Part shown: positions 1 to 64,000 of the stretch, in pieces
How positions within the stretch are numbered: position 1 is the first letter of the stretch
Layout of the letters: each line of letters opens with the position of its first letter
Program-made: the position numbers and the translations under genes
Notes under the pieces: model-generated
Database searches by the model: none
Told to the model about the DNA's origin: nothing
Seen by the model: the letters and a program-made list of their open reading frames with translations, nothing else
Assembly (NCBI RefSeq): GCF_965363235.1
Contig: NC_134841.1
Span: 74,589,723 to 74,653,722, forward strand
Length of the DNA stretch: 64,000 nt
Direction: 5' to 3'
From: Mytilus galloprovincialis
Lineage: Eukaryota

Positions 1-419
1 CTTCTCAAATATGAAAAGTTTTAACTGTTCTCTACAATTTCCCGTTGAAAGTGGCTTGTTTGGAAGTAGAATGTTGTGTACACGTAACACTTATTTTAAG
101 TTTTCGAGCCTCCACACGGGCGCGAAATTGCAATCATCTTTCAATATCATTCATATTATTTTAACATACGATAAATGTTGTTGTTCCTTATATAATAATA
201 TTTTTTAGAGGTTTGATGAATCCAGGCATTGTTACTTTTATCAACACACGTCTCTTAGGTATTCTTTTTCAATTTGAAAATGTCCATGTGCCAGTGTTCT
301 AATTCCATCTTTTAAAATATAACGTGTGTCATCTTGTGTGTTAGTTTCTAAAGTCACCACGTTTTAAAGGTAACTGCGAATGACGTTCATTTTTCTATGA
401 CAACTTTGATAGGTCATAA

Positions 420-3400
420 AACACGTCTGGTAATCGTTACACGGAATATTCTGTCGATTGACCTGTTTGGTTTTTCCTTAAGCTTTCCTTGTGTTTTAAC
501 CATCATTCATTCGATATTAAAACATCTTGCACGAAGCCCTACAAACTCAGCAATCATTTGACCACCAAATGTATCTTCAAACACACCAATCACTATTTTC
601 TGACGTTGTTTGGAATTCAACGATAGGTTGTCCGTACAATAGTTAAATGTGTTAAACTTGTTTTGAATTTGAGATATCATGTCTTTAGAAAGTCGTCAGT
701 TTGAATTTAATAGACTAAATTATCAGTGTCGGTAAACAATAGCCGAACTTTGTTCCCGAAGGTTTCATAATGAATGTCGTACATTAAAATCTTTGAAATG
801 TCTAAGATGCATGCTCCCAAATACACAGGCTTGTCAAATTTGAGTTCGGTTTTCTTCATGTGTACGATTGTTTTTCGGTAGTCACTTATTTTGTATTCAT
901 CCGTTTAAGTATGTTTACCATGGTATTTCCAAACTTTTGTTCATCAGTTTGAAAAAAAATGTTTTTTCAGACACGGTGCGAGTGGTGGTTATGGTTATAA
1001 GGTTAATATTCAGGTAAATGCAAATTTCAAGCCTACATGATTATTTAAATTTTAACACATGATACACTTTTGTTAATACCAACACATTGGAATAACTCTG
1101 TTTCAAATTTCTATTATAAAGAACATACTTTACACCTTTGTCGGATTTGAATACGGTACCAACTTATGAAACTTGTTCATTTCTGTTTTCATGTAAAAAC
1201 AATAAATCGTTAAGCTTATCGTAAAGGTCGACTGAGTAACCAAATCCCATTCAATTATGTACCCAACCTCATCCTCCTCTTTCCACATGTCAATGACTTC
1301 AAAGTCGTCCACCAATTCAAAACCCTTGTTGGCTACGGTTCTGACATGGCCAACACATACTCATAGTTAGTACTACTAGTTAAGTATTCCAAAAAAGTCA
1401 TTGGGAAGGTTGTGGAGGGTCGCATTCACTCATGTATTTGTTGTTGGCCACCCAATGTCGATGGCTTATTTGAGCACAGTCCCCTCTCTTGCTTATTCAA
1501 ACATAAGTAACATGTCTGGGTCGTGTAACAATTGTGATCTAACTTTGCTTATATTTAACGCCGAATCGTAAGCTATCACTGATGACGTGTAATAATGAAA
1601 TACGTCAAGGCCCGTAAGCTTTTAAACAAATGACACTAGTTTTCAAATATATCATCCAATTGCACAACGTCTCCTTTCAAGTACACATCATGGTAGTCTT
1701 GTAATGTTTGACAATTAAATCTAGTTAACACATGTTTTGCTTGAGCATAGTCAGCCACACTAATGTGTTCATTGTTAAGTCGGTTGTAAAACTGGTCAGC
1801 AGATGGTAGTTGTATTTTCTTCTTCTTATGAGGACCCTTCATGGAATCGTAAGGGTACATACTTTGTTTATCATTCATTCATAGTGCTCCTAAAAACAAG
1901 ACTTCAATACCTTACATTGGTTCAGCTTTAAATGGCTAAATATATAAAATAACATAAACATACATTTATCAATGAATAGAATTTCTTACCCATCAACTTT
2001 CTTAGAAAGACTACTGTTCTCTTCATCGGTATTTGGAATGCAGTTCACTTCAAAAACAGTATAACCCAATGCCTTTACGAACAAGTAGGCGTCATACATT
2101 GTTAAGTTGTAAAATATATTGGAAACATAGGTAAGTAAGTTTAAGTTACATTAATTATCTGTGCTGCATCACGATACTTACGATCAAGTGGTCGCGATCA
2201 CGCACTTTGCCTTCCCCTAATTCATCATCGCACATGTGACAACGTGAACTCGCTTTAAAACATTGGGGATCTTCTTCAGTCATCACCAGGTCTTTTTATC
2301 CATGTACATGTCTGCAATGTCCTACATCTCCTTTTCCTTACAAGCCACACATATATAACCATGTCACCCCCTGGGTACACCTTTGTTTCTTTGAATTTTC
2401 CAACATCATACCTGACTCGGTAGTAAAAAAACCTGAAGGTGTATTTTGTTGGTAAGCATTCGTGTAAGCTTTTGACTTGTCAGGTTGGCATGTGTCTATA
2501 TGTTATAAGTAACATTAAACGTCAGCATAATTAACATAAGGAAATCGCATTTTACGTTTACAGTTGTATATCTTATAAAGGTATCTTCTTCAGGTATCTT
2601 GATTTTCACTCCAGCCCTCTAATCCCAATACTATAAATTTTCGTCTAAAATGTCTTCTCTCAAACAGTGCTTCTTACACTTTCGACAAAAAATACTTTAA
2701 CATTGTAGATGACACTTGGGCTCTGAACAAATGTGATAAACTTTTTTTATCTAGCAGTAATGTTGTTTAGTTACATGTCTGCGTGGGTTCTGTCCTTTCC
2801 GATGTTCTTTGAAATTTTTCTCGGGTTCTTCATTTTTTTAATCGTTGTTGTTTATTTCAACACCATCATACCCAAACACGTTAATAGAAAAGCTAGTTCT
2901 AGTATTTAACCTTTAAAATTGGTCAATGTGTTTCAAACACATGGAGGAAACTAAACCCTTCTGGTTCAACTCATTTTCACGTTTTTTTTTTATATTGGCG
3001 CACTTTGTGTGTACTTTTCTGAGTCACCTCTTTATGTGTACTTTTGATAACACAGCTCACGTTAATAATGGCCTTCTTTTGTGCTAGTTTTACTGAAAGG
3101 CGAATGTAAGATTTACCCTTCAGGGGTACAATTTATCCATATGAAGGTGTAATTTTACAATATGTCTTCACGGTCACCCCCTTCAATCACGCATGCAATG
3201 TGCTATACTTTCATAACTTTTAACGTTAGTTAAGTGTCTTAGTTGGTTGATTCAGTAAAAATAACTTCAGTTGATCTAAAAAATGGAACGAATTTCACCT
3301 GTTGCGGGGTTGGTTTTTACCAACTCTACTCGAAGCATCTACTGTACCTTCGATGCCTTCTTAACTTTTGTGCTTCTGACATTTTACTAATCAAATGTAT

Positions 3401-3700
3401 GCAAAGCACTTCGACTTGCCTAACAATGGTTCAATGGTCACTGTGGTAATTTTCTACCATCTTTCACCTTAATAACAGATTCCTTCTCTATGTCTTGTTG
3501 AAGTCGTATTTCCTTAATCTAGATGTATAAGGTATACCACGTTTTTTTTGCTTGTAGTATAAATTCATTTTTAGGAAACACTTCTGTACGGGTTCACACA
3601 TGATGCGTTATGACTCCAATAAGCTTTACCAGCACTTCCTTTGGTTTTCTACTTTATCCTTTTAACCCAAAATCCTTTGCCAAGAGGGTACCTGTTTTAA
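420..3700. repeat. Segmental duplication, copy 1 (paralog of 29990-33312, same orientation, roughly 80% identity)
   Basis: By eye, long stretches of 420-3690 align to 29990-33312 (e.g. 421-860 vs 29990-30440; 2160-2290 vs 31090-31200; 3040-3300 vs 32640-32900). Copy 1 keeps ~615 bp (about 1130-1745) that copy 2 lacks. Copy 1 lacks the ~818-bp ribozyme tandem present in copy 2. Confidence 0.6.
1630..2290 (-). pseudogene. Degenerate TE-derived coding remnants: Endonuclease-VII-like HNH motif exon (2164-2290, ends at a GTAAGT donor) and a PolB-exonuclease-like segment (1636-1878)
   Basis: Minus-strand translation 2290-2164 reads ...CHMCDDELGEGKVRDRDHLI followed by gtaagt. This resembles the CxxC...(K)VxDHDHxTG zinc/HNH motif of phage T4 endonuclease VII-type domains. 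ORF 1636-1878 contains ...DYHDVYLKGDVVQLDDIFEN, resembling an Exo-III-like YxxxD motif of protein-primed B-family polymerases. The paralog at 31100-31230 is frameshifted. Domain assignment is from memory, not a search. Confidence 0.25.
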
Positions 3701-4029
3701 GTAGTAAACTTATAACCTGTTGGGCATCACTAGCCCTTATGAGACGTTGGGAATGATTTTCTGGTGAATACATACTCCGGAAAATATTTGTTTCCTTTAT
3801 ATTATTTTCATGCAAAATGTGACTAGTCTACCAAACTCAAGGTGGTTTTTGAAAAGTTCCTCTTATACATATTCCTGCAAATATCGAAATGTTTCTTTAA
3901 CTCAACATACACTTATATATTCTTTACAGAAACAAAAAATCAATTGTAAATTCTCTTGAAAGGGTTCTATGAAAATATGAATCTGTTTTATTAGCTAGGT
4001 ATGACATCAGTTTCACGTTTAAAGTAGCA

Positions 4030-4724
4030 TCTCAACAAACTTCCCAGATTAACAACACATTTGGTACTTCTCGGCATATTTCTACGGCAATGTTCCGAAC
4101 CAGACCTAGCTCATTTTAAAAGATATTGACCTGGACTACTCCTTCCTTAAATATTTTTTTGTGATCCGGGCACCTCGGCCATAGTAAGGATTCAAAGTTG
4201 TGTTTTAACGAACTTTTCATTTCAACCACACAATCGGTACTTTTCGGCATCTACCTACGGCAAAGTTCCGAACCGGACCTAGCTCATTTTAAAGGTATTA
4301 ACCCAAGCTATTCCCCACTTAAATATTTTTCTGGGATCCGGGCCCGTCTGGCCACCACAGAGGTTCAAAGTTGCCAATTTACGTATTTTCCATATCAACC
4401 ACACATTCGGTACTCCTCGACATATCCCTACGGCAAAGTTCCGAACCGGACCTAGCTCATTTCAAAGGTATTGATCCAAGCTATTTGCCAGTCAAATATT
4501 TTTCTGGAATCCGGGCCCGTCTGGCCACCACAGAGGTTCAAAGGTGCCCCTTAACGTAATTTTCCGTATTAACCATATGCATACATTCGGTACTTTTCGG
4601 CATATACCAACGGCAAAGTTCCGAACCGGACCTAGCTCATTTTAAAGGTATTGACCCAAGCTATTCCCCACTTAAATATTTTTCTGGGATCCGGGCCCGT
4701 CTGGCCACCACAGAGGTTCAAAGT
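4030..4724 (+). repeat. Short array (~4 monomers) of the ~175-bp satellite; distal monomers diverged, proximal ones near-identical to the big arrays
   Basis: Repeating cggcaaagttccgaaccggacctagctcatttyaaaggtattgaYccaagctattYcc...ttttctgggatccgggcccgtctggccaccacagaggttcaaag. Overlapping ORFs 4198-4455 and 4371-4559 translate to the same peptides as the ORFs in the large arrays. Confidence 0.85.
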
Positions 4725-5355
4725 CGTTTTAGGGTGGTCACCGTCATTTAAGCAGTCTCTGGTAGGTGTTGATTATTAATTTCTTTTCTTTTTTGGCTTT
4801 CCATAAGTATTTCTATGTATATTTCTATATGTTTCTGAAGTAATTGGATTGTGTTTCATATTTTATATATTAAATTACATCTTTGGTGAATCCTCTGTAA
4901 TGTTTTATTGATAAAAATCTATATAACATAAAGACAAATATACAACTTGTATCAGGGTTTATATTCGAGGACAACGAAAATTTATGGCAGCCTGAAGGGG
5001 TCATAGAATGGTATCTTTTCCCTCAGGCTTTATAGTGATTTTCAACTAAATTTAAATATTGAACCGACGGCTAGCAGTCGGTTGGATATTGAATATTAAT
5101 TATCGAATGTCAAATAAAGGACAGATTGCTTACATACATATTTAAAACGGAATTAAATGCTTTAGAAATTACCAGAAACCGTGAAATTGTCGATTCCGCT
5201 GTTAGATTGCATTTAACTAAGATTTAGCGATTTTTGGAACGTTTGAGTCTCACGCAGTTTTTTGGTTTTTAGACATATCGTCAAAATTGGCTGCTGGAAA
5301 AAAGTAGCTGCTATCTTGATTGGCCGATAAAAGTGGCTGCCAGCTTGAGTCTGGT
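4725..5355 (+). mobile_element. Conserved ~620-bp satellite-flanking module, copy 1 (candidate terminus of a satellite-carrying Helitron/MgE-like element)
   Basis: The same sequence (agtcgt(t/c)ttagggtggtcaccgtcatttaagcagtctctggtag ... gtggctgccagcttgagtctggt) recurs at 44695-45333 (+) and reverse-complemented at 12464-13100. It is always joined to the satellite at the identical junction. It contains the palindrome aaccgacggctagcagtcggtt. Confidence 0.6.
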
Positions 5356-6214
5356 ACAAAATCAAGATATTTTAAAATAGGTGTTCAAACACCCAGTTCA
5401 TTGTTAGATATTAACTTCAAAATCATGATTTCCATCGTAAGAAAAGAAAGAACAATATTATTTACCCGATAAATACAATACATTTGTATTAACCAATTAT
5501 ATATATATATGTTACAGGCATTTTCTAAATTTAGGCCTAATATTGACAGGCATTATACAAAATGACTAAAAATACCTAGTCATTTTGTAAAATGACTAAA
5601 ATTTTGAGACAAAATTCAACAAATTGCCTGTTCAGTTTCAGGCAATTTGTAGAAGAATGATATCGTTGAGATGCATATAACAAAAGTGGACAAAAACAAA
5701 ATATCTTGCTAAGAAAATAACTAATGGTTCGATATAATGAATTTATTCTCCAAAAACCTGCTGGGAAGATTTATATGTCATATATGATGTTTTCTTTTTA
5801 GTAAAACTACGTTAAGTATGCACTGGCTCTGTATTTCAGATAGTAGATAGTTTTTGGTGTGGTTCGTGTTGCTTCTTCATCGAGTTTTATGTTGTGTCAT
5901 GTGTACTATTGTTTGTCTGTTTGTCTTTTTCAGTTTTAGCCATGGCGTTGTCAGTTTATTTTCAATTTGTGATTTTGACTGTCCCTCTGGTATCTTTCGT
6001 CTCTCTTTTTCACTAAAAACTGGGATTAAATTTTTTGAGCCATAGACTTAAACTAAAGACAAAAACAGTTTGTCAATAGTCTAGGCTCACGTCAATTAAA
6101 GTAAGAGGGAAATTACAGCTGCGTATAGACAGGTACGGGTCCAGGATGTGAAAAACGTTCTACGGGCAATCCACTGTGGAGATTGATACAGCAACTTGTA
6201 ATAAAAGAATCCGA

Positions 6215-6367
6215 CAGAAGAGGATTTAGGGGGTCATGGTACCCGTCCCCTTTTTGTGGGAAAAAAAGATTATTATTTCGGAATCACTGAAGCATGACTG
6301 GACCCCCCCCCCCTTTAATAGCAGTCAGTGGGCCACCCATTATGGAAATTTCTGGATCTGCCTCTGG
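6215..6367 (+). mobile_element. MITE-like element, copy A (same family as the insertion at 9836-9995)
   Basis: Shares ...ggatttaggggg...gggaaaaaa...ggaatcactgaagc(a/g)tgactgga...cagtcagtgggcc...tatgRaaatttctggatc(t/c)gcc(t/a)ctgg with copy B. Terminal inverted repeat approx CCAGAGGCRGAT. Internal poly-C/G runs. Confidence 0.5.
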
Positions 6368-6384
6368 TATAAAATGTATACTTA

Positions 6385-6575
6385 ATGTTAATAAGAAAAC
6401 TATCCAACACAGTCTCCGTATTAGGCATGAAATGTTAATAATAAAACTATCCAACACAGTCTCCATATTAGGCATGAAATGTTAATAATAAAACTATCCA
6501 ACACAGTCTCCATATAAGGCATGAAATATTAATAAGAAAACTATCCAACACAGGCTCCATATAAGGCGGATTTAA
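6385..6575. repeat. ~49-bp tandem repeat, ~3.8 copies
   Basis: The unit taataaNaaaactatccaacacagtctccRtatWaggcatgaaatRt is repeated head-to-tail. Confidence 0.75.
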
Positions 6576-6926
6576 GCAACTATAGGTTATCGAATGGCCT
6601 TCAATAATGAGAAACATCAATATGCTGTAGTCAGTTAAATATAAATTCCCGACATTACTAATCAAACCCGGAAAAAAATGTGTTCATTAAATAGTATATG
6701 ACAACACGGAAAACACATGCACCAATTAAACAACAAACAACGACAATGACCACCCAGACTTGCGACAATCACACGAATAGTTGGCATGGTTAAATATGTT
6801 TGGGAACGCTCAAACTCCCTCTAACTTGGAAAAAAGAGTGCCAATAAAAAAAAGTATAACATATATTTTTCCTAAGACTGTAGATCTCCTCTCACTAAAA
6901 ATAAAGAGGAATTGATGAAGTCAGTG

Positions 6927-6928
6927 CT

Positions 6929-6960
<32 letters not shown>
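6927..6960. repeat. Poly-T tract (~33 nt) followed at 7332-7362 by a (GT)n microsatellite
   Basis: ttttttttttttcttttttttttttttttttt at 6927-6960. gtgtgtgtgtgtgtgtgtgtg at 7332-7362. Confidence 0.8.
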
Positions 6961-8850
6961 TATCTCTGGGCAGTGGTGATTGTAGAACGAGCTTACTTTG
7001 TTTTAAAACATTGCTACGATAAGGGTGATGATTTAACTATTAATCGCAATGCCCAATATTTCATGTTTTCAGCTTTAAGTGGCCTCTGACTTGACGTGGC
7101 TCTCCCCTTCTAAAAAAAACCAAAACCAAACCCAAACAAACCTTCAATTGGTTTCGGACCGTGAAGCGGTTTGTTGCACTTTCATGCCAACTAGGGATAT
7201 CAATGTATCGAATATTTCAGAGTCATTGCATACCATGACCTAAAGGCTATTTGTTTTTAGTATTCCGTTACATTTTCAAATGAACGTTCGTATTGATGTC
7301 TATATAATATATACATAGACAGCTTCCTTTATAGCGTTATGTGTGTGTGTGTGTGTGTGTGAATCGTTTTATTTGTTTTTGTTATTTTGTTGAAATTATA
7401 TAATATATGTATGTCCATATATATCGTACTTAAAAATGGGGTTTAGTCAAGTCTACAGATTATATTGGTGGTGTTGTTTTATAAAAAGGTGGACACAAGT
7501 TTCATACAAAAAAAAATCATATATTACTAACGTATTCATGCTAACATTTGTGCAACAATACTATTTTTATAGTTCTAACATTCTTTTACATTTTGTCATT
7601 GAATTATGGACCGATCGAGTGTAATTTAACTTCTATTTCTCATTTGTTCTTTATGGTATGTTGACAAAGCTTTCCCAAAAATATCTTTATATGTTTCTTC
7701 ATGTTATTGCATAGTTAAATAGAAAATATTTTTAACTATAGTTTCCTTAGTTATTTTTGTCATTTTCATACATAACTGAGTTGATGTAACATTACCAGTC
7801 ATCACTAGGGATGATCGAGATATTGTACGAAATGTCCCAAATAAAAACCACATCAACAAAATAAGATGAACTCCGCACATGTCTTTCTGTTATAGAACGG
7901 ATTATAAAAGACGATTTTAATATTTCTACAATTTTAACTCTGTGAATATGTTGATTCTTTTAGGCCATATCGATCTTGAATATGATTTTTTTTTTACAGT
8001 TACAACAATATTAAATAAAAAGTAAAAGCATTGATTTTTACCGTTTTGAATAACAATAACTGGCAATATAACGTATTAAACAAGTAACTTTTCATTGAAT
8101 TTTTGAGATAAAAAAAAAGAAGAAAAAGATGCATCATGGTTAAGGATGTTCGCTCTTGTTGTTTTTAAATTTTTGTCATAAATTTTGAATTGTCGGGTTT
8201 TATCGATGTAATGCCAGTTAAAAAAAATTGCCCGCTCACCCCTACGTTTCTTTTTATAAATCTTATAAAATGCTTGTTATTTTTTCATATTTTTTTTTAA
8301 AGAAAACGTTACCAATGATAAGTGGATGAAAAATCTAGAGGGATTCATTTTCCGCCAAATTTTCAATGGCAACGAACCTTGATTCTTTTCTCCTTTTTAG
8401 CTCTATTATTTATGAACTATCAATTTGTAACGTCTTTTAAAAAGCTTGTTATTTTGAAACCGAGTAGCGAACAACATTAAAAGAGGGGGCGAAAGATACT
8501 AGGGGTACAGTCAAAATCATAAATCGAAAAAGACAAACAGACAAATAATATTATCCTGATTTAGAGTAATTTCTCGCAATTTGATTGGCTGATATTGTCC
8601 TAATAAATTTCAGTACAATTTTTTATCACGTCAATTGGAATTATCTCCCTTATTTATTACGTCAATTGAAATTATCTCCCTTATACCATTGACCTAATAA
8701 AAAAAATGAGTTGCTTTAATCATAATATTTTTTTTATTTTTCATAGTTTTAGATTAAATATCTAAAATACATTTGTTGATGTTCTAAAATTGGAATTATA
8801 ATTTCAATATAATAATATGTAATATAACAAAATCAGGATAAATTCGTTAC

Positions 8851-8978
8851 ACAGTGTTCAATTGTCCTAATACGAAATTTATCGGGTCAATAAAATTCAT
8901 ATCGGGTTTGGTTTCGCCTCACCCGATATGAATTTTATTGACCCGATAAATTCTCGTATTAGGACAATTGCACACTGT
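8851..8978. repeat. Large near-perfect palindrome (foldback): ~57-bp arms, 13-nt loop
   Basis: Left arm acagtgttcaattgtcctaatacgaaatttatcgggtcaataaaattcatatcgggt. Loop ttggtttcgcctc. Right arm is its reverse complement with 1 substitution and 1 indel. Confidence 0.75.
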
Positions 8979-9662
8979 AACTAATAGTACACAAGAAACA
9001 ACATAGAAAACTAAAGACTGAGCAACACGAACCCCTTCCTTGTGAACAGCAACCCTATCAAGGAAATCATGATAGGAAATATAAGCGCGAGAATATCGTA
9101 TCAATTGGGAGATATATACTCCGTATGCAGGCGCTACTGGAATGTTTCTACATAGAAATGGAAAGTTCACAATTGGGAAGCTGAAATCATTTCGGTTGTC
9201 GTTATGTAAGTCAAGATATGAGGCAGACTTAAATGTATCTGTTGTATTCTTTATCTCTAGTTCGATGGGATGGATGCGTTCAACATAGTCACCAAATTCT
9301 CAATTATTTAGTGTAGAGAGAACAACACCTAAAGGATATTGCTAACGTTTTATTTTTCTTCCTAAGAAGTTCCTATATGAAGTCAGTTAAATTACTCATA
9401 TCCTTTTGTAGTAGTGATAAAATATTTTTAAAATAGTCACAATAAATAAAACAAATCAGGCAAATTGCTAATCGTGTGTAAAAGGTATATTTCACTACAT
9501 GATTCACAGCTTGTAGGATATACATGCAATGAAATTTGGTAAAAAAAAATATAACGTTCTATTGAACTCTGAAATTGTTGCAATTTAGATGGATTCCAGG
9601 CCGATATCCTTTTTTTACAATACATCTTTTGCAGTTGTTAACCACGTTATCGGAACTGTGTA

Positions 9663-11506
9663 CTAACAGCGTCCGTACAATATAGGTCCACTAGCATTCG
9701 CAACTATAATTTTTTCATTCTTTACATCAAACTCGAGTCCAAAAGGATTATTAATTCCGTAATCTTTCCCAAGCAGCTTTCTTGCGTGTTTTCCATCCGA
9801 CGACAGTACAATTATACCATTGTTACCAGAAGAAGCCAGAGGCGGATTTAGGGGGGGGCAGGGGGCCCGGGCCCCCCTTTTTGGGAAAAAATGTGGTTGC
9901 TTATATAGGGAATCACTGAAGCGTGACTGGAGCGGGCCCCCTCTTAGGTCAGTCAGTGGGCCCCCACTTATGAAAATTTCTGGATCCGCCACTGGAAGCA
10001 ATATACACGTTTGAGTCTTTATCTATAGATATCCCTCGCGGACAAAGAACTGATTGATCTTTGTATTCCCACATCTTCTCTCCAGTCAATGAGCAGCATG
10101 TAACTGTATGGTGTAAGCTATTGGTATAAAATATCTTGTCTTTAGATGTTGTTATAAAACTCCAGTTTGTCAAGGTTTCGTCTTTAACCAAGGTAGAAGA
10201 GCAATTATCCAACACATTTACCTTCTGTATACCCAAGCCAGAATTACAGTATAATAAGTGGCCATCTCTGTAACATATACCGAAACAGTAACTGGTTGTC
10301 TTTATCGTGCTTTCAATTGAAATTTGTTAAAATGTTGATGATTGGAATTTGATTGGAAAATTGAAATGTAACAGCAACCGTCTTGTCATCGATACAAGTA
10401 ACATCTAATGGGTAGGAGCTTGACAATGATATGTAATTCTTTAAGGTTCCATCTTTGTTTAAGATCAGAAGACGTTGTTGTTTGTAGCCTAACAGAAAGA
10501 TATCTCCCGTACTAGAAAAAGAACACCCTCTGACACCAGTAAAGTTTTCCAATGTCATGTTGATATCATTAATATTGGTAGTTGTAGGTGATGCATGATG
10601 AATAGTTATAATCTGTGCTTGTTTGTCATTCTCAGTCTGCAAAACCACCAACGGAGAACTCGATTCAACAGATATTGAACAAAATGAAGTTACAGTAGAC
10701 AATACGTCGGATAGCTTGTCCTCAATGTTATAGTTCAAGTCTATCTTCTGTGAACTACCATCCTCAAATAATGACTGCATTAATATTTCATGTTTCTTAA
10801 TTTCTGTTTCAATCATTTTACTCCCAAGAAATGCCTGTAGGTCTGACGCATATTCTTTGACAGCTGACATATTAGTTTGCAATATATCAATATTTTCCGT
10901 ATGTTTAGCAAGTTTTCTCAGTAAATCTTCTATTTGTGCTTTAACTTTCTCTTCTGCAGAATATAAATCCTGATGTATTAGTTGTTCTAACCCGTCAAGG
11001 TGCGCGTTAATTTTATTATGAACCTTTTTTATTTCATCGCAAATTTTCTGCCTTTGATTCTGGATTTCTTCAAGATTTTGTTTCCGATCTTTTACAACTT
11101 TCTCGGCATTTATTTTGATATATTTCAGATTTTCATCAAGACTCTTCAATAAGACTGAAGTCTTTGCCGTTTGTATGACATTCTCCAGCGACAATATCCC
11201 AACACATTCAGCATGGTTGGACTGAATACACAGTGGACAACCGATACTTTCATGTTGCGGACAATACATCTGAAATTTTCTGTCATGCTGTGAACAGTAT
11301 GGTGATATTTTTGCTATTGAGGGAGGTAATTGTTTATAGTTGTCGACAGATATAACATCATGGTTACGTGAGGCTTTCGATGCATTCTGATACTGCAGAC
11401 ATTGAGATCAGAGTCCTTCGTCACATTCAGGGCACCAGTAGTCAGCATTTGTTGTCGTGTGCTGAGACTCACAAATACCACACGAAACTGTGCTCGATGA
11501 TGCCAT
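9663..11506 (-). pseudogene. TRIM-like (B-box1, B-box2, coiled-coil, NHL repeats; no RING) gene carrying three lesions; likely pseudogene
   Basis: Minus-strand frame from ATG at 11506: MASSSTVSCGICESQHTTTNADYWCPECDEGL[TGA]SQCLQYQNASKASRNHDVISVDNYKQLPPSIAKISPYCSQHDRKFQMYCPQHESIGCPLCIQSNHAEC... is B-box1 then B-box2. A long coiled-coil follows (ORF 10313-11269), then NHL-like repeats (..GICYRDGHLLYCNSGLGIQKVNV.., ..GISIDKDSNVYIASSG.., ..NNGIIVLSSDGKHARKLLGKDYGINNPFGLEFDVKNEKIIVANASGPILYGRC*). Lesions: (1) in-frame TGA at 11408-11410 where a B-box zinc-ligand Cys is expected. (2) A 1-nt frameshift near 10313-10326. (3) The MITE at 9836-9995. Confidence 0.6.
9836..9995 (+). mobile_element. MITE insertion (copy B, 160 bp) inside the NHL-repeat coding region of the TRIM-like gene; 3-bp target-site duplication AAG
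   Basis: Element ccagaggcggatttagggggg...cagtcagtgggcccccacttatgaaaatttctggatccgccactgg. It is flanked by aag at 9833-9835 and 9996-9998. Element plus one TSD is 163 nt (3n+1). Removing it fuses the upstream and downstream NHL reading frames exactly (..NVYIASSG|NNGIIVLSSDGK..). Confidence 0.65.
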
Positions 11507-11829
11507 TGAAGTCTTGATCTGCTAAAAATAAGACAATGTCCATTAGTCAAATTGTAGTTGCAGTTTGTTTGATGTGTACATTTATGTACATGTATACACA
11601 TCCATTGCTTAAGTGGTTGATTTATATATCACAGTTCTTGTTTCCTCAATTATCATATCTGGTCCTTTAAAATTGATAATACTAGTTGTGAAACAATGGC
11701 GTTTAACAAAAATATAAACCGTATAGTAAATTGTATATCATTTAGGCCTATGAACTTGCTTACCAGAAGAACTTGATCAAGATTTTTGAAGGCGTAAATA
11801 TGGTATCAATTAGAACAATGCCGTTGTAT

Positions 11830-11937
11830 CAATCTAATTAAAAACCGATCTCTCATCGCTCCTGTTTCTGATATGTCGAGCTACCACGCGACATATCAGA
11901 AACAGGAGCAATGAGAGATCGGTTTTTAATTAGATTG
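11830..11937. repeat. Near-perfect hairpin/foldback: 48-bp arms (1 mismatch), 11-nt loop, ~320 bp upstream of the TRIM-like start codon
   Basis: caatctaattaaaaaccgatctctcatcgctcctgtttctgatatgtcg | agctaccacgc | gacatatcagaaacaggagcaatgagagatcggtttttaattagattg. Confidence 0.75.
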
Positions 11938-12463
11938 ACTTTTGGATAAGATGGGTTTTAGTCAGCACAAACATGTTCACACAAAAGGCAAAGGCGCATA
12001 ATAAAAATCGACCGATAATGAATATCAAAGGGGCATAAGCTACCAACTCAACAATAAAAACAATCGGATCTTTTTTTCAAACATTTATGAAAGTGGAGTA
12101 AAGAAATAATATTTCGCTATTAGCAGTCTGTTTTGTTCAATTAAAGGCTAAAATATATCGCTGATGTATAATTGACTTGCAAGTCAACAGTTCATGCTAA
12201 TTTGGACCTTCGTGGAGATCGGTTGTGCATGTGTTTACCATGTAGTTCATTAATTGAAAGAATGTCAACATTAAAAAGTAAAACAAAGGAGACACCGTCA
12301 CACCTAGTGTTTATTTTTCAGAGTAAAAGATTCAATTGATTGCATGCTTCTTAATTGTCATCTGAATTTTTATCTGCTAAATGACAAAACATAACTTCAG
12401 ACTACCAGGCGCCTGTATCGCTATCTAGCTTTTCAAAACAATCACTGAAAGAGGAATATTTTC

Positions 12464-13100
12464 ACCAGACTCAAGCTGGCAGCCACTTTCATCGGCCAAT
12501 CAAGATAGCAGCCACTTTTTTCCAGCAGCCAATTTTGACGATATGTCTAAAAACCAAAAAACTGCGTGAGGCTCAAACGTTCCAAAAATCGCTAAATCTT
12601 AGTTAAATGCAATCTAACAGCGGAAATCGACAATTTCACGGTTTCTGCTAATTTCTAAAGCATTTCATTCCGTTTTAAATATGTATGTAAGCGATCTGTC
12701 CTTTATTTGACATTCGATAATTGATATTCAATATCCAACCGACTGCTAGCCGTCGGTTCAATATTTCAATTTAGTTGAAAATCACTATAAAGCCTGAGAG
12801 AAAAGATACCATTTTATGACCCCTTCAAGCTGTCATAAATTTTCGTTGTCCTCGAATATAAACCCTGATACAAGTTGTATATTTGTCTTTATGTTATATA
12901 GATTTTTATCAATAAAACATTACAGAGGATTCACCAAAGATGTAATTTAATATATAAAATATGAAACAAAATCCAATTACTCCAGAAACATATAGAAATA
13001 TACATAGAAATACTTATGGAAAGCCAAAAAAAAAAAAAGAAATTAATAGTGAACACCTACCAGAGACTGCTTAAATGACGGTGACCACCCTAAGACGACT
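12464..13100 (-). mobile_element. Satellite-flanking module, copy 2 (reverse complement of 4725-5355)
   Basis: accagactcaagctggcagccacttt...ctaccagagactgcttaaatgacggtgaccaccctaagacgac is the reverse complement of the module at 4725-5355 and 44695-45333. It is joined to the satellite at the same junction. Confidence 0.6.
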
Positions 13101-16100
13101 TTGGACCTCTGTGGTGGCCAGACGGGCCCGGATCCCAGAAAAATATTTAAGTGGCAAATAGCTTGGATCAATACCTTTGAAATGAGCTAGGTCCGGTTCG
13201 GAACTTTGCCGTAGGGATATGTCGAGGAGTACCGAATGTGTGGTTGATATGGAAAATACGTAAATTGGCAACTTTGAACCTCTGTGGTGGCCAGACGGGC
13301 CCGGATCCCAGAAAAATATTTAAGTGGGGAATAGCTTGGGTCAATACCTTTAAAATGAGCTAGGTCCGGTTCGGAACTTTGCCGTTGGTATATGCCGAAA
13401 AGTACCGAATGTATGCATATGGTTAATACGGAAAATTACGTTATGGGGCACCTTTGAACCTCTGTGGTGGCCAGACGGGCCCGGATCCCAGAAACATATT
13501 TAAGTGGCAAATAGCTTGGATCAATACCTTTGAAATGAGCTAGGTCCGGTTCGGAACTTTGCCGTAGGGATATGTCGAGGAGTACCGAATGTGTGGTTGA
13601 TATGGAAAATACGTAAATGGGCATTTTGAAGCTCTGTGGTGGCCAGACGGGCCCGGATCCCAGAAAAATATTTAAGTGGCAAATAGCTTGGATCAATACC
13701 TTTGAAATGAGCTAGGTCCGGTTCGGAACTTTGCCGTAGGGATATGTCGAGGAGTACCGAATGTGTGGTTGATATGGAAAATACGTAAATTGGCAACTTT
13801 GAACCTCTGTGGTGGCCAGACGGGCCCGGATCCCAGAAAAATATTTAAGTGGGGAATAGCTTGGGTCAATACCTTTAAAATGAGCTAGGTCCGGTTCGGA
13901 ACTTTGCCGTTGGTATATGCCGAAAAGTACCGAATGTATGCATATGGTTAATACGGAAAATTACGTTATGGGGCACCTTTGAACCTCTGTGGTGGCCAGA
14001 CGGGCCCGGATCCCAGAAACATATTTAAGTGGCAAATAGCTTGGATCAATACCTTTGAAATGAGCTAGGTCCGGTTCGGAACTTTGCCGTAGGGATATGT
14101 CGAGGAGTACCGAATGTGTGGTTGATATGGAAAATACGTAAATGGGCATTTTGAAGCTCTGTGGTGGCCAGACGGGCCCGGATCCCAGAAAAATATTTAA
14201 GTGGCAAATAGCTTGGATCAATACCTTTGAAATGAGCTAGGTCCGGTTCGGAACTTTGCCGTAGGGATATGTCGAGGAGTACCGAATGTGTGGTTGATAT
14301 GGAAAATACGTAAATTGGCAACTTTGAACCTCTGTGGTGGCCAGACGGGCCCGGATCCCAGAAAAATATTTAAGTGGGGAATAGCTTGGGTCAATACCTT
14401 TAAAATGAGCTAGGTCCGGTTCGGAACTTTGCCGTTGGTATATGCCGAAAAGTACCGAATGTATGCATATAGTTAATACGGAAAATTACGTTATGGGGCA
14501 CCTTTGAACCTCTGTGGTGGCCAGACGGGCCCGGATCCCAGAAACATATTTAAGTGGCAAATAGCTTGGATCAATACCTTTGAAATGAGCTAGGTCCGGT
14601 TCGGAACTTTGCCGTAGGGATATGTCGAGGAGTACCGAATGTGTGGTTGATATGGAAAATACGTAAATGGGCATTTTGAAGCTCTGTGGTGGCCAGACGG
14701 GCCCGGATCCCAGAAAAATATTTAAGTGGCAAATAGCTTGGATCAATACCTTTGAAATGAGCTAGGTCCGGTTCGGAACTTTGCCGTAGGGATATGTCGA
14801 GGAGTACCGAATGTGTGGTTGATATGGAAAATACGTAAATTGGCAACTTTGAACCTCTGTGGTGGCCAGACGGGCCCGGATCCCAGAAAAATATTTAAGT
14901 GGGGAATAGCTTGGGTCAATACCTTTAAAATGAGCTAGGTCCGGTTCGGAACTTTGCCGTTGGTATATGCCGAAAAGTACCGAATGTATGCATATGGTTA
15001 ATACGGAAAATTACGTTATGGGGCACCTTTGAACCTCTGTGGTGGCCAGACGGGCCCGGATCCCAGAAACATATTTAAGTGGCAAATAGCTTGGATCAAT
15101 ACCTTTGAAATGAGCTAGGTCCGGTTCGGAACTTTGCCGTAGGGATATGTCGAGGAGTACCGAATGTGTGGTTGATATGGAAAATACGTAAATGGGCATT
15201 TTGAAGCTCTGTGGTGGCCAGACGGGCCCGGATCCCAGAAAAATATTTAAGTGGCAAATAGCTTGGATCAATACCTTTGAAATGAGCTAGGTCCGGTTCG
15301 GAACTTTGCCGTAGGGATATGTCGAGGAGTACCGAATGTGTGGTTGATATGGAAAATACGTAAATTGGCAACTTTGAACCTCTGTGGTGGCCAGACGGGC
15401 CCGGATCCCAGAAAAATATTTAAGTGGGGAATAGCTTGGGTCAATACCTTTAAAATGAGCTAGGTCCGGTTCGGAACTTTGCCGTTGGTATATGCCGAAA
15501 AGTACCGAATGTATGCATATGGTTAATACGGAAAATTACGTTATGGGGCACCTTTGAACCTCTGTGGTGGCCAGACGGGCCCGGATCCCAGAAACATATT
15601 TAAGTGGCAAATAGCTTGGATCAATACCTTTGAAATGAGCTAGGTCCGGTTCGGAACTTTGCCGTAGGGATATGTCGAGGAGTACCGAATGTGTGGTTGA
15701 TATGGAAAATACGTAAATGGGCATTTTGAAGCTCTGTGGTGGCCAGACGGGCCCGGATCCCAGAAAAATATTTAAGTGGCAAATAGCTTGGATCAATACC
15801 TTTGAAATGAGCTAGGTCCGGTTCGGAACTTTGCCGTAGGGATATGTCGAGGAGTACCGAATGTGTGGTTGATATGGAAAATACGTAAATTGGCAACTTT
15901 GAACCTCTGTGGTGGCCAGACGGGCCCGGATCCCAGAAAAATATTTAAGTGGGGAATAGCTTGGGTCAATACCTTTAAAATGAGCTAGGTCCGGTTCGGA
16001 ACTTTGCCGTTGGTATATGCCGAAAAGTACCGAATGTATGCATATAGTTAATACGGAAAATTACGTTATGGGGCACCTTTGAACCTCTGTGGTGGCCAGA

Positions 16101-19100
16101 CGGGCCCGGATCCCAGAAACATATTTAAGTGGCAAATAGCTTGGATCAATACCTTTGAAATGAGCTAGGTCCGGTTCGGAACTTTGCCGTAGGGATATGT
16201 CGAGGAGTACCGAATGTGTGGTTGATATGGAAAATACGTAAATGGGCATTTTGAAGCTCTGTGGTGGCCAGACGGGCCCGGATCCCAGAAAAATATTTAA
16301 GTGGCAAATAGCTTGGATCAATACCTTTGAAATGAGCTAGGTCCGGTTCGGAACTTTGCCGTAGGGATATGTCGAGGAGTACCGAATGTGTGGTTGATAT
16401 GGAAAATACGTAAATTGGCAACTTTGAACCTCTGTGGTGGCCAGACGGGCCCGGATCCCAGAAAAATATTTAAGTGGGGAATAGCTTGGGTCAATACCTT
16501 TAAAATGAGCTAGGTCCGGTTCGGAACTTTGCCGTTGGTATATGCCGAAAAGTACCGAATGTATGCATATGGTTAATACGGAAAATTACGTTATGGGGCA
16601 CCTTTGAACCTCTGTGGTGGCCAGACGGGCCCGGATCCCAGAAACATATTTAAGTGGCAAATAGCTTGGATCAATACCTTTGAAATGAGCTAGGTCCGGT
16701 TCGGAACTTTGCCGTAGGGATATGTCGAGGAGTACCGAATGTGTGGTTGATATGGAAAATACGTAAATGGGCATTTTGAAGCTCTGTGGTGGCCAGACGG
16801 GCCCGGATCCCAGAAAAATATTTAAGTGGCAAATAGCTTGGATCAATACCTTTGAAATGAGCTAGGTCCGGTTCGGAACTTTGCCGTAGGGATATGTCGA
16901 GGAGTACCGAATGTGTGGTTGATATGGAAAATACGTAAATTGGCAACTTTGAACCTCTGTGGTGGCCAGACGGGCCCGGATCCCAGAAAAATATTTAAGT
17001 GGGGAATAGCTTGGGTCAATACCTTTAAAATGAGCTAGGTCCGGTTCGGAACTTTGCCGTTGGTATATGCCGAAAAGTACCGAATGTATGCATATGGTTA
17101 ATACGGAAAATTACGTTATGGGGCACCTTTGAACCTCTGTGGTGGCCAGACGGGCCCGGATCCCAGAAACATATTTAAGTGGCAAATAGCTTGGATCAAT
17201 ACCTTTGAAATGAGCTAGGTCCGGTTCGGAACTTTGCCGTAGGGATATGTCGAGGAGTACCGAATGTGTGGTTGATATGGAAAATACGTAAATGGGCATT
17301 TTGAAGCTCTGTGGTGGCCAGACGGGCCCGGATCCCAGAAAAATATTTAAGTGGCAAATAGCTTGGATCAATACCTTTGAAATGAGCTAGGTCCGGTTCG
17401 GAACTTTGCCGTAGGGATATGTCGAGGAGTACCGAATGTGTGGTTGATATGGAAAATACGTAAATTGGCAACTTTGAACCTCTGTGGTGGCCAGACGGGC
17501 CCGGATCCCAGAAAAATATTTAAGTGGGGAATAGCTTGGGTCAATACCTTTAAAATGAGCTAGGTCCGGTTCGGAACTTTGCCGTTGGTATATGCCGAAA
17601 AGTACCGAATGTATGCATATGGTTAATACGGAAAATTACGTTATGGGGCACCTTTGAACCTCTGTGGTGGCCAGACGGGCCCGGATCCCAGAAACATATT
17701 TAAGTGGCAAATAGCTTGGATCAATACCTTTGAAATGAGCTAGGTCCGGTTCGGAACTTTGCCGTAGGGATATGTCGAGGAGTACCGAATGTGTGGTTGA
17801 TATGGAAAATACGTAAATGGGCATTTTGAAGCTCTGTGGTGGCCAGACGGGCCCGGATCCCAGAAAAATATTTAAGTGGCAAATAGCTTGGATCAATACC
17901 TTTGAAATGAGCTAGGTCCGGTTCGGAACTTTGCCGTAGGGATATGTCGAGGAGTACCGAATGTGTGGTTGATATGGAAAATACGTAAATTGGCAACTTT
18001 GAACCTCTGTGGTGGCCAGACGGGCCCGGATCCCAGAAAAATATTTAAGTGGGGAATAGCTTGGGTCAATACCTTTAAAATGAGCTAGGTCCGGTTCGGA
18101 ACTTTGCCGTTGGTATATGCCGAAAAGTACCGAATGTATGCATATAGTTAATACGGAAAATTACGTTATGGGGCACCTTTGAACCTCTGTGGTGGCCAGA
18201 CGGGCCCGGATCCCAGAAACATATTTAAGTGGCAAATAGCTTGGATCAATACCTTTGAAATGAGCTAGGTCCGGTTCGGAACTTTGCCGTAGGGATATGT
18301 CGAGGAGTACCGAATGTGTGGTTGATATGGAAAATACGTAAATGGGCATTTTGAAGCTCTGTGGTGGCCAGACGGGCCCGGATCCCAGAAAAATATTTAA
18401 GTGGCAAATAGCTTGGATCAATACCTTTGAAATGAGCTAGGTCCGGTTCGGAACTTTGCCGTAGGGATATGTCGAGGAGTACCGAATGTGTGGTTGATAT
18501 GGAAAATACGTAAATTGGCAACTTTGAACCTCTGTGGTGGCCAGACGGGCCCGGATCCCAGAAAAATATTTAAGTGGGGAATAGCTTGGGTCAATACCTT
18601 TAAAATGAGCTAGGTCCGGTTCGGAACTTTGCCGTTGGTATATGCCGAAAAGTACCGAATGTATGCATATGGTTAATACGGAAAATTACGTTATGGGGCA
18701 CCTTTGAACCTCTGTGGTGGCCAGACGGGCCCGGATCCCAGAAACATATTTAAGTGGCAAATAGCTTGGATCAATACCTTTGAAATGAGCTAGGTCCGGT
18801 TCGGAACTTTGCCGTAGGGATATGTCGAGGAGTACCGAATGTGTGGTTGATATGGAAAATACGTAAATGGGCATTTTGAAGCTCTGTGGTGGCCAGACGG
18901 GCCCGGATCCCAAAAATATTTAAGTGGCAAATAGCTTGGATCAATACCTTTGAAATGAGCTAGGTCCGGTTCGGAACTTTGCCGTAGGGATATGTCGAGG
19001 AGTACCGAATGTGTGGTTGATATGGAAAATACGTAAATTGGCAACTTTGAACCTCTGTGGTGGCCAGACGGGCCCGGATCCCAGAAAAATATTTAAGTGG

Positions 19101-22100
19101 GGAATAGCTTGGGTCAATACCTTTAAAATGAGCTAGGTCCGGTTCGGAACTTTGCCGTTGGTATATGCCGAAAAGTACCGAATGTATGCATATGGTTAAT
19201 ACGGAAAATTACGTTATGGGGCACCTTTGAACCTCTGTGGTGGCCAGACGGGCCCGGATCCCAGAAACATATTTAAGTGGCAAATAGCTTGGATCAATAC
19301 CTTTGAAATGAGCTAGGTCCGGTTCGGAACTTTGCCGTAGGGATATGTCGAGGAGTACCGAATGTGTGGTTGATATGGAAAATACGTAAATGGGCATTTT
19401 GAAGCTCTGTGGTGGCCAGACGGGCCCGGATCCCAGAAAAATATTTAAGTGGCAAATAGCTTGGATCAATACCTTTGAAATGAGCTAGGTCCGGTTCGGA
19501 ACTTTGCCGTAGGGATATGTCGAGGAGTACCGAATGTGTGGTTGATATGGAAAATACGTAAATTGGCAACTTTGAACCTCTGTGGTGGCCAGACGGGCCC
19601 GGATCCCAGAAAAATATTTAAGTGGGGAATAGCTTGGGTCAATACCTTTAAAATGAGCTAGGTCCGGTTCGGAACTTTGCCGTTGGTATATGCCGAAAAG
19701 TACCGAATGTATGCATATGGTTAATACGGAAAATTACGTTATGGGGCACCTTTGAACCTCTGTGGTGGCCAGACGGGCCCGGATCCCAGAAACATATTTA
19801 AGTGGCAAATAGCTTGGATCAATACCTTTGAAATGAGCTAGGTCCGGTTCGGAACTTTGCCGTAGGGATATGTCGAGGAGTACCGAATGTGTGGTTGATA
19901 TGGAAAATACGTAAATGGGCATTTTGAAGCTCTGTGGTGGCCAGACGGGCCCGGATCCCAGAAAAATATTTAAGTGGCAAATAGCTTGGATCAATACCTT
20001 TGAAATGAGCTAGGTCCGGTTCGGAACTTTGCCGTAGGGATATGTCGAGGAGTACCGAATGTGTGGTTGATATGGAAAATACGTAAATTGGCAACTTTGA
20101 ACCTCTGTGGTGGCCAGACGGGCCCGGATCCCAGAAAAATATTTAAGTGGGGAATAGCTTGGGTCAATACCTTTAAAATGAGCTAGGTCCGGTTCGGAAC
20201 TTTGCCGTTGGTATATGCCGAAAAGTACCGAATGTATGCATATAGTTAATACGGAAAATTACGTTATGGGGCACCTTTGAACCTCTGTGGTGGCCAGACG
20301 GGCCCGGATCCCAGAAACATATTTAAGTGGCAAATAGCTTGGATCAATACCTTTGAAATGAGCTAGGTCCGGTTCGGAACTTTGCCGTAGGGATATGTCG
20401 AGGAGTACCGAATGTGTGGTTGATATGGAAAATACGTAAATGGGCATTTTGAAGCTCTGTGGTGGCCAGACGGGCCCGGATCCCAGAAAAATATTTAAGT
20501 GGCAAATAGCTTGGATCAATACCTTTGAAATGAGCTAGGTCCGGTTCGGAACTTTGCCGTAGGGATATGTCGAGGAGTACCGAATGTGTGGTTGATATGG
20601 AAAATACGTAAATTGGCAACTTTGAACCTCTGTGGTGGCCAGACGGGCCCGGATCCCAGAAAAATATTTAAGTGGGGAATAGCTTGGGTCAATACCTTTA
20701 AAATGAGCTAGGTCCGGTTCGGAACTTTGCCGTTGGTATATGCCGAAAAGTACCGAATGTATGCATATGGTTAATACGGAAAATTACGTTATGGGGCACC
20801 TTTGAACCTCTGTGGTGGCCAGACGGGCCCGGATCCCAGAAACATATTTAAGTGGCAAATAGCTTGGATCAATACCTTTGAAATGAGCTAGGTCCGGTTC
20901 GGAACTTTGCCGTAGGGATATGTCGAGGAGTACCGAATGTGTGGTTGATATGGAAAATACGTAAATGGGCATTTTGAAGCTCTGTGGTGGCCAGACGGGC
21001 CCGGATCCCAGAAAAATATTTAAGTGGCAAATAGCTTGGATCAATACCTTTGAAATGAGCTAGGTCCGGTTCGGAACTTTGCCGTAGGGATATGTCGAGG
21101 AGTACCGAATGTGTGGTTGATATGGAAAATACGTAAATTGGCAACTTTGAACCTCTGTGGTGGCCAGACGGGCCCGGATCCCAGAAAAATATTTAAGTGG
21201 GGAATAGCTTGGGTCAATACCTTTAAAATGAGCTAGGTCCGGTTCGGAACTTTGCCGTTGGTATATGCCGAAAAGTACCGAATGTATGCATATGGTTAAT
21301 ACGGAAAATTACGTTATGGGGCACCTTTGAACCTCTGTGGTGGCCAGACGGGCCCGGATCCCAGAAACATATTTAAGTGGCAAATAGCTTGGATCAATAC
21401 CTTTGAAATGAGCTAGGTCCGGTTCGGAACTTTGCCGTAGGGATATGTCGAGGAGTACCGAATGTGTGGTTGATATGGAAAATACGTAAATGGGCATTTT
21501 GAAGCTCTGTGGTGGCCAGACGGGCCCGGATCCCAGAAAAATATTTAAGTGGCAAATAGCTTGGATCAATACCTTTGAAATGAGCTAGGTCCGGTTCGGA
21601 ACTTTGCCGTAGGGATATGTCGAGGAGTACCGAATGTGTGGTTGATATGGAAAATACGTAAATTGGCAACTTTGAACCTCTGTGGTGGCCAGACGGGCCC
21701 GGATCCCAGAAAAATATTTAAGTGGGGAATAGCTTGGGTCAATACCTTTAAAATGAGCTAGGTCCGGTTCGGAACTTTGCCGTTGGTATATGCCGAAAAG
21801 TACCGAATGTATGCATATGGTTAATACGGAAAATTACGTTATGGGGCACCTTTGAACCTCTGTGGTGGCCAGACGGGCCCGGATCCCAGAAACATATTTA
21901 AGTGGCAAATAGCTTGGATCAATACCTTTGAAATGAGCTAGGTCCGGTTCGGAACTTTGCCGTAGGGATATGTCGAGGAGTACCGAATGTGTGGTTGATA
22001 TGGAAAATACGTAAATGGGCATTTTGAAGCTCTGTGGTGGCCAGACGGGCCCGGATCCCAGAAAAATATTTAAGTGGCAAATAGCTTGGATCAATACCTT

Positions 22101-25100
22101 TGAAATGAGCTAGGTCCGGTTCGGAACTTTGCCGTAGGGATATGTCGAGGAGTACCGAATGTGTGGTTGATATGGAAAATACGTAAATTGGCAACTTTGA
22201 ACCTCTGTGGTGGCCAGACGGGCCCGGATCCCAGAAAAATATTTAAGTGGGGAATAGCTTGGGTCAATACCTTTAAAATGAGCTAGGTCCGGTTCGGAAC
22301 TTTGCCGTTGGTATATGCCGAAAAGTACCGAATGTATGCATATGGTTAATACGGAAAATTACGTTATGGGGCACCTTTGAACCTCTGTGGTGGCCAGACG
22401 GGCCCGGATCCCAGAAACATATTTAAGTGGCAAATAGCTTGGATCAATACCTTTGAAATGAGCTAGGTCCGGTTCGGAACTTTGCCGTAGGGATATGTCG
22501 AGGAGTACCGAATGTGTGGTTGATATGGAAAATACGTAAATGGGCATTTTGAAGCTCTGTGGTGGCCAGACGGGCCCGGATCCCAGAAAAATATTTAAGT
22601 GGCAAATAGCTTGGATCAATACCTTTGAAATGAGCTAGGTCCGGTTCGGAACTTTGCCGTAGGGATATGTCGAGGAGTACCGAATGTGTGGTTGATATGG
22701 AAAATACGTAAATTGGCAACTTTGAACCTCTGTGGTGGCCAGACGGGCCCGGATCCCAGAAAAATATTTAAGTGGGGAATAGCTTGGGTCAATACCTTTA
22801 AAATGAGCTAGGTCCGGTTCGGAACTTTGCCGTTGGTATATGCCGAAAAGTACCGAATGTATGCATATAGTTAATACGGAAAATTACGTTATGGGGCACC
22901 TTTGAACCTCTGTGGTGGCCAGACGGGCCCGGATCCCAGAAACATATTTAAGTGGCAAATAGCTTGGATCAATACCTTTGAAATGAGCTAGGTCCGGTTC
23001 GGAACTTTGCCGTAGGGATATGTCGAGGAGTACCGAATGTGTGGTTGATATGGAAAATACGTAAATGGGCATTTTGAAGCTCTGTGGTGGCCAGACGGGC
23101 CCGGATCCCAGAAAAATATTTAAGTGGCAAATAGCTTGGATCAATACCTTTGAAATGAGCTAGGTCCGGTTCGGAACTTTGCCGTAGGGATATGTCGAGG
23201 AGTACCGAATGTGTGGTTGATATGGAAAATACGTAAATTGGCAACTTTGAACCTCTGTGGTGGCCAGACGGGCCCGGATCCCAGAAAAATATTTAAGTGG
23301 GGAATAGCTTGGGTCAATACCTTTAAAATGAGCTAGGTCCGGTTCGGAACTTTGCCGTTGGTATATGCCGAAAAGTACCGAATGTATGCATATGGTTAAT
23401 ACGGAAAATTACGTTATGGGGCACCTTTGAACCTCTGTGGTGGCCAGACGGGCCCGGATCCCAGAAACATATTTAAGTGGCAAATAGCTTGGATCAATAC
23501 CTTTGAAATGAGCTAGGTCCGGTTCGGAACTTTGCCGTAGGGATATGTCGAGGAGTACCGAATGTGTGGTTGATATGGAAAATACGTAAATGGGCATTTT
23601 GAAGCTCTGTGGTGGCCAGACGGGCCCGGATCCCAGAAAAATATTTAAGTGGCAAATAGCTTGGATCAATACCTTTGAAATGAGCTAGGTCCGGTTCGGA
23701 ACTTTGCCGTAGGGATATGTCGAGGAGTACCGAATGTGTGGTTGATATGGAAAATACGTAAATTGGCAACTTTGAACCTCTGTGGTGGCCAGACGGGCCC
23801 GGATCCCAGAAAAATATTTAAGTGGGGAATAGCTTGGGTCAATACCTTTAAAATGAGCTAGGTCCGGTTCGGAACTTTGCCGTTGGTATATGCCGAAAAG
23901 TACCGAATGTATGCATATGGTTAATACGGAAAATTACGTTATGGGGCACCTTTGAACCTCTGTGGTGGCCAGACGGGCCCGGATCCCAGAAACATATTTA
24001 AGTGGCAAATAGCTTGGATCAATACCTTTGAAATGAGCTAGGTCCGGTTCGGAACTTTGCCGTAGGGATATGTCGAGGAGTACCGAATGTGTGGTTGATA
24101 TGGAAAATACGTAAATGGGCATTTTGAAGCTCTGTGGTGGCCAGACGGGCCCGGATCCCAGAAAAATATTTAAGTGGCAAATAGCTTGGATCAATACCTT
24201 TGAAATGAGCTAGGTCCGGTTCGGAACTTTGCCGTAGGGATATGTCGAGGAGTACCGAATGTGTGGTTGATATGGAAAATACGTAAATTGGCAACTTTGA
24301 ACCTCTGTGGTGGCCAGACGGGCCCGGATCCCAGAAAAATATTTAAGTGGGGAATAGCTTGGGTCAATACCTTTAAAATGAGCTAGGTCCGGTTCGGAAC
24401 TTTGCCGTTGGTATATGCCGAAAAGTACCGAATGTATGCATATGGTTAATACGGAAAATTACGTTATGGGGCACCTTTGAACCTCTGTGGTGGCCAGACG
24501 GGCCCGGATCCCAGAAACATATTTAAGTGGCAAATAGCTTGGATCAATACCTTTGAAATGAGCTAGGTCCGGTTCGGAACTTTGCCGTAGGGATATGTCG
24601 AGGAGTACCGAATGTGTGGTTGATATGGAAAATACGTAAATGGGCATTTTGAAGCTCTGTGGTGGCCAGACGGGCCCGGATCCCAGAAAAATATTTAAGT
24701 GGCAAATAGCTTGGATCAATACCTTTGAAATGAGCTAGGTCCGGTTCGGAACTTTGCCGTAGGGATATGTCGAGGAGTACCGAATGTGTGGTTGATATGG
24801 AAAATACGTAAATTGGCAACTTTGAACCTCTGTGGTGGCCAGACGGGCCCGGATCCCAGAAAAATATTTAAGTGGGGAATAGCTTGGGTCAATACCTTTA
24901 AAATGAGCTAGGTCCGGTTCGGAACTTTGCCGTTGGTATATGCCGAAAAGTACCGAATGTATGCATATGGTTAATACGGAAAATTACGTTATGGGGCACC
25001 TTTGAACCTCTGTGGTGGCCAGACGGGCCCGGATCCCAGAAACATATTTAAGTGGCAAATAGCTTGGATCAATACCTTTGAAATGAGCTAGGTCCGGTTC

Positions 25101-28100
25101 GGAACTTTGCCGTAGGGATATGTCGAGGAGTACCGAATGTGTGGTTGATATGGAAAATACGTAAATGGGCATTTTGAAGCTCTGTGGTGGCCAGACGGGC
25201 CCGGATCCCAGAAAAATATTTAAGTGGCAAATAGCTTGGATCAATACCTTTGAAATGAGCTAGGTCCGGTTCGGAACTTTGCCGTAGGGATATGTCGAGG
25301 AGTACCGAATGTGTGGTTGATATGGAAAATACGTAAATTGGCAACTTTGAACCTCTGTGGTGGCCAGACGGGCCCGGATCCCAGAAAAATATTTAAGTGG
25401 GGAATAGCTTGGGTCAATACCTTTAAAATGAGCTAGGTCCGGTTCGGAACTTTGCCGTTGGTATATGCCGAAAAGTACCGAATGTATGCATATAGTTAAT
25501 ACGGAAAATTACGTTATGGGGCACCTTTGAACCTCTGTGGTGGCCAGACGGGCCCGGATCCCAGAAACATATTTAAGTGGCAAATAGCTTGGATCAATAC
25601 CTTTGAAATGAGCTAGGTCCGGTTCGGAACTTTGCCGTAGGGATATGTCGAGGAGTACCGAATGTGTGGTTGATATGGAAAATACGTAAATGGGCATTTT
25701 GAAGCTCTGTGGTGGCCAGACGGGCCCGGATCCCAGAAAAATATTTAAGTGGCAAATAGCTTGGATCAATACCTTTGAAATGAGCTAGGTCCGGTTCGGA
25801 ACTTTGCCGTAGGGATATGTCGAGGAGTACCGAATGTGTGGTTGATATGGAAAATACGTAAATTGGCAACTTTGAACCTCTGTGGTGGCCAGACGGGCCC
25901 GGATCCCAGAAAAATATTTAAGTGGGGAATAGCTTGGGTCAATACCTTTAAAATGAGCTAGGTCCGGTTCGGAACTTTGCCGTTGGTATATGCCGAAAAG
26001 TACCGAATGTATGCATATGGTTAATACGGAAAATTACGTTATGGGGCACCTTTGAACCTCTGTGGTGGCCAGACGGGCCCGGATCCCAGAAACATATTTA
26101 AGTGGCAAATAGCTTGGATCAATACCTTTGAAATGAGCTAGGTCCGGTTCGGAACTTTGCCGTAGGGATATGTCGAGGAGTACCGAATGTGTGGTTGATA
26201 TGGAAAATACGTAAATGGGCATTTTGAAGCTCTGTGGTGGCCAGACGGGCCCGGATCCCAGAAAAATATTTAAGTGGCAAATAGCTTGGATCAATACCTT
26301 TGAAATGAGCTAGGTCCGGTTCGGAACTTTGCCGTAGGGATATGTCGAGGAGTACCGAATGTGTGGTTGATATGGAAAATACGTAAATTGGCAACTTTGA
26401 ACCTCTGTGGTGGCCAGACGGGCCCGGATCCCAGAAAAATATTTAAGTGGGGAATAGCTTGGGTCAATACCTTTAAAATGAGCTAGGTCCGGTTCGGAAC
26501 TTTGCCGTTGGTATATGCCGAAAAGTACCGAATGTATGCATATGGTTAATACGGAAAATTACGTTATGGGGCACCTTTGAACCTCTGTGGTGGCCAGACG
26601 GGCCCGGATCCCAGAAACATATTTAAGTGGCAAATAGCTTGGATCAATACCTTTGAAATGAGCTAGGTCCGGTTCGGAACTTTGCCGTAGGGATATGTCG
26701 AGGAGTACCGAATGTGTGGTTGATATGGAAAATACGTAAATGGGCATTTTGAAGCTCTGTGGTGGCCAGACGGGCCCGGATCCCAGAAAAATATTTAAGT
26801 GGCAAATAGCTTGGATCAATACCTTTGAAATGAGCTAGGTCCGGTTCGGAACTTTGCCGTAGGGATATGTCGAGGAGTACCGAATGTGTGGTTGATATGG
26901 AAAATACGTAAATTGGCAACTTTGAACCTCTGTGGTGGCCAGACGGGCCCGGATCCCAGAAAAATATTTAAGTGGGGAATAGCTTGGGTCAATACCTTTA
27001 AAATGAGCTAGGTCCGGTTCGGAACTTTGCCGTTGGTATATGCCGAAAAGTACCGAATGTATGCATATGGTTAATACGGAAAATTACGTTATGGGGCACC
27101 TTTGAACCTCTGTGGTGGCCAGACGGGCCCGGATCCCAGAAACATATTTAAGTGGCAAATAGCTTGGATCAATACCTTTGAAATGAGCTAGGTCCGGTTC
27201 GGAACTTTGCCGTAGGGATATGTCGAGGAGTACCGAATGTGTGGTTGATATGGAAAATACGTAAATGGGCATTTTGAAGCTCTGTGGTGGCCAGACGGGC
27301 CCGGATCCCAGAAAAATATTTAAGTGGCAAATAGCTTGGATCAATACCTTTGAAATGAGCTAGGTCCGGTTCGGAACTTTGCCGTAGGGATATGTCGAGG
27401 AGTACCGAATGTGTGGTTGATATGGAAAATACGTAAATTGGCAACTTTGAACCTCTGTGGTGGCCAGACGGGCCCGGATCCCAGAAAAATATTTAAGTGG
27501 GGAATAGCTTGGGTCAATACCTTTAAAATGAGCTAGGTCCGGTTCGGAACTTTGCCGTTGGTATATGCCGAAAAGTACCGAATGTATGCATATGGTTAAT
27601 ACGGAAAATTACGTTATGGGGCACCTTTGAACCTCTGTGGTGGCCAGACGGGCCCGGATCCCAGAAACATATTTAAGTGGCAAATAGCTTGGATCAATAC
27701 CTTTGAAATGAGCTAGGTCCGGTTCGGAACTTTGCCGTAGGGATATGTCGAGGAGTACCGAATGTGTGGTTGATATGGAAAATACGTAAATGGGCATTTT
27801 GAAGCTCTGTGGTGGCCAGACGGGCCCGGATCCCAGAAAAATATTTAAGTGGCAAATAGCTTGGATCAATACCTTTGAAATGAGCTAGGTCCGGTTCGGA
27901 ACTTTGCCGTAGGGATATGTCGAGGAGTACCGAATGTGTGGTTGATATGGAAAATACGTAAATTGGCAACTTTGAACCTCTGTGGTGGCCAGACGGGCCC
28001 GGATCCCAGAAAAATATTTAAGTGGGGAATAGCTTGGGTCAATACCTTTAAAATGAGCTAGGTCCGGTTCGGAACTTTGCCGTTGGTATATGCCGAAAAG

Positions 28101-28700
28101 TACCGAATGTATGCATATGGTTAATACGGAAAATTACGTTAAGGGGCACCTTTGAACCTCTGTGTTGGCCAGACGGGCCCGGATCCCAGAAAAATATTTC
28201 AGTGGGGAATAGCTTGGGTCAATACCTTTAAAATGAGATAGGTCCGGTTTGGAACTTTGGCGTTGGTATATGCCGAAAAGTACCGAATGTGTGGTTAATA
28301 CGGAAATTGACGTTAAGGGGCACCCTTGAACCTCTGTGGTGGCCAGACGGTCCCGGATCCCAGAAAATATTTAAGTTGGTAATAGCCTTGGTCAGTACCT
28401 TTTAAAATCAGCCAGGTCCGGTTCGGAACTTTGCCGTAGGGATATGTCGAGGAATACCGAATGTATTGTTGATATAGAAAATACATGTACGTAAATGGAC
28501 AATTTTGAACCTCTGTGGTGGCCAGACAGTGCCGGTTCCCAGAAAAATTTTGAAGTGGCGAATAGCTCGGGTCAATACCTTTAAAATGAGATAGGTCAGG
28601 TTCGGAACTTTGCCGTAGAGATAAGCCTAGGATTTCCGAAAGCATGTGTGGTTAATATGAAAAGTACGTTAAGGCACACCTTTGAATCCCTATAATGGCC
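13095..28700 (-). repeat. Satellite array: 525-bp higher-order repeat (three ~175-bp monomer variants), ~30 HOR copies that are virtually identical; last ~600 bp (28100-28700) progressively degenerate
   Basis: The ORF track repeats with exact 525-nt spacing (13436, 13961, 14486 ... 27609). Monomers contain GGATCC, GGGCCC and TGGCCA sites. A single G/A variant (atatGgtt vs atatAgtt) recurs at spacings of 3-5 HORs. Confidence 0.92.
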
Positions 28701-31687
28701 AATATCTTTCATTAGTACAACACCTCCAAATATAGATAAATTAAATTGGCTTCTTATAATGCTAGTAAAAAAGAACACGAATATAAAGTGTATGGAACTT
28801 GTTTGGTAACCTTTTTTCATTGAAACAGGTTATATTTAAAGTAGGGGACGGACACAGTTTTAAACTTTAAATAAAAGAATGTTTAAAAAGGTGGACCGAG
28901 AAAAGTCTTAACTGGTGTCCCAAGTGTTAAACACTTAAGCCCAAAGGTATCGCATCAAGGATTTTACTGACGAAAAAGTACAAAGTTCTTTTTATGAACC
29001 TTAACTTAAAAGAAGGTTCAGGATTTGAACCGCATCGGTAAGGTCTGGCTAAAACAAAACAGGTGTGGGTGAAAGAGGTCTTTGTTCCATGAAAAGGGTA
29101 ACCTAAGTCCTTAAACTCTTGATTCAAACAATAAGATTTGCAGTACCAACCTTTTAGCAAGTATAGGCTTTGACAATTTGCCCAAGATTATAAAGGATAC
29201 TTTCGTTATGCGAGTATTAATGTGGTGAAGGCTTAAACATCTGGACTACGTCTTTACCAAATAATAAACCACTAACGGATTTTAATCTCCCACCAGCATG
29301 TTTTGATAGAATACACATCCTCAGACTCTCTAGATTTTCCTTGTTTTGGTCTTAAGCTTCTATTGACAACTAAAGTTTCAAGAGTTCATCAATGTTTTAT
29401 GTGTCGAGTTTTTAATCTGATTTACCTCGAGTTCTTGGTGCAGAGTGGTCTTAAACTCATCTACCTTTTTCTCGAGTTCTTTAATGACTGTATCATTATC
29501 CTTTCTCTAGTCGTTTTATATCTCTCTTTATCTGGTTACACGCGGATTGTAATTTTAATTCTAACGGTTTCGTATAGTGTTTCAATTGACGCATGACTCG
29601 TCGTTTTATTGCAGCATCCGTATTATTATTCTAAGATTTAATGTTAGTGATAGGATTGTTGTTCATGTTCAATTCTTCAAGCAATTGACTCCTATTTATT
29701 TCTCAATTTCCATAAAGTCCAAATTTGTCTGTCTTGGAAACGCAACTTCATCAAGGTTTTCCTTCAGACAACAATTGTGACAAATACAAACAAAAGTGTC
29801 CACAGACCACTGGTGCTCTTATCTGAAGTTCATCGGTGATGTAGTAGATCTTAAGTTTCAAGTAATTTACCATTACGTAAGGGGGGATTAAAGTCCGTAA
29901 GAATCAAAATACGCTTTGCTTGTTGTCGTCTTAAACTAACACGTCCAATGGGTTCCAGGTCTCATAATGGAAGAGTTAAAAGGTCATCAAACACGTCTTG
30001 CAATCGTTAAATGTAATGTTCTGTCAATTGACTTGTTTCTTCGTTCCTTTAGCTTTCCTGGTGTGTTGACCATCACCCATTCGATATTAACACATCTTGT
30101 AAGAATCCATACAAAGTTAGCCATCATTTGACCACCACATGCATACCAATCATTTTTTATTTTGTTGACGTTGGTCGGAATTCGAAAACGGGTTGTCCAT
30201 ACAATAGTTTGATGTGTCAATCTTGTTTTGAATGTGAGATATGTCTTTTTAAAAGTCGTCGGTTTAAATTTAATAGGCTTAACTATCGGTGTCGGTAAAC
30301 AATTGTCGAACTTTGTTCCCGTTGGTTTACGCACAAAGTCCAAATGAATGTCGTACATTTAAAATCTTTGAAATGTCTAAGATAATTGCTCCTTAGTACA
30401 CAGGCTTGTTAAACTTTAGTTTGGTTTTCTTTATGTTTACTACTACCATGGACTCGTTATACACCACGAATTGGTCACAGTTGGGTGTAGCTATTAGTTT
30501 CAACGGTTGCTTATCAGTAGTCATTAATATTATATTCACCCGTTAACGTGTGTTTTCCATGGTATTTTCAAACATTGAGTTGTTTATCAGTTTAAAGGAA
30601 TACTTTTCAGATACGATGCTGGCTATGATTCTAAGGTTAGTGTTCAGGTCAATGAAAATTTTAAGCCAAATTGATTGTTAAATTTTTGACACACGATGCA
30701 CTTTGGTTAATACCAACCATTGGAAACAACACTATTTCAAATTTCTAAAAAAAAAAAAATAGTAAACACATGTAGTACATGAACATAGTCAGCCACACTA
30801 ATGTGTTTATTATTAAGTCGGTCAGCAGATAGTAGTTGTGTTTTCGTCTTGTCGTAATGACCCTTCATGAAATCGTAAGATAAACATTTTATTTTTAATT
30901 ATTTATCATAAATTCATTATTCTACCTAAATCACGACTTTCATACCTTAAATTGGTTCAACTTTAAATTCTAAGCTAAATATATAAGGTGTCGGACGAAT
31001 TTAACATAAACTTACAGGAATCAATGAAAAGCATTTCTTACCGGTAATTGACAGTCTAAGTTACATTTTTTTATGTACTGCACCACGATACTTACTTGTC
31101 GAACGCTCGTGATCACGCACTTTGTCTTCACCTAATTCATCATCGCACATGTGACAATATTAACTCGCTGTAAAACATTGGGATCTTCTTCAGTCATCAC
31201 CAGGTCTTTTATCAATGTAGATGTTTGCAATCGCCTTCATTATCTCTTCCATACAAGCCACAAATCTCTGAACAATGTCTTCCAGTGAGTACACTTTTGT
31301 TTCTTTATATTCCCTATGAGCATACTGGACACGGTAGTAAAACCAGAAGGTGTATTTTGTTAGTTAACATCCGTGTAAGCTTTTAGTTTGTCAGGTTGGC
31401 AAGTGTCTATCTGTTCTGAGCTACATTGAATGTCAGCATAAATAACATAAGGAAATCGCATTTTACGTTGGTACTATGTTGTAAGATATTGTAATGGTAT
31501 CTTCTTCTGGAATTTCGATTTTCACTCCATTCATCTTATCACAATACATTAAATGTTCGTCTAAAAAGTCCTCACTTTAACAATGATTGAAACATCTTCG
31601 ACAAAAACACTTTACCATTGTGGGATGACACTTGGGGACTTAACAAATGTGATAATAGTTATCAAAGTACCAGGATTATAATTTTGT

Positions 31688-31733
31688 ACGCCAGACGCGC
31701 GTTTCGTCTACATAAGACTCATCAGTGACGCTC
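31688..31733 (-). ncRNA. Hammerhead ribozyme, minimal type-I topology (copy 1)
   Basis: Minus strand: GAGCGUCA-CUGAUGA-GUC-UUAUGUA-GAC-GAAAC-GCGC-GUC|UGGCGU. Conserved CUGAUGA and GAAA cores are present. Stem II is GUC/GAC. Short helix III is AC/GU. GUC cleavage triplet. Helix I is GCGUCA with UGGCGU (6 bp including 2 G-U pairs). Confidence 0.6.
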
Positions 31734-32039
31734 AGATCAAAATATTTATAAAGCCAAACAAGTACAAAGTTGAAGAGCATTTAGGATCCAAAATTCCAAA
31801 AAGTTGTGCCAAATACGGCTAAGGTAATCTATTCCTGGGATAAGAAAATCCTTAGTTTTTCGAAAAATTCAGTTTTGTAAACGGGAAATTTATAAAAATG
31901 ACCACAATATTGATATTCATGTCAACACCAAAGTGTTGACTACTGGGCTGGTAATACCCGCGGGGACGAAACGTCCACCAGCAGTGGCATCGACCCAGTG
32001 GTGTATATAGTTATCAAAGTACCAGGATTATAATTTTGT

Positions 32040-32085
32040 ACGCCAGACGAGCGTTTCGTCTACTTAAGACTCATCAGTGACGCTC
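32040..32085 (-). ncRNA. Hammerhead ribozyme (copy 2; stem II loop UUAAGUA, helix III loop GCUC)
   Basis: Same core as copy 1, 352 nt away. Compensatory or neutral changes are confined to loops. Confidence 0.55.
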
Positions 32086-32391
32086 ATATCAAAATATTTA
32101 TAAAGCCAAACAAGTACAAAGTTGAAGAGCATTTAGGATCCAAAATTCCAAAAAGTTGTGCCAAATACGGCTAAGGTAATCTATTCCTGGGATAAGAAAA
32201 TCCTTAGTTTTTCGAAAAATTCAGTTTTGTAAACGGGAAATTTATAAAAATGAACACAATATTGATATTCATGTCAACACCGAAGTGTTGACTACTGGGC
32301 TGGTAATACCCTCGGGGACGAAACATCCACCAGCAGTGGCATCGACCCAGTGGTGTAAATAGTTATCAAAGTACCAGGATTATAATTTTGT

Positions 32392-32437
32392 ACGCCAGAC
32401 GCGCGTTTCGTCTACATAAGACTCATCAGTGACGCTC
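32392..32437 (-). ncRNA. Hammerhead ribozyme (copy 3, identical to copy 1)
   Basis: gccagacgcgcgtttcgtctacataagactcatcagtgacgctc on the plus strand is the reverse complement of the ribozyme. Confidence 0.55.
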
Positions 32438-34269
32438 ATATCAAAATATTTATAAAGCCAAACAAGTACAAACTTTTTATCCAACAGTAATGATGTTTAG
32501 TAGCATTGGTTAAATACAACGTGTTTGTGTGAGTTCTATTCTTTTTGATGTTTTTTGAATTTTTAACGGGTACTTTTTTGTATTTTTTGTATTGACTCAC
32601 TCGTAAAATGTACTTTTCTGATCCACCTATTCATGATGTGATTGTGAGAATACAGCTCACGTTAATAATGGCCTTCTTCTGTGCTAGTTTTACTGAAAGG
32701 CGTAGGTAAGACTCAAACATCAGGGATACAATTTATTCATATGAAGGTGTACTTCTACAATATGACTAACGTTCACTCACTTCCATCACGCATGCAAGTT
32801 GCTATGCTTTCTTTTGCCTTTTCTATCATTACTGTTAGTTCAGTGTCTTAGTTGGTTGATTCAGTAATACTAACTTGCCATGCTTGAGTTGACCTTAAAA
32901 GTGGAATCACTGTCACCTGTTGCAAGGTTTTTTTTACCAACTGTACTAGAAGCACCTTCGATGCCTACTTTAAGTTGTCTTCTGAAATTTTACGAATCAA
33001 ATGTATGTAAAGCACTTCGACTTGCCTTAAAAATGAATTAACAAATGGTTCAATAAACACTGTAGTTCTTTTCTACCATCTTTCATCTTAATAACAGGTT
33101 TCTTAGCTATGTCTTGTTGCAGTCCTTTTTCCTTTTTCTTGATCTATATGTAAGGTATACCACGTTTCTTTGCTTTTAGTATTAATTCATTTTTAGTGAA
33201 CACTTCTGTATTGGGTAACACTTGATGCGTGTTGTCTTCAATAAGCTTTACCAACACGTCTTTTGGGTTTATACTATATCCTTTTAACCCCAAATCCTTT
33301 GCCATTCGATGTAATTAGTTTACCGTTATTTGTAAATGACCCGCTGGTATTGTCTTTATAAACCTAGCGCAACCTCTTTATTATGTATAGCATGTATATT
33401 AACTCACAATCTAGGCGTACCCGGTATGTTTTTGTTTGTTAATGCCATTGTTTATTTAATACTTACACACATGTGTCTTTTATGATTATTTTTTTTTTTC
33501 AATTTTACACCCCTAACCACCACTTGTAATTTTTTTAATCTAATGTTTACTAGATGTGAAAAGAAAAATAATGACACGTACTACTACGCGGTTTTCTGTC
33601 TAATAAGGGTATAGGCAGTCGTACTTCTGATGAACGGTCTTTCCAACGTTCTTGTTTCGTAATACAACCCACTACAAGCCCACACCTTACTTGTTACCCG
33701 TTTTATTGACTTCAAGATTAGTAGGTAAGTATCACAAATTATTTCATCCCCACTTGTAGTGTCAATAATTTGGTTCACCTCACTTGTTGGCAGGTCCTTC
33801 CATTTTTGTTTTTCTTTTGTGTCAAAGGTATTCAGATCAATAAAATAATATTGATTATAAGATGCCTTCATAATCCTAATACTTATAAAAATATTCCTAT
33901 ATTCTGGTTTTTTTTTTCATTTTAAAAAACACCACCCCGTACTCCTATTCAAATTCTAACCCTAACACCCCTTACCCTAACACACCTTACTCTAAAACCT
34001 TAAACACCTTTTAAATCAGACTATAACTTTTACACCATGATGCTTATTTACCTGTATAATGTTACGTCATAACTTTTACTTACTAATATGACGTCACTTT
34101 TTTCACTGTCACCTTCCTACTTTCACGTTCACTGTTAATTACTAAAATTGAAAGTGTTGCAGCATTCTCTATTCTACACCACTGGTATGAACCCAGGCTA
34201 TTCACTACTTTTTTTATATAATCCAGAGCCATCTGCATTACAGTGGTTCCGAAATTCATATAACGTATT

Positions 34270-34395
34270 TAACTTACAAACCACATATTCGGAACATCTT
34301 AGCATATCCTTACGGCAAAGTTCCGATTTAATATTTTTCTGGGATCATGGCAATCCTGACCACAATTGGGGTTAAAAGTTGTGCCTTAACATATT
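34270..34395 (+). repeat. Degenerate satellite monomer fragment (edge of array C, separated from it by the BEL/Pao insertion)
   Basis: ccttacggcaaagttccga...atatttttctgggatcatggcaatcctgaccacaattggggttaaaagttgtgccttaac aligns to the satellite monomer. Confidence 0.5.
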
Positions 34396-34424
34396 TTCAT
34401 AATAATCATGTCAGAAAATACACA

Positions 34425-37192
34425 AATACAAACATTATGCTATGGTAACGTTGTTTCCATAACGCTATAGTGAGTGACGTTATTGTATTATTCATTAGCT
34501 ATCATGACGATTAAACGTATATAGAACACACAACGCATTTATTGAGATTTTTTAACATTTATGGTGCCGTGACGGACGTTAAAGGCAATACGTGTCGGCA
34601 ACAGAGCAGCAGTGACTAAGCTATGGATCAAATTCGAGGAGCTGAAAGAGAATCCTGAAAACGTCAAAATGGAGGAATTCAAAGCCACAGAGTATGCCGT
34701 AACCCAGAAAAAGAAGAATATTCATGATTTAAACGAGGAAATGAAAGAAATCCAACACGAGGATCACATTGATCAAGAAATTACAGACTCGGATGAGTAT
34801 ATGTTTGATTTAGACATTAAACTAAAGCAAATACGAAAACTTAAGCAAACAATCAAATCCCCCAACAATAATTCTAATTTAAAAGAAAGTAAACAATGAA
34901 CGCTAACACTGAATGCTATATACCTACATCAAACGCTATTTATACAAACACATCAGCCGTTTACATGCTAAACACTAGAAAACGAATTCCATCGGAGGAA
35001 AATCCTACCGGAAATCAATCAAGCAACTTTATTGGTCCGATTTTACAATCATACAATACTCAGGAAGATTGTTCGTATATACAACCACCAGCCCAACTAC
35101 CAAATGTATTTAGTAATGTAAATCATAGATTATTTTAATTAGATTAGCCACATTTTGACGGGTATGTTTTGCAGTTGAGCACATTTTGGGACTTTTACGA
35201 ATGTACCATACACTAAAATAGTAGCCTTACACCAATACAGAAATTTAGTTATCTGAAAGCCCAGCTTATAAGAACCGCCGCCCAAACCATAGCAGGATTT
35301 ACGCTTACGCACACCAATTATGAGACAGCCGTTTGTTTGCTAAGAGAGAGATTTGGAAACTCACACAATTTTTTAATGATTACATGAAATCACTCATGAG
35401 CTTACCCGCACCGACAAATGATGCATTTAGCTTGAGATCTTACGGAGACAAACTTGAATCATATGTGCGAGGATTAGAGTCACTTTGTCAAACACCTGAG
35501 ATGTATGGTTCGCTTTAGTTTTGGACAAGTTACCGATTGACATGAGAAAATCTATTGCAAGAAAACGCGGGAGATATAACTTGATATTGAAAAATCTACG
35601 AATAGCAATAACTAAAGAGATTGAAATACTTAAAGCTGGCGAAGGAGTCATGAGTTCAGACATATTGTACGCCACTGCACTTTTTTATGGGTACGCAATC
35701 ACATTCATACAAGAGCGAATTCAAAGACACACGTAAGATGGTAAATACACATACATGTATATTTTGTTTAGCTGAGCACTATCCGGCGGAGTGCCCTGAA
35801 GTAACAGACGTAAACATAAGAAATCAAATTGTAAAACAGAAACAGTTATGCTTTAACTGTAAAGGGTCACACTAAGTAGCCGCATGCCACTCTACTGAAC
35901 GATGCAAAAAGTGTAACGGAATACATCATACTAGCATATGTAAAGGAAAAGAGGTAATTCCAGGTATGACACCGCAGCCTACAATACAATAGTCAGCAAT
36001 CAACGTAGTTGAAACACCAAACGAGACTACAGTAATGTATCCATCACATCAGAGTCACGACATTCTCCCGAAAACAACAACTGCACCAGTTGTAAATAAC
36101 GACCAAGAACTAGAAAGTAACATCTTATTTGACGAGGGAGCACAGCCTTCTTCAATTTTATAACTCAGAAATTAACTGATAAATTAGAAATAAATCCTAC
36201 AGAAAAAGTAAGCATTCATCCGTCTGTGATTTGAAATTTATCCCAGAAGGTTCGCAACTTAGACACTGCAACAATACAGTTACAGACCGACACAGGAGAA
36301 AAAGTCCATATCGACACATTCATTGTTCCAGAGATTGCCGTTCCGATTTAAAACAAGATTTCACAGACTACAAGGAACTTTCAACATTTAAACTTAAGTA
36401 CAGAACGTTTCGAAATTGACTTACTCATAGGCACCGACTACTACTGGTAAATTATCGAGGACAGAGTTATAAGAGGAAAAGGACCAATCGTTGTACAGTC
36501 AAAGTTCGCATGTGTGTTATCAGGACTAAACAATAGAAACATCAACCATCCGACAACATCTATAGCTCTGGTAAACGTCATTAAAGACAAGAACACAGCG
36601 AAAAAGGAAAGTCCACGGCAAAGTTGCTATGGAAACATGACCGTTCAGATGATATACCTTCAGGCACGACCGTTGCCAAAAGAAGACCAGAAGACACATC
36701 ACAATGGCTCGTACAAAGTAGATCGCATATGAACCCACTTAAGGAAAATTTCAAAGAAAGTAACTTGCTACCTAGACGAACGAACACACCCTCAACTGGT
36801 AGAGTCAAGAAGCCAAATAGATACAAGAAAGGAACTTACAACGCATAAAGAAAATTACCGCTGAGTGATGCTACAGTAGGCGGCAGAAGAAAAATCCATG
36901 AATGGACTATGAGATAAACTTTAGTTGTGATCAGTTAAGGTTAAGGAACTAGATTATTTTATTTGAGATGGACATAAATTTAAATTTCTTTTATCTATAT
37001 TGTGAACTTACATTTTCTTACAATTTTTCGTTACATACTTCGGAAAATACGCAAGGTACAAACATTATGCTATGGTAACGTTGTAACTATAACGCTATAG
37101 TAAGTGATGTTATTGTATTATTCATTACCATCACTACATTTAAACGTATATAGAAAACACAACGCATTTATTGAGATTCTTCAACAATCTTA
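34425..37192 (+). mobile_element. BEL/Pao LTR-retrotransposon fragment (gag with three CCHC knuckles plus start of A17 protease), degenerate, bounded by ~135-bp direct repeats (34425-34558 and 37058-37192)
   Basis: Gag DUF1759-like motif LKAQLIRTAAQTIAGFTLTHTNYETAVCLLRERFGN (about 35245-35350). Zinc knuckles CIFCLAEHYPAEC, CFNCKGSH..C and CKKCNGIHHTSIC (35750-35940). Protease-like LFDEGAQPSSIL (about 36125) and DLLIGTDYYW (about 36415). Many stops and frameshifts. No RT or integrase. Confidence 0.55.
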
Positions 37193-37214
37193 CATTCGGA
37201 ATTCCTAAGAATAT

Positions 37215-40200
37215 CTTTACGGTAATTTTCGAACCTTTCCAAGCTCATTTCAAAGGTATTGACCCAAGCTATTCCCCACTTAAATATTTTTCTGGGATCC
37301 GGGCCCGTCTGGCCACCACAGAGGTTCAAAGTTGCCAATTTACGTATTTTCCATATCAACCACACATTCGGTACTCCTCGACATATCCCTACGGCAAAGT
37401 TCCGAACCGGACCTAGCTCATTTCAAAGGTATTGATCCAAGCTATTTGCCAGTTAAATATTTTTCTGGGATCCGGGCCCGTCTGGCCACCACAGAGGTTC
37501 AAAGTTGCCCATTTACGTATTTTCCATATCAACAACACATTCGGTACTCCTCGACATATCCCTACGGCAAAGTTCCGAACCGGACCTAGCTCATTTTAAA
37601 GGCATTGACCCAAGCTATTCCCACTTAAATATTTTTCTGGGATCCGGGCCCGTCTGGCCACCACAGAGGTTCAAAGGTGCCCCTTAACGTAATTTTCCGT
37701 ATTAACCATATGCATACATTCGGTACTTTTCGGCATATACCAACGGCAAAGTTCCGAACCGGACCTAGCTCATTTTAAAGGTATTGACCCAAGCTATTCC
37801 CCACTTAAATATTTTTCTGGGATCCGGGCCCGTCTGGCCACCACAGAGGTTCAAAGTTGCCAATTTACGTATTTTCCATATCAACCACACATTCGGTACT
37901 CCTCGACATATCCCTACGGCAAAGTTCCGAACCGGACCTAGCTCATTTCAAAGGTATTGATCCAAGCTATTTGCCAGTTAAATATTTTTCTGGGATCCGG
38001 GCCCGTCTGGCCACCACAGAGGTTCAAAGTTGCCCATTTACGTATTTTCCATATCAACAACACATTCGGTACTCCTCGACATATCCCTACGGCAAAGTTC
38101 CGAACCGGACCTAGCTCATTTTAAAGGCATTGACCCAAGCTATTCCCCACTTAAATATTTTTCTGGGATCCGGGCCCGTCTGGCCACCACAGAGGTTCAA
38201 AGGTGCCCCTTAACGTAATTTTCCGTATTAACCATATGCATACATTCGGTACTTTTCGGCATATACCAACGGCAAAGTTCCGAACCGGACCTAGCTCATT
38301 TTAAAGGTATTGACCCAAGCTATTCCCCACTTAAATATTTTTCTGGGATCCGGGCCCGTCTGGCCACCACAGAGGTTCAAAGTTGCCAATTTACGTATTT
38401 TCCATATCAACCACACATTCGGTACTCCTCGACATATCCCTACGGCAAAGTTCCGAACCGGACCTAGCTCATTTCAAAGGTATTGATCCAAGCTATTTGC
38501 CAGTTAAATATTTTTCTGGGATCCGGGCCCGTCTGGCCACCACAGAGGTTCAAAGTTGCCCATTTACGTATTTTCCATATCAACAACACATTCGGTACTC
38601 CTCGACATATCCCTACGGCAAAGTTCCGAACCGGACCTAGCTCATTTTAAAGGCATTGACCCAAGCTATTCCCCACTTAAATATTTTTCTGGGATCCGGG
38701 ACCGTCTGGCCACCACAGAGGTTCAAAGGTGCCCCTTAACGTAATTTTCCGTATTAACCATATGCATACATTCGGTACTTTTCGGCATATACCAACGGCA
38801 AAGTTCCGAACCGGACCTAGCTCATTTTAAAGGTATTGACCCAAGCTATTCCCCACTTAAATATTTTTCTGGGATCCGGGCCCGTCTGGCCACCACAGAG
38901 GTTCAAAGTTGCCAATTTACGTATTTTCCATATCAACCACACATTCGGTACTCCTCGACATATCCCTACGGCAAAGTTCCGAACCGGACCTAGCTCATTT
39001 CAAAGGTATTGATCCAAGCTATTTGCCAGTTAAATATTTTTCTGGGATCCGGGCCCGTCTGGCCACCACAGAGGTTCAAAGTTGCCCATTTACGTATTTT
39101 CCATATCAACAACACATTCGGTACTCCTCGACATATCCCTACGGCAAAGTTCCGAACCGGACCTAGCTCATTTTAAAGGCATTGACCCAAGCTATTCCCC
39201 ACTTAAATATTTTTCTGGGATCCGGGCCCGTCTGGCCACCACAGAGGTTCAAAGGTGCCCCTTAACGTAATTTTCCGTATTAACCATATGCATACATTCG
39301 GTACTTTTCGGCATATACCAACGGCAAAGTTCCGAACCGGACCTAGCTCATTTTAAAGGTATTGACCCAAGCTATTCCCCACTTAAATATTTTTCTGGGA
39401 TCCGGGCCCGTCTGGCCACCACAGAGGTTCAAAGTTGCCAATTTACGTATTTTCCATATCAACCACACATTCGGTACTCCTCGACATATCCCTACGGCAA
39501 AGTTCCGAACCGGACCTAGCTCATTTCAAAGGTATTGATCCAAGCTATTTGCCAGTTAAATATTTTTCTGGGATCCGGGCCCGTCTGGCCACCACAGAGG
39601 TTCAAAGTTGCCCATTTACGTATTTTCCATATCAACAACACATTCGGTACTCCTCGACATATCCCTACGGCAAAGTTCCGAACCGGACCTAGCTCATTTT
39701 AAAGGCATTGACCCAAGCTATTCCCCACTTAAATATTTTTCTGGGATCCGGGCCCGTCTGGCCACCACAGAGGTTCAAAGGTGCCCCTTAACGTAATTTT
39801 CCGTATTAACCATATGCATACATTCGGTACTTTTCGGCATATACCAACGGCAAAGTTCCGAACCGGACCTAGCTCATTTTAAAGGTATTGACCCAAGCTA
39901 TTCCCCACTTAAATATTTTTCTGGGATCCGGGCCCGTCTGGCCACCACAGAGGTTCAAAGTTGCCAATTTACGTATTTTCCATATCAACCACACATTCGG
40001 TACTCCTCGACATATCCCTACGGCAAAGTTCCGAACCGGACCTAGCTCATTTCAAAGGTATTGATCCAAGCTATTTGCCAGTTAAATATTTTTCTGGGAT
40101 CCGGGCCCGTCTGGCCACCACAGAGGTTCAAAGTTGCCCATTTACGTATTTTCCATATCAACAACACATTCGGTACTCCTCGACATATCCCTACGGCAAA

Positions 40201-43200
40201 GTTCCGAACCGGACCTAGCTCATTTTAAAGGCATTGACCCAAGCTATTCCCCACTTAAATATTTTTCTGGGATCCGGGCCCGTCTGGCCACCACAGAGGT
40301 TCAAAGGTGCCCCTTAACGTAATTTTCCGTATTAACCATATGCATACATTCGGTACTTTTCGGCATATACCAACGGCAAAGTTCCGAACCGGACCTAGCT
40401 CATTTTAAAGGTATTGACCCAAGCTATTCCCCACTTAAATATTTTTCTGGGATCCGGGCCCGTCTGGCCACCACAGAGGTTCAAAGTTGCCAATTTACGT
40501 ATTTTCCATATCAACCACACATTCGGTACTCCTCGACATATCCCTACGGCAAAGTTCCGAACCGGACCTAGCTCATTTCAAAGGTATTGATCCAAGCTAT
40601 TTGCCAGTTAAATATTTTTCTGGGATCCGGGCCCGTCTGGCCACCACAGAGGTTCAAAGTTGCCCATTTACGTATTTTCCATATCAACAACACATTCGGT
40701 ACTCCTCGACATATCCCTACGGCAAAGTTCCGAACCGGACCTAGCTCATTTTAAAGGCATTGACCCAAGCTATTCCCCACTTAAATATTTTTCTGGGATC
40801 CGGGCCCGTCTGGCCACCACAGAGGTTCAAAGGTGCCCCTTAACGTAATTTTCCGTATTAACCATATGCATACATTCGGTACTTTTCGGCATATACCAAC
40901 GGCAAAGTTCCGAACCGGACCTAGCTCATTTTAAAGGTATTGACCCAAGCTATTCCCCACTTAAATATTTTTCTGGGATCCGGGCCCGTCTGGCCACCAC
41001 AGAGGTTCAAAGTTGCAAATTTACGTATTTTCCATATCAACCACACATTCGGTACTCCTCGACATATCCCTACGGCAAAGTTCCGAACCGGACCTAGCTC
41101 ATTTCAAAGGTATTGATCCAAGCTATTTGCCAGTTAAATATTTTTCTGGGATCCGGGCCCGTCTGGCCACCACAGAGGTTCAAAGTTGCCCATTTACGTA
41201 TTTTCCATATCAACAACACATTCGGTACTCCTCGACATATCCCTACGGCAAAGTTCCGAACCGGACCTAGCTCATTTTAAAGGCATTGACCCAAGCTATT
41301 CCCCACTTAAATATTTTTCTGGGATCCGGGACTGTCTGGCCACCACAGAGGTTCAAAGGTGCCCCTTAACGTAATTTTCCGTATTAACCATATGCATACA
41401 TTCGGTACTTTTCGGCATATACCAACGGCAAAGTTCCGAACCGGACCTAGCTCATTTTAAAGGTATTGACCCAAGCTATTCCCCACTTAAATATTTTTCT
41501 GGGATCCGGGCCCGTCTGGCCACCACAGAGGTTCAAAGTTGCCAATTTACGTATTTTCCATATCAACCACACATTCGGTACTCCTCGACATATCCCTACG
41601 GCAAAGTTCCGAACCGGACCTAGCTCATTTCAAAGGTATTGATCCAAGCTATTTGCCAGTTAAATATTTTTCTGGGATCCGGGCCCGTCTGGCCACCACA
41701 GAGGTTCAAAGTTGCCCATTTACGTATTTTCCATATCAACAACACATTCGGTACTCCTCGACATATCCCTACGGCAAAGTTCCGAACCGGACCTAGCTCA
41801 TTTTAAAGGCATTGACCCAAGCTATTCCCCACTTAAATATTTTTCTGGGATCCGGGCCCGTCTGGCCACCACAGAGGTTCAAAGGTGCCCCTTAACGTAA
41901 TTTTCCGTATTAACCATATGCATACATTCGGTACTTTTCGGCATATACCAACGGCAAAGTTCCGAACCGGACCTAGCTCATTTTAAAGGTATTGACCCAA
42001 GCTATTCCCCACTTAAATATTTTTCTGGGATCCGGGCCCGTCTGGCCACCACAGAGGTTCAAAGTTGCCAATTTACGTATTTTCCATATCAACCACACAT
42101 TCGGTACTCCTCGACATATCCCTACGGCAAAGTTCCGAACCGGACCTAGCTCATTTCAAAGGTATTGATCCAAGCTATTTGCCAGTTAAATATTTTTCTG
42201 GGATCCGGGCCCGTCTGGCCACCACAGAGGTTCAAAGTTGCCCATTTACGTATTTTCCATATCAACAACACATTCGGTACTCCTCGACATATCCCTACGG
42301 CAAAGTTCCGAACCGGACCTAGCTCATTTTAAAGGCATTGACCCAAGCTATTCCCCACTTAAATATTTTTCTGGGATCCGGGCCCGTCTGGCCACCACAG
42401 AGGTTCAAAGGTGCCCCTTAACGTAATTTTCCGTATTAACCATATGCATACATTCGGTACTTTTCGGCATATACCAACGGCAAAGTTCCGAACCGGACCT
42501 AGCTCATTTTAAAGGTATTGACCCAAGCTATTCCCCACTTAAATATTTTTCTGGGATCCGGGCCCGTCTGGCCACCACAGAGGTTCAAAGTTGCCAATTT
42601 ACGTATTTTCCATATCAACCACACATTCGGTACTCCTCGACATATCCCTACGGCAAAGTTCCGAACCGGACCTAGCTCATTTCAAAGGTATTGATCCAAG
42701 CTATTTGCCAGTTAAATATTTTTCTGGGATCCGGGCCCGTCTGGCCACCACAGAGGTTCAAAGTTGCCCATTTACGTATTTTCCATATCAACAACACATT
42801 CGGTACTCCTCGACATATCCCTACGGCAAAGTTCCGAACCGGACCTAGCTCATTTTAAAGGCATTGACCCAAGCTATTCCCCACTTAAATATTTTTCTGG
42901 GATCCGGGCCCGTCTGGCCACCACAGAGGTTCAAAGGTGCCCCTTAACGTAATTTTCCGTATTAACCATATGCATACATTCGGTACTTTTCGGCATATAC
43001 CAACGGCAAAGTTCCGAACCGGACCTAGCTCATTTTAAAGGTATTGACCCAAGCTATTCCCCACTTAAATATTTTTCTGGGATCCGGGCCCGTCTGGCCA
43101 CCACAGAGGTTCAAAGTTGCAAATTTACGTATTTTCCATATCAACCACACATTCGGTACTCCTCGACATATCCCTACGGCAAAGTTCCGAACCGGACCTA

Positions 43201-44694
43201 GCTCATTTCAAAGGTATTGATCCAAGCTATTTGCCAGTTAAATATTTTTCTGGGATCCGGGCCCGTCTGGCCACCACAGAGGTTCAAAGTTGCCCATTTA
43301 CGTATTTTCCATATCAACAACACATTCGGTACTCCTCGACATATCCCTACGGCAAAGTTCCGAACCGGACCTAGCTCATTTTAAAGGCATTGACCCAAGC
43401 TATTCCCCACTTAAATATTTTTCTGGGATCCGGGACTGTCTGGCCACCACAGAGGTTCAAAGGTGCCCCTTAACGTAATTTTCCGTATTAACCATATGCA
43501 TACATTCGGTACTTTTCGGCATATACCAACGGCAAAGTTCCGAACCGGACCTAGCTCATTTTAAAGGTATTGACCCAAGCTATTCCCCACTTAAATATTT
43601 TTCTGGGATCCGGGCCCGTCTGGCCACCACAGAGGTTCAAAGTTGCCAATTTACGTATTTTCCATATCAACCACACATTCGGTACTCCTCGACATATCCC
43701 TACGGCAAAGTTCCGAACCGGACCTAGCTCATTTCAAAGGTATTGATCCAAGCTATTTGCCAGTTAAATATTTTTCTGGGATCCGGGCCCGTCTGGCCAC
43801 CACAGAGGTTCAAAGTTGCCCATTTACGTATTTTCCATATCAACAACACATTCGGTACTCCTCGACATATCCCTACGGCAAAGTTCCGAACCGGACCTAG
43901 CTCATTTTAAAGGCATTGACCCAAGCTATTCCCCACTTAAATATTTTTCTGGGATCCGGGCCCGTCTGGCCACCACAGAGGTTCAAAGGTGCCCCTTAAC
44001 GTAATTTTCCGTATTAACCATATGCATACATTCGGTACTTTTCGGCATATACCAACGGCAAAGTTCCGAACCGGACCTAGCTCATTTTAAAGGTATTGAC
44101 CCAAGCTATTCCCCACTTAAATATTTTTCTGGGATCCGGGCCCGTCTGGCCACCACAGAGGTTCAAAGTTGCCAATTTACGTATTTTCCATATCAACCAC
44201 ACATTCGGTACTCCTCGACATATCCCTACGGCAAAGTTCCGAACCGGACCTAGCTCATTTCAAAGGTATTGATCCAAGCTATTTGCCAGTTAAATATTTT
44301 TCTGGGATCCGGGCCCGTCTGGCCACCACAGAGGTTCAAAGTTGCCCATTTACGTATTTTCCATATCAACAACACATTCGGTACTCCTCGACATATCCCT
44401 ACGGCAAAGTTCCGAACCGGACCTAGCTCATTTTAAAGGCATTGACCCAAGCTATTCCCCACTTAAATATTTTTCTGGGATCCGGGCCCGTCTGGCCACC
44501 ACAGAGGTTCAAAGGTGCCCCTTAACGTAATTTTCCGTATTAACCATATGCATACATTCGGTACTTTTCGGCATATACCAACGGCAAAGTTCCGAACCGG
44601 ACCTAGCTCATTTTAAAGGTATTGACCCAAGCTATTCCCCACTTAAATATTTTTCTGGGATCCGGGCCCGTCTGGCCACCACAGAGGTCCAAAG
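37215..44694 (+). repeat. Satellite array: 526-bp higher-order repeat, ~14 copies, same 3-monomer HOR as the minus array; ends at the conserved flank junction
   Basis: ORF track spacing is 526 nt (37857, 38383, 38909 ...). Linked variants (gttgcAaattt plus gggacTgtc) recur at 41013/41186 and 43117/43290. That is a 2104-bp (4-HOR) super-repeat. Confidence 0.92.
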
Positions 44695-45333
44695 TCGTCT
44701 TAGGGTGGTCACCGTCATTTAAGCAGTCTCTGGTAGTTGTTCACTATTAATGTCTTTTCTTTTTTGGCTTTCCATAAGTATTTCTATGTATATTTCTATA
44801 TGTTTCTGGAGTAATTGGATTTTGTTTCATATTTTATATATTAAATTACATCTTTGGTGAATCCTCTGTAATGTTTTATTGATAAAAATCTATATAACAT
44901 AAAGACAAATATGCAACTTGTATCAGGGTTTATATTCGAGGACAACGAAAATTTATGACAGCTTGAAGAGGTCATAGAATGGTATTATTTCCCTCAGGCT
45001 TCATAGTGATAGTGATTGTCAACTAAATTTAAATATTGAACCGACGACTAGCAGTCGGTTGGATATTCAATATCAATTATCGAATGTCAAATAAAGGACA
45101 GACCGCTTACATACATATTTAAAACGGAATGAAATGCTTTAGAAATTAGCAGAAACCGTGAAATTGTCGATTTCCGCTGTTAGATTGCATTTAACTAAGA
45201 TTTAGCGATTTTTGGAACGTTTGAGCCTCACGCAGTTTTTTGGTTTTTAGACATATCGTCAAAATTGGCTGCTGGAAAAAAGTGGCTGCTATCTTGATTG
45301 GCCGATAAAAGTGGCTGCCAGCTTGAGTCTGGT
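44695..45333 (+). mobile_element. Satellite-flanking module, copy 3
   Basis: Near-identical to 4725-5355. Diverges from the other copies immediately after ...gcttgagtctggt. Confidence 0.6.
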
Positions 45334-45599
45334 AATACTTGTGCTAAATGGAAACTGTATTGGCAAACAATATCTATCTTGCTGATCATATTAACTGGAT
45401 GCATTTCTGTATATATGTTTCTATATAAATAATTCGTCTAAACATCAGCCAAACAATGTTAGATCTGTAAATTTGCTTTCGCAATTTTTTTGTTCTTCCC
45501 TCGCCGGGATTCGAACTCGTGCTACTGAGATATCGTGACACCAAATCGCCAAAATGACAACAGTAAACTCCAGCTTCTTAGAAAATTCACTGAACAGTG

Positions 45600-46100
45600 T
45601 AGATTGAGCAACAAGAACCATACCACAACTAGCTGGAGTTGAGCTCTGTATGCGAGATTTTTATTTACAGAATCAAGGCAAATTGGACACTTATTTTTCA
45701 TTCAAAAGGTCATTTCACTAAGAAAATTATTTAGATTTAAAGCACCCACAAAAACATTTGTTAACAAAATACAGACTCAGCAATCACTGTTTAAGAATAG
45801 AAACTGGCAGACATGAACGAACTACCAATGTATGTGGTAAAAATGAAATATTACCTCGACATGAGAGGTAATTCAAATTGTATTGAAAATGAAATGCACT
45901 TTCTTCTGGAATGCCCTCTTTACAATAACCTCAGAAGAGATATGACTGATCAAATAAAAAAATACCCCAGTTTAGATAATTTAAATAGAAAAGATCTTTT
46001 TTCATGGATCATGATTAATGAAGATAGCAGATTTTTATCTATTTTATGTGCATACCTCGATAAAGGCCTGCAACTAAGGAATCAGAAAATTAGTTAACTT
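45600..46100 (+). mobile_element. 3' fragment of a non-LTR retrotransposon (LINE) ORF2 C-terminus, frameshifted
   Basis: ...LTKYRLSNHCLRIETGRHERTTNVCGKNEI.. (about 45740-45830), then ORF 45813-46097 ...CIENEMHFLLECPLYNNLRRDM... This matches the typical LINE ORF2 tail pattern (R.S.H.L.IE.GR ... C..C...E...H.LL.CP.Y...R). Confidence 0.4.
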
Positions 46101-46839
46101 AAATACTCTAATAGATATCAAAATTATCTCCCCTTAATTGTAATTTATGTCATACAATTTTGTAATTATAATGTTATGCATTGCTCTTAAATGGGCCCTT
46201 TAATTTGGAAAATAAAAATATTGTAAATATTGTATTGTATGACTAGATGTGTGAAATATTATCATAGCAATAGTCAAATTGAATGTCATTTGTTTTATAT
46301 CTTTTACCTGATTTCAGAGATGGATTAAATGTAAGATGTCAAGAACCAGGAAGGTTAAAAGTGTGCATAGAGACGACAGATTACACGTGACTTTTATTTT
46401 TAAATTGACGAATCAAACGGTGGACTATGTTAAATTTAAGTGTCATTTATAATGGATGAAAGTTAATCCAGAAGCATTGGTGAATAAAAGCAGATGGCAA
46501 TAAAATTAATATAACTCTAATGAAGATGTATATGTATATTAATATAAAAGAGGAACATCTAGATTAAAATACAGATCGATATATAACTTTTTTTAGTTCA
46601 TCGAAGTTATGGAAATAGTAAAATCACATATTTCTATCTCAATTTCAAAAAGCACCAAATATTAATTGATTCGTTGATTGATGGTTGCTTAAAGTCGAGT
46701 GACAAATATTTCATGCATGTTCAGAACGAATGTGTCCCTGGGACAAAGATGATGCCCCCGCTTGGATATAAGCTCGGATATAAGATTATAAAGAGACATA
46801 ACTCAAGATAGGTAAAAGTGACAAGTCAACACCCAAATG

Positions 46840-47480
46840 TGTGATTAATCTGTGTTTTGTGGTATTAAGCATCGTTTATTAGTTTCATAACATTTTCTTG
46901 AGGAAAACTTAGTAAGAGAACAAAAACGAAAAATTCAATTTTTCCATTTGTAAAGGGGCCTAACTCTAGAACAGTAAAAATGAGGTCACCAAAATTCAAA
47001 CATAATCTATGTTTTGTGGTAATAAGCTTATAATGAGGGTTTGGATGGGATTAAATGATTAAAGAATAAGTCCCTTAAAAAATGAAGATTACAGAATAAT
47101 GGGCAAAAAAAAAATGAAGATTAGAGAAAAAAGGGGTTATTTTTTTGAAGATTAGAGAAAAAAGGGGTTAATTTTTTAAAGATTAGAAGAAAAAAGGGGT
47201 GAAAATTAAATGTTTACAGAATAACAGACCCCCCCCCCCATCCAGGCCCTCTATAATCATTGCATAATAATTTCATAATATTTAAATGAGGCAAACTAAA
47301 GTAAGAGAAATGAAACGAAAAATTCAGCATTTTTTTCCCATTTATAAAGGGACATAACTGTAGAATAGAAAAAAGTATGGCTTCCAAAGCTCTTAATACT
47401 TGATCTGTGTTTCGTATTAATAAGCATTGTGTTTAAGTTTCATAACATTTGTATGAGGCAAACTAAATTTAGAGAACGGA
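46840..47480. repeat. ~230-bp repeat, about 3 tandem/diverged copies; plus a short ~40-bp tandem (gaagattagagaaaaaaggggtta) at 47100-47200
   Basis: Shared blocks such as gtgttttgtggtaWtaagcat...gtttcataacattt...gaggMaaacttagtaagagaac...cgaaaaattca recur at about 46850, 47000 and 47290-47470. Confidence 0.6.
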
Positions 47481-47735
47481 GACCAATTTTGGTATGTACG
47501 TATGCATAGATGGACAAGGGTAAAACTTAGCGCCCCTCCTTTACGGTGGGGTCATAAAAAAAACCATCACAATAAAAAAATGTCTTTACTTGCGAGAGCT
47601 CTTTATTAATTTTTCACCCATATGATTATTATGTAGATAAAATTTTAGATGAAGGTATTTGACCTAATTCACAAATATTATACATTTAGTTTATCTTTCC
47701 AGTTTTTACTAGACTAAGCCTAAAAGGCTTTCTCA

Positions 47736-49461
47736 GCAGGGGCGTAGCTAGAATGAAACGATGTGGAAGCAACTACAAAAATGTTTGGGACCCTATTATG
47801 CAGAATTTTTTTTTTTTCGGTTTTCGGTCATATATAGGACGGTTAAAAGAGGAGCTATATGTAGATAAAAATTTATGAATGTAAAACTATTAATAAATCT
47901 TCTGAATATAGTAATACATAAACAACACATATTTGTGATACAGAATTTACTCAAAATTGTCCAAAATCTGCTTTTCGGGTCTGGGCAGAAACAAACTTCT
48001 CTATTACTTTGTCAACATTCACACTGAAATCCCGATGAATATGCAGTAATGCTATGTAACTTTCGTTGTTCATTGTCGATCGTACATTTGTTTTCAATTA
48101 CATACGTAGTACCGTGACTGATAGATCTAAGGGCCATCATGGCATGGTAGCACTCGCGAGATGTTATAAACCAGCGTACGTGTTCGGCATCGAGCGACCT
48201 CCCAATTGAATTCGTCAAAATTACATGCTAGGTCAGTTTCGTATGTTTCAGACAATATTGAGATTTGTTCGTTTGTGATATTTCCTACAACACGATGAAG
48301 CAGATACAGCACAAAGAAGCGATTTTCTGATAACTTGACGCGACTCCACTCTCCAGTTGCCTTATCATATGGTCTATGAACGCAAAAAATAATGAGACTT
48401 TCCAATACTGTTTTGGCGTGGTTGCAGGGTGATTGGCTCCGGTAGTCTGTCAACCACATCGCCTCGGCATATTTTCAACGAAATCGAAGGGATCTGATAA
48501 TTCTAATGCCGATTGGTACATCTCATTCCAAACTGATGAACTGTACACTGTAAATGTGCTCCAAAACTACATATCTTAGACTGAGTATTACACATTCAAA
48601 AGTAAAAATCGTGTAAAAGATACAAGTAACCTTCCGATTTTGTCATAATCTCCAAAAAAAAAATTATTTTGAAACCAAATGTCGTTATTTAATGATATTT
48701 CATCAATTAAAAAAAGTGACAACATAGGTGTTTCCTTTAACATTCAATTTATAAATTTTTATTTTGCCATTTCTTTTTTTGCATGCCGAATCAATGTGCA
48801 CGCAACTTCGGAGCTACCGGATCTTTTTCTGAATGAACAGCTTCATCAATACTTGTAGGGAAAACGGTACTATTTATTCTGCCATAGGCGACAATGTTAA
48901 CATTTTCTAAATTTACCACTTTTTAAGATAAAAACCTGGATAAAACAGTTATATGTTGTGTTAGTACTTTATTATTCTGTTTTAAAAATTAAAGCCAAAT
49001 AGTATCATGACCAACTTCCAACGGAGCTTGTTTATGTTATCCATGCCCACCGTCATTTTGCACCAAATTTATGAAATTTTGCAAGTCTTTTCGAATAATT
49101 CTCTAGAAAATATTTCAATAGGTTTTAAAATTTATATTGTAAATATACACACTGCAGTTATTCATAGATAAATAAAAAATATATTGTACCCTTACATCCA
49201 ATCACAGCGCTCCTAATTTGACTTCCTTCACCTGCCTTGGGTACACAAAAGGCCAACCTAATGCTGGGAAAATTAAATACTACCGTTTTCCCTGTAACTA
49301 GGTTTTGTCAAACTAATATCCGGGATAGACGGAAAAAACACCAACAGTCTCCGATTCCGATTGACCAACTCATCTCTCTCTCTCTCTTCTTTTTTTTCTT
49401 TTTTTTTGTGAAAACGACGTGAATGCACGTGCTGTGTCGTGCTTCCGGGTAGCTACGCCCC
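47736..49461. mobile_element. Candidate TIR-bounded element (~1.7 kb) enclosing ORFs 48012-48459 (-)
   Basis: cagcaggggcgtagcta at about 47736-47752 and its reverse complement tagctacgcccctgc at about 49447-49461. Inside, minus-strand ORFs of 110 aa and 68 aa are separated by an apparent frameshift. Confidence 0.3.
48012..48459 (-). CDS. Uncharacterized ORF pair (110 aa plus overlapping 68 aa in another frame), possibly one frameshifted single-exon gene of TE origin
   Basis: ORF track only; no recognisable domain (MWLTDYRSQSPCNHAKTVLESLIIFCVHRPYDKATGEWSRVKLSENRFFVLYLLHRV...). Lies inside a TIR-bounded interval. Confidence 0.2.
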
Positions 49462-49479
49462 TGCCGGGATCTTTTATAG

Positions 49480-49595
49480 CTGACTATGTGGTATGGGCTT
49501 TGCTCATTGTTGAATGCCATACGGTGACTTATAGTTGTTAATTTCTGTGTCATTTGGTCTCTTGTGGGGAGTTGTCTCATTGGCAATCATAACCC
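49480..49595 (+). repeat. Dispersed ~110-bp repeat (SINE/MITE-like); other copies at 55008-55090 (+) and about 60060-60140 (-)
   Basis: ggtatgggctttgNtNattgttgaaNgccNtacggtgacYtatagttgttaatttctgtgtc...gagttgtctcattggcaatcata is shared by the three loci. Confidence 0.55.
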
Positions 49596-50112
49596 ATCTT
49601 CTTTTTTTTTTTTATAAAACCTTAATGTTTCGAATGGTTTTTATACTCTACGAATATCAAATATTCAGAGAATGACTTTATGCCACCAATTGGGAGGGGA
49701 ATTAGACCCTTGATACCCTTTCAGGGCAGACAAAACGTTCACCAGCTGTGATATCGACCTCGGGTTATATAAATAGGATTTTAATGGATTGAAGTTAAAA
49801 ATAATCACTGAAAATTATATTTAGTATGGTCCACAAAAGTTGTAAGTTAATTGCAGATTTGATATCTGTAAAAAAATCTGTTTAAAATATAATTCTAAAA
49901 TTGATTTTCACACGTTATATGTTTGATACTGATAAGATAGTAAAACCGAAACTAGATTTTCAATAAAAGAATTAAAAATAGATTAGAATAAATTTACACT
50001 GGGACTTTTTCCCCCAACTAAGACGTGTCAATGACAGAGTTCTAAATTAAGATTTACCTGTCTGTATATGATGTAATGATACAAATAAGTTGAGAAAACA
50101 ACACAAAATACG

Positions 50113-50241
50113 ATGGGAAGACGCAATAATCGTAGAGAGAGTTCACAAAGAGAAGTGAGATGCTTTGGATATTTTTGCTGTAGAAGTTGTGATCATGAGT
50201 GGACAAGTTCGTATGTCTGGAAAATGTCAGGAACGCTAAAG
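50113..50241 (+). CDS. ZAR1-like (zygote arrest 1-like) gene, exon 1
   Basis: ATG at 50113. Encodes MGRRNNRRESSQREVRCFGYFCCRSCDHEWTSSYVWKMSGTLK. Ends in phase 0 at a GTATTG donor (50242). Confidence 0.55.
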
Positions 50242-50900
50242 GTATTGATAACTTTCAATTTGTTTTAGTTGTAAATACTGGTGTTTGAAAACTGACCGAA
50301 ATGGCCATCATGTTTAATTTATTGATTACTTTTTTTTTTATCAAACAGAGTACAATTGAATGATTGCTTGATTGTTGTTTGCTTAATCATAATCAAATAT
50401 AAAAAATATCATGCATATTCAGGAAATTGAAAGTAATTCAAAAGGAAGGTTTTGCAAAGATGGTTCACCGAGATAGATAAATGGCGAATAATTTACACAG
50501 CCACTAGAAAGTAGAGTGTAAGCTATCAACAGGCCATTTGCGGATTGACCCATGAGGTTTTTGTGATGCTGTGCACAAAGTTTTTGTAAGGATAATGCCG
50601 ACAATGGTTATGCTTTGCCTAATGTGTATTCATTGGAATTGGAATCAGATGACACTAAACGTTAACCGAAAAGCGCTAAGCCTAAGGTACATACAATATT
50701 ATGATACAGAAATGCATCAAATTATGAAACGCATGACTATATTAAATCCTGACTACATTTTTTAAAATCGCCTTACTATAAACACTGACGGGGGTTTCTT
50801 TAAGCGAAAAAAAGACATTGTAATATTTTCAAATAAATATGGTAATAAAAGAAACTTAAAAGACCAATGACTTTGTAATACATGTTACATTTTCTTCAAG

Positions 50901-51143
50901 GTCCTATATAAACAACAGTGCATGGAGTGTGATGAATTTATGGGGCCATACAAAACAACACCTCTTATTTGTTCCGGTTGCAGAATGGTGAATTGCGAGT
51001 GTGAAGAGGACAATTCTGGACCGAAAAAGCCACACCTGTCAGATTTATGTGGAAGGTGTCAGTCAGGAAAAAAATGTCAATTATCACTAGAAAAATGTGT
51101 CTTCCCTTGTTCTAGGCGTGATGGAAGAAGATACCGCTATTGA
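50901..51143 (+). CDS. ZAR1-like gene, exon 2 (the spliced protein of 123 aa is an atypical 3CxxC-type zinc-finger domain)
   Basis: Acceptor ttttcttcaag|GTC at 50900/50901. Joined protein ...YFCCRSCDHEWTSSYVWKMSGTLKVLYKQQCMECDEFMGPYKTTPLICSGCRMVNCECEEDNSGPKKPHLSDLCGRCQSGKKCQLSLE... This matches the conserved ZAR1 C-terminal pattern (Y.HC.DC...W.S.YVW...GT.KV..KQ.C..C......Y.......C..C....C.C......PK.PH...LCGRC). TGA at 51141-51143. Confidence 0.55.
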   Translation, partial: VLYKQQCMECDEFMGPYKTTPLICSGCRMVNCECEEDNSGPKKPHLSDLCGRCQSGKKCQLSLEKCVFPCSRRDGRRYRY

Positions 51144-51602
51144 TGTCAACATCTGAAACTTTTTTTTTTATTGTATTTGAAATCATTAATGTTTATTAAA
51201 TCATTTGTTTCTTTATATATATACTAGATCTTTTTTTTTTTTTTTATTTAGCCATTTATTTCTTTTGCTTATGCATTACCTTTGCTTTAGCTGCATGCAG
51301 TCTTTTGTTTGTGCTTAAAGTGTTTAAGTTTGCATGTGCTACTCTTATATAAATACTATGTGCACTGCTACTATATATGTGCTGATATTAGACATTTGTT
51401 TTAATATATCTTGCTTAGATTTTATTCTGCATGTGCTATCTACATGTATGTATTAATATATATATATGTGATGTCTGTATGTTTGTGTTGTATGTGTATC
51501 TGATGTTATTACATGTATGTTTTGTTTATTAATATCAGTCGGTTAAAGAGCTCTTAAGAGCTCATGTTCTTTGTTATTATGTATATATGCAACCCGACTT
51601 TA

Positions 51603-51640
51603 AATAAAGATTACTTTACTTTACTTTACTTTACTTTACT
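51603..51640. repeat. (TTTAC)n microsatellite, ~6.5 units
   Basis: ctttactttactttactttactttactttta. Confidence 0.85.
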
Positions 51641-52249
51641 TTTAGATCACACCCGCGAAATCGCGGGCATACACAGTTGTCAACTGTTGTAGTATGAATT
51701 TTTGTAAAAGATAATTATTATGTCTGGAGAATTTCATAAAAGGTATCGAAAGCTCTCTCACTTTTTTTTCCAAAGTCCGTTATCTGTTTCCTTTCTGTTA
51801 AATTCAATTATTTTCGTGTTTCTGGCCTCAGACCACAATTATTCTTCCGCTTTGCTACAATGCATTTTTTTTTGTAACTGAATTCAAATCAAATTAAAAA
51901 TTTGCACCGCTTCAAACATGAAATTAATGCAACTCCGTACAGACCATTATTATTCTAATAAAATATGCTTCTAGGACACTCCATCAGTGCTTTTTCTTTT
52001 GAGAGCCCGATTAACATGCCAATGGTAGGATTTGAATCTTGTATAAATGCCGAAGGCTAATTTGAGAGGTCACGGGTCGGTGGGGTCCTGATCCCGAAAT
52101 CCTGGGCTTAAAAACATGAAATTCCGAGGTGTCGAATTTAAAGAAATTCATATCCCGACATCCCGAAATTCGAAAAAAATATTCCCTGATCCCGTAAGGA
52201 TCCATCCCAAAATCCCGAGCTTTAAAACACCCGATCCCGGTAAGTAAGT

Positions 52250-52480
52250 CATGCATCCATCAACTCTCTACCCTATTTTCATTTTAGCCAAATCACTACT
52301 TTCACTTTCAACAATAAATATTTATGCTCCATTTATGGGCATTATGTTTTCTAGTCTGTGCGTCCGTTCGTTCGTTCGACCGTCCGTCCGTCTGTCTGAC
52401 TTCAGGTTAAACTTTTTGGTCGAGGTAGTTTTTGATGAAGTTGAAGTCCAGTCAACTCGAAGCTTAGTAAATATGTTCCC
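52250..52480 (+). repeat. Repeat with internal (GTCC/GTTC)n microsatellite; inverted partner at 57420-57650
   Basis: 52290-52470 ...gtccgttcgttcgttcgaccgtccgtccgtctgtctgacttcaggttaaactttttggtcgaggtagtttttgatgaagttgaagtccagtcaactcgaagcttagt... is the reverse complement of 57470-57640 (...gacggacggacgaacgaacg...). The pair brackets ~5 kb. Confidence 0.6.
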
Positions 52481-52837
52481 TATGATATGATCTTTCTTAT
52501 TTTAATGCCAAAGTAGATATTTTACCCCATTTTACGGTCCACTGAATATAGAAAATGATAGTGCCGATGTGGCACCCGTGTGCTATGGACACTAACAGAA
52601 AACAGTAGACAGAACACAGAAAGTCTCTATAAATTATAGTAGTATGATCGTAGTTTACATGTAGATGAACACGAAAAATAATTGTCCTCTCTATGGAGGT
52701 ATAATAGTTGTGGTTCTTGCGATTTAAAAACCATGATATGGAGAACGCTCTGATTGGCGTATTTATTTTTCATTTTTATACGCCCGTCTTTTAGACGGGA
52801 CGTATTTAATATGGTATACCGTTGTCCTTCCGTCCGT

Positions 52838-53270
52838 CGTCCACACTTCGGACAATAACTCAAAAATATTTTCACCAATTTCCATGAAACTTAAGTGAAT
52901 TGTTTATATCTATTGACGTAAGCTCCCTTTCGTTTTTTTTTTTAATTTCAGATTTTAAGTTTTGGATTTATGGGGCTTTATTCATAAAAAAAAGGGTGAT
53001 TTTCAACGCTTCGGACAATAACTCAAAAAGGCTTTCACCAAAATAAAAATGATTTCATGGACATTTATATCTATTGATGTAAGCTCCCTTTCAATTTTTA
53101 TAAATTTTAGATTTTAAGTTTTGGATTTATGGGGCTTTATTCATAAAAAAGGGGGATTTTCAACACTTCGGACAATAATTAATTTTTAGATTTTACGTTT
53201 TCTTAAGTAATGAATTTTTATACTTAAAAAAGGGGGATTTTATGAAACTTTGGTGAATATATTAATGTAA
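52838..53270. repeat. ~150-bp tandem repeat, about 2.7 copies
   Basis: cttcggacaataactcaaaaa...ttcaNNNaaacttaagtgaattgtttatatctattgaYgtaagctccctttc...agattttaagttttggatttatggggctttattcataaaaaa repeats. Confidence 0.7.
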
Positions 53271-53794
53271 CATCCCTTTTGATTTGTATATATATTTCTA
53301 GTTGATCATATAAATTCATTTAAAGCATAAAAGACAAGTTAAAAGAGCAACGGACGTATCATGCGCTAAAGCACAGCCCTTTATTGTTATCCATCATACG
53401 ATTGGTTGTAGTTGTGCATGTTTAAAACCGGAAGTCCTATCTATGACTAAAAGTCGGTTTGATGACGAAAACAATATCCGGACAGCCTTTTTGTCGTTTT
53501 TCTTCCAAAATAACTCAATCTGAATAATCATAAGATGACAAATGTGACTATGCATGTTACCTATAGGACACAGAGGTATGGTGATTAATTTATTGTGGAA
53601 GGAAGAGAAGTGACACACAAAATGAGGTCTTCTCGTTTAATAGTATAGATATATATATATCTTTCAAATATTATATAGATATATTAATAAATATCATTTG
53701 TATACGAACGATCAAATGAATTATAATGATACATATTTCCTTAAATGCCTCGTTGGTAAATTAAAAAAAAAAGCAGTTTAGAAAATAAGGCTAC

Positions 53795-54665
53795 AGGGGC
53801 GGATCCAGCCATTTTAAAAAGAGGGGTCCAACCCAGGTTAAAGGGGAGGGGTCCTACCCATGTCCCCATTCAAAAGAATTGAGCGCCAAAGAAAGGAGTG
53901 GTTCCAACCCACGGAACCTAACCCCCGGAAAAGCACTGGGCTACAACTTCCTCAGGAAAAGTTGACTTTTGATGAATTTTGCAATTCTTTTTGTATTGCT
54001 TTGGTCGTATAGTTCCTAACGTGCTTCGTTACTGGCATGATGTTAACATATTTCCTCAAATAACTCGTTGATCGACGAAAAAAAATATCTAAGAAACTTA
54101 TTATTATAACTCCATCAATAAAAGTTGAACTTGTAAGTCTATTCATTTTAGGCATCTTTTAACCATATAGATCCTAACTTTTCTATGTTTTTATAGGTCT
54201 TTATACATCCTCAGCATTCAAATGTTTAGGTTTGAGCGTTCTTGATGAAGGTCGAACCAGCTTTGGACGCAGAAAAATGTCTCAGGCTGTTTTTCGATTT
54301 CTTGCACTGCATATAGATGCCACTGCTAAGACTCCCTGAGACTTTCTTTAGCTCGGAAGTCGGTGCTTCGTTTACGTTACTGGTATGACTTTTATCATAC
54401 TGTGTAAATTCACCCGTTTATAAATGAAGAAAAACAAATTTATAAACTAAGATTTCAACTCCATCAGGCAAAGTTGACCTGCAATGAGTATTGCTATTCT
54501 TTAAATTAGTCATATAGCCCTAACCAGGTGCGGATCCAGGGGGGGGGGGGGGGTCCGGGGGTTGGAACACCCCCTTTTTTTGGACGATCAATGCATTTGA
54601 ATGGGGACATGTAATTGGAACCCCCCTCTGTCCTGGGTTAGGAACCCCCCCCCCCCCCTTTCTTA
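53795..54665. mobile_element. Two further MITE-family-related copies with long G/C homopolymers (about 53795-53945 and 54520-54665)
   Basis: caggggcggatccagcc...gggg...tccaaccc and ccaggtgcggatccaggggggggggggggg...ggaacccccccccccccc share the GCGGATCCAG terminal motif with the MITEs at 6215 and 9836. Confidence 0.4.
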
Positions 54666-56438
54666 AGGAAAGGGTGGTTATCGATTTTCATTCTTAATCA
54701 ATCAATTCATAGAACCGTTAACAGACATGTTGGCTAAAGAACTAGTTCGACCGGTTTGTTTTTGTATTTTAAATTCATGGTACACTAAGCAAATAAGAAA
54801 ATATATATATATTTTTTTTTGGTAACTTTTATCCCGACCACATGATTTAGCTGTAACCATTGAAACAATCCGTTCGATAAAAATGTCATGAGAGGGAAAA
54901 TAACTTAAACACACATCTCTCGAAAAGAAGACAAGTAGAGATCTCTAAAATGGTTCTAATCACTACATAAAATTATAAATGAAACACTGTACAAAACATA
55001 GGTATGGGCTTTGATTATTGTTGAAGGCCGTACGGTGACCTATAGTTGTTAATTTCTGTGTCTCTTGTGTAGAGTTGTCTCATTGGCAATCATATCACAT
55101 CTTCTTTTTTTAAATTATCGCATCTTTTTACTCTCTGAAATAAAGTGTAAGTGTTCTCGCTTGTATGTCTATTTGCAAAAGTACAGCTAATACAACTTCG
55201 CAATATGCGACATATTGTTCTGAATTCATAAGATGTAAATTGCTTCTACTTGTATTTTTTCCCTTGATTGTATTTGTAATGTCAATAATTGCTTCATTCC
55301 ATACAGTCCTCATTATTTCTGGTTGTATTAGTTTCATATCCCCATAACAGTTTAATATTATTTTTGTCATATCTCTATTAACTGTAGTAAGTAAATAAGA
55401 TGCGAGATATATCAAAGGACCATTCAAACTCACAAGTAGAACTTTTAAAACCGAAAACGCCATGGCTAAAAAAGAAAAAGACAAACAGCAAACTACAAAA
55501 CACAAAACACAACATAGAAAACTAAAGACTGAGCAAAACGAACCCAAACAAAAACTGGGGGGTGATCTCAGGTGCTCCGAATTGGTAAGCAGGTCCTGCT
55601 CCACAAGTAAGTGTCATATTTCAATAAAAGACTTATTAAAAAGAGATATAGTTACGATACTGTTGTCAAGTCATAAAAGATGGCATACTTGACTTTAATA
55701 TTGATTCACTTATAGGGCTTTGCATCGGAAATAAACACATTTATTCTAAAACCAGTTGTTGGCATGATACGGGTTATCATCATTGTTCTTCTCAAATGAA
55801 CAATCATACATGTAATGATGGTATGATGCATATTCATATGGTGAAGACATAATCTTTCAATCAGTTTAATTGGGGTCTGGAGCTGGCATGTCAGTAACTG
55901 CTAGAAGTCCTTAGTGAAATTATGTATCATTATCAGTTTGTTTAGTTTCTTTTGTTACCTTGTTACCTATTCTGACATCGGACTCGGACTTCTTTTAAAC
56001 TGAGTTATACTGTGCGTTTGTTTAGAGGGAGGGTTAAGATCTTAAAAAAACATGTTTAACCCCGCCGCATTTTTGCGCCTGTCCCACGTCAGGAACCTCA
56101 GGTCTTTGTTAGTCTTGTGTGATTTTTAATTTTAGTTTCTTTTATATATTTCGGAGAAAAGAATGGCGTCCATTACCACTGAACTAAAACACATTTTTGT
56201 TTAGGGGCCAGCTGAAGCACGCCTCCGGGTGCTGGATTTTCTCACTGTATTGAAGACCCATTGGTGGCCATCGGCTGTTTTCTCCTCTTTGGTAGGGTTA
56301 TTGTTTCTTTGACATATCCCCCTTTCCCATTCTCAATTTTAAATGTAACAAAAAAATCAGCACTCAGCAACGGATGTTAAGTCCTCAATGCTCTTAAACA
56401 TAGTTAATTATTTGGTCTGCTTAATTTTTTGGCTTCGA

Positions 56439-56482
56439 GAATCACTGATGAGTCTTTTGTGGACAAAACGCTCGTCTGGCTT
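56439..56482 (+). ncRNA. Degenerate solo hammerhead-ribozyme relic (G12 to A, weakened helix I); probably inactive
   Basis: GAAUCA-CUGAUGA-GUC-UUUUGUG-GAC-AAAAC-GCUC-GUC|UGGCUU. Same architecture and same downstream caaaattataa as the 31655-32473 units. The catalytic GAAA is changed to AAAA. Confidence 0.45.
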
Positions 56483-58389
56483 TCAAAATTATAAGACTGA
56501 TGTCTTTGTTGACGTTGCAGGTGCGCTTGACTCCAATCTTAATTAAATAAGATAGTCAAGTTTTCAGACCGAAGGTTGGCGATTCTCTCCGACACTCCGT
56601 CTTCCTCCACTGATAAAACTGACGACCATGAAATAGCACAACTGTGCTGAAAGAAGCATTAAACACCAATCAATCAATCATAGAAATGATAATACTATTA
56701 TTTTTTTATTCATAATTTTTATAACAATAAGAAGCTTTATTTCTTTATTGAATATTTCATTAAAGAGACTTCGTAGGTTCTGGTTTCTAAGACAAATAAA
56801 AAATCTCAAATCATCATACAGTTTGCCTCAGGTTGAACTGTGACAAATTTGTTACACCCACACCCAGATAACACTTCCAATATCTGGTGTGGTGTTGAGA
56901 GAGCTGTAGCCATTGAAAATCAAGCACTGTTCAGTTTTAAAGACAAATGCTGTACAATCGGTTCCATGATGTAGACATAAGTAAGCACAGTAAATCCTTG
57001 TTCTGGAATACTCGGTTAGATAAGGAAGAGTAGTTGGGATGGAATCTGTCTTGTCAATATGAAAATACCTCGAACCTGTTAAATATTAAAAATACCATAT
57101 ATAGGTGGATAATGTAGTAAATATTTCTATCGGAAAACAACTGTAGTTCATACAAAATATAAACTCTCTTCACAAATGTTTTTTTTTCTTTCTATGTATT
57201 CCCCTTCTTTATTAAACTTATAGTGAACATAAAAATAATTAATCATCTAAAAATATTCTAAATATATTCTATAGTGACTATTAATTATATAAACCAATAA
57301 TTTAACAAATTCAAAAGGAAAAGATGCAAAATAAAACATATAACAACAAGAATGTGTCCCCAGTACACGAATGCCCCACTCGCACTATCATTTTCTATGT
57401 TCAGTGGACCGTGAAATTGGGGTAAAATCTCTAATTTGGCATTAAAATTAAAAAGATCATATCATAGGGAACATGTATACTAAGTTTGAAGTCGATTGGA
57501 CTTCAACTTCATCAAAAACTACCTTGACCAAAAACTTTAACCTGAAGCGGGACAGACGGACGGACGAACGAACGAACGAACGAACGAACGGACGGACGGA
57601 CGGACAGACGACCGACCGAACGAACGGACACACAGACCAGAAAACATAATGCCCCTCTACTATCGTAGGTGGGGCATAAAAATATCCACAATCTTGTTGA
57701 CTCCTTGTTTTGTCATCTCTTTATTTTTTCCTCCGGTGGAATGTTAAGGTTGTATGTTATTTTACTTACTGTTTGTACCCCCAACATGCCATTGGCCAAT
57801 ATTTCCCGTCGGTGTGCTTACTCCTGCTGTTAAACCTTCAACTATATCTTGGGATATGGGATAATGGTTCGCCGTTGGATCTATTTTAAGTAATTATATG
57901 TTTTATTATATGTGATGTATTATAATCGGATAGATATGATGAGAAAGGGTTAATTTTAATGAAGCAGTAGTCTTAACTAAATGGTTAAAACAATTTTTAT
58001 TTATCCCAACACACGGCCCCCACACTCACCTATATTCTTGCCTCCACAAAATGATCATATTACAAAGTTATCTAGTGTAGATTCTCGTTTTTCACATTTA
58101 TGGTAAAATGAGGAAACCCCATACATATTCGTACAAAAAAAGCACCCACACTCAAACATGAGAATATCAGTTTCATTGTTAATTTAGCTTTATCCATATG
58201 TAAACATAGAATATTCTCGCTTCTAAAATATTCAAAATTGAAACACTCGATAAGGTCGACGAAGGTTTTATCTACACACAAAAAAATCATATTTGTGACA
58301 ATAAGTACAGCTATACTATATTTATATTTTTTCTTTAAATTTCTTTTTTGAAACCATCATTTTGATATATCAAGAAAAAACATACATAC

Positions 58390-58598
58390 ATTGACAAAGA
58401 AATAGACTGGTTTCCGTCGCTGCTCTATTATCCCAATCAAAGCTTTTAGTGTAAACAAGTTTAACACGTTGGTTTATAGCATATGATGTAGGTTCTCCAT
58501 AAATCCATGCAGCTTCCGTTAGATCTGTTCCATCATTCCATTTGAATGAAATTCCATCTGCTGACGTCAGTCCAATCCAGAAATCGTTATTAACATTC
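58390..58598 (-). CDS. Multi-CTLD gene, exon e (C-terminal half of CTLD-C)
   Basis: Acceptor tgttacag|G at 58599/58598. Encodes (M)NVNNDFWIGLTSADGISFKWNDGTDLTEAAWIYGEPTSYAINQRVKLVYTKSFDWDNRAATETSLFLCQ then t|GTATGT donor. WIGL, W.W.DG and GEP signatures are present. Confidence 0.6.
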
Positions 58599-59890
58599 CT
58601 GTAACATATATAGAAATCGTTATTGTTGTCCCTGTAACATATTTAGAAATCGTTATTATTGTCCCTGTAACATTTTTAGAAATCGTTATTATTGTTCCTG
58701 TAATATATTTAGAAATTGTTAGGAATGTCCCTGTAACATGTTTAGAAATCGTTATTATTGTCCCTGTAACATATATAGAAATCGTTATTATTGTCCCTGC
58801 AACATATTTAGAAATCGTTATTATTGTCCCTGTAACATATTTAGAAATTGTTATTATTGTCCCTGTAACATATTTAGAAATCGTTATTATTTTCCCTTTA
58901 ACATATTTAGAAATCGTTATTATCGTCCCTGCAACTTATTTAGAAATCGTTATAATTGTCCCTGTAGCATATTCAGAAATCGTTATTATTGTCCCTGCAA
59001 CATATTTAGAAATCGTTATTATTGTCCCTGTAACATACTTAGAAATCGTTAGTATTGTCCCTGTAAAATATTTAGAAATCGTTATTATTGTCCCTGCAAC
59101 ATATTTAGAAATCGTTATTATTGTCCCTGTAACATATTTAGAAATCGTTATTATTGTCTCTGCAACATATTTAGAAATCGTTATTATTATCCCTGTAACA
59201 TACTTAGAAATCGTTATTATTGTCCCTGTAACATACTAAGAAATAGTTAGTATTGTCCCTGTTAAATATTTAGAAATCGTTATTATTGTCCCTGCAACAT
59301 ATTTAGAAATCGTTATTATTGTCCCTGTAACATACTTAGAAATCGTTATTATTGTCCCTGTAACATACTTAGAAATCGTTAGTAATGTCCCTGTCAAATA
59401 TTTAGAAATCGTTATTATTGTCCCTGCAACATATTTAGAAATCGTTAGTATTGTCCCTGTAACATATTTAGAAATCGTTGTTATTGTCCCTGCAACATAT
59501 TTAGAAATTTTTATTATTGTCCCTGTAACATATTTAGAAATCGTTACTATTGTCCTTGTAACATATTTAGAATCGTTATTATTGTCCCTGTAACATATTT
59601 AGAAATCGTTAAAATTGTCCTTGTAACATATTTAGAAATCGTTATTATTTTCCCTGTAACATATTTAGAATCATTATTATTGACCCTGTAACATATTTAG
59701 AAATCGTTATTATTGTCACTGTAACATATTTAGAAATCGTTATAATTGTCCATGTAACATATTCATAAATCGTTATTATTGTCCCTGTAACATATTTAGA
59801 AATCGTTATTATTGTCCCTGAAACATACTTAGAAATCGTTATTATTGTTCCTGAAACATACTTAGAAATCGTTATTATTGTTCCTGTAAC
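58581..59890. repeat. 33-bp minisatellite, ~40 copies, inside the intron between CTLD exons d and e; the unit is derived from the splice-acceptor and exon-start of exon e
   Basis: Plus-strand unit gaaatcgttattattgtccctgtaacatatttag. Minus-strand unit ..atgttacagGGACAATAATAACGATTTC.. matches the true junction atgttacag|GAATGTTAATAACGATTTCTGG. ORF 58738-59052 (NRYYCPCNIFR repeats) is just its translation. Confidence 0.85.
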
Positions 59891-60669
59891 ATATTTTCAA
59901 AGACCATTTCAACTGGCAAGCACTAAAAAGATAATCGTTATATAAAAAATAACCAGATTTGGTAGTCTTCTCGAAGTGCGAATTGAGTAATTTTAAATGA
60001 TTTCCGTTCAATTCCATTGTCACATCAGTAAATATCAGAAAGAAGAAGTGGTATAATTGTCAATGAGACAACTCTCCACAAGAGTCCAAATGACACAGAA
60101 ATTGGCAGCCCATAACGCACCTATAGTCAGATATAAATTTAAAAGGCCCCAAAATCACAAATGTAAAACAACTCAAATGGGAAAAATAGCCTGATTTATG
60201 TTCAAAAAATGAACGAAAAACAAATATTTTTATGTAACACAGCAACAAACCACAACTACTGAATTACAGGTTCCTGACTTGGGAGCAAGTACACAAGGAT
60301 TTAAGAATAGCAAGTAGAATTAGTTAGTCCAGTTACCCAGTTACTTATGTATATACTGAACAGTAGAATTAGTGATTATTTCTGCACTGAGGCAAAGAAG
60401 CAGCATATTGTCTCGAATATCATAATGTAAGGAGTGTATGCGTGCAATTTTTAAAAGTGTTTCGAAAGGATTTCCCCTTGGTAAGGAGTGTTTACTTACA
60501 ATTAAAGTGTAGAAATGGGAGAGAAATAATTGTTCTAATTCCCTTTGAGATATAATAAATTTTAGAAGAACAGTTTCGACATGTTTAAAAAAAAACCAGA
60601 TTAGCTTCTGTTACATTATCAAGTGTATCTAAAAAGGTAGATTCTGATTTCAGTATTTCTATTACTTAC

Positions 60670-60808
60670 ATTCCCTGGTAGACAATAGCATTCTTGGCAA
60701 CTGTAAACATTTCATTTGTGGGTAGCATGGCCAGCTCTAAGGCATTCATTTCACAATCCTGTTTAGCAGTTTGATAATCAACGGAGTAACTCATCGGCAT
60801 ATAATTAT
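60670..60808 (-). CDS. Multi-CTLD gene, exon d (N-terminal half of CTLD-C)
   Basis: Acceptor tctcttgtttctgaatgtag|AT. Encodes NYMPMSYSVDYQTAKQDCEMNALELAMLPTNEMFTVAKNAIVYQG then at|GTAAGT donor at 60669. Y..A...C and LA...S..E..F pattern. Confidence 0.5.
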
Positions 60809-61827
60809 CTACATTCAGAAACAAGAGACTTTGGTAAGAAACTCAATGAAACAATATACAGACAATGCATTATACTTTGTAAAGCAGTAGGACAAGACTC
60901 TTGATTAATTTGCACACACGTTGACGGATTCCTTTCAAGAATTCAAAGTATATAACACCTTGGTGTGCGTACTCTGTGGTTAAGGCAACATGTAACAACT
61001 ATGCATTTTTATATACATGTATTCAAATTAAAAAAAAAGTTTCTAGAAGGATATAAACAAATCGAATATTATATTAAAATTTCCCGGAATACATACATGT
61101 ATAAGCTTAATAATATTTTGACTTTGTGGAAAATTGAGAATATAAAAATATAACAGGCTACATGTATTTACAAACCGTTGAGTCTTATGATTATTTACTT
61201 TTTAATATTGACAATTCTAAAACATTCAAATATTAAAACGTGCATTATATTTAAATAAATAAGAACAAAACATTACCGTTCTTGTCCATTCGTTTTTGAT
61301 GCGTTTTGTTATTTGATTTTGCCTAGTGTGAATATGGATTTTCAGATTCGATTTTCCTCTAAGTTCAGTATTTTTGTGATTTTACATTTTACACGTAATT
61401 AATTTCATACTATTTCACTTTTGATTCGAATGTATGAGAATTAAATTTCCGCATAAGTTTTTTGAGTATTTGAACAGATCAATTTGAAATACCATTTGAT
61501 TTGTATGGGGGGCTAGGATGAAAAATTTTGTCCTGCATTTTTTTTAGTTGTTATCTCTGTCCTGCCTTTTTATTTTTCACTCTTTTCGGTCCTGTATTGT
61601 TTTCTTAGTTTATCCTGACCTTTTTTTATATAAATTGTCATCCTGCCTTTTTTTTTCAAATTTGCTCACCCTGCCTTTTTTTCTTTAACTTAAAACTGCC
61701 ATTTTCAAATTTCATTCTAGCCATCCCCGCCCCGATAAAATAAAATGGTATCTGTCTTTAAAAAGCTCAAAATTCTACAACAGCATGTATAATGACTGAA
61801 GTTCATCTTAAACCTGTAACAACTTAC

Positions 61828-62039
61828 ATTGACATAACGCGTGGGGCAGTCTGGTAGATTTAGTTTTTGACACCCATGTACCATCGACCTTGTCCACCGC
61901 TATAGAGACGTTTGCAACCGGATTGGGAACAGTGTGACCTGGTTTCCAGTCTGTATAAACCACACTTTCTAACATGTTTTGCCAGGTTAGATATGCTCCA
62001 TTGCCATATAAACCTATCCATATGTCACCAGTCAGAGTT
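61828..62039 (-). CDS. Multi-CTLD gene, exon c (C-terminal half of CTLD-B)
   Basis: Acceptor gtgttag|A. Encodes (E)TLTGDIWIGLYGNGAYLTWQNMLESVVYTDWKPGHTVPNPVANVSIAVDKVDGTWVSKTKSTRLPHALCQ then t|GTAAGT donor (61827-61822). Overlaps ORF 61808-62056. Confidence 0.6.
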
Positions 62040-62780
62040 CTAACACAAACAAACATAGTTTACTTATACATTGCATGTTAATCTAGTTTCAGTGCCACCC
62101 CAAGCATAATATGCTTAAAACTTTCACAATGATTATTTGAGGAAATTCATATAACTGTTTCATATCTCATGTGGCACAGAGAAACTTTTTATTGTCTGAT
62201 GCAAAATCTATTTAAATAAACTTATATAATATACAAAAGCCAATTTTGTGTCTTATATTCGTTTTTTTAATTAATTTCTCGTGACGCACCACTTCAAATA
62301 CTATCAATCTTTTGATAAATAAAACAAAAATAAAATAAAAATGCAAATTCAACTGAAGAGCGTCTAAGAATTTTCAATCCATAAATATAATATCTTAGCT
62401 GTATTCCGCTTAACTTTTCAAAAATGTTGGCCCTCAATGCTCTTCGTACTTTATTTGAACTTTTGATTTATTATTCTAGCAGGCACTGCATGATGAATCT
62501 TTTTCAACGAAAATGCGCGTCTTTAGTACAAAATTATAAGCCAGGGTCCGAAGCTACCAAAAGACATGTCATAAGATATATCTTAGGACATATCTAATGA
62601 TTCTCTTATGACTATCCTAGGACATATATCAGACCTCGCCTCGAAGCTGTCTTAGAATGATCTTAGCAAAGACATTCTAAAACTGCTGCAAGTTCTTTAA
62701 ATTTTCAAATATTAACATGGATTTATGGAAAAAAATCATGTGAATGTAGTGTTGACTGATCTTAACTTGAAAATACATAC

Positions 62781-62925
62781 TCATAAGTTATGAAATCTTT
62801 TAAAAACGTAACGGCAACTGGGTTAGAAAACACCGCTAATTGTCCACCTAAGTTAATACATTCCTGTGAGGCTTCGTAATAGTTGTAATCTCCATGGATA
62901 AATGTCACGTCTGGATGAGGAGGTG
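62781..62925 (-). CDS. Multi-CTLD gene, exon b (N-terminal half of CTLD-B)
   Basis: Acceptor gttttgcag|CA. Encodes PPHPDVTFIHGDYNYYEASQECINLGGQLAVFSNPVAVTFLKDFITY then ga|GTATGT donor. Phase joins exon c exactly (..ITY-E-TLTGDIWIGL..). Confidence 0.55.
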
Positions 62926-63262
62926 CTGCAAAACAACAGTATACAAGTAGAATATAGATAGGGTGACTAGATGACGGAATCCTTTAATCGACAATATGCT
63001 TAAAAATTCTCAAAGAAAATAGTCGAGCGGATCTGGTTATCAAAATGATTATTAATAGTTTTATCAATTTGTAATGGAATTTAAATTTGAATGACATATA
63101 GTGTAACAAGACTGTATCCACTTTCAAATATAAATGAAAATTTTACACAAAACTGAACACTAAAACATAATTGTGAAAGAAAAAAGTTACATGAAAAAAT
63201 ATCTAAAAAATGGAATTTTGAAACATGTACGTTTCTACTAAACATATATACAGTGATATGCA

Positions 63263-63460
63263 CCATAACATAGAGGGCGGTTAAGTTCCGTGTAGGCGCC
63301 CGTATTCCACAATACATAAGCATAGGCCTGGCTAAACTTTCCAAATTCCAATTGTGGTTCAAGGGCTGCCCATGAATCATAGTCCAATGTTTTGCCATCA
63401 TCCCAATAACAAAGTTGGTTTGTACAAGATACAGACATCCATACATCATCGACAATGCCC
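63263..63460 (-). CDS. Multi-CTLD gene, exon a (C-terminal half of CTLD-A; the N-terminal half presumably lies beyond 64000)
   Basis: Acceptor ttttttttaacag|G. Encodes GIVDDVWMSVSCTNQLCYWDDGKTLDYDSWAALEPQLEFGKFSQAYAYVLWNTGAYTELNRPLCY then g|GTGCAT donor. Overlaps ORF 63238-63489. Coordinates may be off by 1 (see summary). Confidence 0.5.
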
Positions 63461-64000
63461 CTGTTAAAAAAAATACATATACGTATCAATATAACTATAC
63501 CAAAGATATGTTAACAGATTAGAACTTTTTTTTATACATTTATGTTTATGTTTAAATTGTTCAGCGAATATTGTCGATACTTAGAATGCAATAACTGCGA
63601 CTATTTTGTATTTTACCAGTTGTAGGTAATAACAGTGGCGGATTCCTGTCTTGAGTAGTGAGTAGACGGCTGGGCGTTCACCTCTATTTTAGACGGCTAA
63701 TGCTTGTAAATATCTTGTTAAGATTTAAATGATTTTAGCACATAATAGTTCAATAAAATGGCGACTCACTCCGCATGGCACTATTTTTTTAAAAATAATT
63801 TTGACCAAAGAGCAGCCGGACAATGAGTATTTAGTTCGAATTGGGGATACGAATTTGACAGCTAATGTCCCAATAAATGTGTACATTATATTTTCAAAAC
63901 TAATTACAAATCATGTAAACTCGTACAAATGGAAAATGGAAAAATCGTTTTTATACGTTTTGATTATATTCGTGTGAAAATAACACAAATCGCTGGGTTA

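Follow-up and report, generated by a model that had tools for sequence, protein, structure and literature searches.

Kilobase-scale satellite DNA of a mussel, apparently carried by an inverted-repeat transposon and not by a Helitron

The foldback element Tetris of Drosophila virilis combines a flanking domain, 866 bp long at most, with 220-bp tandem repeats that expand to satellite arrays (Dias et al. 2014, PMC4079207). Bivalve elements carry central repeats of about 160-170 bp in short arrays (PMC7492417; PMC3879986), and pearl (Crassostrea virginica), MgE (Mytilus galloprovincialis), DTC84 (Donax) and Cg_HINE (C. gigas) are now regarded as non-autonomous Helentrons. [quoted passage not shown] The sequence analyzed here, called the window, comprises 64,000 nt of the M. 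galloprovincialis assembly GCF_965363235.1 (NC_134841.1, positions 74,589,723-74,653,722, forward strand), and a satellite in it looks to have been moved, at kilobase scale, inside an inverted-repeat transposon and not a Helitron.

TRF placed three satellite arrays at 4051-4724, 13098-28686 and 37242-44695, and a monomer profile widened them to 4034-4724 (+), 13099-28703 (-) and 37177-44694 (+). Together with a comparison of the adjoining modules, these analyses confirmed the original prediction of three arrays with a common module at each, and the orientation of array relative to module is identical in 3/3 copies. Monomers of 172-180 bp contain both GGATCC and GGGCCC, the BamHI and ApaI sites that had been predicted. 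The proposed monomer of about 173 bp was recovered as well, but it had been missed that arrays 2 and 3 actually repeat with the period of a three-monomer higher-order repeat (HOR; 180+173+172/173 bp = 525/526 bp). Module-proximal HOR copies inside one array show only 0-3 differences per 525 bp, whereas distal monomers have decayed to 75-93% identity to the consensus, in agreement with the homogenised junctions and degenerate distal ends described earlier. Part of the extreme HOR homogeneity could come from assembly polishing. Array 2 and array 3 HORs are separated by 12 fixed differences, and in HOR phase array 2 stops one monomer later than arrays 1 and 3; it has one additional a-type monomer at its module junction and three degenerate monomers at its inner end.

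Martinez-Lage and co-workers reportedly described a Mytilus ApaI satellite DNA with a monomer of about 173 bp and the ApaI site GGGCCC. The window satellite shares this format in monomer size and in GGGCCC and may be identical to the published satellite, which is a lead only. The repeat unit shows no sign of a metazoan retrozyme or hammerhead satellite or of a SINE: an Rfam scan of the whole window gave nothing at gathering score, an Rfam scan of one HOR plus module gave nothing at E<=1, and a tRNA gene search returned none and with that no tRNA-like SINE head.

The module of about 635 bp occurs in exactly three copies in the window, with identities of 95.3-96.4%; copies 2 and 3, on opposite strands, are 96.4% identical and have the same satellite inward of each. 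At the array/module junction, all three copies read ...CCACAGAGGTYCAAAGT/CGTYTTAGGG (the slash marks the junction). The common terminus that had been noticed before was found in 3/3 copies as ...GCTTGAGTCTGGT, and beyond it all similarity is gone and the flanks are unrelated. Close to the terminus each copy has a trio of AAAAKTGGCTGC motifs; 9/9 matches in the window lie inside modules, compared to 0.28 matches expected, and these triplets resemble transposase binding sites. The 22-bp palindrome that had been reported is present in every copy as a near-palindrome, and its folding beats 200/200 shuffles (z -3.6 to -4.5). No further copies of module or satellite turned up in other Mytilus loci, 227 kb in total, or in any of the sequence collections scanned.

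The sequence to either side of the block with arrays 2 and 3 aligns collinearly to the M. edulis chromosome OY782959.1 (about 9 kb at 96-99% identity to one side and about 5.6 kb at 93-99% to the other), in which position 12458 is joined directly to 45334 with a 4-bp overlap. Because this orthologous chromosome joins the two positions, 12459-45333 is one insertion of 32,875 bp, composed of module and array 2, an interior, and array 3 and module. The empty site in M. edulis is GAGGAATACTTGTG, with a single AATA, and the filled site is GAGGAATA/TTTTC-ACCAGACTC...GAGTCTGGT/AATACTTGTG (slashes mark the limits of the insertion). Relative to the M. edulis reference, the insertion is a single presence/absence variant that is bounded by a 4-bp AATA duplication and has inverted module and satellite ends; one boundary coincides exactly with the end of a module, and no more than 5 bp separate the other from a module end. 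Its left arm (12464-28703, 16.2 kb) and right arm (37187-45333, 8.1 kb) make up most of the 32.9 kb as long terminal inverted repeats, and they contain arrays of unequal length and arm-specific HOR variants. As the modules differ by 2.8-4.2%, the arm lengths are unequal and the interior is unique, the arms are not an assembly fold-back artefact. The earlier view that the satellite is part of mobile-element-like units is upheld by the sharp common terminus and by one structure without counterpart at the orthologous M. edulis site, but the role of arrays 2 and 3 as opposite ends of one insertion had been overlooked. Arrays 1 and 2, which had been singled out as an inverted pair, are indeed inverted with module ends 7,108 bp apart, but the importance given to them does not stand, since it is arrays 2 and 3 that bound one element.

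Array 1 belongs to a separate 1.5-kb unit (3830-5355). Its candidate left TIR, 204 bp upstream of the array, is the sole extra match to the 16-nt TIR when up to 3 mismatches are allowed in a search of the 64-kb window, compared to 0.26 expected. The left arm of this unit aligns weakly to the sequence adjoining array 2 at its distal end (z 3.7, 1/200 shuffles as good); no match to the 16-nt TIR was found in 28704-28807 at up to 3 mismatches, a search for the left arm at array 3 gave no support, and the flanks of the array 1 unit show no recognisable target duplication.

Within the insertion, the pseudogene X' carries a 352-bp tandem duplication at 31654-32472, and the stitched translation of its paralogue X matches Mytilus proteins named DNA-directed DNA polymerase. 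That X and X' lie just upstream of the array 1 and array 3 units is a hint of an older segmental duplication. The LTR-like remnant of about 2.8 kb severs 34183-34408 from the rest of array 3, has an AATC duplication read from the sequence, and gives a weak gag-like match to DUF1759 (E 6e-5, under the Pfam cut-off). The interior looks older than the termini, as the LTR pair differs by 12%, X and X' by 20-28% and distal monomers by 7-25%, compared to 3-4% for the modules. No transposase gene is encoded in the window.

Table 1. Coordinates of the features in the window.
Feature	Position	Strand	Remarks
X, decayed DNA-polymerase pseudogene	406-3682	-	paralogue of X'; 148 bp upstream of array 1 unit
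Candidate left TIR of array 1 unit	3830-3845	+	ACCAAACTCAAGGTGG; 14/16 match to reverse complement of module terminus
Left arm of array 1 unit	3846-4033	+	non-satellite; between left TIR and first monomer
Array 1	4034-4724	+	4 monomers: two degenerate, then a-type (173 bp), then b-type (180 bp)
Module copy 1	4725-5355	+	right arm of array 1 unit; terminates ...GCTTGAGTCTGGT
B-box/NHL (TRIM-like) host gene	9663-11269	-	between array 1 unit and large insertion; outside element
Target-site duplication AATA, left copy	12455-12458		single AATA in empty site
TTTTC, 5 extra bases	12459-12463		between left AATA and left module end; not in empty site
Module copy 2	12464-13098	-	outer domain, left terminal inverted repeat of 32.9-kb insertion
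Array 2	13099-28703	-	about 90 monomers, including 29 copies of 525-bp three-monomer HOR
Possible left-arm remnant of array 2 unit	28704-28807	-	starts ACCAAAC; weak alignment to array 1 left arm
X', decayed DNA-polymerase pseudogene	29976-33304	-	inside insertion; collinear with X, 72-80% identity
Old degenerate array 3 start	34183-34408	+	nhmmer matches, E 1e-10 to 6e-3
Nested LTR-like retroelement remnant	34409-37186	+	splits degenerate monomer; about 147-bp direct terminal repeats, 88% identity
Array 3	37187-44694	+	about 43 monomers, including 14 copies of 526-bp three-monomer HOR
Module copy 3	44695-45333	+	outer domain, right terminal inverted repeat
22-bp near-palindrome	45038-45059	+	about 285 bp inside terminus; kept in other two module copies
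Subterminal direct motif trio AAAAKTGGCTGC	45261-45318	+	spacing 17 and 29 nt
AAAAKTGGCTGC trios of other module copies	5283-5340 and 12479-12536
Target-site duplication AATA, right copy	45334-45337		junction alignment

Among described elements, those of the foldback type or composite TIR elements come closest to the insertion in architecture, Drosophila Tetris with its TIR-220 satellite being an example. Both have an outer unique domain (866 bp at most in Tetris, about 635 bp here) followed inward by a variable number of repeats of about 200 bp (about 90, 43 or 4 monomers here), both have a non-coding middle and internal repeats amplified to homogeneous kb-scale arrays, in both two flanking domains can flank arrays, and both have a short derivative with only the termini in common (DAIBAM there, the 1.5-kb array 1 unit here). 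The target-site duplication (AATA) and the empty site in M. edulis are foldback features as well. In contrast to Tetris, the host is a bivalve and not an insect, without sequence relation between the elements, the duplication is of 4 bp and not of 8-10 bp, arrays inside the element measure 15.6 and 7.5 kb whereas Tetris TIRs reach at most 1.7 kb, and the mussel element has a three-monomer HOR, five unexplained bases at one end, and was observed as a dated presence/absence variant. To FB and Galileo it is similar in the internal repetition and unequal length of its TIRs and in a structure prone to ectopic recombination and inversions, but their repeat units (10-31 bp in FB, about 100-140 bp in Galileo, 173 bp here) and duplications (9 bp in FB, 7 bp in Galileo, 4 bp here) are different, and transposases are known for FB-NOF and Galileo whereas none was identified in the window. 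In FB composites, two inverted ends can mobilise large DNA between them.

We consider it probable, though well short of certain, that 12459-45333 is a foldback-like or composite element made from two inverted satellite-bearing non-autonomous TIR units and moved by transposition. The basic unit would be a non-autonomous DNA element with a 16-nt TIR, a left arm of about 100-200 bp, a few 173-bp core repeats, and a right arm of about 635 bp that has three AAAAKTGGCTGC motifs in front of the same 16-nt TIR at its end. Array 1 (3830-5355) would represent one such unit with four monomers, and the insertion would represent two inverted units, right arms outward, around about 8.5 kb of old non-coding DNA with the DNA-polymerase pseudogene and the LTR-like remnant. 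A transposase of the cut-and-paste type, for which the window has no gene, would have performed the integration by working on both outer termini. A three-monomer block may then have been amplified in place in each arm, by unequal exchange or replication slippage, so that one arm reached 29 copies (15.6 kb) and the other 14 (7.5 kb), and unequal exchange may also have swapped the module-adjacent monomer of array 2. The element would in this way carry satellite arrays to new sites and serve as a site of array expansion.

The single insertion, its inverted ends, a terminus common to a third copy elsewhere, the 14/16 TIR, the AAAAKTGGCTGC trios, the HOR pattern and the Tetris-like architecture argue for this composite element. 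Against it, this is the sole insertion with both ends visible, and there is no autonomous copy or transposase; TTTTC at the left terminus and the 4-bp overlap also fit end joining with microhomology and filler, and the duplication of 4 bp compares with 7-10 bp in FB, Tetris and Galileo. The array 1 unit without recognisable target duplication, the left arm that is weak at array 2 and absent at array 3, and the lack of further copies in the 227 kb and the collections scanned also weigh against it, and the interior, being older than the termini, would need added gene conversion. A broader claim is made tentatively: Mytilus may possess a family of DNA transposons of the foldback type that has no relation to Helentrons, bears a classical mussel satellite at its ends and forms composites of tens of kb with 15-kb HOR arrays, composites that are still moving or segregating as presence/absence variants. 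If so, transposition would seed full-size satellite arrays near genes directly and in a single step, and foldback-type elements would contribute to the extensive hemizygosity of mussel genomes.

It is unlikely that the insertion is a structural variant of non-transposon origin, in which end joining or replication-template switching placed a 32.9-kb segment with an inverted duplication at a chromosome break and the module end is the limit of homology for recombination or gene conversion. Its junction, a 4-bp overlap plus the five untemplated-looking bases TTTTC, is typical of microhomology-mediated joining; the window without transposase, the 227 kb without further copies and the regional segmental duplication suggested by X and X' beside arrays 1 and 3 are consistent with it, and Mytilus genomes have extensive presence/absence variation. 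However, three module copies with unrelated flanks end at one exact base, the insertion boundaries coincide with a module end exactly or within 5 bp, a matching inverted terminus of 16 nt is found at the array 1 copy, and the AAAAKTGGCTGC triplets have the look of transposase binding sites.

We regard as quite improbable an ancestral block of which the M. edulis reference has undergone a precise deletion or excision, the three array and module units being old paralogues homogenised by gene conversion. Although the 4-bp repeat could mediate a deletion and the interior is old (the LTR pair, X and X', and degenerate distal monomers), such a deletion must have one breakpoint no more than 5 bp from a module end and the second precisely at the other module end, and the M. 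edulis site is a single clean AATA without footprint.

The original prediction had pointed to Helitron/Helentron-like and MgE-like elements as bivalve carriers of satellite DNA and had proposed to look beyond ...CTGGT for Helitron-like ends and insertion between A and T. For 12459-45333 such an assignment is already contradicted, and a non-autonomous element derived from Helitrons or Helentrons (HINE; similar to pearl, MgE or DTC84), with the satellite as central repeats and rolling-circle movement, is very improbable. In favour of such an origin, the four monomers of array 1 recall the short arrays of bivalve central repeats, the module end ...CTGG-T resembles Helitron CTRR followed by T, and the right arm contains a palindrome. 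The array 1 unit, with left arm, four 173-180-bp monomers and right arm in fixed orientation, has the modular layout of pearl, MgE, DTC84 and Cg_HINE, which have few core repeats of about 160-170 bp, related to classical satellites and fixed in orientation relative to the arms, and short inverted motifs at their ends. However, the canonical Helitron pattern (3' CTRR next to a host T, insertion between A and T, no duplication) is contradicted by the empty and filled sites, in which the final T belongs to the insert and AATA is duplicated; the duplicated target likewise contradicts the TT (AA) target of Helentrons and a duplication-free insertion between T and T. The asymmetric, TIR-free ends of canonical Helitrons, with 5'-TC, are contradicted by the 14/16 TIR of the array 1 unit and by the insertion ends, which are inverted copies of one 3' module and unusable by a rolling-circle element with asymmetric ends. 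The last 150 nt of the module fold like shuffles (z +1.05, 178/200 as good), which speaks against the GC-rich hairpin that canonical Helitrons have about 10-20 nt before the 3' end, the only strong palindrome lies about 285 bp inside and not at the very 3' end, and no microsatellite, which in the bivalve elements adjoins the repeats, was found at either end of any array by TRF or by direct reading of the junctions. The mussel right arm (635 bp compared to about 60 bp in Cg_HINE) is ten times longer, its inverted motif is terminal at both ends, and here a composite with two inverted right arms was transposed or inserted whole.

A decayed element of the Polinton/Maverick type, whose terminal inverted repeats acquired the satellite and whose original gene is the DNA-polymerase remnant, is scarcely credible, for although the insertion contains one polymerase pseudogene, the array 1 unit has another next to it, and at a different locus a double-jelly-roll capsid-like gene adjoins a related polymerase gene of Mytilus, the duplication is of 4 bp and not 6 bp, a search of the window for integrase, ATPase, protease and capsid remnants detected none of them and only the decayed polymerase, the polymerase remnants are 20-28% diverged compared to 3-4% for the modules, and the array 1 unit's own TIR lies 148 bp outside X.

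The gene between arrays 1 and 2, which had been called TRIM-like, belongs to the B-box/NHL family according to its best Mytilus protein matches ('B box-type domain-containing', 'TRIM2_3' and 'wech-like'; homologues with Pfam B-box/NHL), and its product shares 95% identity with a protein of M. galloprovincialis and 92% with one of M. edulis.

The comparison with Mytilus edulis shows that the two larger satellite arrays are parts of one block. The M. edulis locus (OY782959.1:70,495,813-70,517,024, here L002) was reached via the DNA around a B-box/NHL protein and, since two collinear stretches aligned with the window at 96-98.5% and 93-99% identity, respectively (see table), the M. edulis chromosome passes directly from window position 45334 to 12458. 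From the alignment of the junctions, it is evident that one block of 32,875 bp is missing from the M. edulis reference and is edged by a duplicated AATA. On the right, the block stops exactly at the end of one module, the non-satellite segment adjoining each array; on the left, 5 bp separate its boundary from the end of another. Rather than two loci, arrays 2 and 3 represent the arms of a single structure, and the block amounts to one presence/absence variant whose module and array ends are inverted and which is flanked by a 4-bp duplication. A longer, imperfect 9-bp duplication (AATATTTTC vs AATACTTGT) was considered and rejected, as the five positions beyond AATA match at chance level and the empty site is identical to the right copy. 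The allelic flanks are about 1-2% apart whereas the arms are about 3% apart, which hints weakly that divergence of the arms preceded the arrival of the block. A second M. galloprovincialis record (UYJE01006536.1, here L001) is collinear with the window over 5955-11829 only, that is, in the B-box/NHL region, and is unrelated on both sides; because it is structurally different beyond this region it cannot polarise either insertion, and the structure of the locus differs in all three genomes compared. At window position ~6843, the M. edulis locus also contains a large gene call of 1369 aa, with matches to MULE transposase, ZSWIM RNaseH-like and Peptidase_C48 domains, which is missing from the window and constitutes a second presence/absence difference.

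Coordinates of the features discussed (window positions unless L002 is named; TRF, limits from Tandem Repeats Finder; slashes mark junctions)
Feature	Position	Strand	Details
Array 1	4034-4724 (monomer profile); 4051-4724 (TRF)	+	four monomers only: two degenerate, then a, b
Array 2	13099-28703 (monomer profile); 13098-28686 (TRF)	-	one extra a-type monomer before the module
Array 3	37177-44694 (monomer profile); 37242-44695 (TRF)	+
Array 1 unit (small element)	3830-5355		16-nt TIR, ~200-bp left arm, four monomers, 631-bp right arm
Further terminus	3830-3845		ACCAAACTCAAGGTGG; 204 bp upstream of array 1; orientation opposite to the array 1 module end
Large element	12459-45333		arrays 2 and 3 as arms
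Left junction of large element			...GAGGAATA/TTTTC/ACCAGACTCAAGCTGG...
Right junction of large element			...CCAGCTTGAGTCTGGT/AATACTTGTG...
Empty site, M. edulis			...CACTGAAAGAGGAATACTTGTGCTAAATGG...
First collinear stretch	L002 1-8822		aligns with window 54255-45334
Second collinear stretch	L002 8819-13770		aligns with window 12458-6843
1369-aa gene call	L002 14421-21212
Polymerase remnant X	406-3682		148 bp upstream of the array 1 unit
Polymerase remnant X'	29976-33304		about 880 bp upstream of array 3
352-bp repeat in X'	31654-32472		2.3 units, 97% identity
Telomere-like repeats	33959-33999		ACCCTAACACCCCTT x2.7
Degenerate monomer pieces	34183-34408		old start of array 3
LTR-like remnant	34409-37186		2.8 kb
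B-box/NHL ORF	10313-11269	-
47-bp tandem repeat	6384-6567		3.9 copies, 95% matches
(GGAC)n microsatellite	57550-57629		20 copies
Dispersed repeat	57354-57654; 52337-52592 (inverted)		87-88% identical
33-bp minisatellite	58579-59896		40 copies, ~89% matches

Alignment of the three array ends reveals a common junction, ...CCACAGAGGTYCAAAGT/CGTYTTAGGG, followed by the module of about 635 bp, of which BLAST detected exactly three copies in the window (95.3-96.4% identical). The last bases of the module are identical in the three copies (...GGCTGCCAGCTTGAGTCTGGT; the terminus is also written ...GAGTCTGGT), and the flanks beyond them lack similarity. The last 140-240 bp are the best-conserved part. 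Three direct AAAAKTGGCTGC motifs lie within the final 75 nt of each module, and all nine matches in the window lie inside modules, vs 0.28 expected; these motifs appear to be similar to the repeats that serve as subterminal binding sites in many cut-and-paste transposons. A near-palindrome, AACCGACGGCTAGCAGTCGGTT, is present in all module copies and folds, together with its flanks, better than 200 of 200 shuffled sequences; no hairpin was found near the module terminus. The original prediction, which had described three arrays with a shared junction, a shared module with a common end and a palindrome, was right in every particular that it stated. Readings of the repeats as retrozyme/hammerhead or SINE sequences were rejected, as neither Rfam families nor tRNA-like sequence was detected in monomer or module. 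When the 16 terminal bases were searched in both orientations with up to 3 mismatches across the whole window, the three module ends and one further site were obtained, with 0.26 expected by chance in the window. The further site is an inverted terminus, and so the array 1 copy looks like a complete small element, whose candidate left terminal inverted repeat (TIR) is of the ACCAGACTCAAG... type; this third copy has exactly the same terminus as the other two and its own short inverted terminus, and no recognisable flanking duplication. The sequence just inside array 2 starts ACCAAAC and aligns weakly with the left arm of the array 1 unit (z 3.7); a conserved left arm was not found upstream of array 3.

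The arrays, detected as tandem repeats with a unit of about 172-173 bp, form blocks of 46% G+C with opposite GC skews. When cut at a fixed anchor, monomer lengths recur in the order 180-173-172 (array 2) or 180-173-173 (array 3), and the true repeat unit of these arrays is a three-monomer higher-order repeat (HOR) of 525/526 bp, which Tandem Repeats Finder missed because its maximum period was set to 500. Whereas 28 of the 29 HOR copies of array 2 and all 14 copies of array 3 deviate from their own consensus at 0-3 positions, the two consensus sequences are separated by 12 fixed differences, of which the middle monomer holds nine, showing that the HOR of each arm was amplified separately from a slightly different trimer. 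The 180-bp b-type monomer is the last one in arrays 1 and 3. In arrays 2 and 3, the monomer next to the module contains GGTCC (for GGTTC), a variant not present in the HOR consensus; this variant and the junction phase fit unequal exchange within the terminal monomer. Distal monomers diverge by 7-25% from the consensus. A first impression that the proximal monomers are far more conserved than the modules was weakened by proper alignment, as the proximal a and b monomers diverge by 1.4-2.3% between copies vs 2.8-4.2% for the modules (Fisher p 0.015, 0.43 and 0.19). The monomer profile does not recognise the module as a degenerate monomer. Satellite and module may bear a resemblance to the ApaI satellite and to MgE, the M. 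galloprovincialis member of the non-autonomous Helentrons (HINEs).

With regard to mechanism, we infer that the unit is a non-autonomous TIR transposon. Two inverted units would have formed a foldback-like or composite element of 32.9 kb, which could then have been mobilised via its two outer ends, and the arrays might have grown within the arms by unequal exchange or by slippage of the trimer. The transposon reading is limited to one two-ended insertion at a single locus, and is weakened by the lack of a duplication at the array 1 unit and of further copies in the sequences searched. End-joining at the junction of the large insertion would also fit, and the five extra bases and the short overlap found there are compatible with it.

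In the large element no transposase-like ORF was found, so that it is considered non-autonomous, and no inverted homology was detected between the inner flanks of its two arms. The pseudogene X' in its interior is collinear with X, which lies outside, at 72-80% identity (divergence 20-28%); both are frame-shifted remnants in the same orientation. Their stitched translation matches Mytilus proteins named DNA-directed DNA polymerase, and their identity rests on these named homologues, as Pfam gave no match to the fragments even at E<=10. In M. edulis (CAJPWZ010000704.1, locus L004, 10001-14997), an X-related DNA-polymerase gene adjoins one whose product has a double-jelly-roll capsid-like domain (PF21738), and this gene neighbourhood suggests Polinton/Maverick-like elements as the source of the remnants. 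Within X', a 352-bp unit is locally tandem; relatives with 80-94% identity at a further M. edulis locus (L003) and in L001 indicate that it is a dispersed SINE-/MITE-like repeat. Short degenerate telomere-like repeats containing CCCTAA precede the old start of array 3 by about 180 bp; this start was recognised by the monomer profile. The LTR-like remnant next to this old start has terminal direct repeats of about 147 bp that are 88% identical (12% divergence), a CCHC-like motif and a gag-like ORF that matches DUF1759 weakly (E 6e-5, under the Pfam cut-off). As its excision restores monomer-like sequence and AATC is present on both sides as an apparent target duplication, an LTR-type insertion split the old start of array 3. 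Judging from the uneven divergence of X and X', the LTR pair and the distal monomers vs the modules, the interior looks older than the termini. Gene conversion, either arm-to-arm or ectopic and confined to the proximal monomers and the shared module, would fit both this and the presence of the polymerase remnant beside two units. A segmental duplication of older date, comprising X and a unit, would fit them as well, and the unit ends could have been converted later. An insertion preference could account for a polymerase remnant next to two of the units.

Ten Mytilus loci (227 kb), retrieved via B-box/NHL and polymerase homologues, contained neither module, satellite, 16-nt terminus nor the nested LTR element. 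A protein search for gene calls on other copies, performed with conceptual translations of the satellite, junction and module frames, gave no matches. Exact-pattern scans gave no matches for the module end and satellite core in JGI metagenome contigs, or for the satellite core in IMG/VR viral and bacterial/archaeal genome contigs, all of them collections without usable mussel DNA. Five paralogues retrieved from the same M. edulis chromosome as L002 are located 1.7-3.6 Mb away.

The results support the general idea that a mobile element carries the satellite, and the empty site in M. edulis strengthens it, whereas the Helitron-type assignment made in the original prediction is not supported. 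With respect to the features listed for Helitrons and for Helentrons/HINEs in the bivalve literature (PMC7492417; PMC3879986), the target, terminal hairpin, microsatellite and end asymmetry all differ here; a modular layout, with repeats of about 170 bp placed between two arms, is shared with Helentrons/HINEs. The closest described architecture is that of Tetris, a foldback element of Drosophila virilis in which a flanking domain of up to 866 bp lies on the outside and 220-bp tandem repeats lie further in, the latter varying between arms and expanding into satellite arrays; Tetris also has a non-coding middle and a short derivative with the same termini (PMC4079207). Unlike Tetris, the mussel element, which comes from a different host phylum, has a duplication of 4 bp instead of 8-10 bp, far larger arrays within one intact element and an HOR organisation. 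It is provisionally filed as an element that would work like a foldback or composite TIR element, outside any named family.

To our knowledge, links between satellite DNA and transposons in bivalves have so far been ascribed to Helentron-derived elements with short central arrays. The element described here would be a different type of carrier, with inverted ends, a 4-bp duplication and subterminal motifs, which holds kilobase-scale, freshly amplified HOR arrays, and by comparison with the M. edulis reference the whole 33-kb structure was caught as an insertion beside a B-box/NHL immune-type gene. At this single locus, a giant polymorphic element would carry kilobase satellite arrays along in its inverted repeats, and it offers a clear example, open to testing, both of the one-step arrival of arrays at new chromosomal sites and of their expansion within transposon inverted repeats. 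Giant repeat-bounded blocks of this kind may add to presence/absence variation in mussels, and the inverted repeats (16 kb and 8 kb, with a third inverted copy 7 kb off) are a plausible substrate for inversion around the gene.

The TRIM-like character previously assigned to this gene was confirmed: its ORF is 95% identical to a M. galloprovincialis protein and 92% to a M. edulis protein, and both proteins belong to an extensive Mytilus family with the annotations B-box/NHL, TRIM2_3 or wech-like. The 47-bp tandem repeat is located between this gene and the array 1 unit. The (GGAC)n microsatellite lies within a dispersed repeat that recurs in inverted orientation in the window and is also present in L002. 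As GTCC-type microsatellites are a hallmark of the left flank in bivalve HINE/Helentron elements (PMC7492417), the window may contain genuine Helentron-type elements elsewhere. The AT-rich 33-bp minisatellite (consensus AGAAATCGTTATTATTGTCCCTGTAACATATTT) is unrelated to the 173-bp satellite.

Follow-up and report, generated by a model that had tools for sequence, protein, structure and literature searches.

The window analysed here (a stretch of DNA of 64,000 nucleotides in all) carries on its minus strand a B-box/coiled-coil/NHL gene whose coding region is interrupted by a stop codon, a frameshift and an inserted MITE. A sequence-only reading had singled out this gene, and all the elements that it listed are present where it placed them. 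The features of the locus are as follows.

9663..11506, minus strand: whole disrupted coding region of a RING-less B-box1/B-box2/coiled-coil/NHL gene with a single coding exon
11507..11535, minus strand: polypyrimidine tract and AG (TTATTTTTAG), a direct reading of the sequence, ending 16 nt before the ATG
11360..11482, minus strand: B-box1, residues 9–49 (ANCHR-like_BBOX match at residues 9–50)
11204..11296, minus strand: B-box2, residues 71–101 (zf-B_box match at residues 69–99)
10763..11188, minus strand: coiled coil, residues 107–248
9666..10573, minus strand: NHL six-bladed beta-propeller, from about residue 312 to the C-terminus, broken by the frameshift and the MITE
11408..11410, minus strand: lesion 1, in-frame TGA at codon 33 (TGC, Cys, in the orthologs)
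11387..11389, minus strand: H40Q, codon 40 changed from CAC to CAG (at 11387), an invariant B-box1 zinc ligand
10544..10545, minus strand: deletion junction (9 bp lost in frame, in the window only; orthologs AAC AAATTTGGT TTT, encoding N-KFG-F)
10313..10322, minus strand: lesion 2, +1 frameshift, one T too many in the TTT run 10320–10322, with a TGA stop following at 10313–10315
9837..9994, minus strand: lesion 3, MITE of 158 bp (160 bp as 9836–9995 when the inverted ends are taken to include the flanking C/G pair)

The minus-strand frame opens at an ATG (11504–11506), where the earlier reading had begun it, and closes at a TAG (9663–9665); intact relatives of the gene are 560 codons long. Once the frame is repaired, 560-aa Mytilus proteins match its translation at E = 2.9e-286 (193 matches in a protein search), which rules out chance resemblance and agrees with the bivalve host that had been guessed. 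That search returned nothing above 95% identity; the closest protein in M. coruscus is 79% identical to the repaired translation, and the next-best proteins reach at most 80%. The gene thus belongs to a very large, lineage-expanded Mytilus family of B-box/coiled-coil/NHL genes. Many paralogues apparently share a chromosome with the M. edulis ortholog, a placement that tandem expansion could explain. The sequence preceding the ATG is non-coding, and its polypyrimidine tract and AG, conserved in both orthologs described below, are likely a splice acceptor; such an acceptor would imply a non-coding exon upstream of the ATG. A donor-like GGTAAG is found at about 11760–11765.

The proposed order of B-box1, B-box2, coiled coil and NHL propeller is supported by profile matches and by a predicted fold. 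The B-box1 pattern of the family is C-x2-C-x12-C-x2-C-x4-C-x2-C-x3-H-x8-H; among 93 homologues ligands C25, C28, C33, H40 and H49 are invariant, while C9, C12 and C36 are conserved in at least 90%. Two of these eight zinc ligands are gone from the window, C33 (to the stop) and H40 (to Q). B-box2, with the pattern C-x2-H-x7-C-x2-H-x4-C-x2-C-x4-H-x2-C, keeps every ligand in the window; C71, H74, C82, H85, C90, H98 and C101 are invariant in the 93 homologues, and C93 is nearly so. In the Pfam check that had been suggested both B-box models matched the window, but with scores below the gathering thresholds (23.5 against 27, and 22.7 against 24.1). Six of the nine aligned sequences, among them the earlier reconstruction, do match the B-box models, with best E values of 4.8e-06 (ANCHR-like_BBOX) and 3e-06 (zf-B_box).

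The AlphaFold model of P0001, a paralogue from M. coruscus, has helices at residues 107–116 and 118–248, so that the continuous helix spans only about 140 aa and not the roughly 200 aa first estimated. The family profile matches the B-box/coiled-coil chains of TRIM25 and TIF1-beta (TRIM28) at E of about 1e-3, and among PDB entries it matches the NHL domains of TRIM2 (1.1e-10) and TRIM3 (1.4e-9) as well as Thin, TRIM71 and Brat. Pfam NHL matches three of the nine aligned sequences and SBBP matches eight. The predicted propeller of P0001 comprises 24 strands with pLDDT above 92, and its best Foldseek matches are all NHL domains (Brat, Thin, Mei-P26, TRIM2 and TRIM71; probability 1.0, TM 0.71–0.79); this fold comparison was made on a paralogue 80% identical to the window gene and not on the broken sequence itself.

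No RING was found in the open reading frame, where the only hint is a weak zf_RING-like match (E = 0.025) that overlaps B-box1 itself; this frame and all close homologues begin MASSSTVSCGxC, with B-box1 from residue 9. Filamin families were likewise missing, both from the window at E up to 1 and from the family members, and between coil and NHL domain the P0001 model has only two short strands (255–261 and 276–282) and a disordered linker (284–304). The earlier label "TRIM2/3/71-like" therefore fits the NHL fold and the B-box/coiled-coil portion, but with neither a RING nor a filamin domain the protein counts as TRIM-like, not as a true TRIM2/3/71 member.

Orthologous loci were found in M. galloprovincialis (L001) and in the M. 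edulis reference (L002), and M. coruscus and M. californianus were used for rooting. The window is colinear with both orthologs over about 6 kb of flanks, and the non-coding flanks on both sides are colinear for kilobases at 93–99% identity. Over about 2.5 kb of gene and flanks nucleotide identity is 96.3% to L001 and 97.5% to L002, and coding-sequence identity is 96.8–97.9% (96.8% to L001). The question of whether an intact allele exists elsewhere has a positive answer: the reading frame of L001 is uninterrupted for 560 codons (L001:10001–11683). The M. edulis reference copy is broken independently: 2 nt are missing after codon 114, 2 nt are gained near codon 505 and another 27 nt are deleted, and the window shares none of these changes. 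The annotation P0004 at L001 is a mis-spliced 471-aa model and the M. edulis annotation a 403-aa model; automatic gene models here are artefacts of forcing a model through or around such features.

In a family this large (193 matches) a paralogue could conceivably be confused with an ortholog, and the window copy would then be processed or an old dead paralogue, and the view of it as the recently inactivated ortholog of a live gene would be wrong. Against this stand the colinear flanks on both sides, on which we rejected a processed or old-paralogue origin, the conserved acceptor-like site upstream of the ATG, the lack of a poly(A) tail or retrocopy boundary, the mere 14 private substitutions in 1617 aligned coding sites, and the drop to 80% identity or less in the next-best proteins. 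We regard such an origin as barely credible.

The three main lesions are absent from L001 and L002, both of which have an undamaged TGC, the sequence AAAATCA and an empty MITE site; the lesions are therefore derived and private to the window haplotype. They are three separate events, as the sequence-only reading had maintained. The TGA replaces the codon of Cys33, a zinc ligand invariant in 93 homologues, and the adjacent codon 32 has a private silent change from CTG to CTC. At the second lesion, the 1-nt frameshift that had been located to 10313–10326, the window reads AAATTTCA where both orthologs have AAAATCA, a net gain of one nucleotide; the main frame stays open until the TGA at 10313–10315, and the +1 frame opens past a TAA at 10327–10329. 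The site is a loop between propeller strands 8 and 9 (K396 of P0001), and there all eight aligned homologues read ILTK-xIES. H40Q, at an invariant zinc ligand, is a further damaging missense change, and the 9-bp deletion falls where the chain enters the first propeller strand. These two smaller changes had been overlooked by the earlier reading.

A functional product might persist if the TGA encoded selenocysteine, if the frameshift were programmed, or if a 318-aa internal open reading frame (11269–10313) were translated. The TGA does replace a Cys codon, the classic Sec/Cys pattern, and the internal frame, which contains part of B-box2, the coiled coil and two blades, is the longest in the 64-kb window. 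However, neither a SECIS element nor any other Rfam family that could recode the TGA turned up when 8500–12500 was scanned at E up to 1, and the orthologs and all 93 homologues use Cys; on these grounds the selenocysteine reading was rejected. We saw no evidence of a slippery site or pseudoknot. The internal frame begins within B-box2 past two of its ligands and ends after two of six blades, so the propeller cannot close. Each of the three lesions, moreover, would need a rescue of its own. Survival of a functional product by any of these routes is highly improbable.

The third lesion was described beforehand as a 160-bp MITE inside an NHL blade, and so it proves to be. The insert is G+C-rich and non-coding, with no open reading frame, and lies between the codons for ..YIASSG and NNGIIV.., in the turn between propeller strands 19 and 20. 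Its inverted ends of 12 nt (CCAGAGGCGGAT and ATCCGCCACTGG) are 92% complementary and read CCAGwGGCGGAT, and the target GCTTC is duplicated at 9832–9836 and 9995–9999 (or CTT, 3 bp, in the other register). A second full-length copy, 75% identical, lies within the window at 6215–6366 and a partial copy at 53794–53832. Terminal inverted repeats, a target-site duplication, a small non-coding body and several copies are thus all present, as expected of a MITE. L001 and L002 both have a precisely empty site, and so do two paralogue loci of M. coruscus and M. californianus, L003 and L004. The insert was also considered as an intron and rejected, as its ends have no GT...AG borders and the empty sites are exact.

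These observations bear on whether the gene might be intact in the animal, with the TGA and the frameshift being sequencing or assembly errors and the MITE spliced out or an assembly chimera. The single-base lesions do rest on one assembly of the window haplotype: exact searches for the 318-aa frame found no record of it in the contig index or in a collection of 15 billion proteins. The frameshift, moreover, lies in an error-prone A/T run, the short homopolymer context AAATTT. But a clean target duplication and exact empty sites in four other loci are the signature of transposition and not of mis-assembly, so that assembly error is an implausible source of the MITE, and the missing GT...AG borders speak against its removal by splicing. 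The TGA is a substitution, with two more private substitutions within 24 bp, and the haplotype also has H40Q and the 9-bp deletion. An intact gene is accordingly very unlikely, and the raised ratio of nonsynonymous (N) to synonymous (S) changes on the window branch, described next, is evidence against it that is independent of the three lesions.

On rooted codon counts the window groups with the M. edulis reference. Changes number 5S/9N on the window branch, 7S/11N on that of M. edulis, 17S/6N on that of M. galloprovincialis and 7S/4N on the stem shared by the first two. The two broken lineages together (20N:12S) differ from the intact branches (10N:24S) with Fisher p = 0.013, and the window branch alone (9N:5S) differs from the same intact branches with p = 0.049; in both comparisons the counts are small. 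The N/S ratio is thus raised in the broken lineages, in the direction expected for relaxed constraint, yet omega is about 0.45 and so below 1, which reflects either very recent loss or the persistence of some constraint.

The window copy is very probably a pseudogene allele, young and non-processed, of a RING-less B-box1/B-box2/coiled-coil/NHL gene with a single coding exon; the "fresh pseudogene" of the sequence-only reading is borne out by its 96.8–97.9% coding-sequence identity to orthologs of which one is still intact. We suggest the following course of events. The common ancestor of the window haplotype and the M. edulis reference copy would have carried an intact gene; selection would have relaxed afterwards, the gene having presumably become dispensable, and the two lineages would have gained different disabling mutations, while the M. 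galloprovincialis copy stayed open (we assume that it is functional). In the window haplotype a C-to-A substitution has turned the Cys33 codon into TGA, a one-base insertion has shifted the frame after propeller blade 2, and the 158-bp MITE has landed in a turn that joins two strands of blade 5. Each of these events alone should abolish the full-length product, and H40Q and the 9-bp deletion would represent additional decay.

The gene was said to lie between inverted satellite arrays; such arrays do flank it, but as the inward portions of two inverted-repeat insertions, which carry a 172-bp satellite and have conserved ends of about 640 bp (5355 and 12461). Both insertions are missing from the L001 and L002 haplotypes. 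A satellite-bearing inverted-repeat element of 32.9 kb is inserted about 950 bp upstream of the start codon, and 32.9 kb of the window region is absent from the M. edulis reference. The literature searched yielded nothing usable on the ApaI satellite or on TRIM/NHL proteins specific to Mytilus.

It is possible, though we consider it doubtful, that the gene segregates as a functional/null polymorphism in the Mytilus edulis complex, with independent null alleles (the window and the M. edulis reference) alongside intact alleles like that of M. galloprovincialis. Under such a polymorphism the 32.9-kb upstream insertion might have silenced the gene first, and so triggered or maintained the variation. 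What varied in an immune-type B-box/NHL family would then be the integrity of a gene and not its presence.

As a pseudogene the window copy is ordinary: it is a young allele in an already known expanded family, and it involves no new mechanism and no new type of element. Its value lies in the resolution to single events of gene death in an expanded bivalve family that is presumably immune-related, a role that has been deduced from gene-family expansion and association studies (PMC8382680, PMC9437489). An ortholog that is still intact, next to two close haplotypes whose lesions have nothing in common, makes a pattern that fits birth-and-death turnover as well as the strong structural variation on record for mussel genomes.

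The gene resembles the TRIM-NHL proteins (human TRIM2, TRIM3, TRIM32 and TRIM71/LIN-41; Drosophila Brat, Mei-P26, Thin/Abba and Wech; C. elegans NHL-2) in having B-box1 and B-box2, a long coiled coil and a C-terminal six-bladed NHL domain. Unlike them, its family has no RING and starts with B-box1 at residue 9, and so autonomous E3-ligase function cannot be assumed for it. TRIM2, TRIM3 and TRIM71 carry a filamin/Ig domain between coil and NHL that the window family does not; identity to the TRIM-NHL proteins in the NHL domain is only 15–18%, and the window copy, in contrast to those proteins, is a pseudogene. Much closer are the Mytilus paralogues annotated as "B box-type domain-containing protein", "TRIM71-like", "protein wech-like" or "transcription intermediary factor 1-alpha-like" (for example P0001 in M. 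coruscus, P0002 and P0005 in M. californianus, and P0008, P0016 and P0017 in M. edulis), which have the same 560-aa single-exon layout and 65–80% full-length identity to the window gene; they are open reading frames, whereas the window copy has a stop, a frameshift and a MITE. Finally, the dispensable, presence/absence-variable genes of the Mytilus pan-genome (Gerdol et al. 2020, PMC7653742) offer a parallel, in that the window gene also comes from a lineage-expanded family, lies in a region with large haplotype-specific structural variants and differs in functional state by haplotype. Unlike those genes, however, it is present in all three haplotypes examined, and what varies is whether the allele is intact or null.

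The disrupted gene copy occupies minus-strand positions 9663-11506 of the window and is read in pieces from three frames, as follows.

ATG start codon, 11504-11506, minus strand: translation opens MASSSTVSCGICESQH...CPECDEGL and then meets TGA at 11408-11410
First frame beyond TGA 11408-11410, minus strand: open to TGA at 10313-10315
Second frame, shifted by one base, minus strand: open just past TAA 10327-10329, reading ..QISIESTIKTTSYCFGICYRDGHLLYC...DSNVYIASSGG
Third frame, minus strand: ends at TAG 9663-9665, reading ..GNNGIIVLSSDGKHARKLLG...GPILYGRC

The second- and third-frame pieces are separated by a G+C-rich non-coding segment (9837-9994), and the longest ORF anywhere in the 64-kb window is a 318-aa remnant (10313-11269). 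A repaired translation, in which the TGA is taken as Cys, the frames are joined and the insert is removed, matches 193 proteins. The best of these are 560-aa Mytilus proteins (E = 2.9e-286; 79% identity to that of M. coruscus and 78% to that of M. californianus), and shorter, far closer models are also present among the matches, namely the deposited proteins P0004 (M. galloprovincialis, 94%) and P0026 (M. edulis, 92%). These matches place the host among the Mytilus mussels.

The lesions were scored in a three-way alignment of the window with the loci that encode these two proteins, L001 (GCA_900618805.1, M. galloprovincialis) and L002 (GCA_963676685.2, chromosome OY782959.1, M. edulis). The window is colinear with both across the gene and several kb of flank, which rules out a processed or ancient paralogue. 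The in-frame TGA and the 1-nt frameshift noticed in the sequence-only reading are both present and are private to the window. Codon 33 is TGA in the window and TGC in both orthologs; a private silent change adjoins it, and 21 nt downstream there is a private H40Q replacement (CAC to CAG). Both C33 and H40 serve as B-box1 zinc ligands and are invariant among 93 homologues. Recoding of the TGA, as selenocysteine or otherwise, is unsupported, as we found no SECIS element in 8500-12500 and all homologues have Cys at this position; moreover, the 318-aa remnant cannot form a propeller because its start lies within B-box2 and it stops after the second blade. The frameshift (TTAACAAATTTCAATTGA in the window versus TTAACAAAATCAAT(T/A)GA in L001 and L002) adds a net one base to the TTT run at 10320-10322, at a site where 8 of 8 aligned homologues read ILTK-xIES. 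On the AlphaFold model of P0001, an M. coruscus 560-aa paralogue that is 80% identical to the window copy and stands in for it, this site lies in the loop that joins strands 8 and 9. A 9-bp in-frame deletion at 10545/10544 is also private to the window.

The 9837-9994 segment is missing from L001 and L002 and from the M. coruscus and M. californianus loci, and its junction is exact (empty site ATATTGCTTCTTCTGG, occupied site ATATTGCTTC[158 bp]GCTTCTTCTGG). It has 12-nt inverted ends and no coding capacity, and is a MITE with further copies in the window, one full-length (6215-6366, 75%) and one partial (53794-53832). Its earlier placement inside an NHL blade was correct, since on the P0001 model it maps to the turn that connects strands 19 and 20, in the fifth four-strand group. 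It is conceivable that the single-base lesions are assembly errors, given that the frameshift sits in an A/T run, but such errors would leave the MITE and its target duplication unexplained, and the same haplotype bears other private damaging changes. A search for the 318-aa ORF in a contig index and a 15-billion-protein collection returned no independent record of the window allele.

An intact allele was found elsewhere: L001:10001-11683 is an uninterrupted ORF of 560 codons, from which the deposited model VDI46797.1 (P0004, 471 aa) splices out both B-boxes. The M. edulis copy (L002:9748-11420) has lost 2 nt after codon 114 and, in frame, a further 27 nt, and has gained 2 nt near codon 505. 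Its RefSeq model XP_071171076.1 (P0026, 403 aa) opens in an incorrect frame and runs only to the second frameshift. Both public models are thus artefacts and the L002 copy is a pseudogene; it shares none of its lesions with the window. Substitutions were assigned to branches over 539 gap-free codons, with the M. coruscus (L003) and M. californianus (L004) paralogues as outgroups.

Substitutions assigned to each branch (synonymous; non-synonymous)
Window: 5; 9
M. edulis: 7; 11
M. galloprovincialis: 17; 6
Stem common to window and M. edulis: 7; 4

Although the counts are small, the broken terminal branches (20N:12S) differ from the intact-gene branches (10N:24S; Fisher p = 0.013), as does the window branch alone (p = 0.049). 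This contrast suggests that purifying selection on the gene outlasted the split between the window and M. edulis-reference haplotypes, and that decay would then have been independent in the two lineages. Omega is about 0.45 rather than 1, which, with these small counts, fits a short time since inactivation. The lesions are derived, and the proposal of a fresh pseudogene produced by birth-and-death is consistent with such recent, repeated loss in an expanded family.

The inverted satellite arrays reported to flank the gene are also real. The 172/173-bp monomer contains GGGCCC and GGATCC and forms three arrays.

4051-4724: satellite array
13098-28686: satellite array, in the 32.9-kb insertion
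37242-44695: satellite array, in the 32.9-kb insertion
12461-13100 and 44693-45333: ends of the 32.9-kb insertion
28687-37241: centre of the 32.9-kb insertion

Relative to L002, window 12461-45333 (32.9 kb) is one insertion (empty site GAGGAATA|CTTGTGC, L002 ~8816-8822; AATA at both junctions), bounded by inverted ends of ~640 bp that share 96% identity, with a satellite array inward of each; its centre has no ORF of at least 130 aa. It looks like a giant foldback/inverted-repeat mobile element that carries satellite, or else a structural variant specific to this haplotype. The end is found a third time at 5355-4722 (96.7% identical), where it adjoins 3.9 satellite monomers (4051-4724); 4051-5355 is thus the end of a second element, apparently a truncated one, and the pseudogene lies on a 7.1-kb island between element ends at 5355 and 12461. 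All three ends terminate in ...GCCAGCTTGAGTCTGGT, and neither satellite nor ends occur within 10 kb in L001 or L002. The 32.9-kb insertion lies ~950 bp upstream of the ATG, near what is probably an upstream exon or promoter, and could have contributed to silencing.

Other insertions surround the gene. One of 428 bp, at 8554-8981, occurs in the window alone. It has an 8-bp junction overlap in both orthologs, suggesting an 8-bp target duplication, and holds nested perfect inverted repeats (e.g., 32-nt arms 8876-8907 / 8921-8952); it is probably another non-autonomous DNA transposon. At 6231-6563, another window-private insertion, scored relative to L001, the diverged MITE-family copy stands directly beside a 47-bp repeat (x3.9, 6384-6567), and this may be a tandem-repeat-containing MITE. 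Upstream of the gene, a near-perfect palindromic hairpin (11839-11928, arms ~41 nt) has sub-threshold Rfam miRNA-precursor matches on both strands (mir-4773, mir-4433), but it is the exact point of alignment loss among the three haplotypes and is therefore likely a small foldback insertion, not a miRNA. Downstream, L001:14037-15169 is a private insertion (1.1 kb extra in M. galloprovincialis), and L002:14421-21212 is a private M. edulis insertion that holds a transposon-derived gene of 1369 aa (MULE/ZSWIM/Peptidase_C48); the window has unrelated sequence at this place. The region is structurally very dynamic, matching mussel pan-genome work (PMC7653742).

The orthogroups that have expanded in bivalves include B-box-type families (PMC8382680), and in oysters an association between TRIM genes and resistance to herpesvirus has been described (PMC9437489). 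The locus is a young pseudogene allele whose gene kind and disruption modes are already known; its modest value lies in one intact ortholog set against two independently broken haplotypes, and in two public gene models shown to be mis-annotated. Its description as TRIM-like B-box/coiled-coil/NHL is accurate. In Pfam, the window copy has an ANCHR-like B-box (residues 9-50) and a zf-B_box (69-99), both slightly below gathering score; the two were matched in 6 of 9 aligned sequences (best E-values 4.8e-06 and 3e-06), and C-terminal beta-propeller families were also found, including NHL in 3 of the 9. The P0001 model (mean pLDDT 81.6, >92 between about residue 310 and the C-terminus) has two small zinc-finger-like modules, helices at 107-248, a poorly ordered linker and 24 strands, and its top Foldseek matches are the NHL domains of Brat, Thin, Mei-P26, TRIM2 and TRIM71 (probability 1.0, target TM 0.71-0.79). 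Against solved structures, the family profile matches the NHL domains of TRIM2 (1.1e-10), TRIM3, Thin, TRIM71 and Brat, and the B-box/coiled-coil parts of TRIM25 and TIF1-beta at ~1e-3. The protein begins at B-box1 and therefore has no RING finger; the Pfam search gave no filamin domain either. The narrower label TRIM2/3/71-like thus applies only to the B-box/coil part and the propeller.

Follow-up and report, generated by a model that had tools for sequence, protein, structure and literature searches.

A MITE with hAT-type ends and a 5-bp target duplication in a broken B-box/NHL-type gene copy of Mytilus galloprovincialis

The coding sequence of an NHL-type propeller is interrupted in a 64,000-bp stretch of Mytilus galloprovincialis DNA (hereafter the window), and the locus raises the question of what the interrupting sequence is, where it begins and ends, to which superfamily it belongs, and whether it was this that disabled the gene. 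The original prediction, made from the letters of the DNA, had proposed a MITE flanked by a 3-bp duplication, AAG, whose precise excision would restore the reading frame. Much of this description was confirmed: inverted ends (CCAGAGGCGGAT and ATCCGCCACTGG) bound a 160-bp stretch at 9836-9995, which has internal runs of G and C and an aag on either side, and deletion of the stretch together with one aag joins ...GISIDKDSNVYIASSG in frame to NNGIIVLSSDGKHARK..., giving VYIASSG and then NNGIIVLSSDGKHARK. Removal of 163 bp restores the local frame, which then reads ...YIASSG followed directly by NNGIIV....

The insertion and its empty sites

The orthologous locus was compared in two other assemblies, one of M. 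galloprovincialis (GCA_900618805.1; L001) and one of M. edulis (GCA_963676685.2; L002). Both have an empty site: they read ACCAGAAGAAGCAATATA (GTTACCAGAAGAAGCAATATA; GTTACCAGAAGAAGCAATATAC) where the window is longer by 163 bases, and the flanks align on both sides of the element. All paralogous proteins, too, are uninterrupted, with ...ASSGN... running unbroken across the insertion point. The transposon insertion at 9837-9994 is genuine and, since both orthologous sites lack it, comparatively young; this copy is younger than the split of the window's haplotype from these two assemblies.

The Mytilus gene models at this locus bridge problem regions with introns, as in P0004, from which the B-boxes are missing, and on that precedent the 158 bp might be taken for an ordinary intron, or else for an artefact of assembly. 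On the coding strand, however, the insert starts with CAGTGG and ends with CCTCTG, without GT...AG boundaries, and the orthologs and all paralogs lack it, so that the intron reading was not borne out; an artefact would not be expected to have inverted ends, to lie between perfect duplicates of its target and to have relatives scattered over other contigs. We consider an intron or artefact extremely unlikely. The polarity of the event might also be reversed, with an ancestral element that was lost by excision from L001 and L002. hAT elements do excise, but hAT excision usually leaves footprints, whereas the two empty sites are identical, contain a single GAAGC each and agree with the consensus coding sequence of all paralogs; loss from both assemblies is therefore very improbable. 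The “precise excision” of the original prediction is a description of the ancestral allele rather than an event to be expected.

The element inserted in the ancestral allele measures 158 bp, with the ends CAGAGGCGGAT...ATCCGCCACTG as they stand in the window, and a G-run/C-run hairpin adjoins its left end. It lies well within the size of MITEs (below about 800 bp, with no coding capacity), the only open reading frames that cross it being ones that extend into the flanking DNA. Short and non-coding, with terminal inverted repeats, a target duplication, a verified empty site and several dispersed copies, it is a MITE, as had been proposed. The terminal motif CAGNGGCGGATYYAG occurs five times in the window with at most one mismatch, against 0.04 occurrences expected by chance; folded as a single strand of DNA, the MITE scored z = -1.9, a weak signal. 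The features of the locus are collected in Table 1.

Table 1. Features of the host gene copy, the inserted element and related copies (positions in the window; copies on metagenome contigs are given by their flanks and ends)
Feature	Position	Strand	Remarks
B-box/coiled-coil/NHL-like gene copy	9663-11506	-	Single exon, TRIM-like without RING; start 11506-11504, stop 9665-9663
Private nonsense codon TGA	11408-11410	-	Codon 33, first B-box; conserved Cys TGC in L001 and L002
Private +1 frameshift	10314-10328	-	AACAAATTTCAATTG versus AACAAA-ATCAAT in L001 and L002
MITE body	9837-9994	+	CAGAGGCGGATTTAGGGGGGGG...AAATTTCTGGATCCGCCACTG; non-coding; absent from the L001/L002 site; aligns with five other family copies
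Left terminal inverted repeat	9837-9851	+	CAGAGGCGGATTTAG; 12 of 15 positions match the right end
Right terminal inverted repeat	9980-9994	-	Minus strand reads CAGTGGCGGATCCAG
Left target duplication, GAAGC	9832-9836		Single GAAGC in empty sites, ...CCAGAAGAAGCAATATA...
Right target duplication, GAAGC	9995-9999		Single GAAGC in empty sites
Older same-family MITE	6215-6366	+	75% identical; target duplication no longer recognisable, flanks differ
Second-subfamily MITE	53794-53938	+	Same ends; GGCTA at 53789-53793 and GGCTA at 53939-53943
Degenerate second-subfamily copy	54525-54665	+	Left end CAGGTGCGGATCCAGG intact, right end decayed
L006 copy			ATTGT, CAGAGGCGGATTTAG...CTGGATCTGCCACTG, ATTGT; 5-bp duplication perfect
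L007 copy			CTAAA, CATAGGCGGATCCAGG...CTGGATCCGCCACTG, CTAAA; 5-bp duplication perfect
L008 copy			ATTAG, CAGAGGCGGATTTAGG...CTGGATCAACCACTG, CTTAG; 4 of 5, one mismatch

Target duplications across the family

A single copy cannot fix the ends of an element, and other copies were therefore examined. Public metagenome contigs were scanned with an internal motif common to both copies in the window, which gave four contigs from ENA assembly ERZ887851 (L006-L009) with three complete copies among them and a fourth that is truncated; internal-motif scans of viral_contigs and genome_contigs gave no match, and no family copies were present in 65 kb of unrelated Mytilus loci (L003-L005). Six members of the family were found (the window copies at 9837 and 6215, and L006-L009); a sister subfamily is represented by two or three copies. 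Divergence among the family copies is roughly 10-25%.

The count of target duplications is based on six complete MITE copies, namely those at 9837, 6215 and 53794 in the window and those on L006, L007 and L008. Five of the six are flanked by a 5-bp repeat (in one of these with a mismatch), the copy at 6215 being the exception. A perfect 5-bp repeat is expected by chance about once in 1000 per copy, so that four perfect repeats and one matching at 4 of 5 positions are not due to chance; 8-base flanks, tested around the copies with CAG...CTG ends, gave no match.

At the 9837 copy the full repeat is GAAGC, of which AAG is the middle. The original prediction thus erred in the 3-bp duplication, and its limits for the element were too wide by two bases, the extra C and G being the last and first bases of GAAGC. 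Its reading as a MITE with a 3-bp AAG duplication and CCAG...CTGG ends, from the PIF/Harbinger, CACTA/Chapaev, Zator or Academ superfamilies, could appeal to the AAG that flanks the 160-bp version and to an inverted repeat that is one base longer in the 9837 copy. This base is not a property of the family: no C precedes CAG and no G follows CTG in L006, L007, L008, the window copy at 53794 or L010 (a transposase-bearing copy, see below), all of which fit 5-bp repeats instead of 3-bp ones. In addition, PIF/Harbinger elements typically target TWA and not AAG, and the ends do not resemble those of CACTA. With 5 bp duplicated in every informative copy, PIF/Harbinger, CACTA, Zator and Academ do not fit, and we see very little likelihood in a 3-bp duplication.

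Related copies in the window had been listed as well. That at 6215-6367 is indeed related, being 75% identical over 160 bp to the 9837 element. The stretches at 53795-53945 and 54520-54665 have ends of roughly 36-39 bp in common with it, and there the kinship stops, as nothing else is shared; between themselves the two are 77% identical over 107 bp. The 53794 copy is also found in M. edulis, 100% identical to L002 311-461, and is thus older than the split of the two haplotypes. That the family is active in this region, as had been suggested, seems doubtful: divergence has reached 25% in the 6215 copy, the 53794 copy is old and the right end of the 54525 copy is degenerate.

The other M. galloprovincialis assembly lacks window 6231-6563 (at L001 15440-15452), which comprises most of the 6215 MITE and four 47-bp tandem repeats; the TIR-like strings CAGAAGAGGATTTAGG and AAGGCGGATTTAAG, two direct repeats, contain the breakpoints, so that this looks like a short-homology-mediated deletion. 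A lone CAGTGGCGGATTCCT at window 63633-63647 resembles a family end, with no partner end before the window stops at 64000.

Terminal sequences and transposase-bearing relatives

The terminal pentamers CAGAG, CAGTG, CAGGG and CATAG fit the hAT terminal motif YARNG (PMC3014272), with G as third base, which is invariant in hAT ends (PMC1131882). In place of the usual hAT duplication of 8 bp, the 5 bp seen in five of the six complete MITE copies recur in L010; hAT groups with 5-, 6- and 7-bp duplications are recognised.

Mytilus homologs were sought with the transposase of hAT_A.kagoshimensis_7 as query, an autonomous ark clam element labelled DNA/hAT-Tip100 in a curated bivalve library, with the ends CAGGCGCGGATCCAGAC and CAGTGGCGGATCCAGGA (PMC10294476, supplementary file 12). 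One element of M. edulis, 5635 bp long (CAJPWZ010003254.1, 4211-9845; L010), has the structure gcatg, CAGTGGTGGATCTAGGGGG...CCTGGATCCACCCCTG, gcatg, with a 5-bp duplication, GCATG; its left end within these flanks reads CAGTGGTGGATCTAGGGGGCGTAGAGGGCGTACTCCCCCCCC, and its ends, CAGTGGTGGATCTAGG and CAGGGGTGGATCCAGG, are of the same type as those of the MITE. The predicted protein of this element (P0153) matches DUF4371 at 67 bits (cut-off 32) and Dimer_Tnp_hAT at 20.7 bits, just below the cut-off of 21.4, and a relative (P0122) reaches 26.4 bits for Dimer_Tnp_hAT, above the cut-off. An N-terminal protease-like domain is joined to the transposase; Herpes_teg_N stands in the precomputed Pfam record, and a clam relative matches OTU. 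L010 is frameshifted and is the sole transposase-bearing copy with both ends readable. Three others (L011, L012 and L016) have one recognisable end each and hence give no reading of the target duplication; all transposase-bearing copies readable here are frameshifted or missing one end. Matching ends were not found in relatives from other organisms (L013-L015).

The MITE and the transposase-bearing elements do not share internal sequence. The features that suggest a link between them are ends of about 16 bp, the G-run/C-run hairpin adjacent to these inside the left end, and the length of the target duplication. The ends and the transposase of the relative point to hAT, and the 5-bp duplication leaves the superfamilies with 3-bp duplications unsupported; the 158-bp element is very probably a non-autonomous cut-and-paste DNA transposon, a hAT MITE whose lineage makes target duplications of 5 bp.

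Transib elements are also described as duplicating 5 bp (PMC1131882) and, before hAT5, were thought to be the sole superfamily of eukaryotic DNA transposons to do so, and by this measure the MITE could be a non-autonomous Transib element. The ends of Transib, however, begin with an invariant CAC (heptamer CACAATG), as opposed to the CAG or CAT at all ends here, where G as third base is a hAT signature. Transib transposases are RAG1-like, whereas the relative with the same ends as the MITE encodes a transposase of hAT type; no RAG1-like transposase was found between CAGNGGCGGAT ends. We judge a Transib origin to be highly unlikely.

For the hAT reading, the nearest precedent in duplication length is hAT5, a group of hAT transposons with 5-bp target duplications (Kapitonov and Jurka 2007, as cited in PMC12730594), described from invertebrates and fish (bioRxiv 10.1101/2021.11.26.470093). 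The Mytilus MITE is like this group in its hAT-type ends (YARNG, third base G), its 5-bp duplication and its animal host, and unlike it in that the curated bivalve library gives the label hAT-Tip100 to the bivalve transposase lineage that bears its ends. One bivalve hAT-hAT5 element, taken as the single proxy for hAT5 transposases, matches the end-bearing lineage at 22% over 82 aa (E = 0.011). Since this element has different ends and a marginally similar transposase, “hAT with a 5-bp duplication” is as far as the description can go, and membership of the hAT5 clade is no more than possible.

The ark clam element hAT_A.kagoshimensis_7 has nearly identical ends, followed by G-run/C-run motifs, and encodes an OTU-like domain and a DUF4371/hAT transposase; in the tblastn alignments, piece by piece, this transposase and the Mytilus copies are 42-60% identical. 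It differs from the MITE in being 4.1 kb long and coding, with no internal sequence in common; the length of its target duplication is absent from the library. The hAT-Tip100 group normally makes 8-bp duplications. Duplications of 8 bp are also reported for the hAT-type, Pegasus-like MITEs BmMITE-13, -14 and -16 of silkworm, with the ends CAGTGGCGGATTT, CAGTGGCGGATTA and CAAGGGCGGATCCAG (PMC2997013). These and Pegasus of Anopheles are, like the Mytilus MITE, short and non-coding, with almost the same terminal motif, whereas their 8-bp duplications and insect hosts set them apart from a 5-bp element in a mollusc; where Pegasus-like elements are defined by CAGTGGCGGAT... together with an 8-bp duplication, the end strings match and the length of the duplication does not. 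Among transposon studies, the silkworm MITE paper was the only match in a literature search with the end strings. A further Mytilus element, MgE, is treated in a paper on Helentron non-autonomous elements.

hAT elements with 5-bp duplications have been recognised before (hAT5). The family is to be classed as hAT with a 5-bp duplication and not with a superfamily making 3-bp duplications, which has little import beyond annotation; Pegasus/Tip100-like ends paired with a 5-bp duplication are the only mildly unusual point. It is conceivable, if doubtful, that in Mytilus the DUF4371/P52rIPK-like hAT lineage carrying the Tip100 label makes 5-bp instead of 8-bp duplications independently of the hAT5 clade, with CAGNGGCGGAT ends. 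If so, the length of the target duplication would have shifted within one end-recognition lineage, that of the CAGNGGCGGAT ends, for which 8 bp are duplicated in the Pegasus-like MITEs of insects.

As for the insertion itself, a transposase supplied in trans would have recognised the CAGNGGCGGATYYAGG ends, its likely source being the Mytilus DUF4371/hAT-dimerisation family with an N-terminal OTU-like protease domain, of which the 5.6-kb M. edulis copy is an example. The enzyme would have cut the target at GAAGC, where the gene encodes the last blades of the NHL-like propeller, with a 5-bp stagger whose repair gave the GAAGC duplication.

The host gene copy and its surroundings

The conceptual host protein is 79-95% identical to five Mytilus proteins (P0001-P0005), and its close relatives are all from Mytilus. 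Identity is 79-80% over the full 560 aa to proteins of M. coruscus and M. californianus, 95% to P0004 (M. galloprovincialis) and 91% to P0026 (M. edulis), the last two being shorter predictions. Its architecture is that of the family, with two B-boxes, a coiled coil and a C-terminal NHL-type propeller in about 560 aa encoded by a single exon; Pfam gave weak B-box and beta-propeller matches, all below cut-offs, and PF01436 (NHL) is on record for several of its homologs.

With 163 bases added, the frame is shifted by +1, so that ...YIASSG is followed by 13 foreign codons (GSRNFHKWGPTD) and a stop. Excision of the element, proposed as restoring the frame, would not restore a working gene: in a three-way DNA alignment of the window, L001 and L002, the window copy carries two private lesions, a TGA at codon 33 and, upstream of the MITE insertion, a +1 frameshift at about 10318-10322, both of which would remain. 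Given these two lesions, the copy is a pseudogene with or without the MITE. It also has a private in-frame deletion of 9 bp and a His-to-Gln change in the same zinc-binding motif as codon 33.

The orthologs differ in their state. In the other M. galloprovincialis assembly (L001 10001-11683) there is an intact open reading frame of 559 aa, of which the annotated 471-aa P0004 is the version that skips the B-boxes. The M. edulis ortholog (L002 9748-11240) has been broken independently, by indels of -2, -27 and +2 bp, and the annotated 403-aa P0026, which starts out of frame, is an artefact. One of the three assemblies retains an intact gene here, and in the other two it was broken by separate lesions; the locus seems to be one of the dispensable members of a very large Mytilus family and to be decaying in each lineage on its own. 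Either the insertion was without further consequence, or it was one of several hits on a dispensable gene; as an event it is ordinary for a bivalve genome rich in transposons. The insertion polymorphism is clean and datable, and it concerns an immune-type gene family of Mytilus in which presence/absence variation is known.

The window is AT-rich, with about 34% G+C outside two satellite blocks. A 32.9-kb block at window 12462-45333 is missing from the M. edulis ortholog, where ...GAAAGAGGAATACTTGTGCTAAATGG marks the empty site. The block is bounded by inverted repeats of 640 bp with 96% identity (12464-13100 versus 45333-44693), each arm has inside it a long array of a 172/173-bp satellite with an ApaI site and higher-order periods of 353/525 bp (13098-28686 forward, 37242-44695 inverted), its central 8.5 kb contain no open reading frame longer than 123 aa, and it is flanked by AATA(T) and AATA(C). 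The block looks like a giant foldback-type element with long inverted repeats that carries satellite DNA. Downstream of the M. edulis ortholog (L002 14421-21212) lies a large gene with MULE transposase, ZSWIM RNaseH-like and Peptidase_C48 domains, probably a Mutator-like element. At window 31654-32472 there are 2.3 tandem copies of a 352-bp unit with 97% identity between them; L001 3206-3406 matches it at about 85% identity, which marks it as another dispersed repeat.

Follow-up and report, generated by a model that had tools for sequence, protein, structure and literature searches.

How does an almost perfect palindrome come to lie beside a gene of the mussel Mytilus galloprovincialis? The stretch of 64,000 nucleotides that was analysed (the window) carries such a sequence directly upstream of a TRIM-like gene. 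The original prediction saw in it a very young foldback or MITE-like insertion, a cruciform-forming regulatory or fragile site, or the precursor of a hairpin RNA.

The hairpin and its surroundings

11830-11937: near-perfect hairpin, 108 bp, the inserted unit

A repeat search of the window delimits two arms of 50 nt (11829-11878 and 11889-11938) that are 98% complementary and separated by a spacer of 10 nt, a trivial difference from the 48-bp arms and 11-nt loop first described. The outermost T/A pair (11829/11938) is host sequence common to the M. edulis orthologue, so that the inserted unit is exactly 11830-11937, the same coordinates as had been predicted. The sole mismatch between the arms is a C at 11857 opposite an A at 11910. 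The existence of an almost perfect hairpin is confirmed by this search, by shuffling and by folding. A 50-mer with three or fewer mismatches was found in none of 100 shuffles of the window. Folding of both strands, which had been proposed as a check, gives a single long, stable stem on either one, with energies of -87.7 and -92.1 kcal/mol against about -33 ± 4 kcal/mol for shuffled sequences (z about -14.4; 0 of 200 shuffles equally good). The hairpin lies 324 bp from the ATG at 11506 and 521 bp outside the satellite-bearing block that starts at 12459, in good agreement with the predicted position about 320 bp 5' of the ATG, between the gene and the satellite flank.

The gene itself, described in the original prediction as TRIM-like, is a pseudogene in the window:

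9666-11506, minus strand: TRIM-like pseudogene with B-box, coiled-coil and NHL parts; the hairpin lies 324 bp upstream of it
9837-9994: 158-bp GC-rich MITE in the NHL coding region, TIRs CAGAGGCGGAT / CAGTGGCGGAT (CAGWGGCGGAT), 5-bp target-site duplication (TSD) GAAGC, absent from L001 and L002

Here L001 (M. galloprovincialis UYJE01006536.1) and L002 (M. edulis chromosome OY782959.1) are the orthologous loci with which the window was compared. The reading frame from the ATG at 11506 meets a TGA within the B-box (CDEGL*SQC), the frame is shifted near 10323, and the MITE interrupts the NHL region. An ORF of 318 aa (10313-11269, minus strand) is 95% identical to M. galloprovincialis protein P0001 and 92% to M. 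edulis protein P0002, and its strong matches are all Mytilus B-box/NHL proteins. The annotated orthologues P0001 and P0002 (in L001 and L002, respectively) have odd N-termini in which the B-box region is passed over or misread. L002 also encodes, on the downstream side of the TRIM-like orthologue, a gene of at least 1,369 aa (14421-21212) with MULE transposase, ZSWIM and C48 peptidase domains, to which nothing in the window upstream of 6843 was seen to align. The hairpin is without demonstrated function and is situated in what was the promoter region, now decayed, of a pseudogene.

Several other repeats and insertions are found in the window:

12459-45333: insertion of 32,875 bp whose ends and satellite arrays are both inverted, 4-bp TSD AATA; L002 joins window position 12458 to 45334-45338
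8554-8984: insertion of about 430 bp, TSD TAATA, absent from L001 and L002, with a 31-bp tandem duplication at 8622-8684
8851-8978: second long hairpin, about 128 bp, the 3' part of the 8554-8984 insertion; 32-nt arms (100%) nested in 30-nt arms (90%), 13-nt loop
58579-59896: 33-bp minisatellite, 40 copies
6384-6567: 47-bp tandem unit, 3.9 copies
31654-32472: 352-bp tandem unit, 2.3 copies, in the centre of the 32,875-bp insertion

The largest of these is bounded by inverted repeats of about 640 bp (12464-13100 vs. 45333-44693, 96%) and contains arrays of a 172/173-bp satellite in opposite orientation (13098-28669 and 37242-44695) around a centre of 8.6 kb. The inverted satellite flank of the original prediction is the left end of this insertion. 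Its empty site in L002 reads GAGGAATA followed directly by CTTGTGC. The whole looks like a giant foldback-like mobile unit that carries satellite DNA. The satellite monomer includes GGGCCC (an ApaI site) and presumably recalls the ApaI satellite of Mytilus; the literature searched contained nothing about ApaI-type satellites of Mytilus. A third, short copy of the insertion arm is present at 4051-5355, consisting of a 637-bp flank (5355-4722, 96.7% to 12464-13100) and just 3.9 satellite monomers (4051-4724). There is no copy of the hairpin arm inside the insertion, with which the hairpin shares no sequence.

Palindromes of this kind were expected to be rare. The second hairpin at 8851-8978 speaks against this, as do the long inverted repeats that occur every 15-20 kb or so in six other Mytilus loci. 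About 12 long inverted repeats were counted in 130 kb of other Mytilus loci, including one with 50-nt arms of 98% identity in an M. edulis locus (L089) and others with arms of 154 to 677 nt elsewhere.

The 383-bp element and its second copy

A marine-metagenome contig collection was scanned with a 30-mer of the hairpin arm, and one record matched. This record, ENA ORXM01087750 (L003), is a contig of 1,050 bp with a SPAdes coverage of 4.4, in which the arm occurs twice, in inverted orientation, about 285-290 nt apart. The two occurrences belong to an element of 383 bp (L003 113-495) with terminal inverted repeats (TIRs) of 94 nt that differ by 1 mismatch. The centre of about 195 nt is unique and not palindromic. 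The hairpin corresponds to nucleotides 1-49 of this element joined to nucleotides 325-383, with 105 of 108 positions identical, and can be divided as follows:

11830-11878, plus strand: left arm, the first 49 nt of the left TIR; 49/49 identical to L003 113-161
11879-11888, plus strand: spacer or loop AGCTACCACG, right-TIR nucleotides 59-50 from the right end (L003 437-446, ATCTCCCACG), with substitutions at 11880 and 11883
11889-11937, plus strand: right arm, made up of the terminal 49 nt of the right TIR (L003 447-495), bearing the sole arm mismatch at 11910

All three differences fall in the right-hand part, where window positions 11879-11937 match L003 437-495 at 56 of 59 nt. The window has an A at position 11910, where both L003 and the left arm imply a G; the context changes from GAGCGATG to GAGCAATG, a CpG transition (CG to CA). 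CG to CA is the commonest mutation in animal genomes with CpG methylation. The central 275 bp are missing from the window; the breakpoints lie 49 nt from one end and 59 nt from the other, and the deletion junction between 11878 and 11879 shows 1 nt of microhomology (G). Homology starts and stops at the same nucleotides in the window and in L003, giving shared termini CAATC...GATTG (CAATCTAA) between unrelated flanks.

The element does not appear to encode anything. It has no ORF longer than 72 aa, and its six-frame translation, used as a protein query that would also catch mis-called ORFs on other copies, found no homologue in a collection of 5.8 billion proteins. Rfam found nothing on L003. 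There are no direct subrepeats in the arms, and CpG is not depleted.

No further copy was found in the 64-kb window and about 150 kb of other bivalve loci (about 215 kb in total). The extra loci in this search were six bivalve loci of about 110 kb, four of them from Mytilus and two from unidentified bivalve-like ENA contigs. The number of known copies is thus two, and any status as a family would rest on these. A search of the window and the orthologous loci for copies of the arm or a local donor yielded chance matches of at most 13 nt, including an 11-mer in the satellite. Two ORFs of the window were looked up by exact match in the assembly collection to find allelic contigs, and neither is on record there.

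The contig that carries the full-length element is itself unusual, since its right part is bacterial. Positions 808-1050 encode the N-terminus of PBP2/MrdA (TIGR03423, 1.4e-12), whose best genomic relative is a Saprospiraceae MAG with 65% aa identity, too distant to serve as the source of an empty site at the DNA level. Positions 616-747 encode the last 42 or so residues of MreD, with the first ~130 codons of mreD missing by comparison with relatives. The bacterial, Saprospiraceae-like part therefore amounts to the right 435 bp (616-1050), and everything to the left of about position 615 is non-coding in all frames. The PBP2 fragment was used to search for a longer contig of the same bacterium, and none was found.

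The left end, in turn, resembles mussel DNA. Of the 26 nt with which L003 begins (CCTTCGGGCCAGGTGAGCTAAAAAGG), 24 agree with M. edulis L089 (19940-19965); the match is short, and a shuffle test for the left end alone gives p of about 0.01. This stretch is the 3' terminus of an interspersed repeat of Mytilus, which is found at three places:

L089 19912-19966, L086 13188-13242 and L003 1-26: 3' terminus of the repeat, a stem-loop GCTCACnTGGCC...GGnCAGGTGAGC followed by TAAAAAGG

L086 is thus the second Mytilus copy, and all three sequences cease to be similar at one and the same point. No occurrence of the motif was found in 464 kb of Bacteroidota loci, Rfam found nothing on the L089 repeat, and the literature searched has no printed match to the repeat terminus or to the TIR. 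In L089, a unit of about 500 bp is arranged in tandem (19000-19886) ahead of the repeat's 3' terminus.

The element also has no match on the bacterial side. The arm 24-mer has 0 matches in the genomes of 185,579 prokaryotic species (one genome each), three patterns that included this 24-mer gave 0 matches in IMG/VR, and a blastn comparison of the 383-bp element with plasmids and phages gave no match. This silence across prokaryotes, viruses, plasmids and phages also argues against an origin from a vector or adapter. When the likelihoods of the L003 flanks under mussel and Saprospiraceae Markov models were compared, AT-rich bacterial intergenic DNA scored like mussel DNA.

Either L003 is chimeric, or the host of the element in that contig is not a mussel. 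Judged by its sequence, L003 is very probably a chimera of mytilid DNA on the left and Saprospiraceae DNA on the right. An mreD gene that lacks its first ~130 codons and ends in a non-coding left part fits such a join, and the Mytilus repeat terminus at the left end places the second copy of the element most likely in mytilid DNA. On the chimeric reading, the element would be a mussel element at a second locus.

The orthologous site and the missing duplication

Neither L001 nor L002 has the hairpin at the orthologous site, and the sequences immediately adjacent to it in the window are those of the host:

11810-11829, plus strand: left flank (host) TTAGAACAATGCCGTTGTAT, the same in M. edulis L002; the pairing of its final T with 11938 is a coincidence
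11938-11957, plus strand: right flank (host) ACTTTTGGATAAGATGGGTT, the same in M. edulis L002; not a direct repeat of the left flank

The site is not cleanly empty in either orthologue. Between the identical flanks, L002 has 85 bp (9424-9340) of unrelated, A-rich sequence with a run of A22, while the corresponding segment of L001 (8460-8627, about 170 bp) is a longer version of this that includes a palindrome of 28 nt and a (TA)n tract. The site is thus occupied by 85-170 bp of other sequence, unlike in every haplotype. Around the site, the window is 97-99% identical to L002 and less similar to L001. Since the segment is kept in both the close L002 and the more diverged L001, the state in the window is the derived one. 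The absence of the hairpin from both loci, with other sequence in its place, points to a recent, lineage-specific combination of deletion and insertion, and the fact that the segment differs in all three haplotypes marks it as a local indel hotspot. The suggestion of a fragile site therefore holds for the replaced host segment, but not for the hairpin itself.

L001 has an insertion of its own here: 1,042 bp (8637-9678) with a 9-bp TSD, CCGTTGTAT, and tandem repeats of about 22 bp, (GAAAGTCGAGTTGCGAGTTAC)n, at one end. This insertion begins exactly at the left junction of the window's hairpin, so that two independent events, the L001 insertion and the hairpin, have occurred at the same phosphodiester bond in different haplotypes.

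Neither known copy of the element is flanked by a TSD, the hallmark of canonical cut-and-paste insertion. The hairpin in the window lies between ..CCGTTGTAT and ACTTTTGG.., and the element in L003 between ..TATAAAAAG and GATCATAT... Three other insertions in the window (8554-8984, 9837-9994 and 12459-45333) have both TSDs and clean empty sites, which indicates that the missing duplication at the hairpin is real and no artefact of alignment. Its absence is one unusual feature of the hairpin. The original prediction had held that an arm unique in the genome and without a flanking TSD would make a transposon origin less likely. The TSD is indeed missing; the arm, however, is not unique, as it has a second copy in L003.

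The nature and possible history of the hairpin

The evidence is best explained if the hairpin is what an internal deletion has left of one copy of a non-autonomous, class II-type (TIR, MITE-like) mobile element of Mytilus, a reading that we would give a probability of roughly 0.75 on the basis of sequence comparison. The predicted young foldback or MITE-like insertion is thereby upheld insofar as the hairpin consists of the termini of a 383-bp element with long TIRs and is absent from the orthologous sites; it departs from that description in replacing 85 bp of host DNA without a TSD.

The closest known counterparts are MITEs, internally deleted TIR transposons and derivatives that consist of little more than two joined ends (TIR-TIR solo-end derivatives), which abortive gap repair produces. 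Like these, the hairpin is non-coding, has TIRs and identical termini at unrelated loci, is absent from two orthologous sites, has lost its middle with minimal microhomology and folds into a long hairpin. The TIRs lie at the very ends, as expected for a MITE: in the window they are arms of 49 nt, and in the 383-bp form they extend over 94 nt with 1 mismatch. Unlike typical members of this group, however, neither of the two known copies has a fixed-length TSD, and the window copy has replaced 85 bp of host DNA.

Foldback elements of the FB type have long arms built of short tandem subrepeats and make a 9-bp TSD. The hairpin resembles them in that nearly the whole unit is an inverted repeat, and such repeats are frequent in the Mytilus loci examined. 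It differs in having arms without subrepeats, no 9-bp TSD and a parent form with a unique centre of ~195 nt, and membership was rejected because direct subrepeats and a TSD are both missing. Helitrons and Helentrons begin with 5'-TC, end with CTRR-3', insert between A and T (or T and T) and have no long TIRs; the 94-nt TIRs, the CAATC/GATTG ends and flanks of T..A and G..G do not fit this pattern. TIR elements of the Spy group (PHIS superfamily), which have been reported from molluscs among other invertebrates, make no TSD on insertion, enter precisely between AAA and TTT of the host and have termini 5'-GGANNNNG-3' (PMC4122938). The present element shares with Spy that it is a eukaryotic TIR element inserted without a TSD, but it is not a member: its flanks are ..GTAT/ACTT.. 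and ..AAAG/GATC.., its termini are CAATCTAA, and host DNA was lost.

A further comparison is with DNA captured as filler during the repair of double-strand breaks. Extrachromosomal or transposon DNA can be captured in this way at end-joined breaks, and the end points of the filler are normally arbitrary. The hairpin is like such filler in combining a host deletion with foreign DNA, blunt junctions and no duplication at a site that is unstable in three haplotypes. It is unlike it in that both ends are exact element termini. The presence of the same exact termini at two loci suggests that the inserted DNA was a molecule excised by a transposase rather than a random fragment.

A possible course of events can be put together from these comparisons. 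The loss of the central 275 bp may have been due to hairpin-promoted slippage or to abortive gap repair over the long stem of the TIRs, and may have preceded or followed the arrival at the present locus. A near-symmetric loss at the apex of a stem is a product of palindrome instability, and comparable deletion derivatives are known from Ac/Ds, P and mariner. The element would have arrived at a break in the AT-rich host segment, with its palindrome and poly(A) run, that forms the indel hotspot. At least 85 bp of host DNA would have been lost in the process, and no target-site duplication would have been made. Blunt junctions, the 85-bp host loss and the lack of a duplication favour end-joining capture, or an aberrant or blunt integration, over canonical transposition with staggered cuts. 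This leaves three routes: end-joining capture of an excised element, non-concerted integration of the two ends, or a family that integrates bluntly by nature. One arm would since have gained a single CpG transition, and that there is only one such change suggests a young event.

The choice among these routes rests on two copies, and the last of them is the strongest rival to the preferred reading, though it appears unlikely. Here the hairpin would be a mobile micro-MITE of a transposon family that never makes a TSD, its integration being blunt or precise as in Spy but in another lineage, and the loss of 85 bp of host DNA would be separate or coincident. Both known copies lack a TSD, while two small insertions and one of 32.9 kb in the same window have one, and TIR transposons without TSDs do exist in invertebrates, including molluscs (PMC4122938). 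However, there are only two copies, the flanks are not AAA and TTT, the termini are not GGANNNNG, and the window copy replaces host sequence, unlike a precise integration. Because a TSD is missing from both copies, and because the one other copy known adjoins bacterial genes on its contig, there is also some room, slightly less than for the preceding view, for either a mussel TIR lineage that integrates without a TSD and is unrelated to Spy in target and termini or, more exotically, an element about 97% identical in a Saprospiraceae bacterium and the mussel germ line. We regard it as decidedly improbable that the element is a bacterial one, from Saprospiraceae or their mobilome, whose presence in the mussel assembly would be due to horizontal transfer, contamination or an error of polishing. 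Its sole other copy does lie on a contig with bacterial MreD (C-terminus) and PBP2, a single match at 4.4x is what a single-copy bacterial locus would give, and CpG is not depleted. Yet the prokaryotic genomes, IMG/VR, plasmids and phages contain no match to it, L003 has a truncated mreD with only non-coding sequence to its left and a Mytilus repeat terminus at its left end, and in the window the sequence on either side of the hairpin is 97-99% identical to M. edulis. The orthologous flanks on both sides also led to the rejection of a SMRTbell or other adapter, to which the hairpin is not known to bear any resemblance.

More remote still are two further readings. The palindrome could have been made in place, with no mobile element involved, by a fold-back or template-switch inverted duplication during break repair, which would account for the missing TSD, the replaced host sequence and the location in an indel hotspot that has a small palindrome of its own in L001. 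The odds of this are slight, as the same sequence occurs elsewhere as the ends of a 383-bp element, with the arms 285 nt apart and TIRs that extend to 94 nt; even the loop is TIR sequence, and neither arm resembles local or orthologous sequence. An excision footprint of the P-nucleotide type was rejected as well, since the centre of the palindrome is not at the junction between host and insert. Hardly more credible is a functional hairpin, either a miRNA or endo-siRNA precursor or a cruciform-forming regulatory element of the TRIM-like gene. The near-perfect 49-bp stem is very stable on either strand, and Rfam gives E-values of 1e-7 to 1e-8 to mir-4773 and mir-4433. However, these matches (mir-4773, RF03734, 53.8/51.8 bits with a gathering score of 100; mir-4433, RF04096, 48.5/47.9 bits with a gathering score of 77) are well below threshold and equal on both strands. 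The two models are themselves perfectly palindromic, so that what is shared is the shape, a near-perfect palindromic hairpin scoring on both strands, with no sequence relationship and no conservation. A perfect stem of 49 bp is also atypical for animal pre-miRNAs. The hairpin is missing from the orthologous site in L001 and L002, the L001 haplotype of M. galloprovincialis tolerates a 1-kb insertion at the same position, and the gene downstream is a pseudogene. The regulatory cruciform and the hairpin-RNA precursor of the original prediction thus find no support, and for the latter the sequence evidence suggests a resemblance of form.

The preferred reading makes the hairpin an unclassified MITE-like element and, as far as can be judged from the sequence, an ordinary young transposon scar. 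What remains odd is the lack of a TSD in both copies, the two events at the same junction and the joining of mussel and bacterial sequence in one contig. For the mussel, it is one more young structural variant in a transposon-rich and highly polymorphic genome, at the dead promoter of a pseudogene. The case also brings to light a contig in a public marine metagenome that probably joins mussel and bacterial DNA, and it serves as a worked example of how a striking perfect palindrome can be fully accounted for by the two ends of a long-TIR element minus the middle. If the absence of a TSD held genome-wide, the element would represent a second kind of TSD-less cut-and-paste transposon in animals.

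Follow-up and report, generated by a model that had tools for sequence, protein, structure and literature searches.

A probable retrozyme insertion with three hammerhead ribozymes in Mytilus galloprovincialis, and the termini of related copies

We analysed a stretch of 64,000 nucleotides of Mytilus galloprovincialis DNA (hereafter the window) and found in it an array that is very probably a genomic insertion of a Mytilus non-LTR retrozyme, i.e., a non-autonomous element with type I hammerhead ribozymes (HHRs), made of one 5'-truncated copy and then two full copies. The element was already known: it is an ordinary genomic copy of a published Mytilus retrozyme family and not a new kind, because that family has been described and experimentally tested in Mytilus. 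As a discovery the array matters little, the family having been catalogued, cloned and cleaved in vitro and its circular RNA shown in the same genus. As an insertion it is cleanly defined: the corresponding empty site is present, the boundaries are exact, the microhomology is only 2 nt and there is no target-site duplication.

The array and its insertion site

Tandem Repeats Finder (TRF) reported a 352-bp period at 31654-32472, with 2.3 copies, 97% matches and no indels, which confirmed the tandem 352-bp repeat placed at 31655-32473 by the first-pass annotation. The array was non-coding and AT-rich, its longest ORF being 40 aa, and the GC content of the unit was 37.5-38.6%. The only terminal repeats detected by TRF and self-BLAST were the tandem units themselves, with no LTR. 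The 3' boundary is uncertain by 2 nt (31654-31656) because a TT is common to the array and the target. The components of the array are:

31654..32472, minus strand: entire probable retrozyme insertion, 2.3 head-to-tail non-coding 352-bp units (TRF, self-BLAST and empty-site alignment)
32358..32472, minus strand: first copy, 5'-truncated, with hammerhead 1 (unit positions 278-352 plus 1-40)
32006..32357, minus strand: full 352-nt copy with hammerhead 2 (unit position 41 round to 40)
31654..32005, minus strand: second full 352-nt copy with hammerhead 3, ending at the family's common 3' terminus ...GAUAACUAUU

The array lies in a block (29981-33304) that is colinear with 411-3682 at 75-81% identity. 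When 31655-32472 was excised in silico, the flanks aligned unbroken to 2739/2740, and the paralog is an empty site because this alignment runs straight over the junction. The absence of the insertion from the paralogous locus at about 2740, and its recent arrival in one copy of the duplicated block, had both been proposed earlier and both hold. No target-site duplication was evident at any copy, and at 2739/2740 there was merely a 2-3-nt A/T ambiguity. Two more copies, both decayed, were found elsewhere in the window, the first of them ending near the family's usual unit position:

2739..2740, no strand assigned: empty target site in the paralogous block (GTGATAAAC/TTTTTTTATC), from the flank alignment
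56382..56512, plus strand: old solo copy, 5'-truncated, ~78% identical, with a dead core (GAAAC -> AAAAC)
62360..62545, plus strand: older, heavily decayed copy with the CUGAUGA box and helix II destroyed

The genomic setting had been called unusual, a view we do not share because the family has ~5000 copies per genome, and further copies occur both in this window (two, decayed) and in other Mytilus DNA (about a dozen in 151 kb). An exact-protein look-up gave no match for the window ORF, nor for P0011. The neighbouring ORF was 95% identical to a M. galloprovincialis protein and 92% to a M. edulis protein, and the region of the window from 6 to 16 kb showed 93-99% identity to M. edulis and M. 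galloprovincialis assemblies.

Hammerhead ribozymes and RNA folding

On the minus strand all three units read GAGCGUCA-CUGAUGA-GUC-(UUAUGUA or UUAAGUA)-GAC-GAAAC-GC(G/U)C-GUC|UGGCGU, so the motif had been read exactly in each of them. Type I hammerheads are recognised by CUGANGA, GAAA and an RUH cleavage triplet, with helix I open and helices II and III closed; CUGAUGA, GAAA and GUC were present in every unit, in agreement with the earlier statement that all the conserved positions are there. The three ribozymes are:

32392..32435, minus strand: hammerhead 1, intact core, RF00163 33 bits, predicted cleavage after GUC, 32398|32397
32040..32083, minus strand: hammerhead 2, intact core, RF00163 31 bits, predicted cleavage 32046|32045; UUAAGUA in loop 2 and GCUC in the loop of helix III
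31688..31731, minus strand: hammerhead 3, intact core, RF00163 33 bits, predicted cleavage 31694|31693

The Rfam model RF00163 (Hammerhead_1) matched full length on the minus strand in all three units, with an E-value of 4e-6 in a 1.1-kb region and of 2.4e-4 to 1.1e-3 in the whole window. The curated gathering score of this model is 34 bits and the matches were detected only with permissive scans; a default gathering scan of the window listed no match because the scores (31-33 bits) are 1-3 bits under that value. By E-value the matches are significant, and the Rfam gathering threshold overlooks a bona fide mussel hammerhead family by 1-3 bits. The pattern CTGATGA-N6-30-GAAAC occurred three times in the window, always in the array (0.15 expected by chance).

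The layout of the ribozyme comprises a helix I of 6 bp, a helix II of 3-4 bp and a helix III of 2 bp (A-U, C-G) with the palindromic loop GCGC, matching the 6-bp helix I and very short helix III described before. Cervera & de la Pena (2014, PMC4209133) give this layout as canonical for type I HHRs of metazoans, and the min-HHR of Penelope-like elements (PLEs) has no helix III or loop 3, a helix II of 7-8 bp and a helix I of 4-5 bp (PMC4209133). By each of these features (no helix III, long helix II, short helix I) the array ribozymes depart from the min-HHR; the mussel ribozyme is a canonical metazoan type I HHR, and its earlier assignment to a PLE-type minimal architecture was mistaken. The related proposal that it works as a dimer is plausible, since the palindrome ACGCGCGU pairs intermolecularly in the cofold, but for the mussel ribozyme it is not an established mode of action, given that Mg353 (see below) self-cleaves in vitro as a monomeric construct. 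Units 1 and 2 differed at 8 of 352 positions, two of them within the ribozyme (unit positions 334 and 348), one in loop 2 and the other in the helix III loop. The differences therefore do fall in loops within the ribozyme, as had been noted, but the ribozyme holds two of the eight, too few to demonstrate structural constraint.

Nearest-neighbour folding of the isolated 44-mer gave -3.4 kcal/mol for the hammerhead fold vs -9.2 for the MFE; the canonical fold is not the MFE, and thermodynamic support for the hammerhead was nil. The 352-nt circle was no stabler than shuffled sequence (z = -0.8 to -1.4). Over 12 copies, part of them chosen with a search pattern in which helices II and III are preset, the ribozyme helix pairs were nearly invariant, with two double changes, a result equalled by 40-49 of 500 shuffles; covariation adds little because the helices hardly vary. 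A conserved structured segment was predicted downstream of the ribozyme in both full copies:

32273..32351, minus strand: conserved structured segment downstream of the ribozyme (RNAalifold, six copies)
31921..31999, minus strand: repeat of this segment in the second full copy

This segment has 31 pairs, two of them compensated between subfamilies (RNAalifold, six copies), and consists of a branched stem (ACUGGG.../...CCCAGU, at its apex GGAYG-UUU-CGUCC) and of a hairpin, GUCAACAC-UUCG-GUGUUGAC.

The Mg353 family and other known systems

The 352-nt unit was colinear end to end with the mussel retrozyme Mg353, whose sequence was taken from the supplement of PMC7229834, and 285 of 338 aligned bases were identical (84%). 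This full-length homology supports the first reading of the array as a bivalve retrozyme-like repeat with HHRs. The two belong to the same genus and share unit size (352 vs 353 nt), tandem arrangement, low GC and lack of coding capacity. The array differs in belonging to a sister subfamily: its ribozyme departs from that of Mg353 at a single loop-2 base (UUAUGUA in the array, UUUUGUA in Mg353), and the subfamilies diverge in loop 1, upper helix I (3' strand), and positions 7-45. The window locus itself is absent from the paper's descriptions (PMC7229834). Two mussel HHR families (2880 and 1681 motifs) have been reported to differ at loops 1 and 2 and at upper helix I (PMC7229834), and the M. 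galloprovincialis retrozyme, for which HHR families A and B are distinguished, is present in ~5000 copies, with repeats of 350-390 bp (Cervera & de la Pena, NAR 2020, PMC7229834). The monomeric Mg353 construct self-cleaves in vitro at ~0.1 per min, and Mg353 was cloned as a circular RNA of unit size; retrozyme circular RNA is abundant in gonad and mantle, circularisation is by RtcB, and in the published model the primed circular RNA is copied into tandem cDNA (PMC7229834). By analogy with Mg353, self-cleavage and circular RNA would be expected from the window array.

Metazoan non-LTR retrozymes are described as tandem repeats of ~170-400 bp, from dimers to multimers, each with a type I hammerhead (Cervera & de la Pena 2020); further traits are a GC content below 45-50%, non-coding sequence, absence of LTR, primer-binding site and polypurine tract, dispersed mobile copies, and expression as linear and circular RNA of monomer length, which has been published for the mussel family. 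The array consists of 2.3 repeats of 352 bp with three hammerheads, and its GC content and short ORFs (see above) lie within this description. Dispersal is seen in the empty paralog and in independent copies with unrelated flanks, which were found in the window itself, in contigs from metagenomes and in the genomes of three Mytilus species.

The hammerheads of Schistosoma Sm-alpha and of newt/axolotl satellite 2, on which RF00163 is based, also lie in tandem repeats and have the same core, helix layout (6/4/2 bp) and palindromic 4-nt loop as the array, whose stretch CUGAUGAGUC...GACGAAACGCGCGUC matches the Rfam consensus at nearly every base. However, beyond the ribozyme the units show no sequence relationship, and the loop 1/loop 2 tertiary-contact nucleotides are mostly missing in the mussel form (PMC7229834). 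Axolotl ribozymes also require dimers for good activity, whereas the mussel construct cleaves as a monomer at the rate given above. Plant LTR retrozymes (Cervera, Urbina & de la Pena 2016, PMC4918200) are alike in that flanking hammerheads release a non-coding RNA, which is circularised and then retrotransposed by a helper element. Their type III hammerheads in LTRs, primer-binding site, polypurine tract, 4-bp target-site duplications, ~700 nt between ribozymes and GC >55% all lack a counterpart in the array, in which the hammerhead is type I and neither LTRs nor a target-site duplication were found. PLEs (Craig et al. 2021, PMC8557442; PMC4209133) share the insertion anatomy, including a hammerhead near the 3' end, but the array has no RT/GIY-YIG ORF and its ribozyme is canonical; the 30-40-bp 'tail' and the inverted 5' copies of PLE type were not seen.

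Termini of related copies, alternative origins and proposed spread

Relatives of the unit were found in six marine-metagenome contigs, and M. edulis, M. galloprovincialis and M. trossulus sequence totalling 151 kb contained ~12. In ~14 independent copies from several Mytilus species the 3' ends lay 40-46 nt past the cleavage site and the 5' ends were variable. The former were located at unit positions 40, 41, 42, 42, 43, 43, 43, 44 and 46 (in Mg353-type copies at 47-53, the equivalent site in that subfamily), and the latter at 14, 20, 53, 164, 190, 238, 260, 278, 305, 316, 322 and 335. Lengths of independent copies ranged continuously, including 348, 380, 382, 434, 818 and >843 nt; the fractional unit was always 5' and the identical 3' end was always retained.

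These data allow us to weigh other origins of the array. That an ordinary tandem repeat resembles a hammerhead by chance would agree with the Rfam score under the gathering threshold and with the weak thermodynamic fold, but all core positions are present, the E-value reaches 2.4e-4 at window scale, the motif was observed three times where 0.15 was expected, and a single base separates the ribozyme from that of Mg353, for which self-cleavage in vitro has been published. Moreover, copies from at least three Mytilus species keep the core, although the remainder of the unit diverges to ~80%; we regard chance resemblance as effectively refuted and its probability as negligible. The array could also have come from an autonomous PLE, truncated at its 5' end, whose terminal repeat (pLTR) region it would represent, and not be an independent retrozyme, given that PLEs have hammerheads in their terminal repeats and integrate as partial tandems in which the 5' end is truncated and the 3' end fixed (PMC8557442; PMC4209133), that Xenopus retrozymes are reported as sister to PLE terminal repeats, and that short solo copies (49-206 nt) are indistinguishable from such fragments. 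We consider this origin highly improbable: the 352-nt unit returns to its own start two times with no ORF longer than 40 aa, it is colinear over its whole length with an element cloned as a circular RNA of the same size, and its ribozyme has a canonical helix III. An ORF for reverse transcriptase plus GIY-YIG endonuclease, the mark of an autonomous PLE, was not found in the window, where neither of the two ORFs of at least 130 aa was similar to reverse transcriptase, GIY-YIG or another endonuclease.

An origin that is unlikely, though a good deal less so, is that one unit or slightly more was inserted and then expanded in place to 2.3 copies in the manner of satellites, through unequal crossing-over or slippage during replication, and not by insertion of a multimeric cDNA. 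Local growth is consistent with the 8 of 352 positions at which the units differ, because of which they would have diverged in place, and with a 2026 preprint which proposes that PLE-derived terminal sequences amplify locally into tandem repeats; the window gives no dating of the duplication relative to the insertion. On the other side, unequal crossing-over alters copy number in whole units, whereas the continuous copy lengths, the 5' fractional unit and the constant 3' end are expected if a template, circular or multimeric, is copied over varying lengths. The insertion is also common to samples, since one other contig (L005) has the 3' junction of the window.

The multimeric insertion of a retrozyme being the preferred reading, the termini give roughly an even chance that mussel retrozymes have a defined linear 3' terminus (...GAUAACUAUUUAC) 40-46 nt past the cleavage site and insert as 5'-truncated, more-than-unit head-to-tail copies. 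Such a terminus would imply that reverse transcription starts at one fixed site of the circular or multimeric RNA and not at the self-cleaved end. This pattern resembles the target-primed reverse transcription of PLEs, whose insertions are often truncated at the 5' end but have a defined 3' end and form partial tandems, head to tail (PMC8557442; PMC4209133). A limited search of the retrozyme literature found no statement of a fixed 3' terminus; if true, it offers a sequence-level handle on how animal retrozymes are copied into DNA and on the identity of the helper element that recognises them. Together with the variable 5' truncation, it bears on which reverse transcriptase mobilises animal retrozymes and on where copying starts.

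Following the published Mg353 experiments, transcripts spanning at least two units would self-cleave after GUC (32398|32397, 32046|32045 and 31694|31693) and free linear RNAs of 352 nt; a host tRNA ligase of the RtcB type would close these into abundant circular RNA. We infer that an autonomous element, a PLE being the likeliest, may supply the enzyme that reverse-transcribes the circular or multimeric RNA. Copying would begin at one set position of the template, 40-46 nt downstream of where the ribozyme cleaves, and its extent would vary; for the window array it would have gone round more than two times. A fixed start with variable copying would then yield head-to-tail cDNA truncated at the 5' end.

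Scans of genome contigs and viral contigs with GACGAAACGCGCGTCTGGCG gave only chance matches in GC-rich bacterial or viral DNA, with neither a CUGAUGA box nor similarity to the unit. The copy in L005 was rejected as an independent one: it is the insertion of the window, because the 3' junction and 140 bp of flank are shared. Three older copies (L013:5169-5428, L016:5058-5298 and L014:12303-12447) have homologous 5' flanks and were considered as parts of a longer, possibly autonomous element, an idea that was abandoned. They are one ancient insertion duplicated with a TRIM-like gene family, because the flanks are shared on both sides, and were excluded from the count of independent copies.

The 352-bp array and its hammerhead motifs

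Tandem Repeats Finder delimited at 31654-32472 an array with a period of 352 bp, 2.3 copies, 97% matches and zero indels. The minus strand of all three units carried GAGCGUCA CUGAUGA GUC (UUAUGUA or UUAAGUA) GAC GAAAC GC(G/U)C GUC | UGGCGU, i.e., the very string that a first-pass annotation had read by eye. A pattern scan for CTGATGA-N6-30-GAAAC returned three sites in 64 kb, all of them in the array (chance expectation 0.15). The covariance-model check proposed in the same annotation gave a divided answer. An Rfam scan of the window at default settings reported no hammerhead entries; with permissive filters, one full-length match to Hammerhead_1 (gathering score 34 bits) was found in each unit.

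Full-length matches to Hammerhead_1 (RF00163) in the window
32392-32435, minus strand, 33 bits
32040-32083, minus strand, 31 bits
31688-31731, minus strand, 33 bits

With E-values of 4e-6 in a local 1.1-kb search and of 2.4e-4 to 1.1e-3 over the whole window, these matches are significant, yet their scores lie 1-3 bits short of the curated cut-off. Cleavage is predicted after GUC at 32398|32397, 32046|32045 and 31694|31693, sites that bound two whole 352-nt monomers, and the circular junction at the unit cleavage site would read ...ACGCGCGUC|UGGCGUACAAAAUUAUAAUCC. Unit positions are counted here from the first base after that site, and units are numbered along the minus strand; variants specific to the subfamily or the locus fall at unit positions 40, 73, 86, 116, 144, 311, 334 and 348.

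Helix I had 6 bp (G.U, C-G, G-C, U.G, C-G, A-U) and is possibly extended by two further pairs past an A.A mismatch; helix II was GUC(U)/(A)GAC, and just the two pairs A-U and C-G made up helix III, with the palindrome GCGC as its loop. This is the architecture of the canonical metazoan type I hammerhead (Cervera & de la Pena 2014, PMC4209133). The min-HHR of Penelope-like elements (PLEs), in contrast, lacks helix III and has a helix II of 7-8 bp (PMC4209133), so the earlier label of a minimal, Penelope-like form was slightly off. Short palindromic helix III motifs in tandem repeats have been argued to act as dimers (PMC4209133), a mode of action also assumed in the first pass. A two-copy cofold, where ACGCGCGU paired intermolecularly over 8 bp, is consistent with it, but the mussel ribozyme may not need dimers, since a monomeric construct of Mg353, a published M. 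galloprovincialis retrozyme clone, self-cleaves in vitro (PMC7229834). The loop variant GCUC, present in unit 2 and in a relic at 56.4 kb, would introduce central mismatches into a dimeric helix III.

Thermodynamics and covariation added little support for the ribozyme. The isolated 44-mer had a canonical fold of -3.4 kcal/mol versus a minimum free energy of -9.2 kcal/mol, and the 352-nt circle did not exceed shuffled sequence in stability (z = -0.8 to -1.4). Over 12 copies, 91% of helix cells were paired and the pairs were nearly invariant, with only two double changes, within the range of shuffles. Conservation was also seen downstream of the ribozyme (unit positions 47-125), in a branched stem and a hairpin capped by UUCG; between subfamilies, two of their pairs showed compensatory changes.

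Family membership and insertion site

The sequence of Mg353, cloned from genomic DNA (Cervera & de la Pena, Nucleic Acids Res 2020, supplement, PMC7229834), aligned end to end with the window unit, 285 of 338 aligned bases being identical (84%), and its ribozyme was one loop-2 base apart from hammerheads 1 and 3. The M. galloprovincialis genome has about 5000 type I hammerheads, and the mussel motifs form two families of 2880 and 1681 whose differences are confined to loops 1 and 2 and upper helix I (PMC7229834); the window subfamily departed from Mg353 at these same places. The mussel repeats measure 350-390 bp, self-cleave co-transcriptionally at about 0.1 per min and are circularised as monomers by the RtcB ligase, and the circular RNA is plentiful in gonad and mantle (PMC7229834). 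At the level of sequence, the array shows all testable hallmarks of metazoan non-LTR retrozymes, namely tandem units bearing type I hammerheads, a GC content of 37.5-38.6%, a longest ORF of 40 aa, no LTRs and dispersed copies. These features and the homology to Mg353 support the retrozyme interpretation of the first-pass annotation. Because its kind, family and genus have all been published, the array is a member of an already known family.

The segments 29981-33304 and 411-3682 were colinear paralogous blocks of 75-81% identity. When 31655-32472 was excised, the flanks aligned uninterrupted across the junction to an empty site at 2739/2740, as expected of the discrete insertion proposed earlier. 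The empty site read GTGATAAAC|TTTTTTTATC and the filled site GTGATAA[TAGTTATC...GTAC]AAACTTTTTATCC, so that just 2-3 A/T bases of the boundary were ambiguous; comparison of the two sites revealed no target-site duplication at the array. With units 97% alike and blocks about 80% alike, the array is, on sequence divergence, younger than the block duplication. The insertion is common to at least one other mussel-derived sample, since a marine metagenome contig (ORXM01079405, positions 1-364) shared the exact 3' junction of the retrozyme together with 140 bp of its flank, at about 97% identity. Similarity of this contig to the window ended entirely at the point equivalent to 31514, which may reflect structural variation, the existence of a third paralogue, or chimerism in an assembly of low coverage.

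The setting had been called unusual but is not: two further decayed solo copies, both 5'-truncated and on the plus strand, lay in the window, and other Mytilus DNA (151 kb) yielded about a dozen copies. At 56382-56512 the core was inactivated (GAAAC to AAAAC) and at 62360-62545 the CUGAUGA box was destroyed; two metagenome copies also had dead cores (CUGAUUA and CUGAUCA), all as expected of decaying transposon copies. An old relic resembling the retrozyme, which spans unit positions 104 to about 14 at 72-78% identity, was located upstream of two TRIM-like paralogues (comparison sequences L013:5169-5428 and L016:5058-5298) and just downstream of a third (L014:12303-12447). Its flanks were homologous on either side, and by this sequence evidence it represents one ancient insertion, duplicated along with the gene family.

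Termini of the copies and the proposed copying mechanism

Termini were compared among the window, six metagenome contigs found by hammerhead pattern, and the 151 kb of M. edulis, M. galloprovincialis and M. trossulus DNA around TRIM-like paralogues, which involved no hammerhead selection. Independent copies had their 3' ends at unit positions 40, 41, 42, 42, 43, 43, 43, 44 and 46, and Mg353-type copies ended at the homologous site (47-53); all these ends directly preceded a conserved ACCACUGGGUCG block. The exception was a copy in comparison sequence L012, ending at position 233, that looks rearranged. The 5' ends, in turn, fell at 14, 20, 53, 164, 190, 238, 260, 278, 305, 316, 322 and 335, and copy lengths were continuous from about 50 to >843 nt (348, 380, 382 and 434 nt among them). 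The window array consisted of a 115-nt 5'-truncated copy and two full copies, none of its termini being at the cleavage site. Two single-unit M. trossulus copies (L017:7876-8257 and L017:17638-18020) started at 14 and 20 and ended at 40 and 43, so that about 25 nt (CCTGGTAYCTTTGATAACTATT) recur directly at both termini of each copy. This repeat may be equivalent to the 30-40-bp "tail" reported for PLE insertions, or else a leading copy cut very short by 5' truncation.

Insertions of PLEs and their non-autonomous derivatives likewise bear the signature of a constant 3' end, 5' truncation of variable extent and head-to-tail copies longer than a unit (PMC8557442, PMC4209133), and the pattern fits a 2026 preprint whose authors argue for an origin of animal retrozymes from the terminal repeats of PLEs. 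Experiments on the near-identical Mg353 suggest that transcripts with at least two ribozymes would self-cleave, that host tRNA ligase would close the 352-nt monomer and that the circle would accumulate. For the integration step, the authors of PMC7229834 proposed that a non-LTR element, e.g., a PLE, supplies the reverse transcriptase by which primed circular RNA is converted to tandem cDNA. The termini suggest that the template would be circular or multimeric RNA, on which reverse transcription would begin at one set position, 40-46 nt 3' of the cleavage site, and halt at varying distances from it. Among the window's ORFs of at least 130 aa, none encoded a reverse transcriptase. This terminal pattern, with roughly 14 copies behind it, is the only possibly new point.

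Local amplification of one inserted unit by unequal exchange could have made the array, but we consider this unlikely; it leaves unexplained the constant 5'-side place of the fractional unit across the family. That the array is a truncated autonomous PLE is highly improbable, given that its unit closes upon itself with no ORF in it and runs colinear to a circular RNA that has been cloned. A fortuitous resemblance to a hammerhead is in effect ruled out. Copying from a fixed start on circular or multimeric RNA is the reading we prefer.

Neighbouring features of the window

Arrays of a 172/173-bp satellite occupied 13098-28686, 37242-44695 and 4051-4724, GGGCCC (ApaI) sites recurring once per unit (87 for about 89 units). 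The two larger arrays (15.6 kb and 7.5 kb), mutually inverted and about 92% identical, flanked the 8.5-kb segment with the retrozyme, and the small array at 4 kb, beside the paralogous block, had the orientation of that at 37-44 kb. The satellite's higher-order period of 353 bp (TRF) is unrelated to the 352-bp retrozyme. We presume the satellite to be the classical Mytilus ApaI satellite; a literature search for confirmation of this identity found none.

The minus-strand ORF at 10313-11269 (318 aa) belonged to a B-box/TRIM-like (NHL-repeat) gene family that is large in Mytilus and was 95% identical to a M. galloprovincialis protein and 92% to a M. edulis protein, which places the window in the Mytilus edulis complex; the region at 6-16 kb was 93-99% identical to assemblies of both species. 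About 600 bp from this ORF, a 90-nt near-perfect palindrome (11839-11928; stem of about 40 bp, -66 kcal/mol) matched the mir-4773 and mir-4433 precursor models on both strands, far under their gathering scores, and may represent an element of the foldback or MITE type. A 33-bp minisatellite of 40 copies (89% matches) was located at 58579-59896.

Follow-up and report, generated by a model that had tools for sequence, protein, structure and literature searches.

The gene described here in Mytilus galloprovincialis is real and previously annotated; it encodes a secreted protein that contains three C-type lectin-like domains (CTLDs). We hold, with a probability of about 85%, that this nine-exon gene, represented by XP_076101033.1, encodes a secreted protein of three CTLDs and a PAN-like domain in which the C2-C3 cysteine pair has been lost from all three CTLDs. 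The window, that is, the whole stretch of 64,000 nucleotides that was analysed, encodes 411 residues of this protein, and all 411 are identical to residues 67-477 of XP_076101033.1 (100% identity), a 477-aa RefSeq entry named "lymphocyte antigen 75-like". RefSeq models of the gene already exist for M. galloprovincialis, M. edulis, and M. trossulus; these entries and those of the orthologs are automatic predictions without published characterisation, and a literature search combining "lymphocyte antigen 75" with Mytilus found no paper.

The sequence-only reading had proposed a chain of five minus-strand exons, and this chain held throughout: every acceptor is AG, every donor is GT, the donor phases run 1, 2, 1, 2, 1, and the exons lie where they had been placed. 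They are exons 3-7 of the nine-exon gene, with exons 8-9 at 57880-56852 and exons 1-2, which are known from XP_076101033.1, just past position 64000. The coding features within the window are as follows.

63264..63460, minus strand: exon A, C-terminal half of CTLD1 (VWMSV...LCY); AG/GT signals and frame intact, identical to XP_076101033.1; phase 2 in, 1 out; matches Lectin_C once joined to the N-terminal half beyond the window
62781..62925, minus strand: exon B, N-terminal half of CTLD2 (YYEASQEC...LAVFS); phase 1 in, 2 out
61828..62039, minus strand: exon C, C-terminal half of CTLD2 (WIGLYGNG...ALCQ); frame, splice signals, and RNA contig
60670..60808, minus strand: exon D, N-terminal half of CTLD3 (YQTAKQDC...); phase 1 in, 2 out; RNA contig
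58390..58598, minus strand: exon E, C-terminal half of CTLD3 (FWIGL...GEPT...WDN...FLCQ); frame, splice signals, and RNA contig
57770..57880, minus strand: exon F, 37-residue linker (YPTANHYPISQDIVEG...); phase 1-1; RNA contig; below the range of the earlier proposal
56852..57075, minus strand: exon G, last coding exon, four-cysteine PAN/apple-like domain and TAA stop; frame and splice signals

Exons A-E (197, 145, 212, 139, and 209 nt) splice into an open frame of 300 codons that continues through exons F and G, both of which lie below 58390, to the TAA stop at 56852, with phases 2|A|1|B|2|C|1|D|2|E|1|F|1|G along the chain. An open spliced frame with this Lectin_C score and this identity to RefSeq exceeds chance by far. 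Transcription and correct splicing are seen in the congener M. coruscus, where RNA contigs L004 and L005 each contain an unbroken open reading frame of 338 codons and the blocks of L004 terminate at the boundaries of exons B to G, one of them exactly at 62781, the edge of exon B. The contig of the M. coruscus locus, L007, is without exons D-G. When the spliced product was searched against the 64-kb window by tblastn, no CTLD exons were found besides these five, and the gene is therefore not a long CTLD array.

Each CTLD is encoded by two exons, one for the N-half and one for the C-half, and the phases, the Lectin_C matches, and the RefSeq identity agree on this organisation. The intron within each domain splits a codon exactly seven residues ahead of the WIGL tryptophan in 3/3 domains, and the intron between domains splits a codon two residues past C4. 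Each domain unit is bounded on both sides by phase-1 introns, as expected of a class 1-1 exon-shuffling module. Phase 1-1 symmetry is usual in extracellular modules. Thus, the symmetric half-domain pairs to which the earlier reading drew attention do have the phases claimed for them, but these are the norm for such modules and not a special property of this gene; division of carbohydrate-recognition domains (CRDs) across several exons is likewise usual and has been stated for CLEC4f (PMC6422238).

Assignment to the CTLD family rests on profile and fold. The five-exon product matches Pfam Lectin_C (PF00059) with 57.9 bits (E 1.9e-15), and taken singly the three domains (D1, D2, and D3) score 22.8, 30.5, and 30.6 bits, each at or above the curated cut-off of 22.6 bits; for its score, D1 was completed by the N-half from M. 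edulis. Several of the sequence motifs quoted earlier were only partly present: D1 ends in LCY instead of LCQ and has WMSV, and D2 has W.W.NM and WKPGH. We ran AlphaFold2 on the M. edulis ortholog (P0001, 97% identical) with a 46-row alignment, and the resulting model predicts the CTLD fold in domains that are without C2-C3, with pLDDT of ~85-97 in the CTLD cores, 60-77 in the long-loop segments, and <50 in the C-terminal domain. A Foldseek search with this model matched fragments of the mannose receptor, PLA2R, DEC-205, and Endo180, single CRDs superposing with TM 0.7-0.8 and rmsd 2.2-3 A. A compact, Link-like CTLD was also considered and was rejected because the domains are full length and include the long-loop region.

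Alignments to the HMM and to chains of mannose receptor, tetranectin, and DEC-205 confirmed that C2 and C3 are absent from all three domains, as had been noted at the outset from the sequence. The C2/C3 columns hold F/Y in D1, S/K in D2 (where the C2 column reads S or V), and V/A in D3. The claim that C1 and C4 are retained was borne out as well, C4 being present in 3/3 domains and C1 in D2 and D3, while C1 of D1 sits in the exon just past position 64000 and is seen in XP_076101033.1. D1 contains an additional conserved CxxxxC pair. The C2-C3 disulfide ranks among the most conserved CTLD residues (PMC9965136), and its absence is a departure inside the CTLD family, since membership by Pfam and by fold holds. 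To gauge how unusual this is, we surveyed the 150 nearest proteins, which contain 921 CTLD instances, and counted 36 with the pattern CxxC versus 733 with CCCC, which places CxxC at ~4.6% of complete domains (36/~780). The pattern, labelled "atypical" for carbohydrate-binding CTLDs, is uncommon but has precedents. Sea-urchin MRC1-like proteins and the Steinernema hermaphroditum protein KAK0427242.1, a nematode protein that accounts for 8 of the 36 CxxC domains, likewise have full-length domains with C1 and C4 only, although they belong to separate lineages with 25-29% identity to the mussel protein. Most of these other proteins show the loss in just one or two of their 10-14 domains; in the mussel protein it extends to all three.

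Five ligands make up the classical Ca2+-site-2, contributed by EPN or QPD, by WND, and by a Glu two residues before C2. Canonical long-loop CRDs such as those of mannose receptor CTLD4, tetranectin, and DC-SIGN share with the mussel CTLDs the Pfam family, the predicted fold with its common two-helix plus beta-sheet topology, WIGL, and C1-C4; in contrast, the canonical CRDs have EPN/QPD and WND as well as a C2-C3 disulfide where the long-loop region begins and ends at its base, and the mussel CTLDs have neither. In alignments to canonical CTLDs the EPN/QPD plus WND signature was found in 0/3 domains, the corresponding positions reading EPQ...WNT in D1, KPG..VPN/WVS in D2, and EPT, Q, and WDN in D3. 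We infer from these motifs that the CTLDs of the mussel protein would no longer be classical Ca2+-dependent sugar binders. The protein would act as a secreted, multivalent binding protein, and its CTLDs probably recognise ligands via a more flexible long-loop region. Because oxygen-bearing residues (E, T, Q, D, and N) fill all five ligand positions of D3, this domain may still bind Ca2+.

It could be argued that the protein is nevertheless a classical Ca2+-dependent carbohydrate-binding pattern-recognition lectin and that the loss of C2-C3 is functionally neutral. The CTLD fold including the long-loop region is indeed predicted, D3 retains an E-P-x and W-D-N triplet with oxygen-bearing side chains, and bivalve C-type lectins are generally viewed as mucosal immune receptors that use a variety of non-EPN motifs (PMC10140915, PMC12842671). 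A role in immunity or self-recognition is a generality about bivalve C-type lectins (PMC10140915) that may or may not extend to this gene. However, the missing signature in every domain, the long-loop regions, where the confidence of the model is among its lowest, and the comparison with a paralog, XP_071148757.1, whose D3 keeps C2-C3 with EPN where both have been lost together here, make this reading unlikely. Far less probable still is that we are looking at a decaying duplicate that is heading towards a pseudogene and merely happens to have an open frame. The residues lost are the most conserved of the family, earlier annotations of the locus were fragmentary, and dN/dS is raised to 0.43-0.53 against M. 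californianus and to as much as 0.6-1.3 in the C-half of D1, which suggests that this half is under relaxed constraint. Yet overall dN/dS stays below 1 (0.25-0.53, the lower value being that against M. edulis), M. galloprovincialis, M. edulis, M. trossulus, and M. californianus all have an unbroken frame and every AG/GT site, C1, C4, WIGL, and the extra D1 cysteine pair are conserved, and M. coruscus transcripts are correctly spliced. Given the conserved frame and the existence of spliced RNA, we reject the pseudogene reading.

The RefSeq name implies a true endocytic receptor of the mannose receptor/DEC-205 (LY75) family, and the top PDB matches by sequence and by fold are in fact CTLDs of MRC1, LY75, PLA2R, and Endo180. 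Members of that family have an N-terminal ricin-type cysteine-rich domain, an FNII domain, 8-10 CTLDs, a transmembrane segment, and a cytoplasmic tail. The 477-aa mussel protein has a signal peptide, exactly three tandem CTLDs, a short linker, and a C-terminal four-cysteine PAN/apple-like domain, with no further CTLDs. A Pfam scan of the full-length ortholog returned only Lectin_C, plus weak PAN_1 and Xlink matches, and neither a ricin-type cysteine-rich domain nor FNII; past the signal peptide there is no hydrophobic stretch that could serve as a transmembrane segment, the C-terminus reading ...GSVIWVWV; and identity to the CTLDs of the family is merely 14-19%. As FNII, the ricin domain, and the transmembrane segment are all absent, the protein is not a DEC-205 relative; membership of the mannose receptor family is refuted on architecture and is highly improbable. 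For a secreted protein of three CTLDs and a PAN-like domain, the name "lymphocyte antigen 75-like" is therefore misleading. The C-terminal domain itself, encoded by exon G, is at best weakly PAN/apple-like: PAN_2, PAN_4, PAN_1, and PAN_3 all fall below the Pfam thresholds (best E 4e-4), and a five-sequence profile of the domain matches the HGF N domain with E 0.0025 and three of the four cysteines aligned.

The history of the cysteine loss can be sketched from the relatives of the gene. Orthologs with identical exon junctions occur in M. edulis (XP_071171077.1, 97%), M. trossulus (XP_063431556.1, 91%), and M. californianus (XP_052101581.1, a partial model, ~81%), and the gene is an ordinary, lineage-restricted CTLD gene, so far from Mytilus only. 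The paralog (P0004), annotated as 'macrophage mannose receptor 1-like' in M. edulis (XP_071148757.1) and present in M. coruscus as CAC5368022.1, is 40% identical, likewise has three CTLDs, a linker, and a PAN-like C-terminus, and matches the gene in exon layout and split points; it differs in that its repeat linker, rich in Thr and Pro, is longer, and it maps to another chromosome. Its cysteines read -CCC / CxxC / CCCC, such that C2-C3 is kept in domains 1 and 3, with EPN in D3, and D2 is without the pair as it is in our gene. An ancient tandem duplication, in which the unit was a pair of exons of phase 1-1, would have produced the three domains, as their intron positions are identical and the domains are ~23% identical to each other. 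The long-loop disulfide of D2 was then probably lost before the gene duplication. Since the paralog keeps C2-C3 in D1 and D3, the loss in these two domains would postdate the duplication and be confined to the gene described here. In D1 it appears to have been stepwise because M. californianus retains an orphan C2. The EPN/WND calcium-site motif has decayed too in the C2-C3-less gene, and retention of both C2-C3 and EPN in D3 of the paralog argues that disulfide and motif were lost together.

Beyond annotation the importance of the locus is small; it does show that the reading of its exons from sequence only was accurate. The two paralogs, one of which keeps the long-loop disulfide and EPN while the other has lost both cysteines in D1 and D3, offer a clean natural comparison, in which the orphan C2 of M. 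californianus represents a surviving intermediate state. The pair could serve as a small model of how a CTLD shifts from Ca2+-dependent lectin to other modes of binding.

The intron between exons D and E contains a further feature, a minisatellite that copies the acceptor site and the start of exon E.

58579..59896, no strand assigned: 33-bp x 40 minisatellite in intron D/E, extending into exon E

Each unit comprises 20 nt that represent the ancestral start of exon E (G GAC AAT AAT AAC GAT TTC T), followed by an in-frame TAA, and a remainder of 13 nt that finishes in the acceptor TTACAG as in the real exon E; the units also hold a branch-point-like TAATAAC or TACTAAC. There are ~40 copies in M. 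galloprovincialis, 22 in M. edulis, and ~13 in M. trossulus, and a comparison of the locus across four Mytilus species found the array absent from M. californianus. The AG persists in 24 or more of the ~40 M. galloprovincialis units and in 13 of the 22 in M. edulis, and the majority of units in M. trossulus have ACAT in place of the acceptor. One might speculate that the repeated copies are decoy 3' splice sites, their number varying by species, although we regard this as improbable. If the spliceosome did use some of the copies, transcripts would be diverted to premature-stop isoforms that are degraded or encode two CTLDs only, and the output of the third CTLD would be tuned by, and change with, repeat number. 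For now, a minisatellite that copies a splice acceptor is a curiosity.

The gene on the minus strand is already known as a prediction in three RefSeq annotations. A literature search found no paper on it, and the gene is an uncharacterised new representative of an already known protein type. The first homology search returned a 477-aa M. edulis "lymphocyte antigen 75-like" protein, 97% identical across the full query and sharing its junctions, whose 90% cluster includes XP_076101033.1 from M. galloprovincialis. The translation of the seven exons listed here is identical to residues 67-477 of XP_076101033.1 (411/411, 100%), and therefore the exon chain is the existing RefSeq model.

Exons of the gene in the window
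63460-63264, minus strand: exon A, 197 nt, AG acceptor and GT donor
62925-62781, minus strand: exon B, 145 nt, AG acceptor and GT donor
62039-61828, minus strand: exon C, 212 nt, AG acceptor and GT donor
60808-60670, minus strand: exon D, 139 nt, AG acceptor and GT donor
58598-58390, minus strand: exon E, 209 nt, AG acceptor and GT donor
57880-57770, minus strand: exon F, linker, phase 1-1
57075-56852, minus strand: exon G, last coding exon, ends the frame at TAA

Spliced together, exons A to E give 300 stop-free codons, and F and G bring the frame, as read from the sequence, to the TAA. The sequence-only reading had donor phases of 1, 2, 1, 2, 1 over the five exons; the computed intron phases (2-A-1-B-2-C-1-D-2-E-1) and the AG/GT at each end bear this out. 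Within each of the three domains, the internal phase-2 intron interrupts a codon exactly seven residues ahead of the tryptophan of WIGL/WMSV, and the inter-domain phase-1 intron interrupts one two residues past the last cysteine. Two 5' coding exons, for the signal peptide and the N-half of CTLD1, lie beyond position 64000, roughly 100 bp and more past it, as placed by the M. edulis locus L001 (about 94% DNA identity to the window, introns counted). We regard this exon architecture as ordinary, since phase 1-1 flanked extracellular modules are an established pattern and split CRDs are documented. CLEC4f is one example of CRDs spread over several exons (PMC6422238).

Transcript support comes from M. 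coruscus, in which two Logan contigs of ~1.3 kb (SRR13891816, SRR13891787) carry a contiguous 338-codon ORF. The contig L004, a 99-100% match to M. coruscus genomic sequence, aligns to the window as successive blocks whose ends fall on the boundaries of exons B to G. Its 5' end (L004 9-122) maps to the genome contig L007 at 12274-12387, within the intron upstream of exon B, and its ORF starts with MEFIHGD; this could reflect an alternative first exon, with CTLD1 missing from the product, or a transcript that is incomplete or partly unspliced. Older or automatic models of the gene conflict (CAG2243796.1, VDI40539.1 and XP_052101581.1): one has an extra residue (DVLNNDF) exactly where exon E begins beside the repeat, one omits part of exon C, and the M. 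californianus model holds the last four exons only, yet the locus itself (L002) holds all nine.

The CTLD assignment stands: Pfam Lectin_C matches the five-exon product (E 1.9e-15) and each of the three domains singly (22.8, 30.5 and 30.6 bits; gathering score 22.6). AlphaFold2, run on the M. edulis ortholog, gave three CTLD cores at pLDDT about 85-97, with lower long-loop segments (60-77) and no resolved fold across the C-terminal 107 residues. Foldseek against the PDB matched multi-CTLD fragments of mannose receptor, PLA2R, DEC-205 and Endo180, and single CRDs at TM 0.7-0.8 (rmsd 2.2-3 A). Exon G encodes a four-cysteine module that matches PAN_2, PAN_4, PAN_1 and PAN_3, all sub-threshold (best E 4e-4), and, at E 0.0025, the N domain of hepatocyte growth factor, which is of PAN type; it is an unproven candidate for a PAN/apple-like module. 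Given that the Pfam scan found neither a ricin-type nor an FNII domain, and that there is no hydrophobic stretch beyond the signal peptide, we believe the product to be a secreted protein of three CTLDs and a PAN-like module; on the same grounds, membership of the DEC-205/mannose-receptor family is ruled out.

The C1-C4 and C2-C3 cysteines are the most conserved residues of the CTLD, and the C2-C3 bond ties the long-loop region (PMC9965136). Residue-level and HMM alignments agree with the earlier claim that C4 is retained and the C2-C3 pair absent in all three domains. Domain 3 has V at C2 and A at C3 against the human mannose receptor, and domain 2 has S and K against tetranectin; domain 1 has A at C2 in the DEC-205 alignment, and F at C2 and Y at C3 instead by HMM alignment and paralog comparison. 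For comparison we took 921 CTLD instances from the 150 best representatives of the full HMMER search, with the same C2/C3 outcome whether aligned by the seed alignment or then by an iterated HMM alignment. The full C-C-C-C pattern was found in 733 domains and C1 and C4 alone in 36 complete domains (about 4.6%). Only eight lacked a single member of the C2/C3 pair, and thus C2 and C3 are normally lost together. The loss had been called atypical; it is indeed uncommon but not unprecedented, since scattered domains of sea-urchin MRC1-like proteins are also C1+C4-only, as are eight domains within one Steinernema protein. Domain 1 has an additional CxxxxC pair (SVSCTNQLC), kept in the orthologs and the paralog. 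The C2 position of domain 2 falls in an N-V-S glycosylation sequon (ANVSIAV; exon C, 61912-61926) that is kept in all Mytilus orthologs; the paralog is without it (GVAVVM).

In the alignments the Ca2+-site-2 signature is absent from all three domains, where the site motifs are EPQ/WNT (domain 1), KPG..VPN/WVS (domain 2) and EPT, Q, WDN (domain 3). A classical lectin is therefore an unlikely reading. The most economical one is that the secreted protein, with three non-canonical CTLDs and a PAN-like module, would be a soluble multivalent binding protein; such proteins are massively expanded in bivalves and expressed in mucosal tissues (PMC10140915). Its CTLDs have lost the long-loop-stiffening disulfide as well as the classical Ca2+/EPN sugar site, and, judging from the motifs, the ligands would be bound independently of Ca2+ or be something other than carbohydrate. 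That these losses mark a gene in decay is very improbable, given that M. edulis and M. californianus both keep the frame and all the AG/GT sites, that the M. trossulus model is full-length (478 aa), and that comparison with M. edulis gives a dN/dS of 0.25 and comparison with M. californianus one of 0.43-0.53; values near or above 1 are found only in the C-half of domain 1.

The family of this putative binding protein is narrow, with only four representatives below 1e-30 in the full HMMER search, all from Mytilus. One of the four, XP_071148757.1, is a paralog (40% identity) that lies on a different M. edulis chromosome and has the same split points and architecture. Unlike this gene, it has C2-C3 in domains 1 and 3 and EPN in domain 3; like this gene, it is without C2-C3 in domain 2. 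From this pattern we infer that the disulfide of domain 2 was probably lost ahead of the gene duplication, and those of domains 1 and 3 after it, solely in the gene of the window. Its M. californianus ortholog still has C2 (QFEC) but not C3 in domain 1, an apparent intermediate state with an orphan cysteine. Since the three domains are mutually only about 23% identical, their tandem duplication is old. At the M. edulis paralog locus, L003 12163-13954, an annotated C1q-domain gene lies on the opposite strand within an intron of the 3xCTLD paralog.

One intron of the gene carries a tandem array.

58579-59896: 33-bp x 40 minisatellite, intron D/E, extending into exon E

In its last unit the genuine acceptor is joined to the opening 20 nt of exon E, and each unit holds a copy of the ancestral form of these 20 nt, an in-frame TAA and a putative TTACAG acceptor. 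The unit consensus encodes DNNNDF, then the in-frame TAA, then TATGTTACAG; exon E still starts with DNNNDF in M. trossulus and with the near-identical DNNKDF in M. californianus. Many units have a branch-point-like TAATAAC or TACTAAC, and six a donor-like GTATGT. M. galloprovincialis has 40 copies, M. edulis 22 and M. trossulus about 13; in M. trossulus the units mostly have ACAT in place of ACAG. The M. californianus locus lacks the minisatellite and instead has a different 35-bp x 9 array directly upstream of exon D (L002 9651-9964), derived from a piece of intron that is present once in the window, at about 60815-60880. Because this array is separate, acceptor-adjacent repeat expansion happened twice in the gene.

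Intron C/D has a short A-rich tandem motif of 28-30 bp (AAAAAGGCAGGA...; 61612-61682), whose M. trossulus counterpart forms several arrays (L006 7697-8042). A dispersed repeat, ~250-340 bp long and containing a tetranucleotide run, lies in intron F/G (57345-57683, with a (GGAC)n run at 57550-57629) and at 52337-52592, and is probably a small mobile element of the non-autonomous type; further M. edulis copies are at L001 about 443-557, 4091-4340, 5702-5993 and 19839-20095. The longest other ORF in the window (10313-11269, minus strand, 318 aa) starts with a part rich in Cys and His (CPQHESIGCPLCIQSNHAEC) and continues as a long coiled-coil-like stretch. Its Pfam matches were all sub-threshold and of coiled-coil type (Apolipoprotein, Stathmin), and by eye the ORF looks like a candidate B-box/coiled-coil (TRIM-like) exon.
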